DNA from: a virus | Lineage: Duplodnaviria > Heunggongvirae > Uroviricota > Caudoviricetes | Strand: one strand, 5' to 3' | IMG/VR virus record: IMGVR_UViG_2909272501_000001 | Length of the DNA stretch: 24,470 nt | Program-made: the position numbers and the translations under genes | Part shown: in pieces, positions 1-24,470 of the stretch | Layout: each line of letters starts with the position of its first letter | How positions within the stretch are numbered: the first letter of the stretch is position 1 | Notes under the pieces: model-generated | What the model was told of the DNA's origin: nothing | Seen by the model: the letters and a program-made list of their open reading frames with translations, nothing else | The model's database searches: none

Positions 1-411
1 ATGCCTGCCCCCGTCGTCCTGATCCTTGCGGCCGGGCGTGGAGAGCGCTTTCTCGCCTCCGGGGGAAATACCCATAAGTGTATCGGCTGGCGTCAGTCCC
101 CGGAGGTTGCGCCTTATCGCTGGCCATTTGAAGAAAACGGGAGAACTTTCGACCTTGCGATTGAACCGCAGATTACGACTAATGATCTGCGTCTGATGTT
201 GAGGCTGGCTCTTGCCGGCGGAGGAATAACAATTGCCACTCAGGAAACTTTCAGGCCATATATTGAAAGCGGTAAGCTTGTATCGCTGCTTGATGACTTT
301 CTTCCACAATTTCCGGGCTTCTATCTGTATTTCCCACAGCGTCGCAATATTGCACCAAAGCTCCGCGCCCTGATTGACTACGTCAAAGAATGGCGGCAGC
401 AATTGGTTTAA
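1..411 (+). CDS. LysR-family transcriptional regulator, C-terminal (effector-binding) part; 5' end lies outside the window
   Basis: ORF runs from the window edge to a stop at 411. The C-terminal residues ...GKLVSLLDDFLPQFPGFYLYFPQRRNIAPKLRALIDYV... fit the characteristic LysR-type C-terminal pattern. GC-rich, chromosome-like composition. Confidence 0.55.
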   Translation: MPAPVVLILAAGRGERFLASGGNTHKCIGWRQSPEVAPYRWPFEENGRTFDLAIEPQITTNDLRLMLRLALAGGGITIATQETFRPYIESGKLVSLLDDFLPQFPGFYLYFPQRRNIAPKLRALIDYVKEWRQQLV

Positions 412-536
412 ATAGCTGCACCTGCACTGCCTGATGTCAGAACAGTATTTTGATGAATTGCCAAGGTTACAATGGCACAAATGCGGCACAGGAGGAAACG
501 TGGTGTATTTAAATATGGGGTAACTCTTTGATTTTA

Positions 537-556
537 ATGGTGCGATAATAGGAATG
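537..556. repeat. Left copy of an imperfect direct repeat ATGGTGC(C)GATAATAGGA; candidate att core bounding the P4-like element
   Basis: ATGGTGCGATAATAGGAATG here versus ATGGTGCCGATAATAGGAGT at 11862-11881; identical over 17 positions with one 1-nt indel. The two copies bracket the whole P4-like gene set. Confidence 0.5.
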
Positions 557-612
557 AATATTAAAAGTTAAGACATTGATTTATAATAGATTATTATATT
601 CAAAAAATATAA

Positions 613-633
613 CTATACACATATCTATACACA
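613..633. repeat. Two direct copies of the 9-mer CTATACACA (613-621, 625-633); candidate integrase arm-type binding sites
   Basis: Same 9-mer recurs at the other end of the element (11741-11749, and inverted at 11698-11706). Position just inside the putative att core. Confidence 0.3.
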
Positions 634-675
634 CTGCGCGCATCGCTTGTTTTTTACACAATTAAAAGTAAGAAA

Positions 676-972
676 AAAGTTTTTTTTCGAAAGAACTGTT
701 CACACTGTTCACCTTTCTTTTGTCTCCTTTTATTTCAGAGTGATAGGTGGTGAATAATGGGTGAAGGGTGAACATTCGATTCTTCACCTCCGGCATTCTG
801 CCGGTGTGACTCATACCGGTGATTAATCCCCCATACTGAAATCACACAGGGAGAAAAAAAAGTTTTTTTTGATTTGATTGTTCACACTGTTCACCTTTCG
901 TTTTTCTCTTTTAATTTCAGTGTGATAACGGGTGAATACACGGTGAAGGGTGAACAGTGGATTGTTCACCTT
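676..972. repeat. crr-like cis replication region: two ~115-bp direct repeats (period ~182 bp), each with TGTTCACA/TGTTCACC and GGTGAACA-type octamers
   Basis: Octamers at 698-705, 707-714, 767-774, 781-788 and again at 880-887, 889-896, 949-956, 963-970. Lies immediately downstream of the alpha gene, as crr does in P4. TGTTCACC is the alpha-protein binding octamer of P4 (established knowledge). Confidence 0.7.
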
Positions 973-986
973 CGGGGAATTCAGGG

Positions 987-1013
987 ATAAAAAAAGACCG
1001 GCAGATGCCGGTC
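987..1013 (-). terminator. Rho-independent terminator candidate downstream of alpha
   Basis: Perfect 8-bp inverted repeat GACCGGCA/TGCCGGTC (996-1013) followed on the minus strand by a T-run (plus-strand A-run 989-995), 17 nt after the alpha stop. Confidence 0.55.
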
Positions 1014-1029
1014 AGATGAGTCATGATGG

Positions 1030-3363
1030 TCAGGTTGTCGCAGGGTCGTCACATTTTGGCAGCCAGTCGCCGTAGCTTTCCTCTTTCAGCGTCAGGTTGG
1101 TCTGTATCCCCTGTTTGGTATGGCGCTTCTCGTAATTCAGTCCGTATTCCTTCAGCATCACCGGCAGCCCCAGCCCGAACATTTTCAGACTGAGTACATT
1201 CCGGTAGCCGTTTGCCTCCATGTAGGCCAGATAGGCGTGATAGAGGTATTTACGGTAATTGCGCGGGATGATACTGGCGTTCCCCATATACATGCCGCTG
1301 GTCTGCGGCAGGGTTTCCAGATAGCCGATAAAATCAAACGTCGGGTCGGCATCCCGTTTGATGTTCAGCGCCTCGTCTGAGTTCTGCTGGGACTGAAGCA
1401 GTGACCGGGCGAGCATCGGGTCGCTGAACTTCTGCATCAGGTGACGCACGATGACCGCCAGCTCGCGGGTGATTTTGTCCTTAAGCTGCGGGTCGCGCTC
1501 CTGCGGGGCTATCTGTTCCGGGAAGTGAATAATCACCCGCCGGCGTGACACGCCGCCGCTGCGGTCGGTGAAGCGCATCGGGTTATTGTTCACGGCCAGA
1601 ATTACCGCCGGGATATGCGTGGAGTATGCATCCCGGTATTTCGGGTCAACGGACACCGCATCGCCGCCGGTGATGGCCTTGAGTCCGGCACCGTCGCCGC
1701 TCCATTTTTCCTGGTCCGGCAGGCGTATCAGTGAGAAGCCAGTTAACGCGGCACGTTCACGCGGGGATTCCAGCGTCTCGATGGTGGCCGACGTGGCGTT
1801 ATCCTCCCCGGCCAGCAGGGTGGCTATTTCGGCCATGATACTTTTGCCGCTGCCGCCGGGACCGGTCACCTCCAGAAAGAGCTGCCAGTCGTAGCGGTTT
1901 GCCAGCACCATAAACAGTGCGGCCAGAATCACGTCGCGTTTTTCCGCACGACCACCGGCGGCACGGTCAAGCCAGCGCCAGAACGCGGGGGCGTGGGTTT
2001 CCAGCGTTTCCCCTTCCACCGGCGGGGTGAAATCCACATCGCACAGGGTGCGCATCCAGTGTGACGGACTGTGCGGGTGGAACGTGCCGCTCTGCGTGTC
2101 GAGCACGCCGTTACGAAAGCCAATCAGGCGGCGGGAGGGGGCTTCCTGCTGCGGAATAATCAGCTTCAGGGTGTCCACCACGGAGGCCACCTTCCCGGAG
2201 GAGAACGGCGCGCGCAGACGCTGAAACAGCCCGGCCACATCCCGGGCAAAGTCCTGTGGCGGCAGCACCTTCCAGACACCATTTTCATAGCGGGACAGAA
2301 GCTGGCCGTTGGCATCGACCGCGAGCGCCTCGCCGTAATGCTCATAGATACGCATGGCCTTTTCGCTGGTACTCATGGCGGAAAACTCCGCTTCGCTCAT
2401 GGTGTCGAACGGGCTTTCAGCCGGTGGCCGGATGGCATCATAAATGGCCTTACGGGTGGCTTCCCCGCCGTACTGCGTGAAGGCATCATTCCAGTCACCG
2501 AAGACCGGCGGCAGGGCAACAACACCTTCACACGCATCTGCGGCTGCGGCGGCTTTTGTCTGGCCGTCACCGCTGAGGTCACGGTCAGCAGCAAGGACAA
2601 TCTGACAGGCCGGATGCTTCTGCCGGGCAAGGCTGGCCAGAGAAAGGAGGTTCACGGAAGAAAGCGCCACCATCACCGTTTCACCGGTCAGGTGATGCAC
2701 GGTAAGTGCGGTCGCGTATCCCTCCGCTATCCACAGACGTTTTCCGGCCTGATTCTGTCCTTCAAGGGTGTGACAGGTGCCCCTGACCTGTCCGCCTTTC
2801 AGGGTGCGCTTACGGCCGTCAGCGCTGATTAACTGAAGGTTAACCAGTTCGCCGCTGTCGTCATACAGTGGCACCACAAGGTCACCGGCGCACCAGCTCA
2901 CGCCACCGGCTCTGTGTGTGCCGGTCAGCATCCGGCATTCCCGGCCGGGAAAACCCTTGCGGGTCAGGTAGGCGTTACCGGTTCCGGGACGGGTTTTCGC
3001 CATCAGGGTTTGTGCCAGTGCGGCGGCGTTCTTCCGGGCAGCGTCTGTTTCAGCACCGGCGGCGGCCGTCACTGCCGGGTCAGCCGGGGGCAGACAGCCG
3101 GTCACGGCAGCCACCTTTGCGGCCGCGTCGGACGGGGAAACACCAAACACCTTTTCAACTAGTTTCAGGCCGTCACCGGCACCACACTGATTGCAGTACC
3201 AGGTGCCGCGCCCCTCCCTGTCATCAAAACGGAAGCGGTCACTCCCGCCACAGACCGGACAGGGCTGATGACGGTTTTTCAGCACCTGAATCCCCAGCGC
3301 CGGGAGAATACGCGGCCAGTGGCCGAGCGCATGGCTGACGGTGGCGGTTACGTTCATTTTCAT
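1030..3363 (-). CDS. alpha: P4 alpha-type primase-helicase (replication protein)
   Basis: 777-aa ORF, the length I recall for P4 alpha. N-terminal zinc-binding primase motif CPVCGGSDRFRFDD...WYCNQCG, Walker A GPGGSGKS in the C-terminal half. RBS AAGGAGA before the ATG. Flanked by TGTTCACC iterons at both crr-like and ori-like positions. Confidence 0.9.
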   Translation of the reverse strand: MKMNVTATVSHALGHWPRILPALGIQVLKNRHQPCPVCGGSDRFRFDDREGRGTWYCNQCGAGDGLKLVEKVFGVSPSDAAAKVAAVTGCLPPADPAVTAAAGAETDAARKNAAALAQTLMAKTRPGTGNAYLTRKGFPGRECRMLTGTHRAGGVSWCAGDLVVPLYDDSGELVNLQLISADGRKRTLKGGQVRGTCHTLEGQNQAGKRLWIAEGYATALTVHHLTGETVMVALSSVNLLSLASLARQKHPACQIVLAADRDLSGDGQTKAAAAADACEGVVALPPVFGDWNDAFTQYGGEATRKAIYDAIRPPAESPFDTMSEAEFSAMSTSEKAMRIYEHYGEALAVDANGQLLSRYENGVWKVLPPQDFARDVAGLFQRLRAPFSSGKVASVVDTLKLIIPQQEAPSRRLIGFRNGVLDTQSGTFHPHSPSHWMRTLCDVDFTPPVEGETLETHAPAFWRWLDRAAGGRAEKRDVILAALFMVLANRYDWQLFLEVTGPGGSGKSIMAEIATLLAGEDNATSATIETLESPRERAALTGFSLIRLPDQEKWSGDGAGLKAITGGDAVSVDPKYRDAYSTHIPAVILAVNNNPMRFTDRSGGVSRRRVIIHFPEQIAPQERDPQLKDKITRELAVIVRHLMQKFSDPMLARSLLQSQQNSDEALNIKRDADPTFDFIGYLETLPQTSGMYMGNASIIPRNYRKYLYHAYLAYMEANGYRNVLSLKMFGLGLPVMLKEYGLNYEKRHTKQGIQTNLTLKEESYGDWLPKCDDPATT

Positions 3364-3377
3364 GGTGTTGTTCTCCT

Positions 3378-3698
3378 TCAGTGCAGTACCGGCGCTTTTA
3401 TGTGACGGGCACAGAGTTCATCCATCACAACCAGCCCGAGAAAGGACAGCGACGGCGCGGCCTTCAGGGGGCCGGATTCCATTAAATCTTCCAGCAGGGC
3501 ACAGGCTATCTGACGCCCTTTTTCCTCACCGTGCTGGCGCAGATAAAAGCCCTCCAGCTCAGCGGCGATGGCCGCCTCCAGTGACTCAAGGGTGAGATGC
3601 GGGTAGCGGTGCTGACGTTCGCACACGGTCAGCCAGGCACAGGCGACAGCGCGACGGTAAAGGGCAGCGCGTAAGACGGGCGGTAAGGGTGTTTTCAT
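3378..3698 (-). CDS. Hypothetical protein, 106 aa, immediately upstream of alpha (position and length match what I recall as P4 orf106)
   Basis: ORF with RBS GGGAGGA upstream; stop 15 bp before the alpha start; GC-rich backbone codon usage. Confidence 0.5.
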
Positions 3699-3833
3699 TT
3701 GCTTTCCTCCCTGTGACAGATGACTGCATTCCGTGCCGGTTGCATTAACTGATAAGGCATATCTGCGTCTCCTGAAGACGTGCGTATCCCTGCGCGAATA
3801 CGCACATTTAATTTTTCGGGTGTCGTTTTTTAA

Positions 3834-4289
3834 TTACAGATAATTGCGGTAACTGTTATCCGGGGTGGTTTCCGGGTCAGGCTCCGTGCGGGGAATTTCC
3901 CGCCATTCCCGCGCTACCGGTGCTGCCCGGCTGACCGGAACAGTGTCCTGCGGGTAAATATCCAGATATTTCTCCCGCCATTTCTGTAATTCCGGGTCTC
4001 CGGCCATTTCTTTCAGTACCGCATGCCGGTTTACGGGGCTGCGTTTAAACAGGTCAGGACGGTCACAGGTAAATTCCCGCAGAAAACGCCCCAGCGGGAT
4101 GTCTGTGGTGCGTCCGTCAGCGAGGATACGCACAAGGATACTGAATTTACGGCGGTACGGGTTCCAGACAATGTCCGGGCAGCGGTACGGCATTTCCCAC
4201 GGAATACCGTCTTCCAGAATGCCGACCACGGCCACATCGGGAAAACCGGCAGAACGGTAAATCTCACCGGGCTGGGGAAAATCAAACAT
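3834..4289 (-). CDS. Hypothetical protein, 151 aa if started at the internal ATG at 4289 (track ORF extends to 4331)
   Basis: ATG at 4289-4287 overlaps the stop of the upstream 95-aa gene (ATGTTTGA), indicating translational coupling. Length matches what I recall as P4 orf151. Confidence 0.45.
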   Translation of the reverse strand: MFDFPQPGEIYRSAGFPDVAVVGILEDGIPWEMPYRCPDIVWNPYRRKFSILVRILADGRTTDIPLGRFLREFTCDRPDLFKRSPVNRHAVLKEMAGDPELQKWREKYLDIYPQDTVPVSRAAPVAREWREIPRTEPDPETTPDNSYRNYL

Positions 4290-4569
4290 GCGTCCTGTCT
4301 CCCCGGTCTTTCTGCTGGGCGAGAAAATCACGGCACAGGCCTTTGGCTTTCAGCTCATTCAGCACAAAATCAATATCCTCATTCAGGTAGCTGAAAATAT
4401 GCGGAATGTAGAGCTGATGCAGGCCGGAGAGTTCACGGTGAATCAAATCACCCCCAACAAACTGGGATACGGCGCTGGCGCGGTTGAGCTTATGGTAAGC
4501 CTCAATGCTGAGGTGTTCACGGGCGTCATGACGCGCTGAGACGGTCTGAGGGGCTTTTTTATTACGCAC
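4282..4569 (-). CDS. Hypothetical small protein, 95 aa, GTG start; possibly the epsilon-equivalent of the P4 left operon
   Basis: ORF in operon context. GTG start overlaps the stop of the upstream ORF (GTGCGTAA). The epsilon assignment rests only on length and order, not on recognised sequence. Confidence 0.45.
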
Positions 4570-5161
4570 GGGACACCCCCATCACCGGCAGACGGGCAGC
4601 AAGGGAGAGCACATAGTCACGGACAAGGGAACGGCGGGCACTGCGTTCATCACCGGCGACGGTGCGAAGCATGCAGATACGGGGATGACGGTCTGCGCGA
4701 CGGACAGCCGCAAACACAAAGACAAATTCAGGGTGTGAAGGGGTAAGGGTCGTAGCCATAAGGCAACCTCCGATAACAGCATAAATGACGCTATCGCCGG
4801 AGTTTCCACGCTCGATGGCGATAGCCCAGACGGGGGTGGAAATACCGGCGTTATCGGAAACCGGCCAGCCCGGAGGCTGCCCCGCCTGAGCTACCATTGA
4901 CTCTGCGGTATAATGAGCGGACGCGGGCAGAATGCACGGAGTGCCATTTGCTCGACTGACCACACACCACACCATAATCTGGCGCTCTGTGGCGTTGATT
5001 GCGACACAAAAAAAGACGCATGGCGCGTCATATGTCGCCGATAACATACTCGGGTTTCCACGCCCGGCTGCCGATTTTGCGGCAGCGGAAAAACTATATC
5101 CGCAAATGCCGGAAAAAGGCAAGCCAGAAAAAGGGAGTTTTTGCAGAGCGGGCATCATCAT
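4562..5161 (-). CDS. Uncertain ORF (199 aa from the internal Met; 214 aa on the track) covering the position where P4 carries its kil/eta/cI immunity region
   Basis: Open frame whose stop overlaps the next gene's start, but the translation is low-complexity and several other frames are also open in this GC-rich stretch. May be a misread of small genes and/or an RNA locus. Confidence 0.2.
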
Positions 5162-5424
5162 GCGTCGTACCCCCGTTTGCGTCCGGCAATGCGTCCGGCC
5201 ATCCATGCGGTGACTTCAGAGTGCAGCCAGGCCACATTTTTACCGCCAAGACTCACCTGCGGCGGAAATTCCCCCTTACGGATGAGTTCGTAGATGGTCG
5301 AGCGTGACAGGCCGCACAGGTGCATCACTTCCGGAAGACGCAAAAAACGCTCCTGTGTGATGTCCGGCAGCGGCATCAGTGGCGTCACAGGGGCAGGAGA
5401 CGGGGAAGAAAAAACAGCTTGCAT
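5158..5424 (-). CDS. AlpA/Vis-like small DNA-binding regulator (88 aa)
   Basis: Motif ...[29 protein letters not shown]... is typical of the AlpA/excisionase-like HTH family. RBS GAGG 8 nt upstream of the ATG at 5424. Same position and length as what I recall as P4 orf88 (vis). Confidence 0.65.
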
Positions 5425-5702
5425 CGGGCTACCTCGTTAATGTCCATACAGCACCGGATAAGTCCGTCCGGCTTCGGGTAGCGCTTTATTTTGTGAATAT
5501 TTTTGGCAGACGCAACAGGGGGGATTTGTTCCGGCAGCCTTACAATGGCTGTGTGTTTTTTGCACATCAGCGCCAGATAGCTTTAAAACGCTCTGGAAGG
5601 AGCTGGAAAAAATTATAGTGAAATACAAATTGTTTTTTCTTATTTATTTCAGTTAATTAATAAAAATAAAAAGTAATAAACAGCACAAAAAGTCCATGAA
5701 CG

Positions 5703-5806
5703 GGTGAACAGTGGTGAACAGACGGTGAACAGTCATTACTGCGATTGTTCACCCTTTAACTTACTGTATTACTTATCTTTTTTCTTATGGTGAACAGAGG
5801 TGAACA
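5703..5806. repeat. ori-like iteron cluster: six copies of GGTGAACA/TGTTCACC
   Basis: Octamers at 5703-5710, 5713-5720, 5724-5731, 5746-5753 (inverted), 5789-5796, 5799-5806, inside an AT-rich intergenic region ~4.8 kb from the crr-like repeats. P4 ori1 lies about 4.5 kb from crr and carries the same octamer (established knowledge). Confidence 0.65.
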
Positions 5807-5885
5807 GTAAAATATAAAAAAACAAACAGTAAGCCGGTTTTTCCTGCGACCTTTTCCTGGCTTGCCGGTCTGAGGATGAGTCTCC

Positions 5886-5903
5886 TGTGTCAGGGCTGGC
5901 ACA
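5886..5903 (+). promoter_or_regulatory. TGT-N12-ACA dyad; candidate Ogr/Delta-type activator site of the late promoter upstream of sid
   Basis: TGT (5886-5888), 12 nt, ACA (5901-5903), located ~75-90 bp upstream of the sid ATG. P2/P4 late promoters carry this dyad upstream of the -35 region (established knowledge). Confidence 0.4.
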
Positions 5904-5975
5904 TCTGCAATGCGTCGTGTTGTTGTCCGGTGTACGTCACAATTTTCTCAACCTGAAGTGACGAGGAGCCGGAAA

Positions 5976-6710
5976 ATGTCTGACAACACCATCCCTGAAT
6001 ATCTGCAACCCGCACTGGCACAACTGGAAAAGGCCAGAGCCGCCCACCTTGAGAACGCCCGCCTGATGGATGAGACCGTCACGGCCATTGAACGGGCAGA
6101 GCAGGAAAAAAATGCGCTGACGCAGGCCGACGGAAACGACGCTGACGACTGGCGCACGGCCTTTCGTGCAGCCGGTGGTGTCCTGAGCGACGAGCTGAAA
6201 CAGCGCCACATTGAGCGCGTGGCACGCCGGGAGCTGGTACAGGAATATGACAATCTGGCCGTGGTGCTGAATTTTGAACGCGAACGCCTGAAAGGGGCGT
6301 GTGACAGCACGGCCACCGCCTACCGGAAGGCACATCATCACCTTCTGAGTCTGTATGCAGAGCATGAGCTGGAACACGCCCTGAATGAAACCTGTGAGGC
6401 GCTTGTCCGGGCAATGCATCTGAGCATTCTGGTACAGGAAAATCCGCTCGCCAACACCACCGGGCATCAGGGCTACGTCGCACCCGATAAAGCTGTCATG
6501 CAGCAGGTGAAATCATCGCTGGAACAGAAAATAAAACAGATGCAAATCAGCCTCACCGGCGAGCCGGTTCTCCGGCTGACCGGACTGTCAGCGGCAACAC
6601 TTCCGCACATGGATTATGAGGTGGCAGGCACACCGGCACAGCGCAAGGTGTGGCAGGACAAAATAGACCAGCAGGGAGCAGAGCTTAAGGCCAGAGGACT
6701 GCTGTCATGA
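5976..6710 (+). CDS. sid: Sid, capsid size determination (external scaffold) protein
   Basis: 244 aa from the ATG at 5976 preceded by RBS GAGGAG (track ORF starts earlier at 5910). Length matches recalled P4 Sid. Followed by delta and psu in P4 order. Stop overlaps the delta start (ATGA). Confidence 0.85.
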   Translation: MSDNTIPEYLQPALAQLEKARAAHLENARLMDETVTAIERAEQEKNALTQADGNDADDWRTAFRAAGGVLSDELKQRHIERVARRELVQEYDNLAVVLNFERERLKGACDSTATAYRKAHHHLLSLYAEHELEHALNETCEALVRAMHLSILVQENPLANTTGHQGYVAPDKAVMQQVKSSLEQKIKQMQISLTGEPVLRLTGLSAATLPHMDYEVAGTPAQRKVWQDKIDQQGAELKARGLLS

Positions 6711-7207
6711 TTTACTGCCCGTCGTGTGGACATGTTGCTCACACCCGTCGCGCACATTTCATGGACGATGGCACCAAGATAATGATTGCACAGTGCCGGA
6801 ATATTTATTGCTCTGCGACATTTGAAGCGAGTGAAAGCTTTTTCTCTGACTGTAAAGATTCAGGAATGGAATACATTTCAGGCAAACAGAGATACCGCGA
6901 TTCACTGACGTCAGCCTCCGGCAGTATGAAACGCCCGAAAAGAATGCTTGTTACCGGATATTGTTGTCGGAGATGTAAAGGCCTTGCACTGTCAAGAACA
7001 TCGCGGCGTCTGTCTCAGGAAGTCACCGAGCGTTTTTATGTGTGCACGGATCCGGGCTGTGGTCTGGTGTTTAAAACGCTTCAGACCATCAACCGCTTCA
7101 TTGTCCGCCCGGTCACGCCGGACGAACTGGCAGAAAGCCTGCATGAAAAACAGGAACTGCCGCCAGTACGCTTAAAAACACAATCATATTCGCTGCGTCT
7201 GGAATGA
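6707..7207 (+). CDS. delta: Delta, Ogr-family zinc-finger late transcription activator (tandem Ogr-like domains)
   Basis: 166 aa. Two Cys4 Ogr-type motifs: CPSCGH...CRNIYCSATF and CCRRCKG...CTDPGCGLVF. Confidence 0.85.
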   Translation: MIYCPSCGHVAHTRRAHFMDDGTKIMIAQCRNIYCSATFEASESFFSDCKDSGMEYISGKQRYRDSLTSASGSMKRPKRMLVTGYCCRRCKGLALSRTSRRLSQEVTERFYVCTDPGCGLVFKTLQTINRFIVRPVTPDELAESLHEKQELPPVRLKTQSYSLRLE

Positions 7208-7280
7208 GGGCTGCCGGTTAACACCGGCCGTCGCCGCACACCGTATTTTTATTCTTCAGCATGATGAGAAAGAGATAACG

Positions 7281-7853
7281 ATGGAAAGCACAGCCTTACA
7301 GCAGGCCTTTGACACCTGTCAGAATAACAAAGCAGCATGGCTGCAACGCAAAAATGAGCTGGCAGCGGCCAAACAGGAATATCTGCGGCTTCTGTCAGGA
7401 GAAGGCAGAAACGTCAGCCGCCTGGACGAATTACGCAATATTATCGAAGTCAGAAAATGGCAGGTGAATCAGGCCGCCGGTCGTTATATTCGTTCGCATG
7501 AAGCCGTTCAGCACATCAGCATCCGCGACCGGCTGAATGATTTTATGCAGCAGCACGGCACAGCACTGGCGGCGGCACTGGCACCGGAGCTGATGGGCTA
7601 CAGTGAGCTGACGGCCATTGCCCGAAACTGTGCCATACAGCGTGCCACAGATGCCCTGCGTGAAGCCCTTCTGTCCTGGCTTGCGAAGGGGGAAAAAATT
7701 AATTATTCCGCACAGGATAGCGACATTTTAACGACCATCGGATTCAGGCCTGACGCGGCTTCGGTGGATGACAGCCGTGAAAAATTCACCCCTGCGCAGA
7801 ACATGATTTTTTCGCGTAAAAGTGCGCAACTGGCATCACGTCAGTCTGTGTAA
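7281..7853 (+). CDS. psu: Psu, polarity suppression / capsid decoration protein
   Basis: 190 aa, N-terminus MESTALQQAFDTCQNNKAAWLQRKNELAAA..., last gene of the sid-delta-psu operon. Confidence 0.85.
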   Translation: MESTALQQAFDTCQNNKAAWLQRKNELAAAKQEYLRLLSGEGRNVSRLDELRNIIEVRKWQVNQAAGRYIRSHEAVQHISIRDRLNDFMQQHGTALAAALAPELMGYSELTAIARNCAIQRATDALREALLSWLAKGEKINYSAQDSDILTTIGFRPDAASVDDSREKFTPAQNMIFSRKSAQLASRQSV

Positions 7854-7888
7854 AATTCCCCGAAAATCCGCCCGTTTTTACTGAAAAA

Positions 7889-7972
7889 AGCCATGCATCG
7901 ATAAGGTGCATGGCTTTGCATGCGTTTCCCTGCCTCATTTTCTGCAGACCGCGCCATTCCCGGCGCGGTCTG
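7889..7972 (+). other. Two strong hairpins after psu (7889-7915, 9-bp stem; 7945-7972, 11-bp perfect stem); possible terminator and/or packaging-region structure
   Basis: AGCCATGCA...TGCATGGCT and CAGACCGCGCC...GGCGCGGTCTG inverted repeats. Only the first is followed by a weak T-rich tract. Confidence 0.3.
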
Positions 7973-8017
7973 AGCGTGTCAGTGCAACTGCATTAAAACC
8001 GCCCCGCAAAGCGGGCG

Positions 8018-8036
8018 GGCGTGGCGGGGGGAGCAT
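8018..8036. other. cos-like site (candidate cohesive-end sequence)
   Basis: GGCGTGGCGGGGGGAGCAT matches 15 of 19 positions of the P2/P4 cohesive end as I recall it (GGCGAGGCGGGGAAAGCAC). It sits right after psu, where cos lies in P4, next to a GC-rich imperfect palindrome (7999-8019). Confidence 0.35.
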
Positions 8037-8118
8037 TGCGCGCTAAGGCTGATATTATAATTTTCTTTAATTCTATTTGGTATTTTGGCTTTATTCGTCA
8101 GAAGGAACGTTTAGAAAT

Positions 8119-8146
8119 AGACCACTACAATGGATTGTAGCGGTCT
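8119..8146 (-). terminator. Hairpin terminator candidate ending the int-RT-partner operon
   Basis: 12-bp inverted repeat AGACCACTACAA/TTGTAGCGGTCT (one G-U-compatible mismatch), 4-nt loop, ~10 nt downstream of the partner gene stop, followed by a modest T-rich tract on the minus strand. Confidence 0.4.
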
Positions 8147-8155
8147 GCATGATAT

Positions 8156-8896
8156 CTAGCGTTGCATTTCAGTTACTATGAAATTTTCTTCTGTAATAGA
8201 ATTCATTATCTCAAAGTACAATTCTTCAGGTTGAATAAACGCCAACTCTTTGCAAAGGTTGACAATGGTATCACTATAAGTGATACCCATCCGAGGATTG
8301 AAAAGCTCAAATCTCTTGATGTTTCTTTTGTTTTTTGAGTAAAAGTTTAAAGTGAAATATATTAGCACCTGTCTAAGATCGTAAACACTAAACTTCCTAT
8401 CTCCTGATTTTATTTCCACAAGAACATTTGAATAATAAATATCGCCATATGAATTATTTATTACTCCGCATCCATCGAATTGTGGAGACACTTCAATTTG
8501 GTTTTCCATTCCATATCGAGACAAAATGTTTCTTGCTATTTCCCTTATGGCATTGTACTCAACCATGCTTAAGGGTAGCTTGAAGTTAGAACCGTAAGCG
8601 AACCGCTGTAGATATTCTTTTGTTTTTTCAAAAACAACCTGAAAATCAGCATTATGGAAGATATCATGTGCTGAAAGAATATTTCTGTCTAACGAATCAT
8701 TCTGTATTGCCCTATATAAATTAAATGCGCACTCATTAACAAAGACGTTATTTGACCTATTAGCGCAGTCATCTAGAGGAGGATAAACGTCCTCGATGAG
8801 ACTGCCGTTAATGATGCGTATGAAATTATTAGCATTTGGAAGCAATTGATTCCAAAATGAAGTGAATTTTCGAGAAAACGTTAATTCAGATATCAT
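8156..8896 (-). CDS. Hypothetical 246-aa protein, partner of the reverse transcriptase; possible nuclease-like effector
   Basis: ATG overlaps the RT stop (ATGA at 8893-8896), with RBS GAGGA inside the RT 3' end. Very AT-rich. Segment GDIYYSNVLVEIKSG could be a D...ExK (PD-(D/E)xK-like) core, but this is unverified. Confidence 0.75.
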   Translation of the reverse strand: MISELTFSRKFTSFWNQLLPNANNFIRIINGSLIEDVYPPLDDCANRSNNVFVNECAFNLYRAIQNDSLDRNILSAHDIFHNADFQVVFEKTKEYLQRFAYGSNFKLPLSMVEYNAIREIARNILSRYGMENQIEVSPQFDGCGVINNSYGDIYYSNVLVEIKSGDRKFSVYDLRQVLIYFTLNFYSKNKRNIKRFELFNPRMGITYSDTIVNLCKELAFIQPEELYFEIMNSITEENFIVTEMQR

Positions 8897-10521
8897 AGCG
8901 CATCCTCAAGATTTCTTGCGGTATGCCTTTTACTTGCCCAATCCCTGTAAATCACCTCTACAAAGTTGAATGTTTTCTTATTATGCTCTCTCCAGTGCCG
9001 TCCTTCATCACCTAAGATGTAACTGGAAACGATCAATAGTCTTCTCTGCAACGGATGCATTGCAGAGAAATTTTTTTTGATATCAGAAAGCCATGCGTAA
9101 GAATTAATTTTTGCCATTGACTGTGTAACTATGTTCTTGACTAAGATGCTTTCTGGATTGTTATTGTATATTTCACTAAGGATTAGGGTGGATTTTTCTG
9201 AATTTTCTTTTGAGAGCATTCGGGCTACATAGGCTAAGTTGAGCTCAGTACTCAAAATATATGAATCTTGTTTAATTAGTGCAGTTATTTTATCAAGAAT
9301 AATATCTTTGGTTTCTGTGCTTAATTTTTGCCAGTTGGAGTTAGCTACTTGAATTATAGTTGTAAATATTGGATATAACTCATGCAAGTTATTAAACATT
9401 ACTTTGAAAGCACTACTTATTATTTCATCTGATGTTGCTGAGAATGCCTTTATCAAATGCTTGCTAAAAGATTGGTTAATTTTTGATTTTTGTAACTCAC
9501 TACTCAGCATAGCTAACAAGTCAAAATCTTTTAAAGATTCCTTTATCTCTTCATATTCCTCTATCGCATTTGCTGAGTAAGGATCGAATCTTATAGGAAG
9601 ACTCATAAATTTAGCCTTCATAGGAGATTCTTCATCTTCATCATTACCATGCAACTTAGCTTTAGTTACTGAAAGGAACTCTTCTTTAGTAACAATATTG
9701 GTTTTTTGTTTCTGTAAAGTTAGCCCTTCATTTTCCATCAGTTTTTTACTAAGCAAAGTTAAAATCTTATGAGCATCCTCTCTAGAGTTACAAAAAATAA
9801 CAAAGTCGTCGACATAACGCTTATAGTTGATTCTATTCATAGACAATAATTTATCAATAGAATCTAGAGCTAGTTCTGCTAATATTCTAGAGGCAGGACA
9901 TCCAACTGGTACTCCATATGATTTTGTTTCACTAAATGTCTGTAGTAATTTCTTGATTTTCCCAGAGTAATCTTTATTGGGGTCGACTCTATCTAACGCA
10001 TTTTCTAAACGGTGGTGATAAATACGCGGATAGAAATCTGCTATATCGCATGTAAGTACATACTTTATTTCATCGTTAGAACATTCAGAGATACTGTCTT
10101 CTTGATATTTTCTCCAAGAGATCTCTTTATCAAAAAGAGAACCATCAGCAAGGTTTGGTTTAAAGCGATATGAATAAACCTGCGTTTTAGTAGATCTATT
10201 CCTTTCAATATCATCAGCGATTTTTAAAACTAACCCAAGAAAAAAAGCATTCCAGAATGGATCAATTTGGGTCGCCCACCTGTAACCATAATAACCAATA
10301 CTTGAAAAGCTATTAATTATGTTTGGTGGAATCTCGATCCTTTTATTTTCAAAGTCATTAAATGTTTGCATTAATGCAGTTTTTACTTTCTCCTTATCAT
10401 CTTCAAATAACCGACTTTCAAATGGGTAAGGGAAAATATCTGTATCGCCGTGCTTTATAATATTTTCCAATGCAAGCTCAAAGCAATTTTCTAGTTTACT
10501 ACTATCAAACTCGTTACTCAT
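8893..10521 (-). CDS. Reverse transcriptase, 542 aa, with ~230-aa alpha-helical C-terminal extension; UG/Abi-like defence-associated RT candidate
   Basis: RT motifs in canonical order: LTCDIADFYPRIYHHRL (motif A-like), SYGVPVGCPASRILAELAL (motif B'-like), KRYVDDFVIF (YVDD catalytic motif C), NEGLTLQKQKTNIV (motif D/E-like). RBS AAGGAGA; start overlaps the int stop by 8 nt. No retron-type VTG motif seen. Confidence 0.85.
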   Translation of the reverse strand: MSNEFDSSKLENCFELALENIIKHGDTDIFPYPFESRLFEDDKEKVKTALMQTFNDFENKRIEIPPNIINSFSSIGYYGYRWATQIDPFWNAFFLGLVLKIADDIERNRSTKTQVYSYRFKPNLADGSLFDKEISWRKYQEDSISECSNDEIKYVLTCDIADFYPRIYHHRLENALDRVDPNKDYSGKIKKLLQTFSETKSYGVPVGCPASRILAELALDSIDKLLSMNRINYKRYVDDFVIFCNSREDAHKILTLLSKKLMENEGLTLQKQKTNIVTKEEFLSVTKAKLHGNDEDEESPMKAKFMSLPIRFDPYSANAIEEYEEIKESLKDFDLLAMLSSELQKSKINQSFSKHLIKAFSATSDEIISSAFKVMFNNLHELYPIFTTIIQVANSNWQKLSTETKDIILDKITALIKQDSYILSTELNLAYVARMLSKENSEKSTLILSEIYNNNPESILVKNIVTQSMAKINSYAWLSDIKKNFSAMHPLQRRLLIVSSYILGDEGRHWREHNKKTFNFVEVIYRDWASKRHTARNLEDAL

Positions 10522-11698
10522 TCACATTCTCCTTAATAAAAATATAATCTGAATACCACTGCATCATATCACGGCGTTTATCAATATATTGAGCATGATT
10601 ATACGTACCTCTAATATTATTCTTATCTATATGAGCAAGCTGTATTTCTATCCAAGCCGAATCATATCCTTTTTCGTGGAGGATAGTAGATAAGGAATGT
10701 CGAAATCCATGACCAGTAAGTTTTCCACCATAACCAATACGCTTGATAACTTGGTTAATACTCGCCTCACTCATAGGCTTGTTCGGATCGTTCCGCCCCG
10801 GAAAAACATAACTATACTTCCCTGTCATCATCTTGAGTTCATTTAGCAAATCTAACGCTTGAGTCGACAAAGGCACAAGGTGTGATCTGCGCATTTTCAT
10901 CCTTTCAGCAGGAATTTCCCAAATAGCGTTATCTAAATCAAATTCTGACCATAATGCCGCACGTAATTCGATGGTTCTAACACCTGTAATCATGAGCAAT
11001 TTCGTGGCAATCAGGACAAGCCGACTTCCGGTATATCCGTTTAAGGCGCGAAGAAAATCAGGTATCTCATTAGCCTTTAAGAACGGGAAATGATTTGATT
11101 GGTGTACATTGAGGGCGCTTGAAAGATCCGCAGCAGGGTTAAACTCAGCCCTTCCAGTAGCAATGGCATAGCGGAAAACTTCTGAGCATCGCTGCCGAAC
11201 TTTGCGCATTTTTTCTAATGCACCGCGCTTTTCGATTTTACGCAGCACATTAAGCAGTTCTAGCGGTTTAATCTCTCCCACTGGCCTTGTTCCCACATAA
11301 GGAAAAATGTCGTTCTTAAACGCTTCCATGATGTCTGATGCATATCCCGCCGACCATTTGGTAGACTTCTGTTGATGCCACTCTCTGGCTATCTTTTCGA
11401 AGGCGTTCTCTGACTCTGTTTGCAGAGCCAGCTTTTGCTCTTTTCGAACCTCACTAGGGTTCTTTCCTTCTGCCACAAGTTTTCGAGCTTCATCACGACG
11501 GGAACGAGCATCAGCAAGAGTGATCGTTGGGTAAACACCAAGCGAGATCATTTTGGGTTTACCGGCATAGCGATAACGAAATCGCCAGCTTTTACTTCCA
11601 TTTGGCTCTACAAGTAAAGACAACCCTTGCCCATCCCCAAGTGTATAGGCTTTAGCTTCAGGTTTAGCACGGCGAATCTGCATATCATTTAGGGGCAT
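10514..11698 (-). CDS. int: P4-type (DUF4102-family) tyrosine integrase
   Basis: 394 aa. N-terminal ...RRAKPEAKAYTLGDGQGLSLLVEPNGSKSWRFRYRYAGKPKMISLGVYP... is characteristic of P4/CP4-57-type integrases. Catalytic R...HxxR...H...Y residues (GVRTIEL, GHGFRHSLS, LAHIDKN..RGTYNHAQY). Confidence 0.88.
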   Translation of the reverse strand: MPLNDMQIRRAKPEAKAYTLGDGQGLSLLVEPNGSKSWRFRYRYAGKPKMISLGVYPTITLADARSRRDEARKLVAEGKNPSEVRKEQKLALQTESENAFEKIAREWHQQKSTKWSAGYASDIMEAFKNDIFPYVGTRPVGEIKPLELLNVLRKIEKRGALEKMRKVRQRCSEVFRYAIATGRAEFNPAADLSSALNVHQSNHFPFLKANEIPDFLRALNGYTGSRLVLIATKLLMITGVRTIELRAALWSEFDLDNAIWEIPAERMKMRRSHLVPLSTQALDLLNELKMMTGKYSYVFPGRNDPNKPMSEASINQVIKRIGYGGKLTGHGFRHSLSTILHEKGYDSAWIEIQLAHIDKNNIRGTYNHAQYIDKRRDMMQWYSDYIFIKENVNE

Positions 11699-11749
11699 GT
11701 GTATAGAATTCCAAAATCGAACAGGAACATATACATAATCCTATACACA
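11698..11749. repeat. Arm-type 9-mers near the int start: TGTGTATAG (11698-11706, inverted) and CTATACACA (11741-11749)
   Basis: Same 9-mer as at 613-633; the first copy overlaps the int start codon. Confidence 0.3.
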
Positions 11750-11861
11750 TTTAGTACTGGATTCTACTGGAAAGTTATGGACTAATACGAACAGTAAAAA
11801 CAAAAAATCTTTTATAAAACAGTGCGGTTATGGATAAATACGGATGTTTGAAGAAGTGGAG

Positions 11862-11881
11862 ATGGTGCCGATAATAGGAGT
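11862..11881. repeat. Right copy of the imperfect direct repeat; candidate att core shared by both elements
   Basis: ATGGTGCCGATAATAGGAGT, see 537-556. The first 9 nt (TGGTGCCGA) resemble the reverse complement of a tRNA 3' end, but no T-arm follows. Confidence 0.5.
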
Positions 11882-12023
11882 AAAACACTCGATTAATCTC
11901 GTGTTAATGCCATCACCTACGACCATTACTAATTGATTGAATCTGATAGAAAAATTATCATTTTCTATACCTTACAATCAATTTACACATTACAAACGCT
12001 CCGACACTTTAGCCGGAGATTTT

Positions 12024-13301
12024 ATGAGATACAAGCCTAACCAATACTTAATCTGTGATTCTTACGGTAACTACTATTTAAGGATCACGCTGCCTGTGTA
12101 TATGCAGCCCTTTTTTGAAGGAAAAAGGACGTTTGTCAGAAGTCTACACACAAGTAATCTTCGTGTGGCACGTCGAAAGCGTGATCAGATTGCAGATGAA
12201 TACCATTGCTTACGGGAGAGTGTTGCCCCTGTAAACAGCACAATAGAAAACACGCTGGAACTGTTACGCAGTAAGGCTAAATACGCCAAAACAGCTACCA
12301 GAATGCAAGATACAGCGTCTTCGTGTCCGTCATTGCTTAAAATTCTTGAAATCTACCTGACAATTAACAGCACGAAGAAGAAGCCAGCCACTTTAGCTAA
12401 GGCAAGAAAAGCGGTAGAGATGTTTCTCTCCTACCGTAAAAAGCCTGATATTGCATTGCAAGATGTAAGCCGCACCACTGTTACAGGCTGGATTGAACAC
12501 ATGCAAAAAACCCTTTCACAACAATCAATTGCAAATTATATCAGCCCAATGGTCCAGCTATGGGAGTTAGCTTCATCACGTTACCACGATGCGCCAGAAA
12601 GGGCGCTCTCCCCCTGGCGAGGGCATAGGCTTGATGTGGCACAAAGTAGAGAGAGCTACGAGGCATTTTCTAACAAAGAGCTATTGCAGGTGTTGCAAGT
12701 ATTTTCCGGTGATTCAGCAGAAAACAAAGAAATGACGGCTTTGTGTCTTATCGGTTTATATACAGGTATGCGGATCAATGAGATAGCAAGTATCACAATA
12801 GACGATGTGAAAGAGATCGAAGGTGTGCTGTGTTTTGAAATCACACAGGGAAAAACGAAAGCTGCGGCACGTCTTGTGCCTGTGCATAACCTTATCACTC
12901 CGTTGGTGTTGTCGCTGCGTGAAAAGCCTCACAATGGCTTTTTGTTCTATCACGCCAGCATTACAGAACGTGCTGACGGTAAACGCTCTACGTGGCATAC
13001 ACAACGATTTACAAGAGCTAAACGAAAGGCTTTAGGGGAAAAGGGAACAGAAAGGAAAGTGTTTCATTCTCTGAGACACGGAGTAGCACAGCTTCTTGAT
13101 CGAAATCAAATTCCAGAAGACAGGATCGCCCTTCTCCTGGGCCATACACGCGGCAATACAGAAACATTCCGCACATATAGCAAGAATGCAGCTTCTCCAG
13201 TAGAGCTTAAAAAATATATTGAGCTTTTACGCTACCCTGAAATAGAGAAAGGCTTATCAATCAATAAAAAATCAAATTTAAGGCGTAAAACAACGCCATA
13301 G
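12024..13301 (+). CDS. Second tyrosine recombinase/integrase (425 aa from the ATG at 12024; track ORF begins at a TTG at 11937)
   Basis: Catalytic signature GMRINEI (R), FHSLRHGVAQ (HxxR), LLGHT (H), TYSKN (Y). RBS GGAG 5 nt before the ATG. AT-rich. Confidence 0.75.
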   Translation: MRYKPNQYLICDSYGNYYLRITLPVYMQPFFEGKRTFVRSLHTSNLRVARRKRDQIADEYHCLRESVAPVNSTIENTLELLRSKAKYAKTATRMQDTASSCPSLLKILEIYLTINSTKKKPATLAKARKAVEMFLSYRKKPDIALQDVSRTTVTGWIEHMQKTLSQQSIANYISPMVQLWELASSRYHDAPERALSPWRGHRLDVAQSRESYEAFSNKELLQVLQVFSGDSAENKEMTALCLIGLYTGMRINEIASITIDDVKEIEGVLCFEITQGKTKAAARLVPVHNLITPLVLSLREKPHNGFLFYHASITERADGKRSTWHTQRFTRAKRKALGEKGTERKVFHSLRHGVAQLLDRNQIPEDRIALLLGHTRGNTETFRTYSKNAASPVELKKYIELLRYPEIEKGLSINKKSNLRRKTTP

Positions 13302-13381
13302 ACGTAATAAAGAGGCTTCAATATAGATTGATGCCTCTTTTATGATTATCTCGTTACAGAGCGTTTCATAGGCGTTTAAGG

Positions 13382-14059
13382 CTATTGTTTAAATACTGGC
13401 GTTACAACGTCTTGCCCTGGGCTTTTTTGATTTTTCTGTTCTGTTGTATTTACCTGCATTTTAACCTGTCCCCCTACAGATTTATTTGGTGCTGTTTTTA
13501 CAGCAATAGCATTAGTGGTGGCCTTAGAGACAAGACGAATTTGCTCAAAATCAAGAGTAAACAATAAGCTTTCGCTTGCTTCTTCTTCGTAAGACATGCC
13601 AACTAACACAACGTTGTCATAATTTTTTAACTCAGTGACAAGTAGGAAAGGTTGGCGACTGTCCATCAACTGATTTAGGTATTCAAGCATAAGCATACGT
13701 CGATTGCCGTTAATTCCCGCATTCTTAATCATATCGGGATTGAGTTTCAATACGGTTTCAGAGATACGCCCCTGTAATGTGAACTTGTTATTCCGTATTT
13801 GAACATGATCACTAACTTCTGATCCTGATTCGACGGCATAGCTTGTAACGTCTGCATTTCGGCTAACTTTCGTCGATTCCACGTTATCAAATGATAATGC
13901 CCGGTAGTCATTGTAAGCAGCATTTGCACCACTGCCGAGGTTAGAGGTAATAATCGCAAAGCCGTTACCCCCTTTAGTTGTTCTACCGTTGCTATCGTTG
14001 CTTGTGCTGTTGATTTTCGCCTCAGTCGGGCGACCAATGGTTAACGGACCCATTGCCAT
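13382..14059 (-). CDS. Hypothetical protein, 225 aa (possible virion-associated protein)
   Basis: ORF with RBS AAGGA; last gene of a co-oriented leftward block that includes capsid-like candidates. No recognisable motif. Confidence 0.45.
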   Translation of the reverse strand: MAMGPLTIGRPTEAKINSTSNDSNGRTTKGGNGFAIITSNLGSGANAAYNDYRALSFDNVESTKVSRNADVTSYAVESGSEVSDHVQIRNNKFTLQGRISETVLKLNPDMIKNAGINGNRRMLMLEYLNQLMDSRQPFLLVTELKNYDNVVLVGMSYEEEASESLLFTLDFEQIRLVSKATTNAIAVKTAPNKSVGGQVKMQVNTTEQKNQKSPGQDVVTPVFKQ

Positions 14060-14106
14060 AATTTGTAATCCTTATTTAAGGGGGCTAAACAGCCCCACAG
14101 TGATGA

Positions 14107-15948
14107 TTAATAGGTTGACCCGCCTGACATAACACCCAGCGTTAATAGCTTGCTAAACTCAGCGGAGGATGCCTTTGATTTGAAGTCGATAAATTCGCTC
14201 AATCGTCCGGTGTCTGATTCGATAGTTAGCGGCACTTCTGCATTTACTTGTAATTCTGGATTGAAGTTAATAACAGGTGCAAAGGTGTAAGAAGGAGTCT
14301 TGATAGCTTGTTGTGCTGCACTCTGTTTCAGATTTGCAATGTTTTGTCCTTCGAGAGTGTATTGATTTACAGCCTGCGCCCCGCCTACCGTTTCTTCTGG
14401 CGTAAACCAGCCTTTAATAGTGTTAAACAGGGAATTGCTGTTATCTGGCTTAGTTGTTCCGGTGCCAGCGCCTTTATATTGATCAGGAACGAGATTAGAA
14501 AGATTCTGTTTCATCCCTTCGTTAGACAGTGGCGGTGCATCACCTAAATTCTTCTGAATAGCTTCCGTCTTCTCGTCGTTTTTCATCAGCCAGTTGATTG
14601 CTTTCATTACGGCGTTAACCAATCCGCCGATAGCCTCGCCTAATTTGGTAAACATTGGCAGCATTGCAACCATACTCTTTTTGAACTCTTCAATCACAGC
14701 AGGATCGAGAGATTTCATAAAGCCATCAACAAAGGCGATCCCTTGTGAGTCAGAAAGCCCACTAAGTGCATTATTCAGTTCACGGAATTTAATAACGCTT
14801 TCCTGTTGTGCCTGTGTTACCCAGCGCCCTGATTCTCGTTGTTCTCGTGCTGATTGTTCCACTTCTTTAGCGGAGCGTGTCCAGTATTTAGAGGTGAGCA
14901 TCAAATCATCAGCCAGATCTTCCAGACGACTACCGATTTGTGCATCTGAATAGCCTTTAGCTACCATTCCCTGAACTGCTTTACTAACCAGACCAGCCGG
15001 ATTATCAGCAAAGTCTTTTAGATCCTTTTTAGTTAGGAATCCTTCATTCATTAAAGTATTGATGCCGCTATCGCCGCCCTTCCATTCTCCTTTACCAGTT
15101 TTCTTATCAACTACATATTCAGCTTCATCATAAGATTTGGTTGCACGTTCACGCACATCTTTCATCTGATCCAGATACTTACGTTTACCTTGTTCGCCCA
15201 TCATTGAATCAACGCCGTTTTTATACGCCCATTGTTCAACATCGTTCATCTGGTTAACGTCTACACCGCCCAGCTTCGCACGGCTATACAATTCACCCAG
15301 CGTTTCAGCATTCGCAAAGCTGTTAGTAACAAATTCAGAGGCTTTGCTCATAGCCATATACGTAGCGCCAGCGCCTAAGCCACCCAGCATAACAGCCGCA
15401 GCACCGCCGCCAATACTCCCGCTACCCTTAACAGGTGCATAGGCTTTAGCGTGAGCGTTACGATTGCCATTAATCTTACGTTGTTGCTGTTGTAGGCGTT
15501 TCATTTGGCTATTCATACGTGCCAGACTAATAGCGCCTCTTTCATATTGGAGGGCAATTTCTCTAGCCTGTGCAATAGCTTTATATTGTTCCGCTACAGA
15601 AAGACGGTGCATTGCACTAATGCTTGATCCAACGTCTAAAAGCTTTAATTCTGCCTTCTCTTTGCGTGCTGCCAGGGCTTTTTGTTCTCTTGCAACTACA
15701 CGTTGAGCGGCTAATTGTGCTTTAGCATTGGCTTTATCTGCCTGTGCTTGCTTTTTAGCAATATCGTCTACGTCTTTTTTTGCTTTAGCGGTTGATTGTT
15801 TATGTGTCTTAACACGCAATTCTATATCTTTCACCGCCGCCATTTGTTTACGAAGTTTTTCTACTTCTGCTTTTGCTTTCTCTAATGATGGTCGATCAAC
15901 CTGGAAGGTGACAACGTTTGATAAGCGGCTGACGTTAAGTTCTAACAT
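14107..15948 (-). CDS. Large coiled-coil / Gly-rich protein, 613 aa; tape-measure-like or other minor virion structural protein candidate
   Basis: N-terminal ~170 aa is Lys/Ala/Gln-rich with heptad-like periodicity, followed by a Gly-rich hydrophobic segment (GSIGGGAAAVMLGGLGAGATYMAM) and then a globular region. RBS AGGGA. Confidence 0.55.
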   Translation of the reverse strand: MLELNVSRLSNVVTFQVDRPSLEKAKAEVEKLRKQMAAVKDIELRVKTHKQSTAKAKKDVDDIAKKQAQADKANAKAQLAAQRVVAREQKALAARKEKAELKLLDVGSSISAMHRLSVAEQYKAIAQAREIALQYERGAISLARMNSQMKRLQQQQRKINGNRNAHAKAYAPVKGSGSIGGGAAAVMLGGLGAGATYMAMSKASEFVTNSFANAETLGELYSRAKLGGVDVNQMNDVEQWAYKNGVDSMMGEQGKRKYLDQMKDVRERATKSYDEAEYVVDKKTGKGEWKGGDSGINTLMNEGFLTKKDLKDFADNPAGLVSKAVQGMVAKGYSDAQIGSRLEDLADDLMLTSKYWTRSAKEVEQSAREQRESGRWVTQAQQESVIKFRELNNALSGLSDSQGIAFVDGFMKSLDPAVIEEFKKSMVAMLPMFTKLGEAIGGLVNAVMKAINWLMKNDEKTEAIQKNLGDAPPLSNEGMKQNLSNLVPDQYKGAGTGTTKPDNSNSLFNTIKGWFTPEETVGGAQAVNQYTLEGQNIANLKQSAAQQAIKTPSYTFAPVINFNPELQVNAEVPLTIESDTGRLSEFIDFKSKASSAEFSKLLTLGVMSGGSTY

Positions 15949-15982
15949 GCTAATTGTTTCCCTGTATTATGATTGTTGTTTA

Positions 15983-16180
15983 TTATTGTTTTTTAGAGCA
16001 ATAGTATTGAATTGCTTCGAAAGTGCTGCATCCAGTCTGAAAGACACGCTGACGCACATTATTTGCATCAATTTCTAAAAGGCGGCAAAGCGCCGATGTG
16101 TTTATAACTGATTCCTCGCTAATAGCTGCCAGTTCTTTTACAGATTTAAGAATTAATGCCTGTGAATTTTCTGCGTTCAT
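15983..16180 (-). CDS. Small hypothetical protein, 65 aa
   Basis: ORF between the 343-aa and 613-aa genes; no motif recognised. Confidence 0.3.
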   Translation of the reverse strand: MNAENSQALILKSVKELAAISEESVINTSALCRLLEIDANNVRQRVFQTGCSTFEAIQYYCSKKQ

Positions 16181-16335
16181 TGGTTTTCTCTCACATATAT
16201 ATTTTTATTTGGGTTTGTAGACAGTAGAAAAAAAATAAGGGCAAGAGACAGCGCATATTTTGCTTATATGATTATCCCTTACCCTTATTGCCCCGATTAT
16301 TTCCAGACGATGGGGAATCGTCTATTAACGCTTTA

Positions 16336-17367
16336 TTACGCAGCAGATCCGAAGATGATAGCTTGCGGAATGTTGTTTACTGGCAGATAAGATGTCTCAG
16401 TAACCACAGATGGGAATTGGAATTCATCCTTGATTAGATATTGGTGATGTAACACGGCATCTTGACCTAACTCAGCATGACGCACACCAACGCCGCTATG
16501 AAGCTGATAGCACTGTGCCGCTTTATCCATTACTGGAACAATTGCGAAACCGTTCTCTCCGATGTGAGCAACAATCTCAGGAAACATTGACACATCAATA
16601 ACAGTGATCCCACCAATCTGGAAAGAGTCATAGGCTGGGTTAGAATCAACCATACGGGTAAACAGGGCCGTAGCACTCGCATCACCTGCATATTTCACCA
16701 TGTCACTGATCAGCGGGTTAGATGACAAACCATCAGCAGCAGCGCCAGCAGCAAAGATAATTACACCAGTTCGCTTTGCAGCAAGACCAGACCCCAGCTT
16801 TTCACTCTGTAAGCGCACCGCTTTACGAATAGCAAGGAACGGGTTAACAGTAGTCGATGCAAAGTCGATAGCGGGTACCGTGGTTTTAGCCTGACCGTCG
16901 AGGAAGTCGAGATCACCTTGTCCGGCATATTCAGATTCAACTTTCAGGCCCAGCAGCGCGGTAATCAGATCCACTTCAACACGGTTTGCGTGTGAACGGT
17001 AATGTGCCTCAGAGAAATCATTAACCGCTACCAGCATAGCATCAGAACGGTTTGGATATTGGCGGCTGTATTGTTCCAGGTCACGAGAAGTAACAGCGTT
17101 AATACTGCCGACGTGTTTCATCTGGAAAAGTTTGTTTGACCATTCCTGACGTTTAGAGGCGTTCCAGTCGCTTTGAGCGTAAGGCGAGGTTTCCCCAGCT
17201 ACCTGCACAAACTGATCAATCAGGTCGGTAAGAAGAATGCTGTTTTCTGTATGATATTGCACATCGAACAGATCGAGATTAGTAATCAGGGTATTAAGTG
17301 CATTCTCATAAGCAAATGGAGTTACTACCGCAGTATTAACGCCAAAATATGTTGATAAATCATTCAT
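16336..17367 (-). CDS. Hypothetical protein, 343 aa; major-capsid-like candidate (speculative)
   Basis: Size and position directly after a ~125-aa decoration-like gene resemble the lambda D/E arrangement. No direct sequence similarity to lambda gpE that I can confirm by eye. Confidence 0.5.
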   Translation of the reverse strand: MNDLSTYFGVNTAVVTPFAYENALNTLITNLDLFDVQYHTENSILLTDLIDQFVQVAGETSPYAQSDWNASKRQEWSNKLFQMKHVGSINAVTSRDLEQYSRQYPNRSDAMLVAVNDFSEAHYRSHANRVEVDLITALLGLKVESEYAGQGDLDFLDGQAKTTVPAIDFASTTVNPFLAIRKAVRLQSEKLGSGLAAKRTGVIIFAAGAAADGLSSNPLISDMVKYAGDASATALFTRMVDSNPAYDSFQIGGITVIDVSMFPEIVAHIGENGFAIVPVMDKAAQCYQLHSGVGVRHAELGQDAVLHHQYLIKDEFQFPSVVTETSYLPVNNIPQAIIFGSAA

Positions 17368-17381
17368 TATTATTTTCCTTG

Positions 17382-17765
17382 TTAAGTCGTAGGGATCGCA
17401 AGTTCTTCATAACCAGCAATTACAAAGCCGAGAGATTGCAGTTTTGCAATAACACTTGCCTTTTCCATACTGTTAAATTCAATCCCATCTTCAGCCAGAA
17501 TAACGAAAGTAGGATGTGCAACCACTACGCTTTCCTGTCCTTCATAAGCCGGTTCAACCACTACGTGAGCAATATCAGAAGCGGTTGTTGCTTTGGTGCC
17601 ATCGGCTTTCAGCAAAGCCCCGACAATAAGATCGTCAGTGAGAGGTGAAGCCAGTTTGACGAGGCGATCTTGCAGCACTGGATCAGCAGCGTAAGCTACT
17701 ACCTTACAGCGTGAACGGGAATTATCCGCATTCACTGCTTTTAATTTTCCATATGGGTTAGCCAT
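17382..17765 (-). CDS. Hypothetical protein, 127 aa; head-decoration-like candidate (speculative)
   Basis: Small Ala/Val-rich beta-type protein starting MANPYGKLKAVNADN..., immediately upstream of the 343-aa gene. Confidence 0.45.
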   Translation of the reverse strand: MANPYGKLKAVNADNSRSRCKVVAYAADPVLQDRLVKLASPLTDDLIVGALLKADGTKATTASDIAHVVVEPAYEGQESVVVAHPTFVILAEDGIEFNSMEKASVIAKLQSLGFVIAGYEELAIPTT

Positions 17766-17769
17766 AAGA

Positions 17770-17967
17770 TTATTTTCCTTTCAGTTGTTTAATTTTAGAT
17801 TTAAGGGCATCAGCAAGACTAACCGCATCAGCCGATTTAAATAATTGAGCAGTGGTAGAACGAAGACTTTCGGGAGTAACTCCCAACAGTGCGGCAACCT
17901 TAATGAGGTTTTCATCACTAACAATCATCGTTTCCCCGTCTTTGCTGATAATCATTTCTTGTTTCAT
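17770..17967 (-). CDS. Small hypothetical protein (65 aa from the ATG with RBS AGGAAC; track ORF extends to 18009)
   Basis: ORF with plausible RBS; first gene of the leftward structural-like block. Confidence 0.3.
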   Translation of the reverse strand: MKQEMIISKDGETMIVSDENLIKVAALLGVTPESLRSTTAQLFKSADAVSLADALKSKIKQLKGK

Positions 17968-18948
17968 AAATAACGTTCCTGTTAGTGCCAGACAAATAAA
18001 AAGCCCCAATGCCGTAAGAGGTTCTGACCAGCAAAGGGGCTTTAACGTGCGGGCAATTACATAATTGATAAGTTAAACTATAAGAGGATTAAACATATCA
18101 GCAAATACACTTTTTAAATATACTTGATGATATGCTTAAAGGGTGAATAGATACTCCTGAAAACATGCTCTTAAGAAAACATGCGGAATCAATCAGGAAT
18201 ATCTATTCGGGGCGCGGTGGCTAACCGCTATCTTTCATGGTGTGGATGCACCAGTCAGATTTTAAGGAATCACTATTCCAATCTACTCACAGATTAAATT
18301 TTTAATAAGGATTAACTACACCAACAGTAATCTACCGTTTCAGAAAATCGTTTCACAACCAAAGATTATAGATCCGCATTCTATAAAACCCGTTTTGCTA
18401 TCAATATTTCCAAAGTTTATTGCACCATTCTTAGCTAAACTCTCTCTACTTGCGGCTAACGCTATGCAGATGATAGTTTTTTGACAACAACTTAATAGAT
18501 TATTCTGTTACTAACTTCCGTCATTAAATAAGAGTTTAATGATGTTAGTAAATAGTTATAAAATATAACTATCAGTGTAAGGCTCTTTAATGTTTTCGGA
18601 CAAAATAAGGAGCTTTAGGATAAGCATAGATGAAAAATAAGAGCGGGAAGGGCAAGGAGATAACACCTACCCGCTTTTATCAAAAATTAAGCACAATGCC
18701 TAACAACATTCATCAACACAACGTAGAAACAATCAACAATCAAAGAGGGAGTTATGATTATTCTAAAACTTCTTGATAGATGGAAGGTAATATTTGTTAG
18801 AGGTTAATGCCACTCAACCTTTGAGGCTATCACCTTCCATATGCAGGGATTTATGACAGTAGAAGGATTAACACCAACTAAAATCTTTTAATCTACCCCT
18901 AAAATTATTATATAACAAAATCATCATAAATGCAAATGATTTTCATTA

Positions 18949-19251
18949 TCATTTAGAGAAAATAGCACTTTTTGCTAAATCATTTACTAATTGCTGAATC
19001 TCTTCACTTGCAGCCTTTAACGTGCTGGCGGTGTCTGTGATGGTTTGAGTGCACATCTTGGCATCTGATAGCTCTAAATCGCTCACCAGAGAGACAAAAT
19101 CTTCTAAGCATACATTGAGCTTCATTAAGCTAATAACGCATTGAGAGAGCGTATAATCGCATAAATCTGAATAGGCTTGATTTATTCTTGTTTGTAGTGA
19201 GATAGTCAGATCTAAAAGTTGTTCCATTGCATTGCTAATATCTTCTTCCAT
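18949..19251 (-). CDS. Hypothetical acidic helical protein, 100 aa
   Basis: ORF; start ATG overlaps the stop of the upstream 81-aa gene. Confidence 0.4.
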   Translation of the reverse strand: MEEDISNAMEQLLDLTISLQTRINQAYSDLCDYTLSQCVISLMKLNVCLEDFVSLVSDLELSDAKMCTQTITDTASTLKAASEEIQQLVNDLAKSAIFSK

Positions 19252-19496
19252 TATGCGTATTCTCCTTGTAATGCATCATTAATCATATTCAATACGATGT
19301 TAAAAGGTGTCTTGAGCGTCAGCACTTCATCACGGTAACGTTCTAATGCTTCGTAGTCTTCTGTTTCTTTTGCCAGCCGGATTAACTCAGCATAGTTTTT
19401 TGCATCAGACAGGAGCATCTGAAATAATTGTGTTTCTTGAATATAGCCAATCATTATTTTTCCTTTTTCGAATATTTTCATTGGGCGCTTATACAT
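19251..19496 (-). CDS. Hypothetical protein, 81 aa
   Basis: ORF in the co-oriented operon downstream of the rep-like gene. Confidence 0.4.
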   Translation of the reverse strand: MYKRPMKIFEKGKIMIGYIQETQLFQMLLSDAKNYAELIRLAKETEDYEALERYRDEVLTLKTPFNIVLNMINDALQGEYA

Positions 19497-19511
19497 ACGC
19501 CCGTCTTTCTA

Positions 19512-19892
19512 TTAGTTAGAACGTTTGTTAGATGCGAGAGTGTCGATCAGGTGCTGCATCAGATCTGTTTCTGTAACGCCGCCTACCTGATTGTTGAACG
19601 AATTGAAGCCTGTATAGTGACGAAATGAGGTAAAGCCTAACAATTGCCATTTCTTCAATGTGCCAGGTTCTATAATCGTTGTCTTTCTTGTTCTGGGTTT
19701 GAAATACACACCATCACCCATTGATTGAATAATTTCTAATTCTTCGTTTGTAAGTGGTGGGCTGTTAGATTCTAAAATGAAGACTATCTCTTCACCTGCT
19801 TCTTCATTATTCTTATAAACTTGCTTTCTTACGTCGTTGAAGGTGTTCCCTTGCTCAATACGTTTTAAGTTGTTCTTTTTCTTTCTTCCCAT
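19512..19892 (-). CDS. Hypothetical protein, 126 aa, basic N-terminus
   Basis: ORF with RBS GAGGGA; N-terminal MGRKKKNNLKR. Confidence 0.45.
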   Translation of the reverse strand: MGRKKKNNLKRIEQGNTFNDVRKQVYKNNEEAGEEIVFILESNSPPLTNEELEIIQSMGDGVYFKPRTRKTTIIEPGTLKKWQLLGFTSFRHYTGFNSFNNQVGGVTETDLMQHLIDTLASNKRSN

Positions 19893-20026
19893 TTTCCCTC
19901 TTTTTATGTGGATTATAAAAACTGAATGCCATAGTTACGATGAATATTGCTACAAATGCACTTGCCATATGTATTGCCCGATCTGTTGTTACTGATTGTT
20001 TGTGATGTTATAAATCATTTATTTCC

Positions 20027-20596
20027 TTAAAAGGGTAGTGAATCATATATTGTGCTCTCACTTTTGAGATCAATTATCAAAGAGTCAAAATCATTTTCAC
20101 AAAGATAGATATTCTTTGAATCTAATGCTCGTTTTACAAAATCTTCTGTTTCTTCGTGCGGTGGTTTCTTCTTATCAAGGGAAAGAAGCCAAGTAAAAAT
20201 TTCGGGCCGCTCAGGGAACTCTGGCTCTTGTGTTTCTTCTTCAACGATGATTTCGGAAACATTCAATATTTCATTAGATTCGTCTTCTTTCTCAGAAGGA
20301 TCAGGTAGTGATGATTCTCCTTTTGGAATATCAAGCACTCGATAAAGGTTAGAGCTTCCTGGTCGTGCATCTTTTATAATTAATCCCATTTCGAGCAATT
20401 TCTTAACCCTTTCTTCTGCTGCTCTTGGTGTTATGCCAAAAACATCGCCTATCTTAGCGTAAGAGGGAAATGCACGATCAAACCCTCTCAGATAGCAGTA
20501 AAGGTTTTTAGCACTATCTGTAAATTTATGCCCGTTTACTTGGCTTATTTTTAGAATCCACATAGGAACTTTTACAAATTGTTCTTCATTAATCAT
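20027..20596 (-). CDS. Winged-helix DNA-binding protein, 189 aa from the ATG at 20596; replication initiator / replisome-organiser-like candidate
   Basis: RBS AAGGAGA 5 nt before the ATG. Segment NLYCYLRGFDRAFPSYAKIGDVFGITPRAAEERVKKLLEMGLIIK resembles wHTH initiator N-domains. Acidic C-terminal half. Same operon as an RHH protein and downstream of the iteron cluster. Confidence 0.5.
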   Translation of the reverse strand: MINEEQFVKVPMWILKISQVNGHKFTDSAKNLYCYLRGFDRAFPSYAKIGDVFGITPRAAEERVKKLLEMGLIIKDARPGSSNLYRVLDIPKGESSLPDPSEKEDESNEILNVSEIIVEEETQEPEFPERPEIFTWLLSLDKKKPPHEETEDFVKRALDSKNIYLCENDFDSLIIDLKSESTIYDSLPF

Positions 20597-20649
20597 TAAA
20601 AATCTCCTTGATGTAATCACGCTCTACGGCGCTACTATGGTGATAAAAA

Positions 20650-20820
20650 TCACTTGCTTTTGTTTGAGAGTGTTTCAGCCTCTCTTTTCAACATATCAAG
20701 AATGTAATCTGTAACAGTGATACGTTTACTTCTGGCTTCTTTAAACAACACCTGAAATACTTCATCAGGAATATGAAAGCAAGTGCGTGGTTGCCTTTTC
20801 TTTTCTGTAGTTTCGCTCAT
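20650..20820 (-). CDS. Ribbon-helix-helix (CopG/Arc-like) DNA-binding protein, 56 aa from the internal ATG
   Basis: Strong RBS AAGGAGA before the ATG at 20820. Sequence KRQPRTCFHIPDEVFQVLFKEARSKRITVTDYILDMLK fits the RHH beta-strand-helix-helix pattern. Confidence 0.55.
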   Translation of the reverse strand: MSETTEKKRQPRTCFHIPDEVFQVLFKEARSKRITVTDYILDMLKREAETLSNKSK

Positions 20821-20839
20821 AGTTTTCTCCTTCTCTTCT

Positions 20840-21040
20840 TTACTCTGTTTCAGATTCTTTTTCAGATCCTTTTTCATTTTTTCTTAATTCATCAATAATT
20901 TTTAGTGCATCGTCAAAGCATTTTTCACGCTCTGGATAACCACAGCGTCGCGCTGTGTTCCTGTTCATCCTTACTTTAAAACGGTTGATCTCACCACGTT
21001 TCCAGGCTTCCACAATATCCTGTGGAGTGAAATATTTCAT
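20840..21040 (-). CDS. Hypothetical small protein, 66 aa
   Basis: Strong RBS AGGAGG before the ATG at 21040; first gene of the leftward operon below the iteron region. Confidence 0.45.
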   Translation of the reverse strand: MKYFTPQDIVEAWKRGEINRFKVRMNRNTARRCGYPEREKCFDDALKIIDELRKNEKGSEKESETE

Positions 21041-21883
21041 TAATTAACCTCCTATTCTATTTAGTTAAAAGAAATAGACACCTTGCAAGCCTTGGGCTTC
21101 AAAGTGCGATGCATTGGTTTAATTATTTAAAGGATAAGAATGTTTTCCTGCCCCTAATATTACTTTACCACGACTAAAGGCTTTTGTCAACCCCCCAGCC
21201 ATAAAAATATTGATCATTTTCAGTGTGTTATGATTTTTCTTAGCAATTCGTGCTCTTACGAATACTCCAATTCTTCATTATTGTCTAAAACGCTCTAAAA
21301 CGCGTTCTAACGAGGTTTTGATAAAAACAATACATTCCCTTATGTAATGGCTGTTTAGCTCGCCTACGGTTTGATTTAAGCGGTAGAAACTCATCTACTA
21401 CCTAACATCTTTAAACCATATTTTTCTTTTTTGTCTGTTTGATGGTTGATCTATAGTTATGCGTTAGCATCCCCAAAGGGGTAACGCTACCCTAATTGCA
21501 TTCGCAAGAACATTGCACAAGAAATTTATTTTAGATGATTGATGATCGTTAGATGGTAGTTAGTTAATTATCGTTCTGCGCACAGCGCAAGACTATTTAG
21601 CCTTACGCAAGCCGTAGGCTATTTGCACATAGTAGATTACATATTCGTTGTGAGCGGAAAGCGAACATAGATCTACTAACTAACATTAACAAACAAAAAC
21701 TATGTGTTATGAGAAGTATCAGTCTAACTGACTAACACTCTAACTTGTGCAAGGTTCTGGCGAATGCCAATAGATTAAGGGATAGTCGAAGACTCCCTAA
21801 CGGGTATCCCTATAATTATTCTTTAAAGATAAAAGAATTTATAAAAGATAATTTAATTGTAGTTTGATAGTTGATCTAATAGG

Positions 21884-22021
21884 TAACAAAATTCTGTAGG
21901 GGTGGCTAACAGTTTTCTGTGGGGGTGTCTAACATAATTCTGTTAGGGTTGGGGTAACAGTTTTCTGTTAGGGTGCATATTTCTTTAAAAGTTAAGGATA
22001 ACAGAATTCTGTGGGGGTAGC
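21884..22021. repeat. Iteron cluster: five ~23-bp direct repeats, consensus TAACA(n)3TTCTGT(n)GGGGT
   Basis: Copies begin at 21884, 21907, 21930, 21955 (tandem, 23-25 bp spacing) and 21999 (after an AT-rich spacer), upstream of the operon containing the RHH and wHTH genes. Confidence 0.6.
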
Positions 22022-22854
22022 TCACAGTGACCTACCGTTACATCCATCACATAACATCTGTGCAATGATCTTCTTATAATCAGTAAAAGTCTTTCTTGCT
22101 ATCAAAAATTAAACATCTAAAACAAGCTTAAATTCAAGATTAATTGATGATTAATCCCTGTGTAATTCCATACTAAAAAATCCAAGAAAAATGGCTTCAA
22201 AATGCAATTCTTACTTTCTTCACTTTTGCGTCATCATCAGCAAAGCCTTATGTTATGCGGCATATAGCGCATCACTGCAAAATTGTTGCTCAATAAACGT
22301 TCTATCATTTGTTGAACAAGTTCTTTCACGTGTTGAAAATTTATGTTTAAATTTGCTTTCAATCTTTAATGTGCAATCACTATCAACATAAAAATAAAAA
22401 ATCTTCTATTATATTTCATAGCATACAAAAGTCAATAGAAGCCCTCTCGTGCTCCTACGTAAAAAATCCACCATTTTTCCCCTGATACATCAACTCAAGG
22501 CGTTCTATGTGTTCCTTAGTGCATATTACGATTATTATGTTAAATGTATTTTGGCCTATATTTTGACCTGCACCCGCATAAACACTGGTTTCATCGCTTA
22601 CAGCCCTTGTGAGACGTGGTGCTGTTTCTAGCATCTGATCCGACATAAAACCGATCATTCTCGTGTTTAGTGAAAGTTTAGTGAGAGACATTACAGAAAG
22701 GCTTTCTGTGTAATGATTTAATAGGTAAAAACGATGTTGATTACGCAAGAAAATTCCTTGCTGATATTTGGGGATTCTGGATTTTCCAGATCGGGGGGCG
22801 CTGAAAATCGCGTTAAGCACCTCTCGCAATCTAGCCATAAGGGAGGGGATTCAT

Positions 22855-22929
22855 ATGTATTTAGATGTATTTATAGCTATTTATGGCTATTTATTTTTTA
22901 TTTACCTTTATTTGAAAACAACCTTATAA
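22855..22929 (+). CDS. Candidate 24-aa hydrophobic peptide MYLDVFIAIYGYLFFIYLYLKTTL
   Basis: ATG 5 nt after a strong SD (AAGGGAGGGG). Very short, so a coding call is tentative. Confidence 0.25.
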   Translation: MYLDVFIAIYGYLFFIYLYLKTTL

Positions 22930-23146
22930 ATCAATAAGATACAGAACAACCTGTTTATATTTTAATCACTTAAATTACGTTTAATACCCTTAAATCACCT
23001 GAAAATAACCTTAAATACCCCAATAATTAATTTTAACGATTCCTGTGCTCTCTTCTACATTGCAAAAAGGCAAAAAAAGCCCATAGAGGCACAAAAATAT
23101 TAAAACCAATAACTCAATAATGCCTCTACAAGAGCTTCTCTAACTG

Positions 23147-23698
23147 TTATTTTTGATTGAGCTTACATCGATCCCATTGTTCTGTCGTTCTTGTGATACG
23201 ATCGCTTATTGCAAAATTTAATAGCCAAGAATCATAAGCATAAACCTTGCTTTTATCATCTGCCATCATAAACTTGCCGTTAGCATTCAGTTTTGGCGAT
23301 ATCAAATATGTTCCATTTAATCTGTTAGCCTTGAAGCTATCTGCATATAAAGTTACTTGTGCGTATCCCTGAACACGTAATGCCCCTAAACGTCCGTTTT
23401 CGATTGATGCAATAGAGTATTGGCAAAGATAATTTTTGGCAGCAGGAGTCGTTTTCACTCCTTCAGTTTTTCGTGAATTATTTGATTGCGAGCTTCGAAT
23501 AGAGGATGAAGGATAAGAGTATGAATGATTTTTATAAGATGAAGGGGCATAAGAGCCAATCCGGCACGTCTTACCAACAGCTATACACGAGTTACCACAA
23601 GGTATTCCTTTTTTGCAGTTTTTAGCAACTGCGGTAGAAGTTCCCCCTACAAACAACGTTGTAAAAATCATCATCCTCACAAATGCAGACCTGCGCAT
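23147..23698 (-). CDS. Secreted Cys-rich protein, 183 aa
   Basis: N-terminal signal-peptide-like segment (MRRSAFVRMMIFTTLFVGGTSTAVA), then a 4-Cys cluster (CKKGIPCGNSCIAVGKTC), a Ser/Tyr-rich linker and a C-terminal domain. Confidence 0.55.
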   Translation of the reverse strand: MRRSAFVRMMIFTTLFVGGTSTAVAKNCKKGIPCGNSCIAVGKTCRIGSYAPSSYKNHSYSYPSSSIRSSQSNNSRKTEGVKTTPAAKNYLCQYSIASIENGRLGALRVQGYAQVTLYADSFKANRLNGTYLISPKLNANGKFMMADDKSKVYAYDSWLLNFAISDRITRTTEQWDRCKLNQK

Positions 23699-24092
23699 AT
23701 AACCTCCCTTTTTAGATTATTCTTATGCTATACACTTGCTTAAAAAAATAAAAGTGCCCTCTAACCTTTATCGTTCTCCATCACAATTTGAGAAGTAAGA
23801 GCAGCAACCTCAAGCGATGATCACGTTTGCGCCGATTTCAGAGAAAAAGACAGTAACTGAACTCACTATGAAGGCTAAACGTATCTTTACACTTGATGAA
23901 AACGTTCAAAAAACAACCTAACCCCAAAATTCAACAAATAACAACATATTGTTTTTAAAAGAAAATTAAATCTACATCAAATATTGGTTGACGTAGATTG
24001 AGGTGAATAGTAGACTATTAGGGTAAATTGCCATTCTTGCAACATCATTTAATGCATGTTCTAATCCTCCTATCCCAAAACCGGAGGAAGTT

Positions 24093-24251
24093 ATGCATTT
24101 ACTTTCAAAACATCTTCACACTATTCACTTTCTCGTTATTGATGTATTCATTGTGGCTATTAGTTACCGCATTTGCATCGCTTCCAGTGAAGAGATGGAC
24201 GCTGTTGCAATTATTGCTCAAGCAATGGCGATGTTAACTAAACGACTTTAA
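24093..24251 (+). CDS. Candidate small protein, 52 aa, hydrophobic N-terminal half
   Basis: ATG 5 nt after SD GGAGGAAG; below the 60-aa cut-off of the ORF track. Possible -35/-10 pair (TTGACG, 17 nt, TAGACT) at 23979-24007. Confidence 0.3.
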   Translation: MHLLSKHLHTIHFLVIDVFIVAISYRICIASSEEMDAVAIIAQAMAMLTKRL

Positions 24252-24320
24252 TAATTTCACTATCAGGCGCATAAACACATCTTTGATCGCTGGATGTGTT
24301 ATGCGCCTACTGGTGATTCA

Positions 24321-24470
24321 ATCCTTAAGCCATTTCAACTCACTAAGGAGTTTTCTTTCTTCGTTCTCTCTCTGTTTACGCTCTAGCCAGGCTTTTCCTT
24401 CTGGCGTAGACAGGAACTTACGAGCGTGAATCTTGCGGTTATTACGTTTGATAGCTGCAATATTTTTCAT
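24321..24470 (-). CDS. Partial small basic ORF running off the right window edge
   Basis: Open frame ...MKNIAAIKRNNRKIHARKFLSTPEGKAWLERKQRENEERKLLSELKWLKD with stop at 24318-24320; the true start may lie beyond the window. Confidence 0.2.

Follow-up and report, generated by a model that had tools for sequence, protein, structure and literature searches.

A P4-family phage satellite with a predicted DRT type 8 system at a thrW-derived site in Escherichia coli

Backbone genes and cis-acting regions

The window, i.e., the whole stretch of 24,470 nucleotides that was analysed, contains at positions 537-11881 an element whose larger part is closely related to phage P4 (NC_001609 / X51522). Positions 673-8017 align to P4 in one piece at 97.4% nucleotide identity (P4 4291-11624, crr through the right cos end), with the homology beginning at window position 673, equivalent to P4 4291. 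No nucleotide match to P4 was found for 557-672 or for 8018-11881, and P4 1-4290 has no similarity here. The genes of the minus strand are alpha, a primase-helicase (1030-3363; 777 aa, 766/777 identical to P4 alpha); orf106 of the P4 cnr region (3378-3698; 106/106); orf151 (3834-4289; 151/151); epsilon, the helper derepression protein (4282-4569; 95 aa, 94/95); an Ash/Icd-like ORF across the immunity region (4562-5161; 199 aa, 176/199 compared to its P4 equivalent; Pfam Phage_ASH, 1.4e-23; PHROG 6928, 1.2e-84); and orf88, an AlpA/Vis-type excisionase-regulator (5158-5424; 87/88; Pfam Phage_AlpA, 7.3e-21). These are followed on the plus strand by sid, for capsid size determination (5976-6710; 244 aa from the P4-equivalent start, 241/244); delta, an Ogr-like transactivator of helper late genes (6707-7207; 166 aa, 162/166); and psu, for polarity suppression and capsid decoration (7281-7853; 190 aa, 188/190). 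All backbone proteins are full length and 88-100% identical to those of P4, and their genes stand in the P4 order; for alpha, orf106, orf151, epsilon, orf88, sid, delta and psu the identity is 97-100%.

An earlier note on this DNA had listed backbone proteins of 777, 106, 151, 95, 88, 244, 166 and 190 aa, lengths with which both the gene calls and the P4 alignments agree, and the genes, the flanking repeat, crr, the octamers and cos all lie where it had placed them. The alignment to the P4 reference that it had called for is the one given above. Its claim of P4 synteny holds from crr to cos, whereas the int/attP module and the cargo differ from those of P4. Its list did not include the 199-aa Ash/Icd-like ORF (4562-5161) or the CI RNA (4814-4901).

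The regulatory and cis-acting regions are those of P4 as well. The CI immunity RNA, a member of the C4 antisense RNA family, lies at 4814-4901 on the minus strand (Rfam RF01695, 77.9 bits; gathering score 45), and its target/leader elements of the isrK and c4-a1b1 families lie at 5009-5099 on the same strand (RF01394, 74.7 bits; RF03163, 51.5 bits); both the RNA and its targets exceed the Rfam gathering scores. The cis-required replication region crr (673-975) consists of two 121-nt direct repeats, 673-793 and 855-975, with octamers GGTGAACA, and the ori cluster (5703-5806) contains six copies of the same octamer, matching the type 1 repeats of P4 ori. Five octamers in crr and six at 5703-5806 are the only copies in the window, compared to an expectation of 0.69. 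The cos packaging site (7978-8045) was located by alignment to the circularised ends of P4: the right end of P4 stops at 8017, and the cos-type 19-mer GGCGTGGCGGGGGGAGCAT then occupies 8018-8036. This cohesive-end equivalent differs from that of P4/P2 at 4/19 positions, and the cos region has contiguous matches of 85-91% in many P2-like phages.

Membership in the P4-like satellites was judged by the seven-component definition of PMC8628076. All seven marker genes are present in the P4 order: the integrase is on the psu side of the element (10514-11698, minus strand); psu, delta and sid form an adjacent block; and alpA, epsilon and alpha follow the order of P4. The cos site is of the type common to P2-like helpers (15/19 compared to P4, with the P2-like phage matches described above). 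The element is not phage P4 itself, as P4's int/attP module and its gop-beta-cII genes were not found. Immunity by CI RNA and the ori/crr octamers are common to the two, and the sizes are 11.6 kb for P4 and 11.3 kb here.

Cargo and recombination module

The last third of the element (8018-11881) is unrelated to P4 and contains a DRT type 8 pair and a P4-family integrase. The GC content drops from ~50-63% before cos to 32-38% exactly after it. Next to cos lies a PD-(D/E)xK nuclease gene, the predicted DRT type 8 partner (8156-8896, minus strand; 246 aa; PADLOC RTasPDDEXK, 5.5e-69; RefSeq WP_000622599), in which a D...EIK motif is visible. It overlaps the stop codon of a gene for a DRT type 8 (UG7) reverse transcriptase (8893-10521, minus strand; 542 aa; PADLOC Drt8, 4.9e-166, residues 11-532; WP_000064054) with Pfam RVT_1 (1.2e-18) and YVDD at residue 236; the start of this gene in turn overlaps the int stop by 8 nt. 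A UG7-group reverse transcriptase with catalytic YxDD and an adjacent PD-(D/E)xK nuclease-like partner are the two marks of DRT type 8 (PMC9226505), and both are found here. Thus, the variable slot between cos and int holds a predicted DRT type 8 anti-phage system.

UG7 has been found in the variable regions of P2 and P4, and a UG7 system protects against T5, depending on both active sites (Mestre et al. 2022, PMC9226505). The two proteins fit the PADLOC models at full length, and their assignment to the system of Mestre et al. comes from sequence. The cargo is already known, because the exact pair WP_000064054 and WP_000622599 is among the P4 hotspot loci of Rousset et al. 2022 (PMC9122126), with at least 124 entries among the P4-encoded loci of Table S1A, where it is labelled only 'RVT_1 + hypothetical'. 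The slot is the same psu/cos-int defence hotspot, next to cos, with no substantive difference. In place of gop, beta and cII of P4, the element thus carries DRT type 8.

The integrase (10514-11698, minus strand; 394 aa) is a tyrosine recombinase of the P4 family with the three-domain architecture of the P4 type (Pfam Arm-DNA-bind_3, Phage_int_M and Phage_integrase), and 161/439 positions (~37%) are identical to P4 Int. It is found beside intact tRNA-Thr in 120 genomes and is predicted to be specific to thrW, not to leuX, which provides the attachment core of P4. In retronphage phiR73, which targets selC, the cargo is a retron instead of a UG7/DRT8 enzyme. Two putative attP arms were delineated. 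The arm on the crr side (557-672), without P4 homology, contains two direct copies of CTATACACA (613-621 and 625-633), which are candidate arm-type Int sites. The arm on the int side (11699-11861) has candidate CTATACACA sites at 11698-11706, on the minus strand and overlapping the int start codon, and at 11741-11749, on the plus strand; this arm is conserved beside thrW in strains MSHS 472 and VR50. The recombination module has evidently been exchanged for a P4-type integrase whose predicted attachment site is the 3' end of thrW.

Junctions at thrW

The element is bounded by two copies of a direct repeat, at 537-553 (ATGGTGC-GATAATAGGA) and 11862-11879 (ATGGTGCCGATAATAGGA), which agree in 17 of 18 columns, with one gap. 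A search with the 19-mer that allowed for mismatches only missed the first copy, because the difference is an indel. The copies are 11,325 bp apart, start to start, and the span including both is 11,345 bp, in agreement with the ~11.3 kb of the earlier note. A direct repeat of 17/18 with one gap arises in 38% of simulated sequences of 24.5 kb (mean 0.52); by itself, the flanking repeat is not beyond chance. Its meaning derives from where it lies, from being identical to the 3' end of thrW and from the comparative evidence.

The tRNA identity of the repeat was derived by comparison with loci that hold an intact thrW. Positions 11863-11881, read on the opposite strand, are the final 19 nt of tRNA-Thr thrW, as in MSHS 472 and VR50, and int lies 163 nt from this thrW-derived repeat. 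The repeats thus correspond to a tRNA 3' end with the integrase beside the tRNA-side copy. The int-side att copy (11862-11881) is common to the satellite and the next island (island 2), and the distal att copy on the crr side (537-553) is a hybrid in which the thrW 3' end and downstream flank are joined to the satellite attP. An intact tRNA at the int-side junction is seen in MSHS 472 and VR50, not in the window, where only the 19 nt of thrW precede island 2. ARAGORN found no tRNA genes in the window. The statement that the element is not inserted at an intact tRNA is therefore literally correct, but the repeat represents the 3'-terminal 19 nt of thrW. In WWCOL-256, a genome matching the window, intact thrW is ~57 kb away.

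A synthetic empty site, consisting of the left flank, a single repeat copy and the right flank, is uninterrupted in other E. coli (100% identity in 6 genomes; at least 80% query coverage in 277), which is the comparison with related strains that the note had suggested. In MSHS 472 the same satellite adjoins intact thrW-proA (99.96% identity over 7141 nt), and in VR50 the same two junctions enclose a diverged relative, whose cargo consists of a UvrD-helicase and an ATP-dependent nuclease (Gabija-like) instead of DRT type 8. These sites and the P4 homology bear out the reading of the repeat as insertion junctions and of 537-11881 as a complete P4-like satellite prophage. The VR50 element has a left junction identical to the distal att copy here, including the 1-nt gap. 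We therefore rejected post-insertion decay as the origin of the gap, which is inherited from attP. Strand exchange would have taken place within ATGGTGC, because the attP-derived single C is always in the crr-side junction.

More generally, the P4-like satellites at thrW (VR50, MSHS 472 and ~120-150 complete genomes) share the junctions, attP arms and integrase lineage seen here (85-100% nucleotide identity), and in these other E. coli, too, the cargo follows int immediately. In MSHS 472 and VR50, however, the satellite is the sole occupant of thrW beside the intact tRNA. Here, thrW-integrating elements stand in tandem and the satellite occupies the outermost place; its thrW-derived site, at the distal end of this array, is equivalent to the ptwF/CP4-6 end in K-12. 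The distal end of CP4-6 (intF - ptwF - yagP) is at the same chromosomal position, with a thrW remnant by the yagP pseudogene and paoD; K-12 retains ~48 nt of thrW, with another island and integrase (intF), and no P4-like element there. As judged by divergence, the satellite is shown to have spread horizontally, and recently, because it diverges between strains by 0.04%, about 10 times less than the chromosomal flanks (0.4-0.7%). The 343-aa protein of island 2 had no match in tblastn against phages, and no paper tying satellites to Phapecoctavirus was found.

Order of arrival, state and significance

The order of integration was examined by synthetic junctions and by comparison of element and flank divergence, and both orders were found in nature. 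We slightly favor a course in which the satellite entered intact thrW first, and later arrivals (island 2, other material and a lambdoid prophage), each integrating into the regenerated thrW, pushed it outward. The int arm found here is joined directly to intact thrW in 120 genomes, and the junction sequences are consistent with this course. The occurrence of both array orders, with island 2 outside a P4-like element in A7 and LR782232.1, is predicted by the rule that newcomers take the intact tRNA. Conversely, island 2 is far more common beside the yagP flank (277 genomes) than in combination with the satellite (~30), and the near identity of satellite copies across unrelated backgrounds suggests late arrival. 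In addition, an internal element of 12.7 kb is all that distinguishes 3R-type strains from the window; therefore, some internal event, insertion or excision, has occurred.

A serious but somewhat less probable course is that island 2 was already at thrW and the satellite entered the 19-nt thrW remnant at its far end, which would have acted as a secondary attB because the native downstream (yagP-side) flank is still there. The empty-site junction with this remnant is 100% identical in 6 genomes, and the remnant retains the putative overlap ATGGTGC, followed by 12 nt more of thrW, as well as its native flank. Moreover, a perfect 19-nt remnant flanks the 12.7-kb element of 3R-type strains on either side, far from the intact tRNA. 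Nevertheless, entry into intact thrW explains every junction equally, the divergences of element and flank do not date events, and that 19 nt with flank suffice as attB is an assumption.

Irrespective of the order of arrival, we consider it very likely that 537-11881 is an intact phage satellite of the P4 family, probably functional, in the prophage state. It is improbable that the element is a fixed defective remnant, past excision and mobilisation and persisting only as a carrier of defence genes. The direct repeat is imperfect, but the 1-nt gap is a normal integration product. Two further bases are missing from the distal att copy in WWCOL-256, where excision may be blocked, and in MSHS 472 the alpha side of the element is cut off from the Ash-like ORF onward; however, every backbone gene of P4 is intact in the window, as are the CI immunity RNA, the octamers of ori and crr, and cos, and near-identical copies occur in differing site states and unrelated backgrounds. 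It is of negligible probability that the repeats are parts of neighbouring islands between which a P4-like gene set happens to lie: island 2 shares the int-side copy and such a repeat is not rare by chance, but VR50 and MSHS 472, whose junctions refute this explanation, have the same element and junctions without island 2, and the attP arms beside both copies bear the same CTATACACA sites.

By analogy with the established biology of P4, thrW-derived sites would be where Int and Vis insert the element and excise it, and CI RNA would keep it silent. A P2-like helper would activate it; Epsilon and Delta would exploit this helper, Alpha would replicate the element from ori/crr, Sid and Psu would build small capsids, and the helper terminase would package it at cos. 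The near-identical copies in unrelated backgrounds lend indirect support to such packaging and transfer. The reverse transcriptase and nuclease pair would protect the lysogen against other phages.

The element is real but ordinary, being of an already-known kind with a cargo pair that is already catalogued; as a clean, fully delimited example of known things, it matters little beyond good annotation. It exemplifies P4-like satellites that swap integrase modules, bear defence systems beside cos and share a tRNA gene with other, stacked elements. The attB needs of a P4-family integrase could conveniently be tested with these defined junctions, this predicted attP and the site states available in nature (satellite alone; island 2 alone; both; both with a third element), and the same material would allow DRT type 8 to be tested where it naturally occurs. 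If the satellite did enter the remnant at the far end of island 2, dead tRNA fragments would be live attachment sites, and tandem arrays could grow at their outer edge and not only from the tRNA.

P4 backbone and cos region

Using megablast against deposited phages, we found that window positions 673-8017 correspond to P4 positions 4291-11624 in a single unbroken match of 97.4% identity. According to the P4 record, these limits are the first base of crr and the right cohesive end, respectively. The earlier note had proposed a complete P4-like satellite prophage bounded by a 17/18-nt direct repeat and suggested alignment to the P4 reference; with this match in one piece, from crr to the right cos end, and with all genes present and free of stops, the P4-like backbone is borne out. 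The residues identical to P4 number 766/777 in alpha, 106/106 in orf106, 151/151 in orf151, 94/95 in epsilon, 176/199 in the 199-aa Ash/Icd-like ORF, 87/88 in orf88, 241/244 in sid, 162/166 in delta and 188/190 in psu; no stop codon was found in any of these nine proteins. The CI immunity RNA (C4 family, 4814-4901) and its target elements (5009-5099) exceeded the Rfam gathering scores, and the replication octamer GGTGAACA was observed 11 times versus 0.69 expected, every copy lying within crr or ori.

The cohesive-end 19-mer GGCGTGGCGGGGGGAGCAT (8018-8036) directly follows the P4 right end and has 4/19 mismatches to the P4/P2 cohesive end; many P2-like phages match the entire cos region contiguously at 85-91%. 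The left half of cos is closer to other P2-like phages, such as vB_EcoM-613R3 and Yersinia P2-like phages (~91%), than to P4. Immediately past cos, the GC content falls from ~50-63% to 32-38%, and megablast gave no P4 match for window 8018-11881 or 557-672.

Insertion at thrW

The direct repeat is present as described, with copy 1 (537-553, ATGGTGC-GATAATAGGA) and copy 2 (11862-11879, ATGGTGCCGATAATAGGA) aligning over 18 columns, of which 17 match and one is a gap; the copies start 11,325 bp apart and span 11,345 bp when both are included. We compared this with random 24.5-kb sequences simulated to keep the dinucleotide composition of the window. A one-gap 17/18 direct repeat occurs somewhere in 38% of them, and therefore the repeat alone proves nothing. 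Alignment with the annotated intact tRNA-Thr gene thrW, found beside proA in other loci, shows that 11863-11881, on the complementary strand, reads as the final 19 nt of that gene. The suggestion that the element is apparently not inserted at an intact tRNA thus holds in part: there is no tRNA gene within the window, but the repeat itself is the thrW 3' end. At the left flank, which closes the thrW island region distally, paoD is followed by yagP, an N-terminally truncated LysR-type pseudogene; at the corresponding spot in E. coli K-12, yagP is followed instead by a ~48-nt thrW remnant and intF.

A synthetic empty site (window 137-536 joined to 11862-12261) was searched in all complete E. coli genomes. 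It was recovered as a single piece at 100% in 6 genomes and was at least 80% covered in 277. Between yagP and intact thrW, CFSAN029787 has a sole occupant, island 2, the element that adjoins the satellite in the window. In MSHS 472, the satellite adjoins intact thrW-proA-proB, with identical int and reverse transcriptase (RT) genes and 99.96% identity over 7141 nt. In VR50, a diverged relative (backbone 97% and int region 85% identical, with a helicase and a nuclease as cargo) fills exactly the interval from the yagP flank to intact thrW. The int-side arm of the satellite is joined to intact thrW in 120 genomes, and the crr-side junction lies at the yagP flank in 152. Because the empty site and alternative occupancy states exist in other genomes, the repeats are insertion junctions, as claimed. 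The MSHS 472 satellite is itself cut short from the Ash-like ORF outward (7214-7648 of that locus) by a deletion that reaches paoA and takes out alpha, crr, the distal att copy, yagP and paoB-D.

The VR50 crr-side junction is identical to that of the window, missing C included, and all int-side junctions carry the full thrW sequence; hence, the single C is derived from attP. An origin of the 1-nt gap after insertion is ruled out by the same VR50 junction, the imperfect repeat being a normal product of integration. We infer that strand exchange takes place within ATGGTGC, left of the gap position. The predicted circular attP junction is ...GAAGAAGTGGAG-ATGGTGC-GATAATAGGAATGAATATT..., and the predicted repaired site after excision is yagP flank-ATGGTGCCGATAATAGGAGT-AAAACACTCG. 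Only four exact copies of CTATACACA occur in the window, all in the attP arms (613, 625, 11698 on the minus strand and 11741), and these are candidate arm-type Int sites; one of them runs into the int start codon, an arrangement that the P4 record also shows for an arm repeat.

Integrase, cargo and predicted life cycle

The int gene (10514-11698, minus strand) encodes the P4-type domains Arm-DNA-bind_3, Phage_int_M and Phage_integrase, although only 161/439 residues are identical to P4 Int. The interval from int to cos holds two cargo genes that overlap and share a strand, encoding a 542-aa reverse transcriptase (PADLOC Drt8, 4.9e-166; YVDD at residue 236) and a 246-aa RT-associated PD-(D/E)xK protein (PADLOC model, 5.5e-69; D...EIK motif); int and the RT gene share 8 nt, at the stop of the former and the start of the latter. 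Judging from these matches, the cargo is DRT type 8. Protection against T5 has been reported for DRT type 8, with a requirement for the active sites of both RT and nuclease, and UG7 RTs have been noted in P2/P4 variable regions (Mestre et al., PMC9226505). A defence hotspot with over 300 arrangements of genes has been described in the slot from psu/cos to int, and the exact pair WP_000064054 and WP_000622599 accounts for at least 124 entries in Table S1A (Rousset et al., PMC9122126).

The definition of P4-like satellites comprises seven components, and integrase exchange and scattered chromosomal positions have been reported among them (PMC8628076). The satellite has all seven in the P4 order. 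The analysis thus confirms what was observed and supports its reading as a P4-like prophage, with four corrections: the element differs from P4 in integrase, attachment site and cargo, the repeat is the thrW 3' end, its imperfection is a normal product of integration, and the satellite lies at the outer end of a tandem array. No feature of the satellite falls outside published descriptions; the element is of an already known kind.

By homology to P4, Int and Vis would integrate and excise the satellite, and the CI RNA would maintain immunity. A P2-like helper would switch on the late promoters, Epsilon would derepress the helper and Delta would activate its late genes. Alpha would replicate the satellite from ori and crr, Sid and Psu would remodel the helper capsid, and the helper terminase would cut cos. 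The 11.3-kb size fits a small P4-type capsid, and the differences in cos hint that the preferred helper may not be that of P4.

Tandem array and spread of the satellite

Except for a 2-bp gap in att copy 1, strain WWCOL-256 agrees with the window. Its array runs from yagP through the satellite, a 19-nt thrW remnant, island 2 (~13 kb), a 45-nt thrW remnant, and IS1, rnlAB and a lambdoid prophage to intact thrW, ~57 kb from the satellite int-side repeat; the satellite is the outer member. The 2-bp gap (L001, the WWCOL-256 locus, 12537-12553; window 539-540) falls where crossover is inferred in the distal copy, leaving ATG--GCGAT, and may fix the satellite in place in that strain. Outside the window (L001 39702-41238), this array continues with the RnlA/RnlB toxin-antitoxin pair, IS1 and the lambdoid prophage, in which ISVsa5 splits the tail fibre gene and the integrase abuts intact thrW.

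Most other carriers have an extra 12.7-kb integrase-bearing element directly after the satellite int (11882-24582 in the strain 3R locus), with perfect 19-nt thrW remnants at both ends; the window is without it, and its position would be 11881/11882. It encodes a 645-aa site-specific integrase, a TIGR04141 protein, a second RT-domain protein, DUF4062, an HTH protein and a small recombinase, and looks like another mobile defence island exploiting the same remnant. The satellite in these carriers is identical to that of the window (11,345/11,345).

Island 2 (12-13 kb; window 11882-24470, extending ~600 bp beyond the end; L001 23880-37071; 14421-26486 in another locus, L008) is a thrW-integrating element with its own DUF6538-type integrase (12024-13301), and its integrase end lies at the yagP flank in at least 277 complete genomes. 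It also encodes a Dit-like baseplate protein, a 613-aa tape-measure-like protein, a winged-helix replication-initiator-like protein and a weak major-head-like protein, the remainder being small unknown ORFs and long non-coding gaps. Phage homologues of the tape-measure-like protein were found only in 145-150 kb Phapecoctavirus-type lytic myoviruses (134 records, ~30% identity), and window 20283-20637 and 13479-13552 show 92-99% DNA identity to such phages. One possible reading of island 2 is a satellite-like element, as yet undescribed, of large lytic phages.

Two routes to the outer position are compatible with every junction, and both array orders are found in nature. We lean slightly toward entry of the satellite into intact thrW, with later arrivals displacing it outward; entry into the thrW remnant at the outer edge of island 2 is a serious alternative, to which we give somewhat less than an even chance. 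The divergence is 0.04% for the satellite (window versus MSHS 472), 0.27% for island 2 (window versus CFSAN029787) and 0.4-0.7% for the chromosomal flanks, figures that do not date the integration events. That the satellite is a dead remnant is argued against by its low divergence relative to these backgrounds. Because it is ~10 times less diverged than the surrounding chromosomal backgrounds, the comparison points to recent horizontal transfer of the satellite.

Follow-up and report, generated by a model that had tools for sequence, protein, structure and literature searches.

Nonanucleotide repeats at both ends of a thrW-inserted P4-like satellite are probable arm-type sites of its own integrase

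The nonanucleotide CTATACACA, which recurs at both ends of a P4-like satellite within the 24,470-nt stretch of viral DNA analysed here (hereafter, the window), most probably represents the arm-type binding site of the heterobivalent, P4-family tyrosine integrase that the satellite itself encodes; we assign this reading a probability of roughly 85%. The first-pass annotation of the window had proposed arm-type integrase sites split between the two ends of the element, and this proposal was supported by five independent lines of computational evidence, namely the N-terminal domain of the integrase, the layout of the phage P4 attachment site, conservation footprints, covariation of the repeated word with the N-terminal domain, and the ruling out of the Vis protein as its reader. 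Judged from sequence comparison, the sites appear to correspond, in position and in function, to the attP arm repeats that have been known in P4 since 1987, and they have a word of their own. The 9-mers are, in this sense, an ordinary and expected feature of a known kind, and they reveal no new mechanism.

The element (approximately 545–11870) is a P4-like satellite inserted at a 3' fragment of tRNA-Thr (thrW). It encodes an alpha-type primase-helicase (1030–3363), an Ash/cI-region protein, a Vis homologue, a sid-like ORF, delta, psu, and a tyrosine integrase. Pfam matches were obtained for the alpha domains, Ogr_Delta, Psu, Ash, and the integrase, and the order of alpha, crr, vis, sid, delta, psu, and int is the same as in P4. 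The main features of the element and its right-hand neighbourhood are as follows.

10514..11698, minus strand: int, P4-type tyrosine integrase of 394 aa, with Pfam arm, central, and catalytic domains; 39% identical to P4 Int
5158..5424, minus strand: vis (excisionase/regulator) homologue, with 87 of 88 residues (99%) identical to P4 ORF88/Vis
673..975, plus strand: crr-like pair of 121-nt direct repeats with TGTTCACC iterons, found by repeat search (81% identity); equivalent to P4 crr (4291–4590)
11866..11884, minus strand: int-proximal core copy, TGGTGCCGATAATAGGAGT, a 19-nt 3' fragment of tRNA-Thr(CGU)
540..556, minus strand: distal core copy, host TGGTG plus an element-borne half, with a 1-nt deletion relative to the copy at 11866–11884
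11937..13301, plus strand: second, unrelated tyrosine integrase (DUF6538, SAM_5, and catalytic domains) of another island
13382..14059, minus strand: Dit-like tail protein gene

Host homology (paoD side, LysR pseudogene) ended at approximately 553, and element homology ended at approximately 11881. The int-proximal core could be aligned with the 3' end of thrW in the empty site of Escherichia coli IAI1, where the LysR-fragment/thrW site is uninterrupted. E. coli O104:H4 (H46) was dropped as an empty site because it carries a third kind of integrase in place of the P4-like element, and IAI1 was used instead. The distal core copy showed the same 1-nt deletion (TATC-GCACCA, compared with tRNA-Thr) in all seven elements for which a distal end was available (the window, L003, L010, L012, L021, L023, and L062), which indicates that this half of the core is element-borne and that strand exchange would be limited to approximately (A)TGGTG(C), the extreme 3' end of the tRNA. 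A tRNA search of the 24,470 nt found no intact tRNA, and the same int adjoins an intact tRNA-Thr in several genomes and many genera. Since the right-hand core is only a 19-nt fragment and is followed by the second integrase, these are tandem islands stacked at thrW.

The AT-rich right-hand island also contained an iteron-like array (21881–22026) of four to five copies of a 20–31-nt unit (TAACAGAATTCTGTGGGGGT-like), located near an HTH_36-containing ORF (20027–20620, minus strand). This array may be the replication origin or an operator array of the second element. Regarding distribution, the int-att sequence of the satellite was present in approximately 170 of 5,426 complete E. coli genomes, and relatives were found in many enterobacterial genera. 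This enterobacterial int-att module, beside the thrW core and with 87–89% protein identity, was additionally observed in contigs of a Lachnospiraceae MAG and a Bacteroides MAG (L013 and L018); it is almost certainly a binning contaminant and does not reflect a real host range.

Four exact copies of CTATACACA were found on the two strands of the window, and no further ones, against an expectation of 0.11 copies from dinucleotide-preserving shuffles; none of 100 shuffles reached four. All of the copies listed in the first-pass annotation, that is, a direct pair at the left end and two copies at the right end, one of them inverted over the int ATG, were located, and the count of four exact copies stood, although a fifth, degenerate site at 11729–11737 had been overlooked. 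The resulting set of sites, together with one doubtful match, is listed below, with the corresponding P4 coordinates.

11698..11706, minus strand: arm-type site A, exact 9-mer, inverted, adjoining the int start codon (CTATACAC-ATG)
11729..11737, plus strand: arm-type site B, ATATACATA, degenerate partner of C at a distance of 12 bp; P4 homologue 3942–3953
11741..11749, plus strand: arm-type site C, exact 9-mer, core-side member of the int-proximal pair; P4 homologue 3954–3965
613..621, plus strand: arm-type site D, exact 9-mer, first of the crr-side (int-distal) pair; P4 homologue 4151–4162
625..633, plus strand: arm-type site E, exact 9-mer, second of the distal pair, 12 bp from D; P4 homologue 4163–4174
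11640..11648, minus strand: near-copy CTATACACt within int (codons A-Y-T-L of the arm-binding domain), one mismatch; doubtful site

The word is unrelated to the core TGGTGCCGATAATAGGAGT and lies on both sides of it, with A–C at 116–159 nt and D–E at 56–68 nt. The individual distances (56 and 68 nt for the left copies; 116 and 159 nt for the right copies) agree with the spacing of about 60–160 bp from an att-like core that had been noted earlier. The int ATG at 11698 takes its A from the last base of site A, which gives CTATACAC-ATG on the minus strand. Site B has two mismatches in the window, and a form with one mismatch, TGTGTATAT, is located at −39 in most relatives, which indicates that both ends of the element have a tandem pair spaced by 12 bp. 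The left pair is situated 39 nt from the crr-like repeats, which bound the distal arm. A one-mismatch search of the window added scattered matches and the match at 11640–11648 within int. The latter was considered as a sixth arm site and set aside; relatives differ there at a third codon base (ACA/ACG), and this codon-like pattern of variation suggests that the match is probably a coding coincidence. An int-internal repeat is annotated in P4 as well (3621–32), but it occupies another position than the near-copy and is without a clear counterpart in the window. A literature search for CTATACACA or its complement returned primer sequences alone.

The arrangement of these sites can be compared directly with that of P4, for which the GenBank record NC_001609 contains features annotated as "attP arm sequence repeat". 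These comprise an inverted repeat (3915–3926) adjoining the conserved int ATG, a tandem pair with a 12-bp period (3942–3953 and 3954–3965), and, beyond the core (4078–4097), a second tandem pair (4151–4162 and 4163–4174), with crr beginning at 4291. PMC7286903 cites Pierson and Kahn (1987, J Mol Biol 196:487) for the P4 arm repeats, and a literature search for open descriptions of them gave nothing specific. When the ends of the window's element are joined through the core, its sites match the P4 arrangement site for site in order and orientation, including the inverted copy at the int ATG and the 12-bp tandem period. The gaps between the proximal pair and the core were 112 and 116 nt in P4 and the window, respectively, and those between the core and the distal pair were 53 and 56 nt, so that the distances to the core agree within 4 nt. 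The corresponding gaps between site A and the tandem pair were 15 and 22 nt, and those between the distal pair and crr were 116 and 39 nt. In contrast, the word itself is ATGCCCCCAA in P4 and CTATACACA in the window. The target of P4, tRNA-Leu (leuX), also differs from the tRNA-Thr(CGU) of the window element.

A similar organization is well known for lambda Int, whose N-terminal domain binds arm sites (P1, P2, and P'1–P'3) that are distinct from the core and flank it in attP; integration distributes these sites over attL and attR, and arm and core specificity are separable modules (PMC2951348 gives a general description of this heterobivalent paradigm). The window element differs from lambda in that its arm-binding domain belongs to another Pfam family (PF13356) and in the number, orientation, and spacing of the sites. 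Unlike in lambda, int is transcribed away from the adjacent junction, and the arm would consequently overlap the int promoter.

Conservation of the sites was assessed among relatives obtained by scanning one genome per species with the Int protein. Relatives spanning about 25 genera retained the sites and the distances between them amid divergent flanks. For the int-proximal arm, 25 relatives (Int 76–96% identical), from genera including Kluyvera, Enterobacter, Raoultella, Klebsiella, Serratia, Cedecea, Erwinia, Citrobacter, Edwardsiella, Kosakonia, Leclercia, and Rouxiella, bear the word at −51, −39, and −8 from the ATG. Site C, which corresponds to −51 relative to the int ATG, was found at −51/−50 in 23 of the 25 close relatives, and site A was found at −8 in nearly all of them; at the position of site A, P4 and other clades bear their own word. 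Across 26 sequences from many genera, conservation was 0.967 in the site columns and 0.860 in the other non-coding columns. Because conservation extends over all of the last 80 bp before int (0.92 outside the sites), the proximal footprint is weak when taken by itself, and recent horizontal spread of a single element may account for many of the relatives.

The distal arm was much more discriminating. Among the seven elements, 17 of the 18 site columns were invariant, compared with 29 of the 124 columns elsewhere (Fisher p = 6e-9), and identity outside the sites was 0.60. Site D, for example, was invariant in all seven elements with a visible distal end, between flanks that were approximately 60% identical, and the gap between the distal pair and the core copy was exactly 58 nt in every case. 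We regard this distal-arm footprint as decisive. Moreover, in 1.449 Mb of related enterobacterial loci, 67 exact copies of CTATACACA were located at att arms and 6 elsewhere (2 of which were distal-arm copies), with 11–12 expected by chance. Within this sample, then, the 9-mer does not simply occur at background frequency, the outcome that had been named at the outset as refuting the proposal. The distal tandem pairs of the elements combining a tRNA-Gly(CCC) target with the word CTATACAC (Gly/TATACAC) and of most other clades were not located within the 10-kb flanks; thus, the two-arm architecture was verified for the thrW clade, P4, and probably L059 (Yersinia pestis) only.

The conserved block before int could alternatively mean that the repeats are operator or promoter elements (Pint and the 5' leader) read by RNA polymerase or a host regulator, with the left pair being unrelated or serving crr. 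In P4, a promoter scan detected TTGAAA-18-CATAAT on the int strand, with the −10 hexamer at the junction of the tandem arm repeats, and the homologous place in the window also carries a −10-like hexamer on the tandem pair, as part of the following feature.

11738..11766, minus strand: weak promoter-like block TAGAAT-17-TAGGAT, aligned by eye to the P4 site, with a putative −10 overlapping B and C

This block matches the consensus at 7 of 12 positions, which is below the scan threshold. Upstream of int, the consensus scan called nothing on the minus strand of the window, and the assignment of this putative promoter therefore rests on homology to the P4 site. A purely promoter-based explanation leaves unexplained why an identical, equally spaced, and invariant pair exists approximately 11 kb away across the core, where nothing is transcribed from it, and why each Int N-terminal clade brings a different word into an unchanged layout. 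We therefore consider it very unlikely as a substitute for the arm-site reading; a promoter role and Int binding of the repeats are, in any case, compatible with each other.

Indeed, repression of int by its own product has a precedent in P4, where both Int and Vis repress int and Int acts by binding DNA directly, close to where transcription starts (as summarized in PMC2951348, citing Piazzolla 2006). Given this precedent, int autoregulation is a plausible and reasonable expectation for the window element, and the tandem pair B/C is at least as likely to be the operator as the ATG-abutting site A. The window element may be comparable to the IntS/TorI system of KplE1, in which the int-proximal att junction contains the int promoter and binding at arm sites can repress int; P4 is described in that paper as similar in behaviour (Panis et al. 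2010, PMC2951348). KplE1 differs in integrase lineage, site sequence, and recombination directionality factor (RDF), and its regulation was demonstrated by mutagenesis, whereas that of the window element is deduced from its layout.

The identity of the protein that reads the 9-mer was considered further with respect to Vis. P4 Vis reportedly binds two boxes between int and the core, and direct repeats spaced by roughly one helical turn are common among the RDF sites of other phages; both points would fit repeats serving as sites of Vis, as an RDF, or of another satellite regulator. However, the window's Vis is identical to that of P4 at 87 of 88 residues, yet the word is wholly different (CTATACACA versus ATGCCCCCAA), which argues that the 9-mer is not a Vis box. 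The word instead tracks the N-terminal domain of Int, and a better candidate for Vis is provided by separate repeats in the interval between arm and core.

11775..11791 and 11828..11844, between arm and core: two 17-nt direct repeats, TTATGGAyWAATACGrA, read from the sequence

These repeats are identical at 14 of 17 positions and lie 53 nt apart. GTCC(R)/ATCC motifs occur approximately six times between arm and core, and they are also present in the same interval of P4 (L082, 3966–4077) and in the relatives. Considering the 99% identity of Vis in the two elements, the repeats at 11775–11844 are candidate Vis/RDF (excisionase) boxes, and a role of the 9-mer as a Vis or other regulator site appears highly improbable.

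The proximity of the left pair to the crr iterons (39 nt) also raises the question of whether the 9-mers are weak DnaA boxes or replication sites linked to the adjacent crr/ori-like repeats. Against the relaxed DnaA-box consensus TTWTNCACA, CTATACACA matches at eight of nine positions; however, every site and every relative has the mismatching C at the first position, where the consensus requires T. The words found at the corresponding positions of P4 and other clades (ATGCCCCCAA, TACCCCCA, and others) are not DnaA-like, those of the other clades being C-rich, three of the five sites are located at the int promoter, far from crr, and P4 replication is driven by the alpha protein acting on TGTTCACC iterons. 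A replication role for the 9-mers is accordingly highly improbable.

The arm-site reading assigns recognition of the word to the N-terminal domain of the integrase, which was identified as follows.

11435..11692, minus strand: Arm-DNA-bind_3 domain (Pfam PF13356, E = 9e-28), int codons 3–88, proposed reader of the 9-mer

The remainder of Int matched PF22022 (aa 100–195) and PF00589 (aa 206–370). The solved structures of this domain family in the PDB (3ju0 and 3jtz/3rmp) are all DNA-free. More distant P4-type integrases (approximately 60% identity) keep the scaffold of an ATG-abutting word and an inverted tandem pair upstream, and their words are TGCCCCCA, TACCCCCA, GGCCCCCA, GTGCCCCC, or again CTATACAC. 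Clustering of the first 90 Int residues sorted the loci by word. The word was found to be independent of the target, since CTATACAC occurs with three targets, tRNA-Thr(CGU), tRNA-Arg(CCU), and tRNA-Gly(CCC), while elements at tRNA-Gly(CCC) bear either CTATACAC or TACCCCCA. Pairwise identities were mosaic: those between the Gly/TATACAC and Gly/TACCCCC integrases were 0.49, 0.82, and 0.78 for the N-terminal, core-binding, and catalytic domains, respectively, whereas those between the Gly/TATACAC and Thr/TATACAC (window group) integrases were 0.67, 0.58, and 0.62. The word thus goes with the N-terminal domain, and the tRNA target goes with the remaining parts of Int; such covariation irrespective of target is what a heterobivalent integrase would predict. 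The residues that part the TATACAC clades from the C-rich clades are T19 versus K, S27 versus Y/F, S/G37 versus Y, and F40-R41 versus L/M-K. They cluster in the predicted beta-sheet of the N-terminal domain, and we infer that they may be the specificity determinants.

No Shine-Dalgarno sequence is present in any clade whose word abuts the ATG. The tRNA-Sec-associated P4-type integrases (L031, L035, L042, L044, L050, and others) form one N-terminal clade without the ATG-abutting word; they have a Shine-Dalgarno sequence, GGAGGATG, at the ATG, and TTGGGGGTAT-like words are located further upstream. These two kinds of clade hint at two regimes of int translation control.

A broader interpretation is that arm recognition constitutes a swappable module, with at least four to five words (CTATACAC, ATGCCCCC, TACCCCC, GGCCCCC, and GTGCCCC) placed in a fixed attP scaffold, that the words act as an orthogonality code, that DRT8 expression is tied to the arm sites, and that identifiable residues encode the word. 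Taken jointly, these propositions are tentative, and we consider it somewhat doubtful that all of them hold. Individually, each word may be paired with its own N-terminal clade and shuffled onto other core-binding and catalytic modules; integrases that share a tRNA may have orthogonal arms; and a few beta-sheet residues (T19/K, S27/Y, S37/Y, and F40-R41/M-K) may encode the word. The modular code relating arm word and N-terminal domain, including the natural swaps, is the sole mildly new part of the present findings.

The sequences directly show the sites with their layout, their conservation, their match to the N-terminal domain clades, and their positional homology with P4; from these we derive the following course of recombination, in which physical binding, intasome geometry, the position of the int promoter, and autoregulation are inferred. 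In the excised circle, the ends would be joined via the tRNA-Thr core into one attP of approximately 280 bp, with the order int ATG, A (inverted), 22 nt, B and C, 116 nt, core, 56 nt, D and E, 39 nt, and crr. The N-terminal Arm-DNA-bind_3 domain of Int (aa 3–88) would read the 9-mer, and the central and catalytic domains would read the core. Int protomers would bridge the arms and the core, presumably with bending proteins and Vis, to form an intasome. Integration would split the sites, with A–C passing to the int-proximal junction and D–E to the distal junction, so that excision would need both junctions. Int occupancy of the sites would probably repress int as well, given that B and C overlap the −10 of the likely promoter and that A lies between this promoter and the ATG.

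Downstream of int, between psu and int, the satellite carries a defence operon, in a region that is described as a defence hotspot of P4-like satellites in PMC9122126.

8156..10521, minus strand: DRT8 defence operon identified by PADLOC, comprising the RT (8893–10521) and its PDDEXK partner (8156–8896)

The PADLOC E-values were 4.9e-166 for Drt8 and 5.5e-69 for RTasPDDEXK. The RT ATG (10521) overlaps the int stop codon (10514–16) by 8 nt, with AAGGAG located inside int, and the int-RT junction was identical in 103 E. coli genomes. No terminator-like site was predicted between int and RT, and a GC-rich terminator-like hairpin (8018–7999) follows the DRT8 operon. The overlap and the lack of a predicted terminator between the two genes make co-transcription, and hence coupling of int and DRT8, possible; an internal promoter for the RT is possible instead. 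Separately, the last 40–80 nt of int were observed to co-vary with the DRT8 cargo across E. coli genomes, suggesting a boundary of cargo exchange within the 3' end of int.

Overall, the sites define what would be a full functional attP, together with attL and attR, for a widespread thrW-targeting P4-like satellite carrying DRT8, and they would be useful for predicting which prophage remnants are still able to excise. The arm words would also explain how tandem islands with a common tRNA core are resolved individually, because an intasome would assemble only at junctions with matching arm words. If the interpretation of a swappable arm module is true, an orthogonality code would allow several islands to share a single tRNA, or to stack there, without cross-excision, as for the thrW islands of the window, and the ATG-abutting site combined with the int-RT overlap could tie expression of the DRT8 cargo to Int occupancy. 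The natural pairs of N-terminal domain and arm word, including the mosaics, may serve as a resource to decipher or engineer the arm specificity of the PF13356 family.

Follow-up and report, generated by a model that had tools for sequence, protein, structure and literature searches.

We have identified the replication sites of an integrated relative of satellite phage P4. The two clusters of TGTTCACC octamers at 673-975 and 5703-5806 of the 24,470-nt stretch of DNA analyzed here (the window) are almost certainly crr and ori1 of the P4 satellite-phage replicon, carried by an 11.3-kb integrated P4 variant. The identity of the sites themselves as P4 crr and ori1 is practically beyond doubt, and it is highly probable, judging from sequence, that the replicon is functional and replication-competent. 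P4 crr and ori1 have been on record since the 1980s. The finding is correct but ordinary: the system is a common one that has been described before, and no new biology is added. Its use lies in annotating the element, a chromosomal satellite with a complete, apparently functional P4 replicon, and in judging whether helper infection could lead to amplification of the DRT8 cargo.

Positions 674-8017 of the window form one block that is colinear with P4 (X51522) 4291-11624 at 97.4% identity, which identifies the region as the replicon of P4 itself, beyond "P4-like". When positions 600-1020 were compared with phage records using BLAST, phage P4 was the sole match (95.1% identity; P4 4291-4633). 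Of the 16 type 1 repeats annotated in P4, crr holds 10 and ori six, and the window matches every one of them base for base. The initial annotation had taken the crr-like and ori-like iterons to be intact and arranged in the bipartite crr/ori1 organization of P4, and had suggested checking this by aligning the sites with crr and ori1 of P4. That alignment bears out both statements: every type 1 iteron is kept, the iteron distances in ori1 are unchanged, and the first cluster falls on the annotated crr and the second on ori1. Coordinates of the features are collected in Table 1.

Table 1. Features of the integrated P4 variant, in window coordinates
Feature	Position	Strand	Description and evidence
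att core, crr end	537-552	-	fragment of the thrW 3' end lacking 1 nt; minus strand TCCTATTATCG-CACCA
crr (cis replication region)	673-975		two 121-nt direct repeats and a 61-nt spacer; 95% identical to P4 4291-4590, annotated crr
crr repeat 1 iterons, whole span	697-788
crr repeat 1 iteron	697	+	TGTTCACA; base-identical to P4 4314
crr repeat 1 iteron	706	+	TGTTCACC; base-identical to P4 4323
crr repeat 1 iteron	749	-	TATTCACC; base-identical to P4 4366
crr repeat 1 iteron	767	-	TGTTCACC; base-identical to P4 4384
crr repeat 1 iteron	781	+	TCTTCACC; base-identical to P4 4398
crr repeat 2 iterons, whole span	879-970
crr repeat 2 iteron	879	+	TGTTCACA; base-identical to P4 4494
crr repeat 2 iteron	888	+	TGTTCACC; base-identical to P4 4503
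crr repeat 2 iteron	931	-	TATTCACC; base-identical to P4 4546
crr repeat 2 iteron	949	-	TGTTCACC; base-identical to P4 4564
crr repeat 2 iteron	963	+	TGTTCACC; base-identical to P4 4578
t-alpha, Rho-independent alpha terminator with T-run	996-1013	-	terminator scan; identical to P4 annotated 4604-4628
alpha	1030-3363	-	initiator: Zn-ribbon/Toprim primase, SF3 helicase, C-terminal winged-helix origin-binding domain
cnr (ORF106), P4 replicon copy-number regulator	3378-3698	-	106 aa; 100% identical to P4 ORF106
Immunity region (CI RNA and targets)	4814-5099	-	gates transcription into alpha; Rfam matches
C4	4814-4901	-	Rfam
isrK	5009-5086	-	Rfam
c4-a1b1	5047-5099	-	Rfam
Position of the three P4 "ori type 2 repeats"	5569-5612 (about)		unrelated sequence here; alignment with P4
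ori1 core	5703-5806		six exact TGTTCACC (5703-, 5713-, 5724-, 5746+, 5789-, 5799-); iterons base-identical to P4 9310-9413
DRT8 partner, PD-(D/E)XK-type	8156-8896	-	246 aa; RTasPDDEXK, E = 5.5e-69
DRT8 reverse transcriptase	8893-10521	-	542 aa; PADLOC Drt8, E = 5e-166; Pfam RVT_1
Satellite integrase	10514-11698	-	394 aa; Pfam Arm-DNA-bind_3, Phage_int_M, Phage_integrase
att core, int end	11863-11881	-	19/19 nt identical to the 3' end of tRNA-Thr thrW

The crr of the window lies directly 3' of alpha, past the alpha terminator, in agreement with the earlier placement of the first cluster next to this gene. Its direct repeats (673-793 and 855-975) are 81% identical, start 182 nt apart and, at 121 nt each, are close enough to the ~115 bp first estimated. 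The eight octamers originally counted in this cluster were a small undercount, as there are ten by the criterion of the P4 record, five of them exact. Each repeat holds five of them, and all coincide exactly with sites labelled "ori type 1 repeat" in the GenBank entry of P4. The crr query falls on the 120-bp direct repeats and on the type 1 repeats of the P4 annotation, and the crr layout of the P4 oriI replicon, with two ~120-bp direct repeats 3' of alpha that hold five type 1 repeats each, is found here in full. Iteron spacings within each repeat (9, 43, 18 and 14) are those of P4. The distance between the two repeats exceeds that of P4 by 2 nt through an insertion in an A-run, which is the sole length change among the iteron spacings.

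Exact copies of TGTTCACC number 11 in the window when both strands are counted, against 0.56 expected; five occur at 706-970, six at 5703-5806 and none in the rest of the window. Permitting one mismatch added five copies to the first cluster (697, 749, 781, 879 and 931), and the other one-mismatch matches were isolated singles across the window. The expectation was taken from 100 dinucleotide-preserving shuffles (mean 0.56, maximum 4), among which 0/100 reached at least 11 copies. An origin of the clusters by chance or as low-complexity sequence, or a role as binding sites for some other protein with no part in replication, is extremely unlikely; beyond the shortness of the motif nothing speaks for this. 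The shuffles rule out a chance origin, both clusters have base-for-base orthologues in P4 that carry a replication annotation, and the architecture is kept across genera beside alpha homologues.

The ori1 cluster also agrees with its first description as six octamers in AT-rich DNA about 4.8 kb from the other cluster. All six copies are exact, the region is 69% A+T compared with 45% for the P4-homologous block, and the distance from ori1 to crr is ~4.8 kb. The iteron spacings (10, 11, 22, 43 and 10) equal those of P4. Between iterons 4 and 5 is an A+T-rich spacer (5754-5788; 35 nt, 80% A+T) that differs from P4 by two substitutions and no indels. Insertions that alter the iteron phasing leave ori1 of P4 inactive. 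The ori1 of the window is thus made up of six near-helically spaced type 1 iterons and an A+T-rich stretch of 35 bp, and crr lies several kb away.

The type 2 repeats belonging to the P4 rep_origin are swapped for unrelated sequence at ~5569-5612. In P4 they are three tandem 10-bp units (CCACTTAAAG-like; P4 9176-9205) inside the annotated rep_origin feature. The patch is the most divergent of the whole P4 block (the 250-nt bin from 5500 shows 44 differences), and both of its flanks as well as the adjacent vis/ORF88 (a single V30L) stay P4-like. Deletion mapping by Tocchetti et al. in 1999 reportedly delimited a minimal ori1 of 123 bp that includes all six iterons and the A+T-rich stretch of 35 bp. 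We take the type 2 repeats to fall outside this minimal ori1, and on that assumption they do not define the P4 replicon. If they are regulatory, for example a site at which Vis or another protein modulates ori1 or PLL, the swap could mark a variant with altered coupling of late transcription and origin firing, which we consider unlikely. The second origin of P4, ori2 (the oriII replicon, inside alpha), is probably present as well because the alpha DNA is ~98-99% identical to that of P4.

The alpha protein (777 aa) is 98.6% identical to P4 alpha and has no internal stops. Its 11 substitutions are located in residues 90-158 and at residues 269, 425, 450, 775 and 777. Pfam domains of the primase zinc ribbon, Toprim, D5_N, SF3 helicase core and Pox_D5 C-terminal domain were detected, and none of the 11 substitutions falls in the EGYATA motif (primase Toprim region; residue 214) or in the Walker A motif GPGGSGKS (501-508). 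Residues 671-770 are 100% identical to PDB 1KA8, the crystallized P4 origin-binding domain, which is cited as P4 alpha's winged-helix domain for DNA binding in PMC2777425. Primase, SF3 helicase and iteron-binding winged-helix domain are therefore all intact in alpha by sequence. As in the P4 replicon, cnr is situated beside alpha. Each of the sequence requirements described for P4 ori1 and crr is present in the window, which makes replication competence the most plausible reading, and we infer that this copy would fire once alpha is expressed.

The replication mechanism that we propose for this element is established P4 biology carried over by analogy. The C-terminal winged-helix domain of alpha would bind type 1 iterons (TGTTCACC) in both ori1 and crr, and the two alpha-bound sites would cooperate in cis. 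In P4, loops between ori and crr have been observed by electron microscopy, and both sites are needed in cis. The duplex would melt at the A+T-rich part of ori1, where the SF3 helicase and primase activities of alpha would start bidirectional theta replication without host DnaA, DnaB and DnaG, and binding of Cnr to alpha would restrain the copy number. Firing would need relief of CI-RNA immunity, and free amplification would additionally need excision. A caveat is that alpha is expected to be made only when immunity is lifted, with a static copy number in the quiescent integrated state. Since alpha lies behind CI-RNA immunity, the dosage of the cargo would rise only upon derepression, helper interaction or in the plasmid state; genome surveys have found no P4-like elements as plasmids (PMC8628076).

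Immunity itself appears to have changed in specificity. The seqA/seqC targets of P4 read GTGAGAA...TTCACAGG, whereas those of the window (4790-5100, minus strand) read GTGGAAA...GTTATCGG; the CI RNA of P4 has CCTGTGAA...TTCTCAC and that of the window CCGATAAC...TTTCCAC. The changes are matched between CI RNA and targets, and pairing would thus be preserved while specificity is shifted. An altered CI-RNA specificity with pairing kept suggests that the element is probably heteroimmune to P4.

The satellite as a whole spans ~537-11881 (11.3 kb) at a thrW-type att site of the E. coli chromosome, and the chromosomal neighbors of the window are paoD and a LysR-family pseudogene (E. coli). Positions 1-700 and 8000-12000, each used as a query of its own, both have 100% matches in several E. 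coli genomes. From the crr-end att core the element runs through arm-type CTATACAC repeats, crr, alpha, cnr, ORF151 and epsilon, continues with the immunity region, vis/ORF88, ori1, sid, delta, psu and cos, and ends with the DRT type 8 pair, the integrase, arm-type repeats and the second att core. The att cores were recognized by comparison with K-12 thrW; they are 16-19-nt fragments of the thrW 3' end only, and ARAGORN found no tRNA at the integration site. Arm-type CTATACAC repeats flank both ends of the element (609-632 and 11697-11750). Between the att repeats lie int, psu, delta, sid, alpA/vis, epsilon and alpha in P4 order, as in a complete satellite, and the 11.3-kb element fits the ~12-kb limit of a P4-size capsid (PMC9122126). 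The satellite integrase is 39% identical to P4 Int (BLASTP). As cargo, the hotspot between cos and int holds a two-gene DRT type 8 defence system (8156-10521, minus strand). At the cos cohesive-end position (8018-8036) the window has GGCGTGGCGGGGGGAGCAT compared with GGCGAGGCGGGGAAAGCAC in P4 (4/19 differ), and this difference may mean that the helper is not P2 itself. The part of the element that departs from the textbook is modular only. It consists of a near-pure P4 replicon and hijacking backbone with four changed modules, namely the compensated CI-RNA specificity, the type 2 patch beside ori1 and the late promoter, the non-P4 integrase with its thrW att site, and the DRT8 cargo.

Islands seem to be arrayed in tandem at thrW, with the satellite as the most distal of them. 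A second integrated element within 11937-24470 begins 238 nt past the satellite int. It has a tyrosine integrase in divergent orientation (11937-13301), genes for a Dit-like/baseplate protein (13382-14059) and for a tape-measure-like protein (14107-15948), and at 20027-20620 an ORF that weakly matches a replication-initiation family; for many other ORFs no family was assigned, and DNA matches to known phages are almost absent. In strain ECCRA-119, an extra island of ~12 kb with another RT, absent from the window, lies between the two integrases.

We also weighed whether the cis sites could be intact within an element that is domesticated or defective as a whole, for example through a lack of excision or broken regulation upstream of alpha, the iterons having been inherited recently without remaining functional. 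The 1-nt deletion in the crr-end att core, which might lower excision efficiency, would suit such an element, as would the swapped type 2 repeat region beside the late promoter, and the combination of a non-P4 integrase and att site with the Vis/ORF88 excisionase-like regulator of P4 (V30L) might be a module mismatch. However, all nine of the P4 genes compared are full length and 88-100% identical, with no internal stops, the full-length integrase ORF retains its three Pfam domains, arm-type repeats lie at both ends of the element, and replication from ori1 in situ would need no excision. Furthermore, the differences in CI RNA and targets compensate each other, which points to selection for function. 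A defective element is very unlikely for these reasons, and the reading as a functional P4 replicon is preferred.

Set against known systems, this replicon is closest to the P4 oriI replicon (ori1, crr, alpha and cnr; X51522 / NC_001609). The two have the same 7.3-kb backbone (97.4% identical), the same 10 crr and six ori iterons in sequence, orientation and spacing within ori1 and each crr repeat, and the same alpha terminator, alpha origin-binding domain and Cnr. The window differs in the replaced type 2 repeats, the 2 nt added between the crr repeats, the two substitutions in the ori1 spacer and the 11 amino-acid substitutions of alpha, none of which lies in residues 671-770. Outside the replicon the differences are in immunity specificity, cos overhang, integrase and att site, and DRT8 is found where P4 has gop/beta/cII. 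Iteron plasmid origins (for example P1, F, R6K and Vibrio Chr2) likewise combine a dedicated initiator with short repeats at the origin and a second cis site. Unlike in these origins, crr is a positive cis requirement in P4, and the initiator is also helicase and primase. The P4-like satellites of Enterobacterales described by Moura de Sousa & Rocha 2021 (PMC8628076) and Rousset et al. 2022 (PMC9122126) share the order int, hotspot, psu-delta-sid, alpA/vis, epsilon, cnr, alpha, and in them too the integrase can be exchanged and a hotspot for defence genes lies between psu/cos and int. Among them, the copy in the window ranks with the closest to the P4 type strain. Both of these studies are protein-based, and the non-coding crr/ori sites are not described there.

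In order to compare the sites with those of other genomes, alpha homologues were scanned in one genome per species, giving 80 loci that are 57-99% identical. In loci with an alpha of at least ~79% identity and enough flanking sequence, exact TGTTCACC typically clusters within ~300 nt downstream of alpha, with a second cluster typically ~1.6-2.5 kb upstream of it. In most loci with an alpha of at least 79%, the k-mer ranking first among those common to the regions downstream and upstream of alpha was a TGTTCAC-type 7-mer. We aligned 44 distinct regions downstream of alpha (the window and other enterobacterial species, alpha 74-86%), all taken at a fixed position and with no motif selection; 68% of sequences agreed with the window in iteron columns and 46% elsewhere (Mann-Whitney p = 1e-8). 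For ori the corresponding values from 31 regions were 93% and 56%, a contrast that is partly circular because these regions were located by iteron density. Among 5,426 complete E. coli genomes, 1,128 contain crr-like DNA and 1,066 contain ori-like DNA. Five loci (L013, L024, L025, L038 and L046; alpha 83-84%) have many GTGAACA 7-mers on both sides of alpha and few TTCACC cores, a pattern suggestive of variant iterons in which the final one or two bases of the octamer differ, and so of a possible shift in specificity.

Follow-up and report, generated by a model that had tools for sequence, protein, structure and literature searches.

A predicted P4-type RNA immunity region with variant specificity boxes in the viral record IMGVR_UViG_2909272501_000001

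Does the interval at positions 4562-5160 of this viral sequence encode immunity, and if so, does it act through an RNA, as in phage P4, or through the protein of the long open reading frame (ORF) that spans it? The window analyzed here is the whole stretch of 24,470 nucleotides. An earlier note, made from its letters alone, had found that the kil/eta/cI region expected of a P4-type element was not recognizable at this location. Alignment with the P4 cI/seqA/seqB/seqC region, which that note had proposed as a check, overturns the claim: positions 4540-5440 align with P4 at 97% identity over 901 nt without a gap, and all of the elements of the P4 region could be located. A BLAST comparison of positions 4300-5700 with phage records likewise returned P4, at 93% across the full length. 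In addition, the window has minus-strand matches to three Rfam families (C4, isrK and c4-a1b1), each exceeding its gathering score, and the C4 and isrK matches were also obtained on P4 itself at homologous positions. The correspondence of these RNA families with the P4 elements is stated in two papers. Judged on these matches, the interval is very probably, in identity and in class of mechanism, a P4-type RNA immunity region, consisting of a CI antisense RNA, two targets for it and nested eta and kil frames, with variant specificity. Every feature that defines the P4 region at the sequence level is present; for CI processing and premature termination, what is present are the sequence prerequisites.

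The surroundings of the interval follow P4 as well. Positions 673-8017 are collinear with P4 positions 4291-11624 at 97.4% identity, in the order attachment site, alpha, orf106, orf151, epsilon, immunity region, vis, ori, sid, delta, psu and cos. The immunity region thus opens the leftward replication operon, with vis upstream and epsilon, orf151, orf106 and alpha downstream. The upstream gene (5158..5424, minus strand) is a homolog of vis/orf88, an AlpA-type helix-turn-helix regulator or excisionase, that matches Pfam Phage_AlpA (7.3e-21) and aligns with P4 ORF88. It is the first gene of the late leftward transcript, and its TGA stop codon overlaps the first ATG of eta (ATGA). The downstream gene (4282..4569, minus strand) is epsilon, the helper derepression protein, as indicated by Pfam Derepression (7.7e-51) and by the P4 annotation; it is the next gene after kil, in the operon that the immunity RNA would shut off.

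Transcription of the region would start at a predicted PLE-type sigma-70 promoter located upstream of seqA (5093..5122, minus strand; TTGCCT, 18 nt, TATAGT). In the alignment both hexamers are identical to those of P4, where the PLE -10 element is annotated in record X02534. The leader that follows, corresponding to P4 seqA plus its terminator, is covered by the isrK match (5009-5086, minus strand; 74.7 bits), which begins at 5086, 7 nt downstream of PLE, and the c4-a1b1 target motif was found at 5047-5099 (minus strand; 51.5 bits). The first stem of both Rfam models is a 5' leader hairpin (GCUGCCG-CAAAAU-CGGCAGC; 5067..5086, minus strand) that is also present in the minimum-energy fold. This is the GCTGCCG...CGGCAGC repeat to which the earlier note had drawn attention, and its arms lie at 5067-5073 and 5080-5086. 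The upstream bipartite CI target, seqA, was placed at 5038..5061 (minus strand) by complementarity, covariation and Rfam; its box 1 (GUGGAAA, 5061-5055) lies in the loop of a CGGG/CCCG hairpin and its box 2 (GUUAUCGG) at 5045-5038. Between seqA and cI is a predicted intrinsic terminator, GACGCGCCAUGCGUC followed by a U7 tract (5009..5029, minus strand), at the position of P4 t1. It differs from P4 at one base, in the loop, is otherwise intact, and would end a short isrK-like leader RNA (5009-5086).

Downstream of this terminator lies the CI RNA gene itself (4814..4901, minus strand), a full-length match to the C4 antisense RNA family (Rfam RF01695) at 77.9 bits against a gathering score of 45. 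Its folded core (4817-4895; -47.4 kcal/mol, z = -4.65) consists of a 16-bp closing stem, hairpin 1, hairpin 2 and a single-stranded junction. The sequence that would recognize the targets, seqB, is split between two of these parts, with box 2' (CCGAUAAC, 4857-4850) in the loop of hairpin 2 and box 1' (UUUCCAC, 4842-4836) in the junction. The downstream bipartite target, seqC (4769..4809, minus strand), has its box 1 (GUGGAAA) at 4809-4803 and its box 2 (GUUAUCGGA) at 4777-4769, where it overlaps the kil Shine-Dalgarno sequence GGAGG (4771-4767). A permissive Rfam search gave no second c4-a1b1 match at seqC, and the assignment of this target therefore rests on complementarity and covariation.

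The earlier note had also proposed a search for complementary segments within the leader, and this proved informative. The CI segments UCCGAUAAC and UUUCCAC are complementary to GUUAUCGG and GUGGAAA in both targets. A scan of all 24.5 kb located the bipartite target motif GTGGAAAC-N(5-30)-GTTATCGG at exactly two places, 5038-5061 and 4770-4809, both on the minus strand, and its complement, CCGATAAC-N-TTTCCAC, at one, 4836-4857, between the two targets. Neither the target motif nor its complement was found in 100 shuffles.

One could suppose that these elements are a decaying remnant within a cryptic prophage, still recognizable but no longer functional, and the foreign cargo and non-P4 integrase of the element would be in keeping with such a history. 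We regard this as very unlikely. In the window, all 15 of the 15 seqA-CI pairs and all 15 of the 15 CI-seqC pairs are intact, as are the PLE hexamers and, apart from the single loop difference, t1. The alpha, orf106, epsilon, vis, delta and psu ORFs are intact with strong P4 matches, and the intact sid ORF aligns with P4 sid. Furthermore, 94 complete Escherichia coli genomes carry a 401-nt stretch of the immunity region at 99% identity or more (100% in strain ECCRA-119, NZ_CP029242, for example), and 89 complete genomes have a CI gene with 0-1 mismatch in 88 nt, likewise 99% identity or more.

What, then, is the long ORF? The ORF of 199 or 214 amino acids reported previously does exist, on the minus strand. 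The 214-residue version (4562..5206) starts from an in-frame ATG at 5206, and the 199-residue version (4562..5161) from the ATGATGATG triplet, whose first ATG is at 5161 rather than 5160 and whose next two ATGs give 198 or 197 residues. The description of this ORF as dubious did not survive comparison with P4, in which it is eta, with kil nested at its end. It spans PLE, seqA, t1, the CI gene and seqC, and it shares 176 of its 199 residues with the P4 protein. Residues 22-146 match Pfam Phage_ASH (8.5e-24), and residues 146-193 an NCBIfam Icd-like family (2.8e-20). Across related loci the frame is open in 66 of 69 despite several indels, which are multiples of three or mutually compensating. 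The kil frame (4562..4759, minus strand) comprises the last 65 codons of eta; its ATG (4759-4757) is placed seven nt after GGAGG, it has 65 codons in 67 of the 69 loci, and it scores 76.1 bits against a cut-off of 25 with NCBIfam NF033153 (1.6e-21), which identifies the predicted product as a member of the Icd-like cell-division inhibitor family. The identity of the ORF is settled, at the level of sequence, by the Pfam and NCBIfam matches together with the 97% identity to P4.

These assignments agree with what is known of eta and kil in P4. The full frame there is reportedly eta (197-199 residues, with three adjacent ATGs) and its last 65 codons kil, which is said to be the first gene translated from PLE transcripts. 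Translation of eta is reported to take place only from an upstream late promoter and to prevent termination. As to the remark that other frames are also open, it is correct for the opposite strand (4932..5213, 93 residues, and 4999..5307, 102 residues) and for a nested 75-residue ORF with a GTG start, but not for the two alternative sense frames, which are interrupted by 3 and 4 stop codons over the 400 nt that precede kil.

A long, open and conserved frame raises the possibility that immunity is exerted by its protein and that the RNA-family matches are incidental. P4 records do list the C-terminal 137 codons of this ORF as the cI/ash gene product, with the RefSeq label 'transcriptional repressor', and the Phage_ASH match and the conservation of the frame could be read in the same way. 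We nevertheless give this reading hardly any credence. Compensation is seen at the nucleotide level among three segments, with G-U pairs on one strand only, and the compensatory changes alter amino acids freely, so that eta differs from P4 at 23 residues, clustered at the boxes. Moreover, the Phage_ASH match coincides with the stretch from seqA through t1 and CI to seqC, and most of the conservation captured by this protein family is therefore explained by the RNA elements. In P4, the immunity factor is an untranslated RNA (PMC4825925). The earlier note had taken a protein homolog with conserved domains, combined with the lack of a stable small RNA, to argue against RNA-encoded immunity. The first of these was found, in the family matches given above, but such matches do not count against an RNA because protein frame and RNA elements overlap in P4. 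The long ORF is a genuine reading frame, and its sequence also serves as RNA elements; the suggestion in the same note that immunity may be encoded by an RNA, and that its two hairpins may be relevant, was borne out, as both hairpins belong to the RNA system.

By homology with P4, a mechanism can be proposed for the window; what was computed here is the elements themselves, their identity with P4, how they pair and covary, and the overlap between box 2 of seqC and the ribosome-binding site of kil. Constitutive transcription from PLE (5122-5093) would run leftward through the leader, that is, through seqA, t1, the CI RNA gene and seqC, and from this untranslated transcript a tRNA-like CI RNA of about 70-80 nt would be excised. 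In P4, CI processing depends on RNase P and PNPase, and the terminators in the lysogen are t1, t4 and the Rho-dependent timm. The CI RNA would act in trans as an antisense RNA, its hairpin-loop box 2' and junction box 1' pairing with seqA and seqC on nascent transcripts. Pairing with seqA would increase termination at t1, resulting in autoregulation of CI, and pairing with seqC would hide the kil ribosome-binding site and prevent kil translation. With kil untranslated, transcription would end before epsilon and alpha, and the replication genes would therefore be off in the lysogen. Transcripts from the late promoter would have the whole interval translated as eta and, as a consequence, would read through. 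This scheme corresponds to that described for P4, where processing of an untranslated transcript yields the CI RNA and premature termination results from its pairing with seqA upstream and seqC downstream (PMC4825925).

The differences from P4 are concentrated in the elements that would carry out this recognition. Specifically, the 901-nt alignment contains 55 differences, 35 of which fall within the 107 nt of seqA, the CI loop and junction, and seqC (Fisher p = 1e-21), comprising 8 in seqA, 7 in the CI loop or junction and 20 in the seqC block. Within CI, the stems are unchanged and all 7 differences map to loop 2 or the junction. The CI loop (box 2') reads UCCUGUGAA in P4 and UCCGAUAAC in the window, and the CI junction (box 1') reads UUCUCAC in P4 and UUUCCAC in the window. 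The targets have changed to match, from UUCACAGG to GUUAUCGG for box 2 and from GUGAGAA to GUGGAAA for box 1. In short form, the alleles are GGAAA against GAGAA of P4 for box 1, and GAUAAC against UGUGAA for box 2. Box 1 thus differs from P4 at 2 of 7 positions, and box 2 at 5 of 8-9.

These matched base changes in CI and in both targets suggest that the element is probably heteroimmune to P4, forming a separate immunity group. Homoimmunity with P4 would call for the same specificity bases in seqB, seqA and seqC, and these bases differ. There is precedent for such a division in the same RNA family, since P4 and phiR73 are heteroimmune, as are P1 and P7. The phiR73 region reportedly shares the architecture of P4, and a handful of bases in its CI RNA and targets is said to determine specificity.

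The competing view is that the changes in the boxes are tolerated, so that the element has the same immunity as P4 and the two CI RNAs repress each other's transcripts. Several observations lean this way. Five of the seven box 1 positions are kept, the flanks of the boxes still pair, cross duplexes with P4 are predicted at -21 to -29 kcal/mol, and a few natural loci (L028 and L070) carry a seqA that is mismatched to their own CI. However, box 2 has changed at more than half of its positions, and in seqC it lies on the kil ribosome-binding site. The cognate duplexes are predicted at -33.6 kcal/mol for seqA and -36.6 kcal/mol for seqC, that is, 8-13 kcal/mol better than the crosses, by crude estimates in which intramolecular structure is ignored. 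That both boxes agree at each of three separate sites implies that cognate pairing has been selected for. Of 36 distinct loci, 34 retain the pairing of CI with seqC, and the other two have small deletions in seqC box 2. Finally, the heteroimmunity of P4 and phiR73 is said to stem from few changes in the same RNA segment. Shared immunity with P4 consequently appears unlikely. Partial cross-immunity between the two is possible, because box 1 differs at only two positions and the conserved flanks still pair in the crosses, alongside the heteroimmunity that we favor.

To place the window among its relatives, we collected 73 IMG/VR loci with the CI stem pattern and 81 genome loci with the leader pattern, 76 of which were extractable. 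The three-box layout was present in 69 of the 76, namely the enterobacterial ones. Six matches to the 19-nt leader pattern in non-enterobacterial metagenome-assembled genomes (Bacteroidota, Acidobacteriota and others) were set aside as chance, as they had no downstream CI or seqC, and in one Mangrovibacter locus (L153) the three-box layout was not found. In an alignment of 36 distinct sequences, pairing held in 98.5% of seqA-CI cells, against 42-53% in slid controls, and 9 of the 15 pairs showed changes on both sides. The corresponding values for CI-seqC in the same 36 sequences were 99.8%, 37-54% and 8 of 15 pairs. Not every pairing is essential, given the mismatched seqA of L028 and L070. 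These seqA mismatches, together with the near-universal matching of CI and seqC, fit the dispensability of t1 and seqA for lysogeny that has reportedly been established in P4, whose terminators t1 and t4 are said to have been analyzed in the same work, as well as a central role for seqC.

Complete E. coli genomes carry the CI backbone in 883 of 5426 cases, and the region examined here is a new allele of a well-known kind that is common in this species. The 139 enterobacterial loci have three alleles of box 1 (GGAAA, GAGAA and AGGAA) and about 12 of box 2, which are combined in at least 41 ways; the combination of the window was present in 7 of the 139. On the DNA, the boxes are interleaved in the order A1-A2-B2-B1-C1-C2. 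A swap of one module would therefore take several crossovers or repeated triple compensatory mutation. Six same-genome pairs of satellites have differing alleles (L005/L041, L076/L139, L081/L123, L104/L135, L097/L120 and L085/L146) and one pair does not (L046/L050), although random pairs would mostly differ too, given the number of combinations.

Together, these observations raise a tentative and somewhat doubtful possibility, that P4-type immunity constitutes a two-module RNA 'address code' whose combinations are kept matched at seqA, CI and seqC, supplemented by a switch in the hairpin at 4790-4825. If such a code exists, it would be a sign that, in the competition between satellites, diversifying selection strongly favors new immunity groups.

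The hairpin in question is the first of the two that had been listed in the earlier note, there placed at about 4789-4825. It lies at 4790..4825 (minus strand), with arms GCTATCGCC (4790-4798) and GGCGATAGC (4817-4825) that are complementary at 9 of 9 positions and 18 nt apart, and as a minus-strand RNA it has a predicted energy of -18.8 kcal/mol (z = -2.4). In it, the 3' arm of CI plus its overhang (GCUAUCGCC) pairs with the downstream GGCGAUAGC, leaving seqC box 1 in the loop. The hairpin is mutually exclusive with the base, that is, the outer part, of the far more stable 16-bp CI closing stem. We examined both structures in 89 distinct sequences from E. coli, Klebsiella, Citrobacter, Enterobacter, Erwinia, Pantoea, Serratia, Yersinia, Rahnella, Edwardsiella and others. 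The CI structure was paired in 99.8% of cells and the hairpin in 99.2%, compared with 24-55% in slid controls for the latter. Four of its pairs have changed on both sides (for example, GCUACCACC/GGUGGUAGC), and the one-sided changes give G-U pairs on the sense strand. Because its pairing is conserved and covaries across these 89 sequences, the hairpin is a real, conserved feature at the RNA level.

Two candidate roles for this hairpin were considered and set aside. Its identification as the P4 t4 terminator is unsupported, as the U-rich tract that follows it is found in E. coli copies and not in other genera, and as it competes with the much more stable CI stem. A protein-binding DNA palindrome is disfavored by the restriction of one-sided changes to sense-strand G-U pairs. 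The published P4 model is not known to account for the hairpin, which may represent an undescribed processing or termination switch. In the literature searched, which lay outside the primary P4 and phiR73 papers, we found no description of a combinatorial two-box system or of the alternative hairpin; a prior description in those papers is possible.

These findings indicate that the window holds an intact, textbook P4 RNA immunity module in which nothing is missing or replaced. They also illustrate how a track of ORFs taken alone mislabels such a locus: PGAP places no RNA feature here and names the 199-residue frame 'host cell division inhibitor Icd-like protein', and Pfam Phage_ASH largely models translated RNA elements. 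The few bases that differ from P4 are those expected to set specificity, and they may be used to predict which satellites co-reside and which exclude each other. Such predictions are relevant because these satellites carry anti-phage cargo, here the reverse transcriptase DRT8. Of possible interest to specialists are the combinatorial alleles of the two boxes, which agree across three interleaved sites, and the alternative hairpin, which is conserved.

Among known systems, the closest is the P4 immunity region itself, with which the element shares order, spacing and sequence, the nested 65-residue kil, an eta of 197-199 residues with its ATGATGATG start, and the flanking genes. It differs from P4 in the specificity boxes of CI, seqA and seqC, which have changed in a compensatory way, as well as in its integrase, which is not that of P4, and in its DRT8 cargo. 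The retronphage phiR73 reportedly has the same architecture and the same few-base specificity that we propose for the element; its cargo is retron Ec73, whereas that of the element is DRT8.

The immI system of P1 and P7 (c4, a1b1, a2b2, icd and ant) is related through the Rfam C4 family, clan CL00128 and the c4-a1b1 target motif. In immI, as here, the RNA gene lies between two bipartite targets, the downstream target covers the ribosome-binding site of a small Icd-like ORF, and translation of that ORF is needed for downstream expression. In P1, however, the gene under control encodes an antirepressor and a protein, C1, acts as main repressor, whereas in P4-type elements the RNA itself is the immunity factor and controls replication genes through transcription termination. 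A further relative is the IsrK/STnc1160 locus of the Salmonella prophage Gifsy-1, to which the element is linked by the isrK match of its leader. IsrK has been described as a structural homolog of the P4 seqA RNA that is followed by a processed RNA analogous to CI (PMC4825925). Phages of the phiKO2 type show 77% identity to part of the region. Gifsy-1 and the N15/phiKO2-type phages are lambdoid or linear-plasmid prophages, and in them the module acts on a gene of antirepressor type (anrP or antC) rather than on satellite replication.

Across 139 related immunity loci fetched from IMG/VR and genomes (range L003-L156), the two specificity segments carried by each target of the CI immunity RNA assort combinatorially, with three alleles of box 1 and about 12 of box 2 occurring in at least 41 combinations. 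The boxes of seqA, CI and seqC are interleaved along the DNA in the order A1-A2-B2-B1-C1-C2 (window 4769-5061), so that exchange of a single module would require several crossovers or triple compensatory mutation. Complete E. coli genomes carry up to three CI genes with the backbone seen in the window. Locus pairs from one genome mostly differ in their box alleles (for example L005/L041 from IMG/VR), a difference that is also expected by chance given the high allele diversity; L046/L050, also from IMG/VR and from one genome, is the sole such pair among the fetched loci that has both box alleles in common.

The match between CI and seqC was kept in 34 of 36 distinct loci, and mismatch in seqA was tolerated. 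Specifically, seqA is mismatched to its own CI in L028 and L070, deletions of 1-2 nt lie in seqC box 2 of L027 and L037, and the U-tract of the t1 terminator contains an additional T in L021; the eta frame is disrupted in L037 and L021. These five loci represent immunity regions that have recombined or degenerated in nature. The 19-nt leader pattern was also matched exactly in non-enterobacterial MAGs, assigned to Bacteroidota, Acidobacteriota and others (L077, L078, L088, L102, L127, L140 and L144). Neither CI nor seqC was found downstream of the match in any of these loci; the matches are attributed to chance and do not indicate a wider host range.

Existing labels on the eta frame present annotation problems. 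The P4 RefSeq record (NC_001609, 8168-8584) still applies the label 'transcriptional repressor' to a 137-aa 'cI gene product', and PGAP names the 199-aa frame of E. coli ECCRA-119 (NZ_CP029242, 3752209-3752808) 'host cell division inhibitor Icd-like protein', leaving the CI RNA unannotated. The seqA-t1-CI-seqC RNA elements coincide with the Pfam match Phage_ASH (eta residues 22-146; frame at window 4562-5161, minus strand).

A TGT-N12-ACA dyad, TGTTCCGGCAGCCTTACA (5527-5544), precedes the start codon of vis by approximately 100 nt. This arrangement is the consensus site of Ogr/Delta activators at P2/P4 late promoters; the dyad would therefore mark the late leftward promoter driving vis-eta. 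Short tandem direct repeats surround the -35 element of the constitutive promoter PLE (GCCGGAAAAAGG/GCCAGAAAAAGG, 5108-5134), where they encode an amino-acid repeat in eta, and a separate set lies at the 3' end of vis (TGCGTCCGGCAA/TGCGTCCGGCCA, 5178-5201). Both sets are identical in P4.

The satellite integrase (394 aa; 10514-11698, minus strand) contains arm-binding and integrase domains; a megablast comparison yielded no match between it and P4 int. The window, including 1-672, lacks tRNA genes; in an E. coli genome with the same element (401-nt immunity region 100% identical), the element adjoins a LysR-family pseudogene and paoD. Directly after the satellite integrase are a second, divergent integrase (11937-13301, plus strand) and then a Dit-like tail protein (13382-14059, minus strand), an arrangement suggestive of two mobile elements in tandem.

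Between psu/cos and the satellite integrase is a variable cargo slot (8156-10521, minus strand). It encodes a 542-aa reverse transcriptase (PADLOC Drt8 match, 4.9e-166) and an adjoining 246-aa RT-associated PD-(D/E)XK protein (model match, 5.5e-69), which make up a defence-associated reverse transcriptase system. Whereas P4 carries gop, beta and cII in this slot, the window has the Drt8-type system in their place.

Follow-up and report, generated by a model that had tools for sequence, protein, structure and literature searches.

How does the packaging site of a satellite phage adjoin its variable genes, and where exactly does one end and the other begin? The question was raised by a DNA stretch of 24,470 nt (IMG/VR record IMGVR_UViG_2909272501_000001, called here the window), in which GC-rich palindromes and a possible cohesive end lie next to a sharp turn to AT-rich sequence. 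The analysis described below suggests, with a rough probability of 0.88, that positions 7875–8043 represent the cos site, where the DNA of a complete P4-like satellite integrated at thrW would be cleaved and packaged. Such a layout is already known, cos from 1990 and the hotspot of variable genes adjacent to it from 2022. The only unusual aspects of this locus are a private allele of the 19-nt cohesive end and a mosaic joint located at cos.

A P4-Like Satellite at thrW

Homology to P4 together with the att repeats delimits a complete P4-like satellite prophage of about 11.3 kb (approximately 538–11881), integrated at thrW of the E. coli chromosome. Its part spanning alpha through psu (674–8017) is 97.4% identical at the nucleotide level to P4 4291–11624. 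Within this span, the genes of the alpha primase (1030–3363, minus strand), sid (5910–6710), and delta (6707–7207) were recognized by their identity to P4; delta also displays the Pfam zinc finger domain Ogr_Delta. The C4 immunity RNA (4814–4901, minus strand) was detected with Rfam (77.9 bits). The last backbone gene before cos is psu (7281–7853, plus strand), encoding the polarity suppression / capsid decoration protein of 190 aa; it was aligned with the annotated psu of P4, and its identical copies in E. coli are annotated in RefSeq as “phage polarity suppression protein”. At the opposite end of the element resides the gene of a tyrosine integrase of 394 aa (10514–11698, minus strand; Pfam Arm-DNA-bind_3, Phage_int_M, and Phage_integrase), representing a thrW-specific allele.

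The att repeats, located by direct reading and pattern search, are imperfect copies of the 3′-end of tRNA-Thr, TGGTGCGATAATAGGAAT at about 538–555 and GGTGCCGATAATAGGAGT at 11864–11881, situated 11.3 kb apart. A tRNA scan of the whole window detected no tRNA, and the att site was recognized via a sister genome, that of strain 2013C-4974, where the same element is found between paoD and thrW (tRNA-Thr)/proA. Overall, the core genes (int, alpha primase, the epsilon/ash region, AlpA/Vis, sid, delta, and psu), the C4 RNA, the length of about 11 kb, and the flanking att repeats are those of a P4-like satellite.

The Predicted Cohesive End and the Core of cos

The predicted 5′ cohesive end of 19 nt, GGCGTGGCGGGGGGAGCAT (8018–8036, plus strand), was assigned by comparison with the homologous mature ends of P4, P2, and 186. 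The preliminary description of the locus, made without database searches, had noticed here a match at 15 of 19 positions to the P2/P4 cohesive end. The reference sequence used there proved to be correct: GGCGAGGCGGGGAAAGCAC is the annotated cosL of NC_001895 and, equally, the first 19 bases of NC_001609. The count of 15/19 holds as well, and the likeness to P2/P4 does reflect homology, but the 19-mer is closer to that of 186 (GGCGTGGCGGGGAAAGCAT, annotated as cos; 17/19) and closer still to a widespread type designated here T..AGAGCAT (GGCGTGGCGGGGAGAGCAT; 18/19).

By itself, a match of 15/19 is only marginal: block shuffles of the window yielded at least 15/19 somewhere in 9 of 200 cases, and a chance match of 14/19 to the cohesive end occurs in the chromosomal flank at 30–48. 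The identity of cos is settled by the sequence context. Window 7700–8017 is 98.7% identical to P4 11307–11624, and this alignment runs to the terminal base of P4 in its linear form and no further. Since the match terminates at the mature right end of P4, a homologous cut site is expected at 8017|8018. The nicks are predicted at 8017|8018 in the top strand and at 8036|8037 in the bottom strand; the annotation of 186 gives the cut position for each strand.

The 19-mer is embedded in a core of 55 bp (7989–8043, plus strand), outlined by alignment with circularized P4, P2, and 186 and by a haplotype table of 156 distinct loci. The core is composed of the box TGCATTAAAA, a variable spacer of 10–11 nt, AAGCGGGCG, the 19-mer, and TGCGCGC. 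The comparison proposed earlier as a check, i.e., alignment to the cos of P2 and P4, revealed 50 matching positions of 55 with P4 and 49 with P2; the figure for 186 is 48. The same core follows psu in about 180 loci. These comparisons support the interpretation of the site as a true homologue of the P2/P4 cos, found at the expected place directly 3′ of psu. The terminal TGCGCGC partly mirrors the context of the left nick (GCGGGCG vs. the reverse complement GCGCGCA), and this may be the reason why the core ends there. The block corresponds to the “55-bp cos region” credited to Ziermann and Calendar (1990) in PMC3931495 and PMC9594776, where the sequence of the P2 cohesive end is likewise quoted.

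Distribution of the Cohesive-End Allele

The 19-mers of the loci fetched by their relation to Psu (80 from IMG/VR and 6 from GTDB) fall into few types, namely P2/P4, 186, and T..AGAGCAT. The latter was found in 106 IMG/VR contigs, 83 of them encoding Psu and 19 encoding a P2-like portal beside cos; being present in both helpers and satellites, it is regarded as a working type common to both. In the window, a single base departs from this type: position 13 (8030) is G and not A. The exact 19-mer was encountered in only two contigs of IMG/VR, both representing the same satellite with the same cargo. Among 5,426 complete E. coli genomes, 100 likewise possess it, each as a single copy located in this satellite; the carriers were isolated from humans, pigs, chickens, cats, dogs, sheep, frogs, and water. 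At the same time, IMG/VR, the E. coli genomes, and the phage collection yielded no helper phage with this 19-mer, in which positions 13 and 14 are both G. The best match to the cos of the window in the phage collection was 89.6% over 48 nt, but helpers whose 19-mer differs by a single base do exist, namely the 19 portal-bearing contigs.

At an identity of at least 99%, the cargo and the allele of int are found in 104 genomes, in 103 of them over at least 80% of the query, and as many genomes (103) carry the junction of cos and cargo. The int allele was found only together with this cargo and this variant of cos. The 19-mer allele with G at position 13 is, then, private to one satellite lineage integrated at thrW.

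As no helper phage with this allele was found, its efficient cleavage by an available terminase is not guaranteed. One may suppose that the site is a homologue of cos that no longer works: the A-to-G change at position 13 may have crippled the cleavage, leaving a defence island that has become domesticated and is transmitted vertically at thrW in the manner of the cryptic prophage CP4-6. This possibility is considered unlikely. Apart from the absence of the allele from every helper phage searched, it would account for the complete linkage of the cos allele, the cargo, and the int allele as well as for the same chromosomal site in both copies whose flanks were read (strains 2013C-4974 and GPEC1176). 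It would also agree with the decay of at least one copy of the lineage, marked by a sid-to-epsilon deletion and an IS1 in int, so that some copies are no longer mobile. However, all positions invariant across helpers and satellites are intact in the window, and positions 13–14 vary naturally (AA, AG, AT), bona fide helpers included. Positions 5 and 19 of the cohesive end are not the same in P4 and in 186. Phage 186 can serve as a helper of P4, so some mismatch between the ends of the satellite and its helper is tolerated. Moreover, the copy in the window possesses every core gene of P4 and a P4-like length of 11.3 kb, and the element occurs in 100 genomes from varied hosts and water. Judging from the variation at positions 13–14 among functional types and from the integrity of the invariant positions, the cos of this element is probably functional.

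Conserved Boxes and Hairpins Left of the Cut

Comparison with helpers and with diverged satellites (whose Psu is about 60–65% identical) showed that boxed conservation extends for about 140 bp, and only to the psu side of the cut. The boxes comprise a T-run (7875–7879), TGCAT at 7894, 7907, 7917, 7983, and 7989, the core of a palindrome, and the 55-bp core described above; the T-run and the first three TGCAT boxes mark the distal part of the extended cos region (7875–7927, plus strand). The motifs GGTGCAT and TTGCAT show no variation among 12 aligned satellites and helpers, P2 and 186 included; across the sequences of 18 helpers and 80 diverged satellites, they are conserved at a level of at least 80–90%. 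The density of TGCA is 6 per 189 bp here vs. 5.5 per kb in the window, and P2-like phages are matched in BLAST from window position 7884 onwards. Such a one-sided arrangement suggests a cosB-like recognition region, to which the terminase may bind.

The preliminary description spoke of stacked hairpins. The hairpins are present, but they turned out to be three different things: a likely terminator, a palindromic box, and a weak repeat within the cos core. The first of them (7887–7917, plus strand; 11 bp, −21.5 kcal/mol, z = −4.2) includes the first two TGCAT boxes as its arms and is followed by the T-rich tail TTTGCATGCGTTT. It looks like the intrinsic terminator of psu overlapping the TGCAT boxes; the consensus terminator scan missed it because of its 9-nt loop. 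In P2 and 186, the TGCAT boxes are kept and the stem is lost.

The second is the GC-rich palindrome at 7945–7972 (arms 7945–7955 and 7962–7972, spacer of 6 nt), for which a perfect stem of 11 bp had been claimed; a repeat search found precisely this stem (−24.4 kcal/mol, z = −5.1). Satellites and helper phages have the conserved core of this palindrome, the box CGCC(A)...GGCGCGG, in common. The core pairs are kept in 73–92% of 84 aligned sequences, but covariation in the same 84 sequences was no better than in shuffles, 98–134 of 500 shuffles scoring as high. Thus, the box appears as a conserved duplex sequence, with no sign of selection for pairing in either RNA or DNA. The interpretation of 7945–7972 as a structured RNA was rejected, given covariation at the level of shuffles and no Rfam match (in 7800–8250, no family at E <= 1).

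The third hairpin, reported earlier as a palindrome at 7999–8019, does exist as a repeat (7999–8018) in the variable spacer of the P2/P4-type cos core. It is imperfect, comprising 6–8 pairs and a bulge, and folds no better than shuffled sequences (z = −1.8, 11 of 200 shuffles as good). It is not kept in the diverged satellites and is absent from the T..AGAGCAT group.

Hairpins at such a place could also be purely transcriptional, i.e., serve to end transcription of psu on the plus strand and of the cargo operon on the minus strand, with cos confined to its 55-bp core. This alternative is distinctly improbable. It draws on the T-rich tail of the hairpin 7887–7917, on the hairpin 8110–8147 of the minus strand lying directly after the nuclease stop codon of the cargo, and on the minus-strand repeat 8018–7999, which is followed by TTTTAATGCA and was flagged by the scan as terminator-like; the literature also gives a cos of 55 bp (PMC3931495, PMC9594776). 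Yet, the TGCAT boxes and CGCC..GGCGCGG are conserved in P2, 186, and 18 P2-like contigs, although the upstream gene in these helpers is not psu and the remaining flank is unrelated. The palindrome 7945–7972 lacks a T-run on either strand, and for the hairpin 7887–7917 the two roles are compatible. In addition, better transduction was obtained with a cosmid whose cos flanks were longer, which its authors tentatively ascribe to the flanks (PMC9594776).

The Edge of the Cargo Slot

In 62 distinct close satellites, the commonest base accounts for at least 0.9 of the sequences at positions through 8043, and its share is at most 0.5 from 8044 onwards. The edge between backbone and cargo is 8043|8044, at the end of TGCGCGC and 7 bp past the 19-mer. 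A sharp turn to AT-rich sequence, taken as the start of the cargo, had been placed immediately to the right of the 19-mer. The turn itself is evident, the GC content falling from 70.9% in 7989–8043 to 32.1% in 8044–8155 (33.4% over 8044–10513), but its position has to be shifted to this edge. Since nothing past 8043 is constrained, 8044 is the edge of the slot for differing cargo.

Genomic data corroborate this position. Of the 5,426 complete E. coli genomes, 1,080 contain the psu–cos segment. The match continues through the cargo in 103 of these and breaks off at window positions 8041–8068, most often at 8043, in the remaining 977. In all the fetched Psu loci reaching that far, the cos core follows psu, and the sequence 3′ of TGCGCGC differs in nearly every distinct element (about 80 IMG/VR and 6 GTDB loci). 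That the 19-mer is a fortuitous GC-rich match and the AT-rich turn an ordinary island edge, a reading to which the shuffles and the chance match at 30–48 lend some color, is virtually inconceivable, being refuted by the P4 alignment at 98.7% identity to the terminal base, by the shared core (48–50 of 55 positions in P4, P2, and 186), and by the psu-locus comparison with its recurrence of the core in some 180 loci.

The cargo (8044–10513) is a predicted anti-phage system, DRT type 8, recognized with PADLOC and Pfam. Its operon (8156–10521, minus strand) consists of two genes, one for a reverse transcriptase (8893–10521, minus strand; PADLOC Drt8, E = 4.9e-166 over the full model length; Pfam RVT_1) and the other for a PD-(D/E)xK nuclease (8156–8896, minus strand; PADLOC RTasPDDEXK, E = 5.5e-69). 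DRT8 systems are characterized by a reverse transcriptase of the UG class next to a PD-(D/E)xK nuclease. The operon is transcribed towards cos, and the variable region starts with 112 bp of non-coding sequence (8044–8155, minus strand) on its 3′ side. There, directly after the stop codon of the nuclease gene, the minus-strand hairpin 8110–8147 (−17.3 kcal/mol, z = −4.8) is likely the terminator of the cargo operon. On the opposite side, the cargo is flush against the integrase gene, which forms the far edge of the slot; the stop codon of int overlaps the first possible start codon of the reverse transcriptase reading frame.

The same edge is encountered in helpers. In four P2-like contigs, AT-rich defence-like inserts begin right after TGCGCGC and end before the portal gene, so the edge is common to helpers too. 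These inserts encode GmrSD/NsnA-like and HEPN proteins, a UvrD-like helicase, and an AAA_15/PtuA-like ATPase. The suggestion that P2 and P4 carry their cargo on opposite sides of cos as a general rule, which might account for the two seldom exchanging defence genes, was considered in this connection. In the P2 reference, old/tin are indeed located on the psu-equivalent side of cos. The rule was rejected, because 4 of 12 helper contigs with the T..AGAGCAT type harbor defence-like inserts of 2–2.8 kb on the side used by P4, after TGCGCGC.

A Mosaic Joined Within cos

The variable cargo was initially thought to be inserted next to the packaging site. It does adjoin cos, but this is not a simple insertion: the whole right arm, i.e., the 19-mer, the cargo, int, and att, belongs to another lineage. 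The same right arm, with the T..AGAGCAT 19-mer, is carried by a Citrobacter satellite (L011) and an IMG/VR contig (L165). The amino-acid identity to these two elements is 93% for the integrase, 97% for the reverse transcriptase, and 93% for the nuclease, but only 63% for Psu. At the nucleotide level, the window is 72–79% identical to L011 left of the cut and 83–96% identical right of it. The comparison with P4 gives the opposite picture, with 4 mismatches per 318 nt on the left and 5 per 26 nt on the right (Fisher p = 1.7e-4). The substitutions on the right (8022, 8030, 8031, 8036, and 8037) fall into the 19-mer and the next base, and beyond the core, in the right arm, nothing is alignable with P4. 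By these sequence comparisons, the element is a mosaic in which a P4-like left arm is joined within cos to a right arm like that of the Citrobacter satellite.

Informative sites confine the joint to 8018–8021; the interval between positions 8017 and 8022 contains the predicted top-strand nick. The combination of the P4-type left flank (G at position −1) with a T-type 19-mer is rare, being seen once among the 99 distinct contexts of an arbitrary IMG/VR sample. It is tempting to suppose that the cos nick serves as a joint for the exchange of whole satellite arms, and cohesive ends as substrates of recombination were the subject of a speculation in Rousset et al. 2022 (PMC9122126), with which the position of the joint agrees. 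If so, the locus would preserve a natural footprint of recombination mediated by cohesive ends, the 19-mer would travel with the cargo arm, and the private G at position 13 would mark a satellite tolerating or exploiting a mismatch with the cos of its helper. The idea is speculative and, in our estimation, has little chance of being true. Recombination via short homology in the conserved core explains the joint equally well.

A recombination hotspot exactly at the nick finds no support at the population level in the 99 distinct cos contexts of the arbitrary IMG/VR sample. There, the linkage between positions −1 and +5 is strong (D′ = 0.94, r2 = 0.47) and exceeds that between neighboring sites of the spacer; in addition, hybrid 19-mers display joints inside the cohesive end too.

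Putative Packaging and Comparison with Known Systems

P2 terminase acts on circular monomers. By homology, during the late program of a P2-family helper, the excised and replicated circle of the satellite would be recognized by the helper terminase (gpM/gpP in P2), which would introduce staggered nicks at 8017|8018 and 8036|8037, giving rise to 5′ cohesive ends of 19 nt. The 11.3-kb genome would then be packaged into small capsids of the size dictated by Sid. All of the sequence shared by satellites and helpers, including the boxes to which the terminase may bind, is confined to the psu side of the cut (the T-run, five TGCAT boxes, the palindrome, TGCATTAAAA, and AAGCGGGCG), the 19-mer, and TGCGCGC. 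The DRT8 cargo is transcribed towards cos, with transcription probably ending at the hairpin 8110–8147.

The cos of P4 (NC_001609) is likewise situated directly after psu, the order being psu, cos, variable genes, int. The right arm of P4 carries gop/beta/cII and a leuX-type int; DRT8 and the thrW-type int found here display no detectable similarity to it. The cos of P2-family helpers also features a GC-rich end of 19 nt flanked by AAGCGGGC(G/A) and TGCGCGC, the box TGCATTAAAA, the TGCAT boxes, and the palindrome, but lacks the private G at position 13.

According to Rousset et al. 2022 (PMC9122126), the hotspot of P4 between psu and int is directly adjacent to cos; Figure 1A of the same work depicts conserved and variable cos-proximal sequence, and an equivalent hotspot exists in P2-like phages. 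A 2026 survey (PMC13586616) extended this architecture to thousands of elements. In the defence hotspot of P4, each satellite harbors a differing AT-rich defence system beside cos (Rousset 2022); the DRT8 recognized by PADLOC occupies this place in the window, and nothing essential differs. What is added here is the nucleotide-exact edge, common to satellites and some P2-like helpers, and the evidence that the 19-mer and int have travelled with the cargo in this element. The one-sided boxed conservation over about 170 bp in helpers and satellites is another modest addition.

For annotation, the site tells where the transduced DNA starts and ends, fixes the left edge of the cargo slot exactly, and shows which way the cargo is oriented at the left end of the packaged genome. 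The alleles of cos fall into a few types common to helpers and satellites, and this lineage, with its rare recombinant and private allele, could offer a test case for the tolerance of helper terminase to mismatches.

By way of analogy, the cos of lambda, with its cosN and cosB, also seems comparable in its staggered nicks, 5′ ends, partly symmetric contexts, and one-sided recognition sequences. It differs in lacking sequence homology to the site described here and in the length of the overhang, 12 nt in lambda vs. 19 nt here.

Inserts Adjacent to cos in P2-like Phages

Four P2-like, portal-bearing IMG/VR contigs carry, directly 3' of the same TGCGCGC that terminates the cos core of the satellite and ahead of the portal gene, AT-rich inserts of 2–2.8 kb with a GC content of 35–36% (L121, 5847–7790; L122, 119–2955; L168, 4106–6206; L182, 6923–8983). 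Defence-like proteins are encoded in three of these four inserts, i.e., a GmrSD/NsnA-like protein together with a HEPN protein, a UvrD-like helicase and an AAA_15/PtuA-like ATPase; the insert of L182 had no match in PADLOC.

At the other end of the satellite cargo, the stop codon of int overlaps the earliest start codon available to the DRT8 reverse transcriptase frame (10514–10521), hence the DRT8 cargo lies flush against the integrase gene. The int alleles of other E. coli become alignable only 30–80 nt inside the 3' end of the gene, which puts the right boundary of the exchanged segment within int or beyond it. The same satellite was also found in a decayed form in E. coli GPEC1176 (NZ_CM142791.1, 2405311–2423346), where a deletion runs from orf106 to delta and an IS1 resides inside int; this copy retains psu, cos and the DRT8 operon intact.

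Sequence Elements of the cos Region

The left side of the cut harbors five TGCAT-type boxes (at 7894, 7907, 7917, 7983 and 7989) and a sixth TGCA at 7943, in the sequence TCTGCAGA. Boxes of this type are kept in P2, 186 and in P2-like contigs that have nothing else in common with the satellite, and may represent a cosB-like array for terminase recognition; no description of TGCAT boxes beside cos was found in the literature searched.

Hybrids between the P2-type cohesive end and the T..AGAGCAT type (common to P2-like helpers and P4-like satellites and one base from the 19-mer of the window) were documented in the cos cores of several loci: GGCGAGGCGGGGAGAGCAT in L017 and L026, GGCGTGGCGGGGAAAGCAC in L023 and GGCGAGGCGGGGAAAGCAT in L078. 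Such hybrids show that sites within the 19-mer are shuffled by recombination or mutation. The P2 cohesive end is also matched at 14 of 19 positions at 30–48, in the chromosomal flank on the paoD/LysR-pseudogene side; this match, devoid of any cos context, was judged to be due to chance.

Other Features of the Window

Rfam matches on the minus strand to the C4 antisense RNA (4814–4901), isrK (5009–5086) and the c4 a1/b1 target (5047–5099) make up the block at 4814–5099, which is the satellite's RNA immunity system of the P4 type. A second integrated element (11882–24470; GC about 39%), arranged in tandem with the satellite, separates it from thrW and starts after a partial tRNA-Thr repeat (11864–11881). 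It encodes a tyrosine integrase (11937–13301, plus strand) and, on the minus strand, a Dit-like protein (13382–14059), a tape-measure-like protein (14107–15948) and a replication-initiator-like ORF (20027–20620).

What the first reader, a model, noticed from the sequence alone, without database searches (positions are those of the whole stretch)
8040..24470. Sharp compositional break: GC-rich P4 backbone versus AT-rich cargo, integrase and second element
By eye, 1-8040 is GC-rich, while everything from the RT partner onward is markedly AT-rich. That includes the P4-type int itself and the whole right-hand element. This points to recent acquisition from a lower-GC donor, with int possibly swapped together with the cargo.
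Basis: seen in the sequence. Interest (0 to 1): 0.35.

Follow-up and report, generated by a model that had tools for sequence, protein, structure and literature searches.

The report
GC step at P4 satellite hotspot
The sharp GC drop is real, but it is the normal border, just past the cos packaging site, between the conserved core of a P4-type phage satellite and its swappable AT-rich defence-gene slot (here a DRT8 reverse-transcriptase system), and the region to the right is a separate integrated element.

Summary
The best GC change-point is at 8051 (54.6% to the left, 38.6% to the right), and its log-likelihood ratio of 280 compares with at most 4.4 in shuffles.

The step lies 15 bp past the cos site (8018-8036) of a P4-like satellite (538-11881) integrated at tRNA-Thr thrW in E. 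coli. It is not peculiar to this copy:
- Canonical P4 splits at its own cos.
- In 51 non-redundant P4-like loci the change-point lies a median of 12 bp past cos.
- Mean GC in those loci is 0.52 for the core, 0.33 for the hotspot and 0.45 for int.

The cargo is a DRT type 8 defence pair sitting in the known psu-cos/int defence hotspot.

The suggestion that int was swapped with the cargo is supported and refined:
- The core proteins are 98-100% identical to P4, but int is only 39% identical.
- A Citrobacter satellite with a divergent backbone carries the same DRT8 pair and the same int.
- Left junctions fall inside the 19-nt cos and right junctions fall inside int.

A single low-GC donor for everything is not supported. 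GC differs between cargo (33%), int (43%) and the right-hand element (43% then 36%).

The right-hand block is an independent element of about 13 kb that encodes homologues of phage Phi92 capsid, tape-measure and tube-initiator proteins. It may be an undescribed satellite.

The parts
538..553 (.). Left att of the P4-like element: an imperfect copy of the thrW 3' end (TGGTGC-GATAATAGGA, one base deleted)
   Evidence: The same sequence is conserved at the left end of the Citrobacter element L010.
673..975 (.). P4 crr (cis replication region, two 120-bp repeats), AT-rich
   Evidence: P4 homology starts at 673, which corresponds to P4 4291 where crr begins. GC of 412-1029 is 0.377.
1030..3363 (-). 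alpha primase-helicase, GC 0.611
   Evidence: Zn-ribbon primase, Toprim, D5_N and Pox_D5 domains. 98.6% aa identity to P4 alpha.
3378..4569 (-). orf106 (DUF5375), orf151 and epsilon (derepression protein)
   Evidence: Pfam hits. 99-100% aa identity to P4.
4562..5424 (-). Immunity region: Ash/Icd-like ORF, CI RNA (C4 family, 4814-4901), isrK (5009-5086), a1b1 targets (5047-5099), and AlpA/Vis (5158-5424)
   Evidence: Pfam hits and Rfam hits. The cI/ash ORF is only 60.8% identical to the P4 ORF.
5976..7853 (+). sid-delta-psu helper-subversion operon
   Evidence: Ogr_Delta and Psu Pfam hits. 97.6-98.9% aa identity to P4.
8018..8036 (+). cos 19-nt cohesive end, GGCGTGGCGGGGGGAGCAT. It is the 'Citrobacter type' (T5, T19) joined to a P4-type left flank.
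   Evidence: The switch from P4-type to Citrobacter-type sequence lies between 8017 and 8022.
8047..10513 (.). Defence hotspot (variable cargo slot), GC 0.33. The GC change-point is at 8051.
   Evidence: Homology to sister elements ends at 8046/8047 and resumes at 10533-10583. Change-point.
8156..8896 (-). RT-associated PD-(D/E)XK protein of DRT8 (contains a ...D...VEIK motif)
   Evidence: PADLOC RTasPDDEXK, E = 5.5e-69. Translation.
8893..10521 (-). Drt8 reverse transcriptase (YVDD motif)
   Evidence: PADLOC Drt8, E = 4.9e-166 over the full length. RVT_1, E = 1.2e-18. Translation.
10514..11698 (-). P4-family tyrosine integrase of the thrW-specific lineage, GC 0.43
   Evidence: Arm-DNA-bind_3, Phage_int_M and Phage_integrase domains. 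39% aa identity to P4 int and 93% to the Citrobacter L010 int.
11863..11881 (.). att core, a copy of the thrW 3' end (TGGTGCCGATAATAGGAGT). It is the junction between the P4-like element and the second element, and the insertion point of a 12.7-kb third element in other strains.
11882..24470 (.). Independent second integrative element. It continues about 600 bp beyond the window to thrW. GC is 0.43 for the int and structural part and 0.36 for the regulatory and replication part.
12024..13301 (+). Second-element integrase (DUF6538 tyrosine recombinase)
13382..14059 (-). Tube-initiator (Dit-like) protein, a homologue of Phi92 gp135
   Evidence: PF21821, E = 2e-27. PDB 21vq_N Phi92_gp135, E = 1.4e-53. 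gp135 role from PMC13450770.
14107..15948 (-). Tape-measure-like protein, a homologue of Phi92 gp134
   Evidence: phrog_16051, E = 2.7e-33. PDB 21vq_V Phi92_gp134, E = 1.2e-21. About 30% aa identity to TMPs of phages of about 150 kb.
16336..17765 (-). Major capsid protein (16336-17367), followed by a 127-aa ORF in the cement-protein position (17382-17765)
   Evidence: Homologues at 42-49% identity carry PF03864. The profile matches Phi92 gp124 MCP at E = 4e-11. The 127-aa ORF matches gp123 only at E = 0.98, which is not significant.
20027..20620 (-). HTH / replication-initiator-like protein. Its N-terminal part (20283-20637) is 98.9% nt identical to a gene of phapecoctavirus Mt1B1_P17.
21884..21975 (.). 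Iteron-like tandem repeat (23-nt unit, 3.5 copies) in a 1.4-kb non-coding stretch. It is a candidate origin of replication.

Best explanation
What it is (shown). The GC step at 8051 is the cos-proximal border of the known defence hotspot of a P4-like phage satellite (538-11881) integrated at the thrW tRNA-Thr site of E. coli.
- To the left lies the conserved, GC-rich P4 core: crr, alpha, epsilon, the CI RNA immunity region, and sid-delta-psu. It ends at the cos packaging site (8018-8036).
- To the right lies the variable slot (8047-10513, GC 0.33), here holding a two-gene DRT type 8 system (Drt8 reverse transcriptase plus a PD-(D/E)XK protein).
- Next comes a thrW-specific P4-family integrase (GC 0.43) and the att core (11863-11881).
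- The three-level pattern of core about 0.52, hotspot about 0.33 and int about 0.45 is a family-wide trait of P4-like satellites, whatever the cargo or host genus. It does not mark a particular donor.
- Everything right of 11881 is a different integrative element inserted in tandem at the same tRNA site, with its own composition.

How the mosaic arises (partly shown, partly inferred).
- Shown: the block from cos through the cargo and into int moves between P4 backbones as one unit. The left junction always lies in the roughly 30-nt conserved cos block, at either edge of the 19-nt cohesive end or inside it. The right junction lies inside int or at att, so the cargo-proximal 3' part of int hitch-hikes with the cargo.
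- Inferred (about 0.45): the cos junction is made through terminase-generated cohesive ends. This could be annealing of ends from two different satellites, or in-situ cos-to-cos packaging across head-to-tail tandem satellites, whose internal junction is a functional attP. The second exchange would occur by homologous recombination within int or by Int at att.
- Plain homologous recombination anchored on the conserved cos block cannot be excluded.
For: Position of the step:
- Change-point at 8051, LLR 280.
- P4 homology (97.4%) runs from 673 to 8017, which is the last base of the P4 record. cos lies at 8018-8036.

Family-wide pattern:
- Canonical P4's best split is at its coordinate 34. Its core is 0.554, gop-beta-cII 0.364 and int 0.462.
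- In 51 non-redundant loci the change-point is a median of 12 bp past the cos end (IQR 8-15), and 46 of 51 are within 100 bp. Core is 0.520+/-0.011, hotspot 0.332+/-0.020 and int 0.448+/-0.027. The order hotspot < int < core holds in 50 of 51.
- The loci come from E. coli, Enterobacter, Tatumella, Citrobacter, Kluyvera and Photorhabdus, plus IMG/VR.

Cargo and P4 identity:
- Drt8 E = 4.9e-166 and RTasPDDEXK E = 5.5e-69.
- P4 core genes and CI RNA.

Module exchange:
- Against L005 (same site, same backbone at 97.8%), the cargo is unrelated and int 10572-11571 is only 77-84% identical. Identity returns to 98% from 11572.
- Against Citrobacter L010, identity is 53-75% up to about 8084 and 84-95% through the cargo and int.
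- L051 against L089: the last mismatch is at cos +19, then 2.9 kb of cargo is 100% identical, then identity decays inside int.
- 68 loci give 45 cargo clusters, 50 int alleles and only 51 combinations.
- Within an int lineage, pairs with different cargo have median int identity 0.82 (0.3% of pairs reach 0.95). Pairs with the same cargo have median 0.997.
- The identity gradient along int runs 5' to 3' from 0.857 to 0.721 for different cargo, and from 0.905 to 0.981 for the same cargo.

cos junctions:
- Ten of 73 P4-type backbones carry Citrobacter-type or mosaic cos 19-mers. These form six haplotypes with six different cargos.
- In all ten, the last four diagnostic sites left of the nick, including the base at -1, stay P4-type. 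Two of the ten (L031, L053) carry one or two isolated Citrobacter-type bases further left.

Preconditions for the tandem route:
- L088 is a head-to-tail P4-P4 tandem.
- Tandem P4-like elements are reported in PMC8628076.
- Three att copies bound three tandem elements at thrW in L002.

Literature:
- The hotspot is defined, and a cohesive-end route speculated, in PMC9122126.
- PMC13586616 states that the recombination processes still need to be elucidated.
Against: - No function was tested. DRT8 activity and cos functionality are inferred from homology.
- Only about five diagnostic positions exist in the cos block. The junction positions cannot be statistically separated from crossovers placed at random within the roughly 34-nt conserved block, which is also the only homology available to ordinary recombination.
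- The three cos variants could in principle arise by recurrent mutation.
- The loci were chosen by Psu similarity, so the near-identity of the backbones is partly due to sampling. IMG/VR loci carry no host labels.
- Low identity in the last int bin may partly reflect a less constrained C-terminus, although the reversed gradient in same-cargo pairs argues for linkage.
- Linkage is incomplete. L051 and L089 share a 99.7% identical cargo but their int genes are only 80.7% identical.
- The cause of the AT-richness (donor pool, mutational bias, or selection such as H-NS silencing) is not resolved here.
Confidence: 0.8

Rival explanations
1. One reading: one recent horizontal acquisition from a lower-GC donor brought in the cargo, the integrase and the right-hand element together, and the step marks that event.
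For: - Everything right of 8051 is below the host GC. GC3 is 0.26-0.41, against 0.58-0.66 in host flank genes.
- The cargo and int are almost invariant across about 105 E. coli genomes, which suggests recent spread of this particular element.
Against: - The same step occurs at cos in canonical P4 and in 51 of 51 non-redundant relatives carrying 45 different cargos.
- Three composition classes lie to the right of the step: 0.33, 0.43 and 0.36.
- The right-hand element is bounded by its own att copy. It occurs next to P4-like elements with other cargos (L005), and its relatives occur at other sites with no P4 nearby, as in Klebsiella and Enterobacter.
- Relatives of the second element in Klebsiella and Enterobacter show the same 0.41-0.44 GC against flanks of 0.47-0.56.
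Confidence: 0.05
2. The architecture is the same, but the exchange uses only ordinary homologous recombination. One crossover falls in the conserved cos block, which is the only sequence shared between diverged backbones and unrelated cargos, and the other falls in int. Terminase and cohesive ends play no role.
For: - The right junctions lie inside int and form a gradient, as expected for homologous recombination.
- The junction positions in cos are compatible with random placement in the roughly 34-nt conserved block.
Against: - The conserved block is short (about 26-34 nt, with three polymorphic sites) for RecA-dependent exchange between flanks that are 75% identical on one side and unrelated on the other.
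- Mosaic 19-mers (L014/L023, L020, L075) look like repaired heteroduplex cohesive ends.
- Head-to-tail tandems exist that would yield such chimeras without any homologous recombination.
- P2 phages have a hotspot next to the same cos (PMC9122126).
Confidence: 0.4
3. The AT-richness of the slot is maintained by selection rather than inherited from donors. One possibility is xenogeneic silencing by H-NS, which would keep potentially toxic defence genes at low expression. Under this reading the step reflects function, not history.
For: - Hotspot GC is tightly clustered (0.332+/-0.020) across 45 unrelated cargos, across backbones and across host genera with genome GC from about 42% to about 55%.
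- The depression extends to GC3 and to intergenic spacers.
Against: - Nothing here measures silencing or expression.
- A shared AT-biased mobile gene pool with rapid turnover (PMC13586616), leaving no time for amelioration, predicts the same pattern.
Confidence: 0.3
4. The step is a by-product of protein composition, for example lysine- and asparagine-rich defence proteins, rather than a nucleotide-level signal.
For: GC1 and GC2 are also lower in the cargo: 0.39 and 0.29-0.32, against about 0.6 and 0.45 in the backbone.
Against: - The largest difference is at third positions. GC3 is 0.29-0.34 in the cargo and 0.49-0.71 in the backbone.
- Non-coding spacers right of cos are AT-rich as well.
Confidence: 0.03

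Closest known systems
Defence hotspot of P4-like satellites between psu/cos and int (Rousset et al. 2022, PMC9122126; Moura de Sousa et al. 2026, PMC13586616)
   Same: - The position is the same: directly after cos and before int.
- Near-identical backbones carry different cargos.
- The cargo here is a recognised defence system.
   Different: - Searches of those papers for 'GC content' and 'AT-rich' found nothing.
- The 2026 paper excludes int from its core analyses.
- Added here: the GC change-point lies 6-16 bp past cos in most loci, the 3' part of int is linked to the cargo, and left junctions map inside the 19-nt cohesive end.
Canonical satellite phage P4 (NC_001609)
   Same: - 97.4% nt identity over crr, alpha, epsilon, the immunity region and sid-delta-psu.
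- Core proteins are 98-100% identical.
- The same GC step occurs at cos.
   Different: - P4 carries gop-beta-cII in the slot and a leuX-type int. The leuX target is from my own knowledge and was not tested here.
- This element carries DRT8 and an int only 39% identical to P4's, with a thrW att core.
- Its cos 19-mer differs from P4's at 4 positions.
- The cI/ash ORF is only 60.8% identical.
DRT type 8 (UG/Abi reverse transcriptase with a PD-(D/E)XK partner)
   Same: Full-length matches to the PADLOC Drt8 and RTasPDDEXK models. The RT has a YVDD motif and the partner has a D...ExK motif.
   Different: Nothing distinguishes it from the family at sequence level. The family's mechanism is not established (PMC13213688), and no ncRNA was looked for.
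Retronphage phiR73, a P4-like satellite carrying a retron RT and integrated in a tRNA gene (Inouye et al. 1991, cited in PMC9122126)
   Same: A P4-type satellite with a reverse-transcriptase-based system, integrated at a tRNA gene. That its RT lies in the same slot is from my own knowledge of phiR73 and was not tested here.
   Different: A different RT class (retron rather than UG/Abi DRT8). From my own knowledge, it uses a different tRNA target (selC). This was not tested here.
Phage satellites that carry structural genes (cf-PICI, PLE), as a comparison for the right-hand element
   Same: - A small integrative element with an integrase.
- A replication-initiator-like gene with iterons.
- A subset of virion genes related to those of a specific phage group.
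   Different: - It encodes an MCP, a tape-measure-like protein and a tube initiator related to Phi92 and rV5-like lytic myophages.
- No portal, terminase or protease was detected.
- No paper in the held library describes it.

Membership tests
P4-like phage satellite | Core gene set: alpha primase, epsilon/ash, alpA, sid, delta, psu and integrase | tested here: met
   Pfam hits for alpha, the derepression protein, Phage_ASH, Phage_AlpA, Ogr_Delta, Psu and the integrase. 97.6-100% aa identity to P4 for every core protein compared except int and cI/ash. Sid has no Pfam hit but is 98.8% identical to P4 Sid.
P4-like phage satellite | P2-type cos site immediately downstream of psu | tested here: met
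   GGCGTGGCGGGGGGAGCAT at 8018-8036, matching 15 of 19 bases of P4's cohesive end, with flanking conserved blocks. Cleavage itself was not tested.
P4-like phage satellite | RNA-based immunity (CI RNA) and the crr and ori replication elements | tested here: met
   Rfam C4 (77.9 bits), isrK and c4-a1b1. The crr repeats align to P4 4291-4590.
P4-like phage satellite | Mobilisation by a P2-like helper phage | not testable with these tools
   This requires an induction and transduction experiment.
P4 defence hotspot (Rousset 2022) | A variable locus between psu/cos and int, with different content in closely related backbones | tested here: met
   Homology to L005 and L004 stops at 8046/8047 and resumes at 10533-10583. 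There are 45 cargo clusters among 68 loci, nearly all with Psu at least 95% identical.
P4 defence hotspot (Rousset 2022) | The content provides anti-phage defence | not testable with these tools
   Only HMM assignment to DRT8 is available. Antiphage activity of DRT8 is reported at family level (PMC13213688).
DRT type 8 | UG/Abi-class RT matching the Drt8 model, with a polymerase active-site motif | tested here: met
   PADLOC Drt8, E = 4.9e-166, residues 11-532 against profile positions 4-492 of 493. RVT_1 hit. YVDD motif in the translation.
DRT type 8 | An associated PD-(D/E)XK nuclease-fold protein | tested here: met
   PADLOC RTasPDDEXK, E = 5.5e-69. The gene overlaps the RT stop by 4 nt on the same strand. 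PMC12596737 describes DRT8 as characterised by a PD-(D/E)XK domain.
Genomic island recently acquired from a low-GC donor | An identifiable donor, or a donor-like composition shared by the whole tract | tested here: not met
   The tract has three composition classes. The nearest relatives of the cargo and int are other enterobacterial P4-like satellites with the same local GC (L010 cargo 0.329, int 0.437). The step is universal in the family.
tRNA-site tandem island array (thrW) | Elements separated by direct repeats of the tRNA 3' end | tested here: met
   The core TGGTGCCGATAATAGGAGT lies at 11863-11881. L002 has three copies, bounding the P4-like element, a 12.7-kb element and the second element, which ends at thrW. 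An imperfect copy lies at 538-553.
Phage satellite (right-hand element, candidate) | An integrative element with an incomplete virion gene set related to a helper phage | tested here: inconclusive
   It has an integrase, homologues of Phi92 gp124, gp134 and gp135, and a Rep-like gene with iterons. The architecture is conserved in Klebsiella and Enterobacter. No portal or terminase was found among ORFs of at least 60 aa, but not every small ORF was profiled.
Phage satellite (right-hand element, candidate) | Helper-dependent induction, packaging and transfer | not testable with these tools
   This requires infection experiments with Phi92 or rV5-like phages.

The most novel reading that the evidence does not exclude
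The AT-rich right-hand half of the finding (11882 to thrW, about 13 kb) may not be cargo or a prophage remnant. It may belong to an undescribed family of integrative elements that parasitise, or interfere with, Phi92 and rV5-like lytic myophages of about 150 kb.
- It brings its own major capsid protein, tape-measure protein and tube initiator. These proteins set capsid size and tail length.
- It also has a DUF6538 integrase, a Rep-like initiator and iterons.
- The family is present in about 11% of complete E. coli genomes and is conserved in Klebsiella and Enterobacter.
Probability: 0.4. Interest if true: 0.75.

Novelty: new member of a known kind. Interest (0 to 1): 0.33.

Why it matters
As stated, the finding is ordinary. 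It rediscovers, through base composition, the border of the known P4 defence hotspot, with a known system (DRT8) in the slot.

Two things give it some value.

First, the GC change-point is a very precise and general marker. It lies a median of 12 bp past cos in 51 loci, so it could be used to delimit hotspot cargo automatically.

Second, the breakpoint anatomy bears on a question the latest survey leaves open, namely how defence loci are swapped (PMC13586616). The relevant observations are:
- Left junctions fall inside the 19-nt cohesive end.
- Right junctions are graded within int.
- Int alleles pair almost one-to-one with cargos.
- Head-to-tail tandems exist.

Together these turn the cohesive-end idea that Rousset et al. 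speculated about into a specific, testable model. They also warn that P4 int phylogenies and att-site typing are confounded by hitch-hiking with the cargo.

Separately, the neighbouring element deserves its own study as a possible satellite of lytic Phi92-like phages.

Tried and rejected
- The tRNA scan of the window found nothing. The target tRNA-Thr lies about 600 bp beyond the right end and was found through annotated genomes.
- Counting cargo and int co-occurrence in E. coli genomes was not decisive. This element is essentially one clone, and many of the int hits at 99% or above were 75-bp att-region matches.
- The GTDB scan with Psu returned only 6 loci, so the population test relied on IMG/VR.
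- I tried to separate junctions at the terminase nick edges from junctions anywhere in the conserved cos block. There are too few diagnostic sites (-1, +5, +14, +19 and about +27) and only about 7 independent events, so I make no statistical claim.
- The MCP-like ORF had no Pfam or NCBIfam hit and no tblastn hit in 50,697 phage records, and only a weak PHROG match to the major head protein family (E = 1e-4). It was resolved through homologues carrying PF03864 and a profile search of the PDB.
- The 127-aa ORF against the Phi92 cement protein gp123 gave E = 0.98, which is not significant. I make only a positional analogy.
- Searches of the two hotspot papers and the 2021 P4 survey for 'GC content' and 'AT-rich', and of the held library for a satellite of Phi92, rV5 or phapecoctaviruses, found nothing.
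- I rejected assembly chimera, because the full window is present in 30 complete genomes.
- I rejected amino-acid composition as the cause, because the difference is largest at GC3.

Full report
1. OBSERVATION

The compositional break exists and is highly significant. GC is 0.546 for 1-8040 and 0.386 for 8041-24470. The best single change-point is at 8051, with a log-likelihood ratio of 280 against a maximum of 4.4 in shuffles.

Neither side is homogeneous. The left side has AT-rich patches at 506-995 (0.343) and around the P4 ori (0.42). The right side splits into 8052-10632 (0.331), 10633-18054 (0.430) and 18055-24470 (0.357).

The difference is largest at third codon positions. GC3 is 0.49-0.71 in backbone genes and 0.58-0.66 in neighbouring host genes. 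It is 0.29-0.34 in the cargo, 0.38 in int and 0.26-0.41 in the right-hand element. It is therefore a nucleotide-level signal, not just a matter of protein composition.

The sequence is genuine E. coli chromosome. Thirty complete genomes hold at least 80% of the window in one place, and the 22 listed full-length matches are 99.6-100% identical.

2. WHAT LIES ON EACH SIDE

Window 673-8017 matches satellite phage P4 at 97.4%, from P4 coordinate 4291 (the start of crr) to 11624, the last base of the linear P4 record. This stretch contains:
- alpha, orf106, orf151, epsilon, AlpA, sid, delta and psu, all 97.6-100% identical in protein to P4;
- the P4 immunity RNAs, detected by Rfam.

Immediately after 8017 comes the cos cohesive-end sequence at 8018-8036. 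The GC change-point lies 15 bp past its end.

The AT-rich 2.47 kb that follows encodes a Drt8 reverse transcriptase (8893-10521, PADLOC E = 4.9e-166) and an RT-associated PD-(D/E)XK protein (8156-8896, E = 5.5e-69). This is a DRT type 8 defence system. The family is described as RT plus PD-(D/E)XK, and its mechanism is still unknown (PMC12596737, PMC13213688).

Next comes a P4-family integrase (10514-11698) and a 19-nt copy of the 3' end of tRNA-Thr thrW (11863-11881). An imperfect copy of the same core lies at 538-553. The P4-like element therefore spans 538-11881.

Annotated genomes place the window between paoD with a lysR fragment on one side and thrW-proA on the other.

3. THE STEP IS A FAMILY TRAIT

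This position, directly after cos and before int, is the defence hotspot of P4-like satellites described by Rousset et al. 2022 (PMC9122126) and surveyed by Moura de Sousa et al. 2026 (PMC13586616).

The control on canonical P4 is decisive. In prophage order, its best GC split is at P4 coordinate 34, which is cos. Its core is 0.554, gop-beta-cII 0.364 and int 0.462.

I then collected P4-like loci from GTDB genomes (six loci, five further genera), from E. coli genomes and from IMG/VR (80 loci).
- All 68 loci with a complete psu-cos-slot-int layout show the same three levels.
- After dereplication to 51 loci, the change-point lies a median of 12 bp past the cos end (IQR 8-15), and 46 of 51 are within 100 bp.
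- Core GC is 0.520+/-0.011, slot 0.332+/-0.020 and int 0.448+/-0.027. The order slot < int < core holds in 50 of 51.
- The 68 loci hold 45 unrelated cargo clusters.

The step is therefore an architectural constant of the family. It cannot be read as evidence for one particular low-GC donor. The P4 core is also more GC-rich than most of its hosts, which exaggerates the contrast.

4. WAS INT SWAPPED WITH THE CARGO?

Yes, in a refined sense. The int is 39% identical to P4 int although the rest of the element is 98-100% identical. Similarity in int is also incongruent with similarity in the backbone:

| Element | Psu identity to window (aa) | Int identity to window (aa) |
|---|---|---|
| Canonical P4 | 99% | 39% |
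| L007 | 99% | 62% |
| Citrobacter L010 | 63% | 93% |
| E. coli O157 L006 | 31% | 90% |

Three comparisons are the most informative.

(a) Strain 2013C-3264 (L005) has the same chromosomal site, the same backbone (97.8% over 1-8046) and the same right-hand neighbour.
- Its cargo is different.
- int 10572-11571 is only 77-84% identical.
- Identity jumps back to 98% at 11572, inside the 5' end of int.
- The replaced tract is therefore the cargo plus about 90% of int.

(b) Citrobacter sp. Cu233 (L010) has a clearly different backbone. It is 53-75% nt identical up to about 8084, with alpha at 80% nt.
- It carries the same DRT8 pair (96.7% and 92.7% aa) and the same int (93.4% aa).
- Nucleotide identity is 84-95% from 8085 to about 11683.

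(c) At population level there are 45 cargo clusters and 50 int alleles (95% nt) in only 51 combinations. Just one int allele is seen with two cargos.
- Within an int lineage, pairs with different cargos have median int identity 0.82, and only 0.3% of 623 pairs reach 0.95.
- Same-cargo pairs have median int identity 0.997.
- Identity along int falls from 0.857 at the att-proximal 5' end to 0.721 at the cargo-proximal 3' end when cargos differ. It rises from 0.905 to 0.981 when cargos are shared.

The 3' part of int thus hitch-hikes with the cargo, and crossovers are spread through int. Linkage is not absolute. L051 and L089 share a 99.7% identical cargo, but their int genes are only 80.7% identical overall.

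5. THE LEFT JUNCTION

In this window, every diagnostic base up to 8017 is P4-type. From cos position 5 (8022) onward, the sequence is the type found with Citrobacter-like backbones, and this continues through the spacer downstream of cos. The crossover is confined to 8017-8022, which spans the terminase nick.

Among 73 P4-type backbones, ten carry non-P4 cos 19-mers. These form six haplotypes with six different cargos:
- three switch between -1 and +5;
- one switches between +5 and +14;
- one switches between +14 and +19;
- one is a single-site mosaic.

In all ten, the last four diagnostic sites left of the nick, including the base at -1, stay P4-type. Two of the ten (L031, L053) carry one or two isolated Citrobacter-type bases further left.

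In L051 against L089, the last mismatch is at cos +19 and the next 2.9 kb is identical.

So left junctions fall at either edge of the 19-nt cohesive end or inside it. This fits the route Rousset et al. speculated about: joining of cohesive ends from different elements, with a repaired heteroduplex producing the mosaics.

It also fits a second route, which I add as inference. In a head-to-tail tandem array the internal junction is a functional attP. In-situ packaging from the cos of one satellite to the cos of the next would therefore give exactly 'cargo and int of A with the backbone of B'.

The precondition for that route exists:
- L088 is a head-to-tail P4-P4 tandem.
- Tandem P4-like elements are reported in PMC8628076.
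- thrW here carries up to three tandem elements separated by att copies.

There are few diagnostic sites, and the cos block is also the only homology available to ordinary recombination. I therefore cannot exclude plain homologous recombination. I give the cohesive-end or tandem route about 0.45 and recombination alone about 0.4.

6. WHY THE SLOT IS AT-RICH

This is not resolved. The narrow GC range (0.29-0.38) across unrelated cargos, backbones and host genera argues for a class property. Candidates are a shared AT-biased mobile gene pool with turnover too fast for amelioration (rapid swapping is documented in PMC13586616), selection such as xenogeneic silencing, or both. Nothing here discriminates between them.

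7. THE RIGHT-HAND ELEMENT

Everything from 11882 to thrW is a separate integrative element.
- In other strains, a 12.7-kb third element sits between it and the P4 int, exactly at the att copy.
- It occurs next to P4-like elements with other cargos (L005).
- Its relatives occur in Klebsiella and Enterobacter at other chromosomal sites, with no P4 nearby.

It encodes:
- a DUF6538 tyrosine integrase (12024-13301);
- a tube-initiator (Dit-like) protein matching Phi92 gp135 (E = 1.4e-53);
- a tape-measure-like protein matching Phi92 gp134 (E = 1.2e-21);
- a major capsid protein (16336-17367). Its homologues carry PF03864, and its profile matches Phi92 gp124 (E = 4e-11);
- a replication-initiator-like HTH protein. 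Its N-terminal coding part is 98.9% nt identical to a gene of phapecoctavirus Mt1B1_P17;
- an iteron-like array (21884-21975).

The gp roles are from PMC13450770.

No portal, terminase or protease was detected.

The family is found in 607 of 5,426 complete E. coli genomes. The compact gene order is conserved in Klebsiella and Enterobacter, and those islands have GC of 0.41-0.44 against flanks of 0.47-0.56.

I found no description of it in the held literature. It may be a satellite of, or an assembly-interfering island against, Phi92 and rV5-like lytic myophages. That is a lead, not a result.

8. VERDICT

This is a new member of a known kind, a P4-like satellite carrying DRT8 in the known hotspot. 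Interest is modest. It is raised a little by the breakpoint evidence, which bears on the open question of how hotspot swaps occur, and by the neighbouring candidate satellite.

Noticed in passing
window 11882-24470 (continues about 600 bp to thrW): A compact integrative element of about 13 kb. It encodes homologues of Phi92 MCP gp124, TMP gp134 and tube initiator gp135, plus a DUF6538 integrase and a Rep-like gene, with no portal or terminase detected. The family is in 607 of 5,426 complete E. coli genomes, and the architecture is conserved in Klebsiella and Enterobacter. It is a possible undescribed satellite of lytic Phi92 or rV5-like myophages.
   Followed up: partly
window 20283-20637; L099 (phage Mt1B1_P17) 2501-2855: A 355-bp patch is 98.9% identical between the second element's HTH/Rep-like gene and the 5' part of a 328-aa hypothetical gene of a phapecoctavirus. 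This indicates recent DNA exchange between the element and this lytic phage group. A second patch at 13479-13552 is 91.9% identical to many phages of about 150 kb.
   Followed up: partly
window 16336-17367 compared with L005 18802-19830: At the same position in otherwise 85-99% identical copies of the second element, the capsid genes are only 20% identical in protein. The capsid gene, together with the adjacent small ORF, appears to be exchanged as a cassette.
   Followed up: partly
L002 14882-27582 (inserted at window 11862-11881): In many strains a 12.7-kb third element sits between the two integrases, exactly at the att copy. It encodes a DUF4062 protein, an HTH protein, another reverse-transcriptase-domain protein, a serine recombinase, a TIGR04141 protein and a large site-specific integrase. 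It looks like another defence island in the thrW tandem array.
   Followed up: partly
L004 (E. coli FCI56) 8777-14388: A deletion derivative in which a remnant of the P4 left end (the part matching window 521-1284: att/crr and the 3' end of alpha) is fused directly to the cos region. Only the cos region, a cargo annotated as an ATP-dependent nuclease plus a UvrD-family helicase (possibly Gabija-like; not checked against PADLOC) and int remain next to thrW. This is an immobilised hotspot retained without the satellite core.
   Followed up: no
L088 (IMGVR_UViG_641228506_000005) 11114-14182: A second alpha gene (85% aa identity to the window's alpha) lies in the same orientation directly beyond the int of a complete P4-like element. 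This is a head-to-tail tandem of two P4-like satellites.
   Followed up: partly
L007 (URND01000141.1, labelled 'uncultured Clostridiales bacterium'): A 6.8-kb contig in a Clostridiales MAG carries a P4 sid-delta-psu-cos region that is 98-99% identical in protein to the E. coli element. It is probably a mis-binned enterobacterial contig.
   Followed up: no
window 4562-5161: The ORF overlapping the P4 immunity region is 199 aa and is annotated as Icd-like. It is only 60.8% identical to the P4 cI/ash ORF (138 aa), although the flanking genes are 99-100% identical and the CI RNA is present. This may be a second small variable patch inside the core.
   Followed up: no
window 21884-21975 and 18010-18948: An iteron-like tandem array (23-nt unit, 3.5 copies) lies in a 1.4-kb non-coding stretch, and there is a further non-coding gap of about 940 bp at 18010-18948. 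Both are in the AT-rich half of the second element. They are candidates for an origin of replication or a packaging region.
   Followed up: no

Follow-up and report, generated by a model that had tools for sequence, protein, structure and literature searches.

Positions 8156-10521 of the 24,470-nucleotide stretch of DNA analysed here (hereafter the window) almost certainly encode, judging by profile matches to both of their proteins, a canonical DRT type 8 (UG7) anti-phage system, in which a reverse transcriptase (RT) gene is followed on the minus strand by the gene for a PD-(D/E)XK nuclease. The 542-aa Drt8/UG7 RT-like polymerase (8893..10521, minus strand; WP_000064054.1) matches the PADLOC Drt8 model with an E-value of 4.9e-166 and 552 bits, over residues 11-532 and profile positions 4-492 of 493, the next-best PADLOC RT model being UG21 (1e-37, 128 bits). 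Its 246-aa partner (8156..8896, minus strand) matches the PADLOC RTasPDDEXK model (E 5.5e-69) over profile positions 1-224 of 226. UG7 variant 1, made up of an RT and a PD-(D/E)XK "cluster 17" gene, was named DRT type 8 by Mestre et al. (2022, NAR, PMC9226505), who reported that a UG7 system with a PD-(D/E)XK gene robustly blocks T5 in E. coli K-12, and that active-site mutants of either the RT or the PD-(D/E)XK protein lose defence (PMC9226505). Defence against T5 is the only robust phenotype reported for a UG7 system.

A known cargo of P4-like satellites

The first-pass annotation of this DNA had described a P4-like satellite with an RT module of two genes in its psu/cos-int hotspot, and this description is borne out by the genes and signals around it. 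Pfam recognizes the P4 core genes alpha primase-helicase, DUF5375, Ash/Icd-like, delta (Ogr_Delta), psu, and int, while Rfam recognizes the P4 CI/C4 antisense RNA at 4814-4901. The left flank of the hotspot is psu (7281..7853, plus strand; Pfam Psu, E 3.9e-88), and its right flank is the tyrosine integrase gene int (10514..11698, minus strand; Pfam Arm-DNA-bind_3, Phage_int_M, and Phage_integrase). A P4-type cos-like site (8018..8043, plus strand), recognized at 8018-8036 by comparison with the P4 cos given in Table S2A of PMC9122126, lies at the end of the satellite-core homology; homology to a Citrobacter relative (L004) picks up again at 8043. The variable cargo extends from about 8044 to 10536, between cos and int, and has a GC content of 32-37%, versus 50-62% in the satellite core. 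The module is carried by a P4-like satellite as exchangeable cargo, with psu/cos on one side and int on the other.

The same pair of proteins has already been catalogued at this location. RefSeq has a locus with 100% identity to the window at which the RT and its partner bear the accessions WP_000064054.1 and WP_000622599; both accessions are found in Table S1A of Rousset et al. (2022, Cell Host Microbe, PMC9122126). In Table S1B of the same study, the pair appears under the E. coli P4 psu-int hotspot as System #2, counted 294 times and accompanied by the remark "UG7; protein 2 weak homology to nucleases"; the partner printed there matches that of the window exactly from end to end, and the RT matches exactly as far as it is printed. 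We found no difference between System #2 and the window module, as both the proteins and the psu/cos-int location are the same. The PADLOC Drt8 profile and the Table S1B annotation together assign the RT to the UG7 clade. Among the cargos of E. coli P4-like satellites, System #2 ranks second in frequency; it was catalogued by Rousset et al. without a phage assay, and their phage panel did not include T5 (PMC9122126). The presence of UG7 in P2/P4 variable regions had already been remarked as well (PMC9226505). Among 5,426 complete E. coli genomes, 105 carry the module, and the window holds the common E. coli allele of this P4 cargo. A literature search returned no experiment on this exact allele.

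Compared with DRT type 8 as published (PMC9226505), the likeness covers both full-length profiles, the gene order, a Class 1 alphaRep RT, both active sites, and the P4 variable region, and no difference was detected. The view that the module is an anti-phage system agrees with the DRT8 family match and with the T5 defence reported for a UG7 system (PMC9226505). The first-pass annotation had also held the RT-plus-partner architecture to be unmatched and uncharacterised, and had proposed a profile-HMM search in which a match of both genes to a characterised system of the same architecture would remove the novelty. Both genes match the characterised DRT8 in this way (PADLOC; PMC9226505; System #2 of PMC9122126), and the claim of novelty therefore falls: the module is already known, its type having been named and validated since 2022, and its allele is catalogued among the commonest E. 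coli P4-like cargos. The general databases do leave room for an RT and partner without known counterpart, since the partner is assigned to no Pfam or NCBIfam family, the RT stays below the cut-off of every NCBIfam DRT model, and RefSeq labels the partner "hypothetical protein". Set against the full-length PADLOC DRT8 matches, the published UG7 validation (PMC9226505), and the listing of the pair in PMC9122126, this reading is scarcely tenable.

The reverse transcriptase and its candidate priming tyrosine

The RT comprises an N-terminal region, in which the GDTDIFP motif (aa 25-31) is invariant, a fingers/palm core at about aa 60-290, a flexible linker (292-317), and a C-terminal alphaRep domain (319-542). 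Pfam RVT_1 matches it with 68 bits (cut-off 29.6), and the full set of catalytic motifs that had been noticed at first reading is indeed in place, namely DIADFY (aa 159-164), GVPVG (203-207), SRILAEL (211-217), YVDD (236-239), and GLTL (266-269). The catalytic Asp159 of motif A (codon 10045..10047, minus strand) is invariant in alignments of 24 and of 79 family members, and it aligns with the motif-A Asp of DRT4 in a profile alignment. Motif C, the YVDD stretch (9805..9816, minus strand), provides the catalytic D238 and D239. D159, D238, and D239 are conserved in at least 97% of the 79 aligned sequences, and the RT catalytic site is intact. Position 236 is less constrained, with Y in just 51% of the 79 sequences and F in the others.

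In the AF2 model of the RT (pLDDT 84), residues 319-541 of the alphaRep domain are all helical, mostly with a pLDDT of 84-95, in agreement with the initial description of a UG/Abi-class RT with a helical C-terminal extension. The top Foldseek matches of this model are 9vdv/9vdo (DRT4), 9l9s (UG15), 9wy8 (DRT6), 7r08 (Abi-P2), 8oz7 (AbiA), and 7r06 (AbiK), and E-values range from 6e-12 to 1e-8 for DRT4, DRT6, AbiK, Abi-P2, and AbiA over the full length of the RT; DRT9 ranks 34th in the list, with a TM of 0.35. According to the model, the RT is of the Class 1 UG/Abi type, i.e., an RT core without thumb joined to alphaRep. It has in common with DRT4 (UG15), DRT6, AbiK, Abi-P2, and AbiA the RT palm and fingers with alphaRep, the lack of a thumb, a single-polypeptide polymerase, and a location in defence loci, but RT identity to these enzymes is just 13-20%. 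Furthermore, these systems consist of one gene each (HEPN being fused in AbiA), whereas DRT8 includes a nuclease that is separate and obligatory.

Other RT families give matches of their own, and these were examined as identities for the RT. The group II intron RT/maturase model TIGR04416 scores 78 bits (cut-off 300) over aa 145-298 alone, the NCBIfam retron St85 RT model 56.5 bits (cut-off 235), and the PADLOC AbiP2 model 82 bits, versus 552 for Drt8. The idea that the RT is a retron, a group II intron RT/maturase, or Abi-P2 draws on these weak matches, which cover just the RT palm (aa 145-300), and its probability is practically nil. In addition, Rfam finds neither msr/msd nor intron RNA nor any other RNA family over the module, and the RT has no VTG or NAxxH motif and no upstream space, its start overlapping int; the statement made at the outset that this is not a retron thus stands. 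DRT2-5, DGR, and CRISPR-RT were also rejected, with scores far under the cut-offs or far under that of Drt8, missing motifs, and no Rfam RNAs.

A short stretch of the linker deserves attention in relation to priming. The D-P-Y-S sequence at aa 313-316 (9574..9585, minus strand) places Tyr315 in the predicted RT-alphaRep linker, in a loop (residues 309-317) where the AF2 pLDDT falls below 50; one other such loop, at 292-298, is present in the model. All 79 aligned sequences share Tyr315, and DPYS is conserved in at least 97% of them. In Class 1 enzymes, priming tyrosines are found in flexible loops at differing positions: Y44 in AbiK, Y61 in Abi-P2, Y125 in DRT4, and Y298/Y303 in AbiA. Among these, AbiA alone has its priming tyrosine in a linker equivalent to that of Tyr315 (PMC12783706), while those of the others are elsewhere. 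The alignment between the RT and DRT4 profiles begins at motif A, leaving Tyr125 of DRT4 outside. Conservation and the predicted structure together make Tyr315 the best candidate for a protein-priming residue; the alternative candidate is Tyr118, which is also 100% conserved in the 79 sequences and lies in a structured region.

The boundaries of the cassette bear on whether an RNA could serve as template. At its 5' junction (10514..10536, minus strand), the Shine-Dalgarno (SD) sequence AAGGAG of the RT (10534-10529) is placed inside the last codons of int, the RT start codon ATG follows at 10521-10519, and the int stop codon TAA is at 10516-10514, so that int overlaps the RT start by 8 nt. Nucleotide homology to non-P4 relatives begins at 10536 for Brenneria (L003) and at 10533 for Citrobacter (L004); overall, the nucleotide homology that the module shares with diverged relatives extends no further than the ORF boundaries, 10536 and 8156, with just the SD in common upstream. 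A promoter search returned 16 matches versus 13.1 expected, about what chance would give, and upstream of the RT the minus strand had no convincing match. RT expression, and hence that of the module, may therefore depend on read-through from int. At the other end, 10 nt past the nuclease stop codon, a 12-bp hairpin with a tetraloop followed by AUUUCU (8119..8146, minus strand; RNA fold -18 kcal/mol, z = -4.4 versus shuffles) is probably the operon terminator; three relatives (L002-L004) each have a hairpin of their own at the same place downstream.

An RNA-templated RT, copying an unrecognised ncRNA or its own mRNA as in DRT2, DRT9, Drt3a, or retrons and yielding a cDNA that guides or activates the nuclease, would be compatible with the full set of RT catalytic motifs, and ncRNA-dependent DRTs do exist. 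However, the RT is of Class 1, fused to alphaRep, while the DRTs that use an ncRNA belong to Class 2, and structurally it lies nearest to DRT4, DRT6, and the Abi enzymes, with DRT9 only far down the list. No intergenic space is available upstream because the RT start overlaps int, and a search for a conserved flanking ncRNA by homology to relatives and with Rfam found none. A template could still sit within the coding sequence or elsewhere, beyond the reach of this analysis of the flanks, but with homology ending at the ORF boundaries and no Rfam family in the module, RNA templating appears quite improbable.

The partner nuclease and its coupling to the RT

The partner had been described as a protein without assignable motif, which turns out not to be the case: it carries the active site of a PD-(D/E)XK nuclease of the RecB/Cas4/MGME1-like kind. 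The active-site block, with D152, E161-I-K163, and Q176-x-x-x-Y180 (8357..8443, minus strand), has all of these residues conserved in at least 97% of 78 sequences, and the active site (D...ExK and QxxxY, in a RecB-like fold) is intact. Its nearest folds are the ssDNA exonucleases and end-processing enzymes MGME1, Dna2, Cas4, and ACE1, and identity to these and to the nuclease domains of RecB, AddB, and AdnAB is 7-13%. Unlike Cas4, Dna2, and AddB, the partner has no four-cysteine Fe-S cluster, C143 being the sole nearly invariant cysteine (alignment A1), and in contrast to RecB-like nucleases it has no helicase partner. Features of its own are an invariant M-I-S-E N-terminus and an FNPRxG motif.

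The RT stop codon and the nuclease start codon overlap by 4 nt in an ATGA sequence (8893..8896, minus strand), which, as far as the arrangement of the ORFs tells, is a translational coupling of the two genes, as had been claimed. Of 79 related loci, which come from many phyla, 73 have the same 4-nt ATGA overlap. The pair itself is kept in 79 of 80 related loci, and pairwise identities of the RT and of the partner are strongly correlated (r = 0.92). The one partnerless locus (L042) was considered as a possible case of an alternative effector and rejected, as an IS3-family transposase is inserted after the RT. The conserved ATGA coupling points to a stoichiometric complex between RT and nuclease. 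These features, i.e., the DPYS/Tyr315 loop, the QxxxY motif, and the ATGA coupling, were not found in the DRT8 literature consulted for comparison.

How the two proteins may act together

DRT8 is one of the few DRT types without a published mechanism or structure: our literature search on DRT8 and UG7 found neither, a sequence search of the PDB found no DRT8 chain, and a 2026 review describes the mechanism as "not yet established". All Class 1 enzymes that have been studied (AbiK, Abi-P2, AbiA, DRT4, and DRT7) are template-independent and self-primed on a tyrosine, with the DNA covalently attached, and DRT4/UG15, DRT6, Abi-P2, AbiA, and AbiK are protein-primed, template-independent ssDNA polymerases. 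By analogy, the DRT8 RT would need no RNA template and would prime on one of its own tyrosines, Tyr315 being the best candidate and Tyr118 the alternative, to polymerise untemplated ssDNA that stays covalently attached to the RT; this is an extrapolation from enzymes with just 13-20% identity to the RT. The nuclease, translated in fixed proportion from the mRNA of the RT, would probably be in complex with it. Once a phage infects, one of its factors or DNA intermediates would change what becomes of the RT-made ssDNA, and the nuclease, as the effector, would thereby be licensed to attack phage DNA, and possibly host DNA, at its ends or in single-stranded form, halting phage replication. In this scheme we infer protein priming, untemplated synthesis, complex formation, the substrate of the nuclease, and the trigger, and we give the chain as a whole, from protein-primed synthesis to a coupled nuclease effector, about an even chance of being correct.

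That the partner is the effector is argued for by the Cap17-type ATP nucleosidase that "replaces the usual nuclease effector" in some DRT8 systems. The nuclease could instead process the RT product, for instance trimming it or freeing it from the tyrosine used for priming; toxicity or inhibition would then come from the RT-made DNA itself, as has been suggested for DRT4, whose immunity has been ascribed to accumulated RT-made ssDNA. Such a role would fit the nearest folds of the partner, which are ssDNA exonucleases and end-processing enzymes, and the rigid 1:1 coupling of the genes suits a processing subunit as well as an effector; moreover, nearly half of UG7 members (165, by the count of PMC9226505) have no associated nuclease gene. 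An ATP nucleosidase, however, cannot process DNA, and its replacement of the nuclease in some DRT8 systems makes a processing role unlikely overall. The loss of defence in nuclease active-site mutants (PMC9226505) is predicted by both models.

Within the reading of the nuclease as effector, a more specific version is that RT and nuclease form an obligate complex in which the Tyr315-primed, tethered ssDNA, and not a protein-protein signal, gates or loads the nuclease upon perturbation by the phage. We hold this version to be possible but somewhat doubtful; if true, it would make DRT8 the first Class 1 DRT whose DNA product controls a dedicated enzymatic effector and is not toxic itself. More speculative, and with only a slim chance of being right, is a Cas4/ACE1-like nuclease that would cut RT-made or phage DNA into guide-like fragments.

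The window offers a compact (about 2.4 kb) and naturally abundant E. coli DRT8 allele for addressing these models. Its testable residues are D159, D238/D239, Y315, and Y118 in the RT, and D152, E161, K163, Q176, and Y180 in the nuclease, and the putative stoichiometric RT-nuclease complex would be suited to cryo-EM.

Identity of the reverse transcriptase and its partner

The two-gene module at 8156-10521 is indistinguishable from the described DRT type 8 (DRT8) family, and its allele is already present in a published catalogue: the system is already known. The first-pass annotation had correctly read it as a defence reverse transcriptase (RT) of the UG/Abi class, distinct from retrons. However, it had also taken the architecture for an uncharacterised one and the partner for a protein with no assignable motif, and neither view withstood the profile-HMM search that it proposed, since both genes matched DRT8 components. 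The RT (542 aa; 8893-10521, minus strand) and the partner (246 aa; 8156-8896, minus strand) are ORFs exactly as first described, and each of the expected motifs is present in the RT, namely DIADFY (aa 159), GVPVG (203), SRILAEL (211), YVDD (236), and GLTL (266), with a Pfam RVT_1 score of 68 bits for a cut-off of 29.6. Neither a VTG nor an NAxxH motif was found in this protein. It matches the PADLOC-DB Drt8 model over positions 4-492 of 493 (E 4.9e-166, versus 1e-37 for the next-best PADLOC RT model), while the partner, a predicted RecB-like QxxxY nuclease, matches RTasPDDEXK over positions 1-224 of 226 (E 5.5e-69). The partner has no matching model in Pfam or NCBIfam, and the RT scores below the cut-off of every NCBIfam DRT, retron, and intron model, which explains the RefSeq names "RNA-directed DNA polymerase" and "hypothetical protein". 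The module displays every defining feature of DRT type 8 open to in silico assessment.

This architecture corresponds to a reported phylogenetic variant of the Class 1 UG/Abi RT UG7 that goes with "cluster 17", a remote homologue of PD-(D/E)XK; the same study named it DRT type 8 and observed UG7 RTs within P2/P4 variable regions (Mestre et al., 2022; PMC9226505). In E. coli K-12, a UG7 system gives robust protection against T5, which is lost upon mutation of either the RT catalytic site or the PD-(D/E)XK active site (PMC9226505). A second study catalogued every psu-int locus across 20,125 E. coli genomes (Rousset et al., 2022; PMC9122126), and the pair "RVT_1 + hypothetical, WP_000064054 + WP_000622599" recurs many times in Table S1A and constitutes System #2 (n=294) in Table S1B. 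In the Table S1B representative, the entire partner sequence is identical to that of the window, as is the RT for the portion printed; RefSeq gives these two accessions to a locus 100% identical to window 7854-10600. The module sequence is absent from the tables of tested systems of that study. The full module is found in 105 of 5,426 complete E. coli genomes, chromosomal in every case. In strain EN-1077 (NZ_CP159209.1), an IS3-family element interrupts an otherwise identical module region.

Limits of the cassette and conservation of the gene pair

As noted in the first pass, the RT start codon (ATG, 10521-10519) lies within the last codons of int (10514-11698, minus strand), resulting in an 8-nt overlap with the int end; a Shine-Dalgarno sequence, AAGGAG, is found 7 nt upstream. 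An ATGA contains both the stop of the RT gene and the start of the partner gene. GC content is 32-37% across the module versus 50-62% in the satellite core. The module shares nucleotide homology with a Brenneria copy over 10536-8156 and with a P4-like element of Citrobacter, whose integrase differs (41% identity), over 10533-8176; in the latter, homology resumes from 8043 in the cos-psu region. These limits define the cassette as the two ORFs plus the Shine-Dalgarno sequence. Because homology to non-P4 copies begins at 10536-10533, int takes its final 5-7 codons and its stop from the cassette, its ORF running into cassette-derived sequence at 10514-10536. Together with the 8-nt overlap, this suggests that in this element read-through from int may be needed for expression of the module. 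In the Citrobacter element, int and the RT gene do not overlap. Downstream of the nuclease stop is a 12-bp hairpin (8119-8146, minus strand; -18 kcal/mol, z = -4.4); in relatives, other hairpins occupy this position. Comparison with relatives revealed no conservation of non-coding flanking sequence, and the Rfam search had no match within the module.

The nuclease gene directly follows that of the RT in 79 of 80 related loci, from Proteobacteria, Bacteroidota, Firmicutes, Verrucomicrobia, Planctomycetes, and an archaeal MAG; in the sole exception (L042, an alphaproteobacterial MAG), an IS3-family transposase is inserted in the nuclease position. A 4-nt (A/G/T)TGA overlap joins the two genes in 73 of the 79 loci. 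Pairwise identities of the two proteins are correlated (r = 0.92), with the nuclease evolving faster (mean identity of 30% versus 44% for the RT). Of note, the metagenomic protein P0180 (896 aa) consists of a DRT8-like RT (56% identity, 99% coverage) fused N-terminally to a Ser/Thr protein-kinase domain (Pfam Pkinase, E 9e-33). This is possibly a kinase-RT variant of the family, but it is present on two short contigs only and may be a gene-calling artefact.

RT structure and a putative mechanism

The AF2 model of the RT (pLDDT 84) comprises the RT core, low-confidence segments at 292-298 and 309-317, and an all-helical domain at 319-541 (alphaRep), consistent with the helical C-terminal extension proposed earlier. 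A sequence search of the PDB returned no DRT8 structure. In Foldseek searches against the PDB, DRT4/UG15, DRT6, Abi-P2, AbiA, and AbiK rank first (E 6e-12 to 1e-8); the Class 1 enzymes studied to date, AbiK, Abi-P2, AbiA, DRT4, and DRT7, are all protein-primed and template-independent. Group II intron RTs, retron RTs, and DRT9 come at lower ranks, and RNA-templated synthesis by the DRT8 RT is considered highly improbable. Like other Class 1 enzymes, this RT would rather be protein-primed and untemplated. In these Class 1 enzymes, the priming tyrosine is found in a flexible element located differently from family to family, the RT-alphaRep linker in the case of AbiA (PMC12783706). Three tyrosines are fully conserved among 79 RT sequences: Y118 (S-Y-R), Y164 (motif A), and Y315. 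The last belongs to D313-P314-Y315-S316, which is at least 97% conserved and falls in the predicted disordered linker joining the RT core to alphaRep. Tyr315 of this DPYS loop is the favoured candidate for the priming residue, with Tyr118 as a possible alternative. Beyond the RT core, complete or near-complete conservation across phyla is seen for G-D-T-D-I-F-P, close to the N-terminus (aa 25-31, window 10429-10449), and for D-E-G-x-H-W, within alphaRep (aa 505-510, window 8992-9009). In the partner, the N-terminal M-I-S-E is invariant, and an F-N-P-R-x-G motif is present.

The nuclease would be made in a fixed ratio to the RT and is probably bound to it. It is also the likely effector, as an ATP-nucleosidase "replaces the usual nuclease effector" in some DRT8 systems; that it would only process the RT product, the RT-made DNA itself being toxic, appears unlikely. 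Infection could then alter the state of RT-linked ssDNA and thereby license the nuclease against DNA ends or ssDNA of the phage or host. Taken as a whole, this chain from untemplated synthesis to infection-licensed attack has about an even chance of being correct, and a May 2026 review describes DRT8 as having a "dedicated mechanism not yet established". At the residue level, the candidate DPYS/Tyr315 primer, the RecB-like QxxxY nuclease, and the putative ATGA-coupled complex are hypotheses that add modestly to what is known and could inform mechanistic work.

The P4-like satellite and its surroundings

The location in a P4-like hotspot was confirmed by the presence of genes for the alpha primase-helicase, DUF5375, an Ash/Icd-like protein, delta, psu (E 4e-88), and int, of the P4 CI (C4) antisense RNA found by Rfam search (4814-4901), and of a cos-like site (8018-8036) differing from the P4 cos of Table S2A at 4 of 19 positions (PMC9122126). 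The immunity region is intact (4814-5099; C4 antisense RNA 77.9 bits, isrK 74.7, c4 a1b1 target 51.5) and adjoins the Ash/Icd-like ORF. The window contains no tRNA gene; the satellite has inserted downstream of paoCD, beside a truncated LysR-family gene (window 1-411). In strain ECCRA-119 (NZ_CP029242.1), the DNA past int is different and encodes DUF4062, an HTH protein, and another RT-domain protein (568 aa), so that this site gathers different islands in different strains.

Directly past the P4-like int, the region 11937-24470, without PADLOC matches, opens with a second, divergent tyrosine integrase (11937-13301, plus strand), which precedes an AT-rich, compact phage-like element. This element encodes a Dit-like tail protein, a tape-measure-like protein of 613 aa, a weak major-head-like protein, a replication-initiator-like protein, and several ORFs without family. 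The region resembles another small integrated element or satellite, arranged in tandem with the P4-like one.

Follow-up and report, generated by a model that had tools for sequence, protein, structure and literature searches.

A very probable RecB/Cas4-type PD-(D/E)xK nuclease encoded beside the UG7 reverse transcriptase of a DRT8 cassette in a P4-like satellite of Escherichia coli

Introduction

The reverse transcriptases (RTs) of group UG7 have been described both with and without a companion gene. A neighbour termed 'cluster 17', a remote homologue of PD-(D/E)XK nucleases, accompanies 150 of 385 UG7 RTs (Mestre et al. 2022, Nucleic Acids Res 50:6084, PMC9226505). Another UG7 variant lacks a companion gene, and about half of the UG7 RTs are without a linked nuclease (PMC9226505). 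The group is found in the variable regions and hotspots of P2 and P4 elements (PMC9226505). An earlier attempt at UG7 immunity used the sequence of the nuclease-associated variant, with the nuclease gene overlooked; once reconstituted, the system gave E. coli robust protection against T5, and it received the name DRT type 8 (PMC9226505). [quoted passage not shown] The mechanism of DRT8 was called 'not yet established' in a review of May 2026 (PMC13213688). Literature searches for the mechanism of DRT8 or UG7 returned only the 2022 study of Mestre et al. and passing mentions, and no biochemical activity of the nuclease or of a close homologue was found in the literature.

Class 1 UG/Abi enzymes consist of an RT domain and a helical repeat domain, and their single-stranded DNA (ssDNA) product is covalently attached to protein. 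[quoted passage not shown] DRT4, AbiK, and Abi-P2 are single-protein systems in which the DNA product is thought to be the agent (PMC12783706), while AbiA has a fused HEPN domain (PMC9226505). In contrast to these four, DRT8 as found here couples a separate DNA-nuclease gene to the RT.

Retrons share with DRT8 the logic of an RT and a nuclease effector paired in an anti-phage operon, for example type I-A with an HNH nuclease and Eco8 with an OLD-family nuclease. They depend on a templating ncRNA, and their product is msDNA.

The gene pair considered here lies in a 24,470-nt stretch of DNA (the window) that carries a P4-like satellite of E. coli. An earlier note, made from the letters of the window, had read the partner of the RT as a possible PD-(D/E)xK-type nuclease. 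Its further suggestions, an RT that senses infection and an abortive-infection outcome, are hypothetical. The pair is the known two-gene DRT8 (UG7) anti-phage system, which was described and tested in 2022, is represented in defence-system databases, and is not new. The following sections compare the locus with DRT8 and its relatives and consider what the nuclease may do.

The gene pair as a DRT8 locus

The two genes lie on the same strand and overlap by four nucleotides:

8156..8896, minus strand, gene of the predicted RT-associated PD-(D/E)xK nuclease, 246 aa, DRT8 accessory or effector (PADLOC family RTasPDDEXK)
8893..10521, minus strand, gene of the 542-aa UG7 (Drt8) class 1 UG/Abi RT

The 246-aa reading frame at 8156..8896 starts with ATG. 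The PADLOC model RTasPDDEXK matches its product at 5.5e-69, with residues 1-239 aligned to profile positions 1-224 of 226. For the RT, the best PADLOC model is Drt8 at 4.9e-166, with residues 11-532 aligned to profile positions 4-492 of 493, and the second is UG21 at 1.2e-37; Pfam RVT_1 matches at 1.2e-18. Both proteins are thus near end-to-end matches to DRT8 families, and the architecture and the location in a P4 hotspot are alike as well. No difference from DRT8 was found, and the locus is one allele of the described system. The RefSeq label of the nuclease is 'hypothetical protein' in all identical E. coli copies listed.

The cassette within its satellite

The gene content of the satellite comprises a primase-helicase, a sid-like gene, ogr/delta, psu, the cassette, and an integrase. 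The features that frame the cassette are as follows:

5910..7853, plus strand, P4-like satellite genes bounding the other side of the hotspot (RefSeq annotation of the identical locus)
5910-6710, plus strand, sid-like gene
6707-7207, plus strand, ogr/delta zinc-finger gene
7281-7853, plus strand, psu, polarity suppression gene
4814-5099, minus strand, C4 antisense RNA and isrK (Rfam)
7999..8018, minus strand, GC-rich hairpin with a T run, intrinsic-terminator-like (consensus scan)
8045..10521, minus strand, low-GC cargo cassette in the psu-int hotspot
10514..11698, minus strand, P4-type tyrosine integrase directly upstream of the RT (RefSeq annotation of the identical locus)
10514-10521, minus strand, 8-nt overlap of integrase stop and RT start

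Rfam scores the C4 antisense RNA at 77.9 bits, its a1/b1 target at 51.5, and isrK at 74.7, and the finding of these P4 immunity RNAs confirms the P4-like nature of the element. The GC content of the cassette is 32-37%, against 50-60% in the backbone. Of 5426 complete E. coli genomes, 104 carry the whole cassette in essentially identical form. A further ~980 E. coli genomes share only the sequence from 7860 to ~8045-8063, which is the first 185-204 nt after psu, and the left edge of the variable hotspot is therefore placed at ~8045-8063. The right edge falls within the last integrase codons: the integrase stop overlaps the RT start, and the AAGGAG ribosome-binding site of the RT lies in those same codons, so the cargo boundary is inside the integrase reading frame. 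Integrase, RT, and nuclease may share one transcript. An equal arrangement of integrase and RT is seen at a Citrobacter locus. The terminator-like hairpin lies ~140 nt downstream of the nuclease stop, in conserved P4 backbone just outside the cassette, and was found by a scan whose number of sites equals chance expectation.

Several observations concern the surroundings of the cassette. In E. coli EN-1077 (NZ_CP159209.1), an IS3-family element interrupts an otherwise identical cassette region. The usual integration targets of P4-like satellites are tRNA genes; ARAGORN found no tRNA gene in the whole 24,470-nt stretch. Beyond the P4-type integrase, the window continues with a second integrase and an island:

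11937..13301, plus strand, second tyrosine integrase (Phage_integrase and DUF6538), back to back with the P4-type integrase
13382..14059, minus strand, Dit-like tail/baseplate protein gene in the low-GC island

This low-GC island follows the second integrase within 11937-24470 and holds mostly hypothetical genes. None of the ten largest ORFs of the region 11937-24470 matches PADLOC. Strain ECCRA-119 has a different island at that position, with a DUF4062 protein and another RT-domain protein, which marks the site as a tandem integration hotspot.

Gene coupling and related loci

The junction of the two genes carries two features:

8893..8896, minus strand, ATGA overlap of RT stop TGA and nuclease start ATG
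8903..8907, minus strand, GAGGA, Shine-Dalgarno-like, 6 nt 5' of the nuclease ATG, within the 3' end of the RT gene

The ATGA overlap suggests translational coupling of RT and nuclease and implies their joint production, with a complex as the probable working form. The arrangement is conserved, as the UG7 RT stands immediately upstream of the nuclease with a 4-nt A/GTGA overlap in all 18 related loci, and a (G)GAGGA/GGAAGA-like stretch is found at most of the junctions. Sixteen of these loci come from one-genome-per-species contigs and two are metagenomic (nuclease identity 33% and 26%); a GmrSD restriction gene comes next in one of the latter. The sixteen include Citrobacter, Brenneria, Oceanimonas, Pseudoalteromonas, Aeromonas, Marinobacter, Leptothrix, and Thalassospira, and also MAGs of Planctomycetales and Oscillospiraceae. 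Gamma-, Beta-, and Alphaproteobacteria are among the taxa of the 18 loci, which lie mostly outside P4-like elements. The nuclease diverges faster than the RT in related loci, for example 41-44% against 60-62% identity.

Some copies of the cassette appear to be decaying. At the Brenneria bubanii locus (L003:5001-5591), the nuclease ORF is shortened to 196 aa, and in an alphaproteobacterial MAG (L017:3351-5004) the RT is broken into two ORFs.

No conserved non-coding DNA was found upstream or downstream of the gene pair in 17 loci, as would be expected of a class 1 system that has no ncRNA. Rfam detected no retron family in the 24,470-nt stretch and nothing near the cassette, its only matches being C4, isrK, and c4-a1b1. 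PDB entries of retron RT-nuclease complexes do appear among the structure matches. A retron was considered and rejected, given the lack of a conserved ncRNA flank in the 17 loci, the lack of an Rfam retron, and the UG/Abi lineage of the RT; the nuclease fold differs from that of retron effectors as well.

Motif, conservation, and fold of the nuclease

The reading of the partner as a nuclease had been drawn from the spacing and context of a short motif in FDGCGVINNSYGDIYYSNVLVEIKSG, which corresponds to nuclease residues 140-165 and is identical to the letters quoted at that time. An Asp about ten residues ahead of E-I-K is indeed present: D152 stands nine residues before E161, and K163 follows. 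D141, the second Asp of the quoted stretch, is variable among 42 homologues. The predicted active-site codons, which are invariant in the close and the divergent alignments and occur in RecB-like motif order, are:

8357..8443, minus strand, predicted active-site codons of the nuclease
8441-8443, minus strand, D152 codon
8414-8416, minus strand, E161 codon
8408-8410, minus strand, K163 codon
8369-8371, minus strand, Q176 codon
8357-8359, minus strand, Y180 codon

When the nuclease sequence is shuffled, 35% of the shuffles contain the pattern D-x(6-14)-[DE]-x-K. It occurs together with a hydrophobic strand context in 2.5% of shuffles, and together with a later QxxxY in 1%. The bare D...ExK motif is within chance and is alone too weak to justify the inference of a nuclease. 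The conclusion of the earlier note stands, although its reasoning from the motif was weak. The 35% frequency would suit the reading that D...ExK is a chance motif in a protein with no nuclease fold, and so would the lack of a Pfam or NCBIfam match. This reading deserves next to no credence in view of the confident structural model, the consistent matches to the RecB/Cas4 family by two structure-comparison methods, the invariance of the motif residues, and the PADLOC family model at 5.5e-69.

D152, E161, K163, Q176, and Y180 are invariant in 42 nuclease homologues. Among 40 cluster representatives of 25-43% identity, the invariant residues are M1, W15, N30, G142, D152, E161, K163, Q176, Y180, N200, and G204. 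RecB-family nucleases are characterised by the set D / (D/E)xK / QxxxY, and the order in E. coli RecB, D1067 / D1080-x-K1082 / Q1110-xxx-Y1114, is that of the nuclease. The family is large: a word-indexed search gave 96 homologues, and an exhaustive profile search gave 1016 cluster representatives (E <= 1e-3), the best 150 of which are ~225-260 aa long and start at residue 1, except for a few fragments and longer calls.

Inactive nuclease-like domains lose their catalytic residues. This bears on the reading that the protein is a degenerate, catalytically dead fold that lends structure or DNA binding to the RT complex, in the way of the nuclease-like domain of RecC. Such a role is very unlikely, as all five residues are invariant in a family of 1016 cluster representatives and the published active-site mutations abolish defence (PMC9226505).

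The AlphaFold model built from the alignment is confident (pLDDT 91.2, pTM 0.88) and contains a restriction-endonuclease-like alpha/beta core. In its predicted positions, D152 lies directly before strand 153-155, E161 within strand 158-162 with K163 directly after it, and Q176 and Y180 within the next helix, 171-185. Structure comparison places MGME1, Dna2, Cas4, and the nuclease domains of RecB, AddA, and AdnAB as the closest folds, with RecE, lambda Exo, and other phage exonucleases also among the matches. Foldseek gives weaker matches, but its top ranks are again Dna2, Cas4, MGME1, and RecB. Structure prediction with a fold search, a check proposed in the earlier note, thus returned RecB/Cas4-family matches by two structure-comparison methods. 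Together with the RTasPDDEXK match and the invariant catalytic set, this bears out its assignment of the RT partner to the PD-(D/E)xK-type nucleases. The mutation of catalytic residues, another check named there, had already been published for a DRT8 system, with defence abolished (PMC9226505).

By sequence alone, the protein falls into no nuclease family. Neither Pfam nor NCBIfam gave a meaningful match for the nuclease or for any of the 42 alignment members; one member reached PDDEXK_3 at E 0.13 only. Sequence and profile searches of PDB sequences with the nuclease returned chance matches only (leukocidin, interferon gamma). When the profile of the divergent family was compared by hhalign with lambda Exo and with the nuclease domain of E. 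coli RecB, each as a single sequence, no match was obtained. The link to the superfamily therefore rests on structure comparison and the curated PADLOC model. On these grounds, the 246-aa protein is very probably a RecB/Cas4-type PD-(D/E)xK nuclease and a stand-alone member of the RecB/Cas4/MGME1 branch.

Several features set it apart from that branch. Compared to RecB, Cas4, MGME1, Dna2, and AddAB-AdnAB, the nuclease here stands alone, with ~240 aa and no helicase. In contrast to Cas4, AddB, and Dna2, it has no four-cysteine Fe-S cluster. Its motif spacers are shorter than those of the RecB/Cas4 branch, and the similarity is below Pfam and hhalign detection. Moreover, its near-invariant N-terminal M-I-S-E has no described counterpart there.

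Cas4 proper was rejected as an identity, as the four conserved Fe-S cysteines are absent and the PADLOC Cas4a2 match is marginal (E 0.021). The cysteines of the nuclease are C44, C56, C143, and C215, with only C143 conserved. Divergent relatives have a second cysteine around residues 143-151, in the consensus G-C-G-x4-C-x-G-D, and this E. coli lineage has S149 there. The cysteine pair of the divergent nucleases may form a lineage-specific disulfide or bind metal.

The N-terminus of the nuclease is a further conserved element:

8885-8896, minus strand, nuclease residues 1-4, M-I-S-E

Close homologues show little or no variation in M-I-S-E and in the T/F/S and W15 that follow, and these residues still form the majority sequence among nucleases of 25-43% identity. 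Such conservation is unusual for a protein start, and the 4-nt gene overlap does not account for it. The N-terminus could belong to the active site, as motif I, or serve as a contact with the RT.

The presence of RecE, lambda Exo, and other phage exonucleases among the fold matches, along with the location on a mobile element, would be in line with a recombination or repair exonuclease of the satellite, acting in the manner of RecE or lambda Exo and merely adjoined by the RT. Little credence can be given to this role. The 4-nt overlap with a UG7 RT in 18 of 18 loci, in distant taxa and mostly outside P4-like elements, argues against it, as do the lack of an adjoining SSAP partner gene at the locus and a cassette GC unlike that of the P4 backbone. 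In addition, tblastn of the nuclease against 50,697 phage genomes gave no match.

The RT partner

The RT carries an intact YxDD motif, in which V237, D238, and D239 are invariant in 30 RT homologues. Its C-terminus, ~residues 320-542, is an all-helical repeat domain as in class 1 UG/Abi RTs. The RT model (pLDDT 86.6) aligns over ~380-440 residues with several class 1 UG/Abi enzymes, and its closest structural relatives are DRT4, AbiK, Abi-P2, and AbiA. The features of interest in the gene are:

9805-9816, minus strand, codons of the RT catalytic YVDD, residues 236-239
10165-10173, minus strand, RT S-Y-R, residues 117-119, with invariant tyrosine Y118
9574-9585, minus strand, RT D-P-Y-S, residues 313-316, with invariant tyrosine Y315

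Between the RT and helical repeat domains lies a loop of pLDDT <50, residues 312-318, that contains D-P-Y-S. By analogy with Tyr125 of DRT4 and with AbiK, Y118 or Y315 could be the protein-priming residue. An HMM alignment used for mapping Tyr125 onto the RT starts at DRT4 residue 143 and gives no equivalence.

In an 896-aa protein from an ENA metagenome (P0180), a UG7-like RT, 56% identical across 99% of the query, is joined to protein kinase domains (PF07714/PF00069), which would be a different effector coupling for UG7 RTs.

Proposed mechanism and its alternatives

The 246-aa protein is proposed to be the nuclease subunit of the two-gene DRT8 anti-phage system, carried as cargo by a P4-like satellite of E. 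coli at its variable hotspot. That this predicted nuclease is an active component required for DRT8 defence is given a probability of about 0.8. By analogy with DRT4, AbiK, Abi-P2, and AbiA, the RT would make protein-primed, untemplated ssDNA. On infection, the nuclease would execute defence by cutting DNA, and its recruitment or control would fall to the RT or to the DNA that the RT makes. The triggers of DRT4, DRT10, and DRT7 are SSB-like proteins, nuclease inhibitors, and DNA mimics. The structural relatives of the nuclease mostly act on ssDNA or DNA ends, and its substrate is therefore likely to be phage DNA undergoing replication or recombination, or host DNA that has free ends or single-stranded stretches. 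An attack on phage or host DNA is put at roughly even odds, and it is favoured over an obligatory processing of the RT product. Because a linked nuclease is missing from about half of the UG7 RTs, the nuclease may be an accessory and not the sole effector.

The processing alternative is tentative and carries the lower probability. It holds that the nuclease trims the RT's own DNA product, releases it from the priming residue, or turns it over, and that toxicity or defence really comes from this product or from its build-up, as it does in DRT4, DRT9, and DRT7. The ssDNA- or end-specific action of the enzymes with the closest folds (MGME1, Dna2, Cas4, and the RecB/AddA/AdnAB domains) is consistent with it, as is the protein-attached ssDNA made by class 1 UG/Abi RTs. 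Activation of DRT4 and DRT10 is set by the balance of RT product against exonucleases (SbcB), and strict translational coupling would suit an enzyme working on the product of its partner. Half of the UG7 systems work, or at least exist, without a nuclease (PMC9226505). On the other hand, mutation of the nuclease site abolishes defence, whereas the mere removal of a toxic product predicts toxicity or hyper-activation on such a mutation (PMC9226505). The loss of defence would still fit an obligatory maturation step. A narrower form of processing is doubtful and ranks lower again: a RecB/MGME1-like ssDNA-end nuclease dedicated to the RT's protein-primed DNA, which would release a defined species or reset the enzyme, with M-I-S-E of the nuclease and D-P-Y-S of the RT as docking and priming elements. 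The preferred reading remains a nuclease that executes defence on phage or host DNA under the control of the RT or its product.

Implications for DRT8

The pairing of RT and nuclease, the defence role, and the requirement for the nuclease site were published in 2022, and the present analysis adds no new biology to them. The annotation is useful because RefSeq calls the protein a 'hypothetical protein' and no Pfam or NCBIfam model covers it. If the nuclease were dedicated to the RT product, DRT8 would be the first class 1 UG/Abi system with built-in product processing. For work on the mechanism of DRT8, it is helpful that residues D152, E161, K163, Q176, and Y180 are assigned, that the nuclease is placed in the ssDNA- and end-processing RecB/Cas4/MGME1 branch, and that the ATGA coupling of the two genes is conserved.

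What the first reader, a model, noticed from the sequence alone, without database searches (positions are those of the whole stretch)
8890..10525. Integrase, RT and partner are chained by overlapping stop/start codons
The int stop and RT start overlap by 8 nt (10514-10521), with the RT RBS AAGGAGA lying inside the int coding sequence. The RT stop and partner start overlap as ATGA (8893-8896). No promoter-sized gap exists, so the cargo appears to be co-transcribed and translationally coupled with the integrase. That is unusual, because it ties cargo expression to int expression.
Basis: seen in the sequence. Interest (0 to 1): 0.5.

Follow-up and report, generated by a model that had tools for sequence, protein, structure and literature searches.

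The report
Defence genes fused to satellite integrase
The integrase of a P4-like phage satellite in E. coli runs straight into a known two-gene anti-phage system (DRT8) with no gap, an arrangement that is normal for this satellite lineage and whose effect on cargo expression is still untested.

Summary
On the minus strand, int (10514-11698), a reverse transcriptase (8893-10521) and a 246-aa partner (8156-8896) are chained by an 8-nt overlap (ATGAGTAA) and a 4-nt overlap (ATGA). RefSeq annotates the same coordinates.

The element is a P4-like satellite at tRNA-Thr. The cargo is DRT8 (UG7 reverse transcriptase plus a PD-(D/E)XK nuclease), sitting in the known psu-int defence hotspot.

The two junctions have different histories:
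- **RT/nuclease.** The NTGA overlap is found in 73 of 77 DRT8 loci across many phyla, so it is ancestral to the system.
- **int/RT.** This abutment belongs to the satellite lineage. In 13 of 16 cargo classes behind this integrase type (Septu, Gabija, DRT3, Lamassu-like and others), the first cargo gene starts within about 30 nt of the int stop, on the same strand, with its ribosome-binding site inside int's variable tail. In the canonical P4 lineage the figure is 1 of 32.
- **Linkage.** The last 200-240 nt of int travel with the cargo.

Co-transcription from the int promoter is plausible: there is no gap, no terminator, and a clear orientation bias. It is unproven. The RT has its own strong ribosome-binding site, and close DRT8 relatives persist without an intact int.

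The parts
10514..11698 (-). Tyrosine integrase of a P4-like satellite, tRNA-Thr (thrW) type, 394 aa, intact.
   Evidence: Pfam finds Arm-DNA-bind_3, Phage_int_M and Phage_integrase. NCBIfam finds PRK09692. RefSeq has the same CDS. The catalytic residues are conserved in alignment A2.
10514..10750 (-). The 3' part of int, about 200-240 nt, which co-segregates with the DRT8 cargo. It encodes the HxxR, H and Y catalytic residues and the variable tail DYIFIKENVNE.
   Evidence: Identity to the closest int carrying another cargo (L003) falls from 98-100% to 73-78% at about 10750-10770. Identity to DRT8-carrying elements with a diverged int body rises to 92-97% from about 10740 onward. Pair statistics agree. 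GC drops to about 0.33.
10514..10521 (-). int stop / RT start overlap, ATGAGTAA.
   Evidence: Read from the sequence. The ORF ends agree. RefSeq coordinates agree.
10528..10534 (-). Shine-Dalgarno sequence AAGGAGA of the RT, inside int's last codons.
   Evidence: Read from the sequence. The same motif precedes the RT in L007, L008, L328, L330 and L332.
8893..10521 (-). Reverse transcriptase of DRT8 (UG7 group, Class 1 UG/Abi), 542 aa.
   Evidence: PADLOC Drt8, E = 4.9e-166, covering profile positions 4-492 of 493. Pfam RVT_1. The YVDD motif is invariant in A1.
8893..8896 (-). RT stop / nuclease start overlap, ATGA, with GAGGA at 8903-8907 upstream.
   Evidence: Read from the sequence. The NTGA overlap is found in 73 of 77 DRT8 loci.
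8156..8896 (-). RT-associated PD-(D/E)XK nuclease, the DRT8 effector, 246 aa.
   Evidence: PADLOC RTasPDDEXK, E = 5.5e-69. D152, E161 and K163 are invariant in 79 of 79 homologues.
8119..8146 (-). 12-bp hairpin AGACCGCTACAA-TCCA-TTGTAGTGGTCT, 10 nt after the nuclease stop. It is a possible end of the cargo transcript.
   Evidence: Read from the sequence. The scan did not flag it because the tail has only 4 T in 8 bases. Inference only.
7999..8018 (-). GC-rich terminator-like hairpin next to the cos-like site. It is the first terminator-like site on the minus strand downstream of int.
   Evidence: Terminator scan.
8018..8036 (+). cos-like sequence GGCGTGGCGGGGGGAGCAT, 15 of 19 bases identical to P4 cos. 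It marks the psu-side border of the hotspot.
   Evidence: compared with the P4 sequence printed in Rousset 2022 Table S2A.
7281..7853 (+). psu, the other border gene of the P4 defence hotspot.
   Evidence: Pfam Psu, E = 3.9e-88.
11699..11862 (-). AT-rich region between the att core and the int start, where the int promoter is expected. It contains a TCCAGTA direct repeat (11771-11765 and 11761-11755) and an inverted repeat GTGTATAG/CTATACAC (11748-11741 and 11706-11699).
   Evidence: Read from the sequence. The region is 95-100% identical to L003. The promoter position is inferred from P4 and IntS literature. The consensus scan found no site here.
11863..11881 (.). 19-nt copy of the 3' end of tRNA-Thr, the att core. 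It separates this satellite from a second integrated element.
   Evidence: Coordinate transfer from L002, where the tRNA-Thr gene starts at this point and homology to the window ends.
10598..10626 (-). Promoter-like motif ATAAGA-17 nt-TATAAT (9/12), formed by the D-K-N...T-Y-N codons of the int catalytic motif. It is a candidate internal promoter.
   Evidence: Own scan. The motif is not enriched in abutting cargo classes compared with convergent ones.

Best explanation
**What it is.** This is the integrase end of a P4-like satellite integrated at tRNA-Thr. Its psu-int defence hotspot holds a type 8 defence-associated reverse transcriptase system (DRT8): a UG7 reverse transcriptase plus a PD-(D/E)XK nuclease.

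**The RT/nuclease junction.** The ATGA overlap is ancestral to DRT8. The nuclease start overlaps the RT stop in nearly all relatives. The nuclease is therefore most likely made by ribosomes that have just finished the RT (termination-reinitiation), which would keep the potentially toxic effector no more abundant than its partner. This step is inferred.

**The int/RT junction.** This overlap is a recombination-made fusion that is typical of this integrase lineage.
- Cargo modules are swapped between satellites with one crossover inside int.
- Each module therefore brings the last 200-240 nt of int, a module-specific int tail, and the ribosome-binding site of its first gene embedded in that tail. 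This is shown by sequence comparison.

**Consequence for expression.** The cargo has no intergenic promoter region. It forms a terminator-free, co-directional unit int -> RT -> nuclease that ends at the hairpins after the nuclease gene.

**Most likely mechanism (inferred).**
- RT and nuclease mRNA arises mainly by read-through from the int promoter, which is weak and negatively autoregulated. Weak promoters inside int's AT-rich 3' end may add to this.
- The RT is translated from its own strong Shine-Dalgarno sequence, so coupling to Int translation is optional rather than obligatory.
For: **Identity of the genes and the element.**
- PADLOC gives Drt8 at 4.9e-166 and RTasPDDEXK at 5.5e-69.
- Pfam finds Psu, Ogr_Delta and the integrase domains.
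- Rfam finds the P4 immunity RNAs.
- The element sits at tRNA-Thr next to proA.
- Mestre 2022 defines DRT8 and records UG7 in P4 hotspots.

**Ancestral RT-nuclease coupling.**
- 73 of 77 loci have the NTGA overlap, including Bacteroidota, Firmicutes, cyanobacteria and an archaeal MAG.
- The nuclease residues D152, E161 and K163 are invariant.

**Lineage-wide int-cargo fusion.**
- RefSeq loci with Septu-like, Gabija and ABC-3C/Lamassu-like cargo lie 11, 1 and 3 nt after int.
- In IMG/VR, 13 of 16 cargo clusters are co-directional and start within 30 nt of the int stop. The canonical P4 lineage has 1 of 32 (Fisher p = 4e-8) and the ssrA-type lineage has 14 of 39.
- PADLOC names these cargoes.
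- The Shine-Dalgarno sequence of the first cargo gene lies inside int's variable tail.

**Crossover inside int.**
- The mosaic profile places it at about 10740-10770.
- Pairs with different cargo but an int body at least 97% identical share only 64-75% identity in int's last 230-30 nt. Pairs with the same cargo but an int body under 92% identical share 83-96.5% there.
- An int 3' remnant still sits upstream of DRT8 in a non-P4 island.

**One transcription unit.**
- No minus-strand terminator-like site lies between 11698 and 8156. The first one is at 8018-7999.
- 13 of 16 cargo clusters are co-directional (binomial p = 0.011).
- Where the cargo is convergent, a hairpin followed by a T-run comes directly after int (L100).
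- Most abutting classes have no promoter-like site of at least 9/12 in int's last 250 nt.
- The one recurrent motif is not enriched where it would be needed.

**Int promoters of this type.** They are negatively autoregulated and weakly expressed.
Against: - No transcript data were available, so every statement about promoters is inferred.
- The consensus scan does not find the int promoter itself. Its failure to find an internal promoter therefore carries little weight.
- A 9/12 site with a perfect -10 (TATAAT, 10603-10598) lies 77 nt upstream of the RT start. The equivalent site scores 10/12 in the Providencia int remnant.
- Close DRT8 relatives (85-89% identical RTs) keep intact ORFs without an intact int: Morganella has ssrA, then 299 nt, then the RT; Providencia and Brenneria have only int 3' remnants.
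- From my memory of the abstract of Piazzolla et al. 2006, which could not be read here: in P4 lysogens only short 5' int transcripts were detected. If that holds here, read-through would be low.
- The cluster counts rest on my own ORF and start-codon heuristics and on IMG/VR sampling.
Confidence: 0.6

Rival explanations
1. Strict version. The cargo has no promoter at all and is obligatorily co-transcribed and translationally coupled with int, so the amounts of RT and nuclease follow Int synthesis.
For: - The 8-nt overlap, with the Shine-Dalgarno sequence inside int.
- No gap and no terminator.
- A weak predicted hairpin that pairs the RT AUG and part of the Shine-Dalgarno sequence, which ribosomes finishing int would melt.
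- The orientation bias in this lineage.
Against: - The hairpin is not more stable than shuffled sequence (z = -1.4; 18 of 200 shuffles fold as well).
- AAGGAG with 7-nt spacing is a strong independent initiation site, whereas int itself has no obvious Shine-Dalgarno sequence.
- DRT8 persists without int in Morganella and with only int remnants in Providencia and Brenneria.
Confidence: 0.2
2. Internal promoter. The int 3' segment that travels with the cargo carries the cargo's own promoter, for example ATAAGA-17-TATAAT at 10626-10598. RT and nuclease expression would then be largely independent of the int promoter, and the overlap would be only a packing feature.
For: - The last 200-240 nt of int co-segregate with the cargo.
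- An int 3' remnant is retained upstream of DRT8 where the rest of int is gone (L330, L008).
- Promoter-like sites with a perfect -10 sit at the same place in 7 of 16 cargo types and in L330, scoring 9-10 of 12.
- My recollection that full-length int mRNA is scarce in P4 lysogens (not verifiable here).
Against: - The motif is built from conserved D-K-N...Y-N-H codons, so coding constraint explains its presence.
- TATAAT is no commoner in abutting cargo classes than in convergent ones: 4 of 13 versus 2 of 3 in this lineage, and 6 of 13 versus 14 of 26 in the ssrA-type lineage. Six of the 13 abutting classes have TATAAC.
- In the window the -35 matches only 3 of 6.
- Most abutting classes show no site of at least 9/12 in int's last 250 nt.
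- Linkage of the int 3' end to the cargo is also what plain recombination would produce.
Confidence: 0.3
3. Pure genome compaction. The small P4-type capsid limits genome size, so intergenic DNA is squeezed out and the overlaps carry no regulatory meaning.
For: - Satellites of this family are about 11-12 kb.
- The cargo here adds about 2.7 kb (about 8053-10750).
- Overlaps of 4 and 8 nt are common in compact operons (general knowledge).
Against: - The canonical P4 lineage uses the same capsid but keeps 30-167 nt spacers and mostly convergent cargo.
- The RT/nuclease overlap is conserved in chromosomal loci of many phyla that have no packaging constraint.
- Compaction explains why the gap is missing, but not where the cargo is transcribed from.
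Confidence: 0.15
4. Annotation artefact. The true RT start lies downstream, or the int stop is wrong, so the overlap does not exist.
For: None found.
Against: - The ATG at 10521 is the first start after the upstream in-frame stop, and the next in-frame candidate lies beyond the start of the conserved block, inferred from the near-identical L007 and from alignment A1.
- Homologues from Morganella, Brenneria and Chimaeribacter start with the same MSN/MNN-xFDS sequence.
- PGAP calls the same coordinates.
- The int stop is simply the first in-frame stop.
Confidence: 0.03

Closest known systems
DRT8 (UG7 reverse transcriptase + PD-(D/E)XK nuclease; Mestre et al. 2022, PMC9226505)
   Same: - Full-length match of the RT to the Drt8 profile and of the partner to RTasPDDEXK.
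- The YVDD and D...ExK motifs are intact.
- The gene order is RT followed by nuclease.
- UG7 has already been reported in P4-like hotspots.
   Different: Nothing in the proteins differs. What differs is context. Most DRT8 loci elsewhere have a non-coding stretch upstream of the RT, roughly 50-1000 nt, whereas here the RT starts inside int. The mechanism of DRT8 was still listed as not established in 2026.
P4 psu-int defence hotspot (Rousset et al. 2022, PMC9122126; NAR 2026, PMC13586616)
   Same: The cargo lies between cos/psu and int of a P4-like satellite. The same slot holds Gabija, Septu, DRT3 and other systems in sister elements.
   Different: The papers treat int as a fixed border gene and speak of native promoters. 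Here, and in most of this int lineage, there is no intergenic DNA, the cargo's ribosome-binding site lies in int's tail, and the crossover lies 200-240 nt inside int. I found no mention of this in the text I could search.
Canonical P4: int followed by cII (NC_001609)
   Same: The first hotspot gene (cII) is co-directional with int and is followed by a terminator.
   Different: P4 has a 66-nt spacer. Across the P4 int lineage, spacers are 30-167 nt and 21 of 32 cargo classes are convergent.
Integron cassette expression (the Pc promoter lies inside the intI coding sequence)
   Same: This is a resemblance in how it works, drawn from general knowledge. The exchangeable cargo lacks a promoter of its own and depends on signals located in or before the integrase gene.
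   Different: - intI is divergent from its cassettes, whereas here int and cargo are co-directional and overlapping.
- No attC/attI sites are involved. The exchange looks like homologous recombination inside int.
- This locus is not a member of the integron family.
Negatively autoregulated tRNA-associated integrase genes (P4 int, KplE1 intS)
   Same: The int gene reads away from attL, and its promoter region lies between the att core and the int start. This int is 46% identical to IntS-type integrases. The literature reports autorepression and weak expression.
   Different: Regulation of this particular int has not been studied. No downstream cargo operon has been described for those integrases.

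Membership tests
DRT8 (UG7 + PD-(D/E)XK) | The RT belongs to the UG7/Drt8 group over its full length. | tested here: met
   PADLOC Drt8, E = 4.9e-166, residues 11-532 on profile positions 4-492 of 493. The next best hit is RT_UG21 at 1.2e-37.
DRT8 (UG7 + PD-(D/E)XK) | An intact RT catalytic motif (YxDD). | tested here: met
   The sequence reads KRYVDDFVIF. R235, V237, D238 and D239 are invariant in 16 diverse homologues.
DRT8 (UG7 + PD-(D/E)XK) | An adjacent downstream PD-(D/E)XK effector with an intact D...ExK motif. | tested here: met
   RTasPDDEXK, E = 5.5e-69. D152, E161 and K163 are invariant in 79 of 79 sequences.
DRT8 (UG7 + PD-(D/E)XK) | The C-terminal alpha-repeat domain of Class 1 UG/Abi RTs. 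| not tested
   No structure was predicted. The only indirect evidence is that the profile match runs to the C-terminus.
DRT8 (UG7 + PD-(D/E)XK) | Anti-phage activity that requires both active sites. | not testable with these tools
   Shown for another UG7 system against T5 (Mestre 2022).
P4-like satellite | The core genes psu, delta, a sid-like gene, the alpha primase and int, in P4 order. | tested here: met
   Pfam finds Psu and Ogr_Delta. RefSeq annotates a primase, Icd-like protein, DUF5375 protein and others in the same order as P4.
P4-like satellite | The P4-type immunity RNA region. | tested here: met
   Rfam finds C4 antisense RNA, isrK and c4-a1b1 at 4814-5099.
P4-like satellite | A cos site next to psu. 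| tested here: inconclusive
   There is no match to P4 cos within 3 mismatches. GGCGTGGCGGGGGGAGCAT at 8018-8036 matches 15 of 19 bases.
P4-like satellite | Integration at a tRNA gene, with int next to attL. | tested here: met
   In strain H3, tRNA-Thr lies 165 nt upstream of int. The window keeps a 19-nt core at 11863-11881.
P4 defence hotspot cargo | Variable genes located between psu/cos and int. | tested here: met
   Same flanks, different cargo in L003-L006.
Operon with translational coupling (int-RT-nuclease) | Same strand, overlapping stop and start codons, and no terminator in between. | tested here: met
Operon with translational coupling (int-RT-nuclease) | A single transcript covering all three genes. 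| not testable with these tools
   No RNA data were available. The indirect support is the orientation bias, 13 of 16.
Operon with translational coupling (int-RT-nuclease) | Downstream translation depends on upstream translation. | tested here: inconclusive
   The junction hairpins are not significant (z = -1.4 and -0.5). The conservation of NTGA at the RT/nuclease junction (73 of 77) argues for coupling there.

The most novel reading that the evidence does not exclude
In tRNA-Thr-type P4-like satellites, and in part of the ssrA-type ones, the defence cassettes may be promoterless. They would be expressed only as the distal part of the integrase transcript.

Two consequences would follow:
- Int autorepression and the excisionase Vis would set the dose of the immune genes and change it when the satellite is induced.
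- The conserved catalytic 3' end of int would serve as the homologous-recombination anchor that lets whole systems be swapped in frame.

This would be an integron-like logic of promoterless cargo, achieved without attC sites.
Probability: 0.2. Interest if true: 0.65.

Novelty: new variant of a known kind. Interest (0 to 1): 0.4.

Why it matters
**Experimental design.** Defence hotspots of P4-like satellites are used as a discovery tool. Candidate systems are cloned "with their native promoter", starting from a primer placed in the int RGTYNHA codons. If cargo in this lineage has no promoter of its own, such constructs would be silent. That could account for some of the systems scored as inactive, and it would mean the int promoter region needs to be included.

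**How cassettes are exchanged.** The crossover lies inside int, and each module carries its own version of int's catalytic end.

**Regulation.** The arrangement suggests a testable link between satellite regulation (Int, Vis) and the dose of immune genes.

**DRT8 mechanism.** The near-universal RT/nuclease start-stop overlap is a concrete clue, pointing to coupled synthesis and probably a complex, for a system whose mechanism is still unknown.

Tried and rejected
- **Rfam scan of the whole window.** Only the P4 immunity RNAs were found. There is no ncRNA in 7800-12100, so there is no sign of a DRT2/3/9-type ncRNA.
- **RNA folds of both junctions.** Neither is more stable than shuffled sequence, so they give no structural argument for obligatory coupling.
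- **Consensus promoter scans**. They did not find the int promoter itself, so I treat negative results as weak.
- **Selection test on the internal TATAAT at the Tyr-Asn codons.** There is no enrichment in abutting cargo classes compared with convergent ones. I rejected it as evidence for a dedicated cargo promoter.
- **Alignment of regions upstream of DRT8 in other genera.** There is no conserved leader. A short motif is shared by a few marine gammaproteobacteria and is absent here.
- **P4 cos search with up to 3 mismatches.** No hit. A 15/19 variant was found by eye and confirmed.
- **Papers that were not held.**
  - Ghisotti 1990.
  - Piazzolla 2006.
  - The supplementary tables of Mestre 2022. 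I therefore could not check which UG7 locus was tested or how much upstream DNA it carried.
- **Mis-annotation of the RT start or the int stop.** Considered and rejected.

Full report

Yes. The ORF list gives three consecutive minus-strand ORFs: 10514-11698 (394 aa), 8893-10521 (542 aa) and 8156-8896 (246 aa).

Reading the minus strand:
- The second ORF's ATG is at 10521-10519 and the first ORF's TAA is at 10516-10514, so the two share ATGAGTAA.
- AAGGAGA lies at 10534-10528, inside the first ORF.
- The third ORF's ATG (8896-8894) overlaps the second ORF's TGA (8895-8893) as ATGA, with GAGGA at 8907-8903.

RefSeq (PGAP) annotates the same three genes with the same overlaps in identical DNA of E. 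coli AH25 and H3.

The RT start cannot be moved. It is the first start codon after the upstream in-frame stop, and the next candidate lies beyond the start of the conserved N-terminal block. Homologues from Morganella, Brenneria and Chimaeribacter begin with the same MSN/MNN-xFDS sequence.

**2. What are the genes and the element?**

- **First ORF.** A complete tyrosine integrase with Arm-binding, central and catalytic domains and an NCBIfam PRK09692 match.
- **Second ORF.** It matches PADLOC's Drt8 profile end to end (E = 4.9e-166). The third matches the RT-associated PD-(D/E)XK profile (E = 5.5e-69).
- **Active sites.** The RT keeps YVDD. The partner keeps D152, E161 and K163, which are invariant in 79 of 79 homologues.
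- **Left flank.** psu (Pfam E = 3.9e-88), delta and a sid-like gene, the P4 immunity RNA region (Rfam C4, isrK, c4-a1b1) and a 777-aa primase.
- **Integration site.** In strain H3 the same element lies next to tRNA-Thr and proA. The window keeps only a 19-nt tRNA core (11863-11881), because a second integrase-bearing element is inserted in tandem.

The locus is therefore a P4-like satellite. The RT and nuclease occupy the psu-int defence hotspot described by Rousset et al..

The cargo is DRT8. This is the UG7 RT plus a PD-(D/E)XK effector, shown by Mestre et al. to protect against T5 with both active sites required. Those authors already noted UG7 in P4 hotspots. Its mechanism was still listed as not established in 2026.

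The full cassette is present in 104 of 5,426 complete E. coli genomes.

**3. The RT/nuclease overlap is ancestral.**

I aligned 16 diverse RT homologues and used the alignment to fetch 80 loci from one genome per species. A partner homologue lies directly downstream in 77 of them with a usable start. In 73 of those 77 its start overlaps the RT stop as NTGA.

The remaining four have -8, -1, -1 and +5 nt.

The loci come from Proteobacteria, Bacteroidota, Firmicutes, Verrucomicrobia, Planctomycetes, cyanobacteria and an archaeal MAG. This overlap has nothing to do with the integrase.

It most likely enforces coupled synthesis of the nuclease with the RT. That is an inference. The local RNA fold is unremarkable (z = -0.5).

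**4. The int/RT abutment belongs to the satellite lineage, not to DRT8.**

In most of the 80 loci, the nearest upstream ORF of at least 100 aa ends tens to hundreds of nt before the RT. Only about six have a co-directional ORF ending within 30 nt. An integrase abuts the RT only in enterobacterial satellites:
- **Citrobacter L007 and IMG/VR L088-L092.** They have the same 8-nt overlap.
- **C. portucalensis L009 and Chimaeribacter L332.** A different integrase, about 40% identical to the window's and integrated at ssrA, stops 2 nt before the RT. Its last codons contain AGGAG or AAGGAG.

Sister elements with the window's integrase type but other cargo do the same:
- A Septu-like AAA+HNH pair starts 11 nt after int.
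- Gabija starts 1 nt after int.
- An ABC-three-component/Lamassu-like set starts 3 nt after int.
- One convergent cargo lies 70 nt away.

In all of them the integrase is conserved up to ...MMQWYS. It then has a cargo-specific tail of 5-11 residues whose codons hold the Shine-Dalgarno sequence of the first cargo gene.

**5. How general is this?**

I fetched 80 IMG/VR loci for each of three integrase lineages. I then clustered the first downstream gene and counted clusters rather than loci.

| Integrase lineage | Cargo clusters | Co-directional, start within 30 nt of int stop | Co-directional, longer spacer | Convergent |
|---|---|---|---|---|
| Window's type (at least 86% identity) | 16 | 13 | 0 | 3 |
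| Canonical P4 | 32 | 1 | 10 (30-167 nt) | 21 |
| ssrA type | 39 | 14 | 4 | 21 |

- The difference between the window's lineage and the P4 lineage is strong (Fisher p = 4e-8).
- In the window's lineage, 13 of 16 clusters are co-directional (binomial p = 0.011).
- P4 itself has cII 66 nt behind int.
- The abutting first genes include PtuA, three GajA types, Drt3a, DUF4297, LmuA-like, SIR2/STALD-like and REase-like proteins.
- More distant integrases (58-65% identical) in 40-70 kb prophages mostly have large gaps or convergent neighbours.

The counts rely on my own ORF and start-codon heuristics. The three PGAP-annotated examples agree with them.

**6. The swapped module reaches into int.**

- Against L003, the closest int with another cargo, the window is 98-100% identical from the att side down to about 10770. 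It is 73-78% identical from there to the int stop, and unrelated beyond.
- Against DRT8-carrying elements with a diverged int body (L007, L092), identity is 78-92% in the body. It rises to 92-97% from about 10740 and stays high through the junction and into the RT.
- Across 40 elements, pairs with different cargo but an int body at least 97% identical share only 64-75% identity in int's last 230-30 nt (7 pairs).
- Pairs with the same cargo but an int body under 92% identical share 83-96.5% there (12 pairs).
- GC falls from about 0.45 to about 0.33 at the same place.
- In a Providencia island that is not a P4-like satellite, a degenerate remnant of the int 3' end (about 330 nt) still sits directly upstream of DRT8. 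Brenneria has a weaker remnant.

Crossovers therefore occur inside int. The last 200-240 nt, which encode the HxxR, H and Y catalytic residues, travel with the cargo. This explains why no intergenic DNA is present.

**7. How is the cargo expressed?**

*For read-through from the int promoter:*
- There is no gap.
- No minus-strand terminator-like site lies between the int start and the nuclease stop. The first is at 8018-7999, and a 12-bp hairpin lies at 8146-8119.
- The orientation bias.
- A hairpin followed by a T-run lies right after int where the cargo is convergent (L100).
- Most abutting classes have no promoter-like site of at least 9/12 in int's last 250 nt.

Integrase promoters of this kind overlap attL, are negatively autoregulated and are weakly expressed. 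P4 int is repressed by Int and Vis. Read-through would therefore give a low, buffered dose, which makes sense for a nuclease-bearing system. This is inference.

*Against:*
- The scan does not detect the int promoter either, so it is insensitive.
- The D-K-N...T-Y-N codons of int form ATAAGA-17-TATAAT (9/12) at 10626-10598, which is 77 nt upstream of the RT start. The equivalent site scores 10/12 in some alleles and in the Providencia remnant.
- DRT8 relatives with 85-89% identical RTs keep intact ORFs with no int (Morganella: ssrA, 299 nt, RT) or only int remnants upstream.
- From memory only: Piazzolla et al. 2006 reported that P4 lysogens contain only short 5' int transcripts. I could not read that paper.

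I tested the internal-promoter idea by asking whether the perfect -10 is commoner where it would be needed. It is not:
- 4 of 13 abutting classes versus 2 of 3 convergent classes in this lineage.
- 6 of 13 versus 14 of 26 in the ssrA lineage.
- Six of the 13 abutting classes have TATAAC.

The motif looks like a by-product of coding. I therefore favour read-through, possibly with minor internal contributions, but only moderately.

*Translation.* The RT has AAGGAG 7 nt from its AUG, whereas int has no obvious Shine-Dalgarno sequence. The junction hairpin is not significant (z = -1.4). Coupling to Int translation is possible but not required.

**8. Comparison with what is known, and novelty.**

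- The proteins are ordinary members of DRT8, and the location is the known P4 hotspot.
- I could not find the architecture described in the two hotspot papers or by text search. That architecture is cargo fused to int's stop codon, the ribosome-binding site in a cargo-specific int tail, and the crossover inside int.
- Rousset et al. used the RGTYNHA codons of int as the hotspot border for cloning "with native promoters".
- Functionally, the nearest analogy is the integron, where promoterless cassettes depend on a promoter inside the integrase gene. The orientation and the recombination mechanism differ, so this is a resemblance and not membership.
- I rate the locus a new variant of a known kind, of moderate interest.

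**9. Limits.**

- No transcript data were available.
- The promoter scans use consensus matching only.
- The census rests on IMG/VR sampling and simple ORF rules.
- The literature search covers open-access text only.

Noticed in passing
window 11863-24470: A second tyrosine integrase (11937-13301, + strand; Pfam Phage_integrase and DUF6538), followed by phage-like genes such as a baseplate protein, is inserted in tandem at the same tRNA-Thr site. It is separated from the satellite by a 19-nt tRNA core, and no tRNA gene lies in the window itself.
   Followed up: partly
window 10521-10548 (+ strand): This is the best sigma-70-like match in the region (TTCACA-16-TATAAT, 11/12). It lies on the opposite strand, exactly at the int/RT junction, and reads antisense into the int 3' end. 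A 10/12 version is present in L007. It could be chance in AT-rich DNA or an antisense promoter.
   Followed up: no
window 11699-11771: Just upstream of the int start there is a TCCAGTA direct repeat with a 10-nt period (11771-11765 and 11761-11755). There is also an 8-nt inverted repeat GTGTATAG/CTATACAC (11748-11741 and 11706-11699) that ends at the int ATG. These are possible Int or Vis operator sites.
   Followed up: no
window 4814-5099 (- strand): Rfam finds C4 antisense RNA, isrK and the c4-a1b1 targets, which make up the P4-type immunity RNA module.
   Followed up: no
L328 2338-3001 (Morganella morganii): DRT8 with an 89% identical RT lies 299 nt after the tmRNA gene with no integrase at all. 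A TTGATA-17-TATAGT site (10/12) lies about 150 nt upstream of the RT. This is a natural int-less version of the cassette, found on 23 contigs.
   Followed up: partly
L330 2662-2992 (Providencia rettgeri): A degenerate integrase 3' remnant lies directly upstream of DRT8 in an island that also holds resolvase, RadC and TIR/SEFIR genes. The cassette apparently left a P4-like satellite and took the int end with it.
   Followed up: partly
L011, L012, L013, L014 (and partly L015), about 45 nt upstream of the RT start: A short conserved motif, GTTAAGTTCCTA..G.AATATT, precedes DRT8 in several marine gammaproteobacteria. It could be a native promoter or operator. It is absent from the window.
   Followed up: no
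protein P0084: This is an 896-aa DRT8-like RT (56% identity over 99% of the query) that carries protein kinase domains (PF07714, PF00069) in one polypeptide. That fusion is not among the DRT8 architectures I saw described.
   Followed up: no
L001 5895-9054; hits H4, H21-H23, H37: Several E. coli copies of this satellite carry IS elements: ISEc12 splits psu in AH25, and IS3 or IS1 lie in or near int in others. Strains with an IS inside int upstream of the RT would be natural polarity tests.
   Followed up: no
L105 versus L005 (Gabija cargo): The same Gabija cassette occurs with int stop TAA 1 nt before gajA (L005) and with that stop mutated. In the mutated version int reads on and overlaps gajA by 11 nt (L105). 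This shows how such overlaps can arise by single substitutions.
   Followed up: partly
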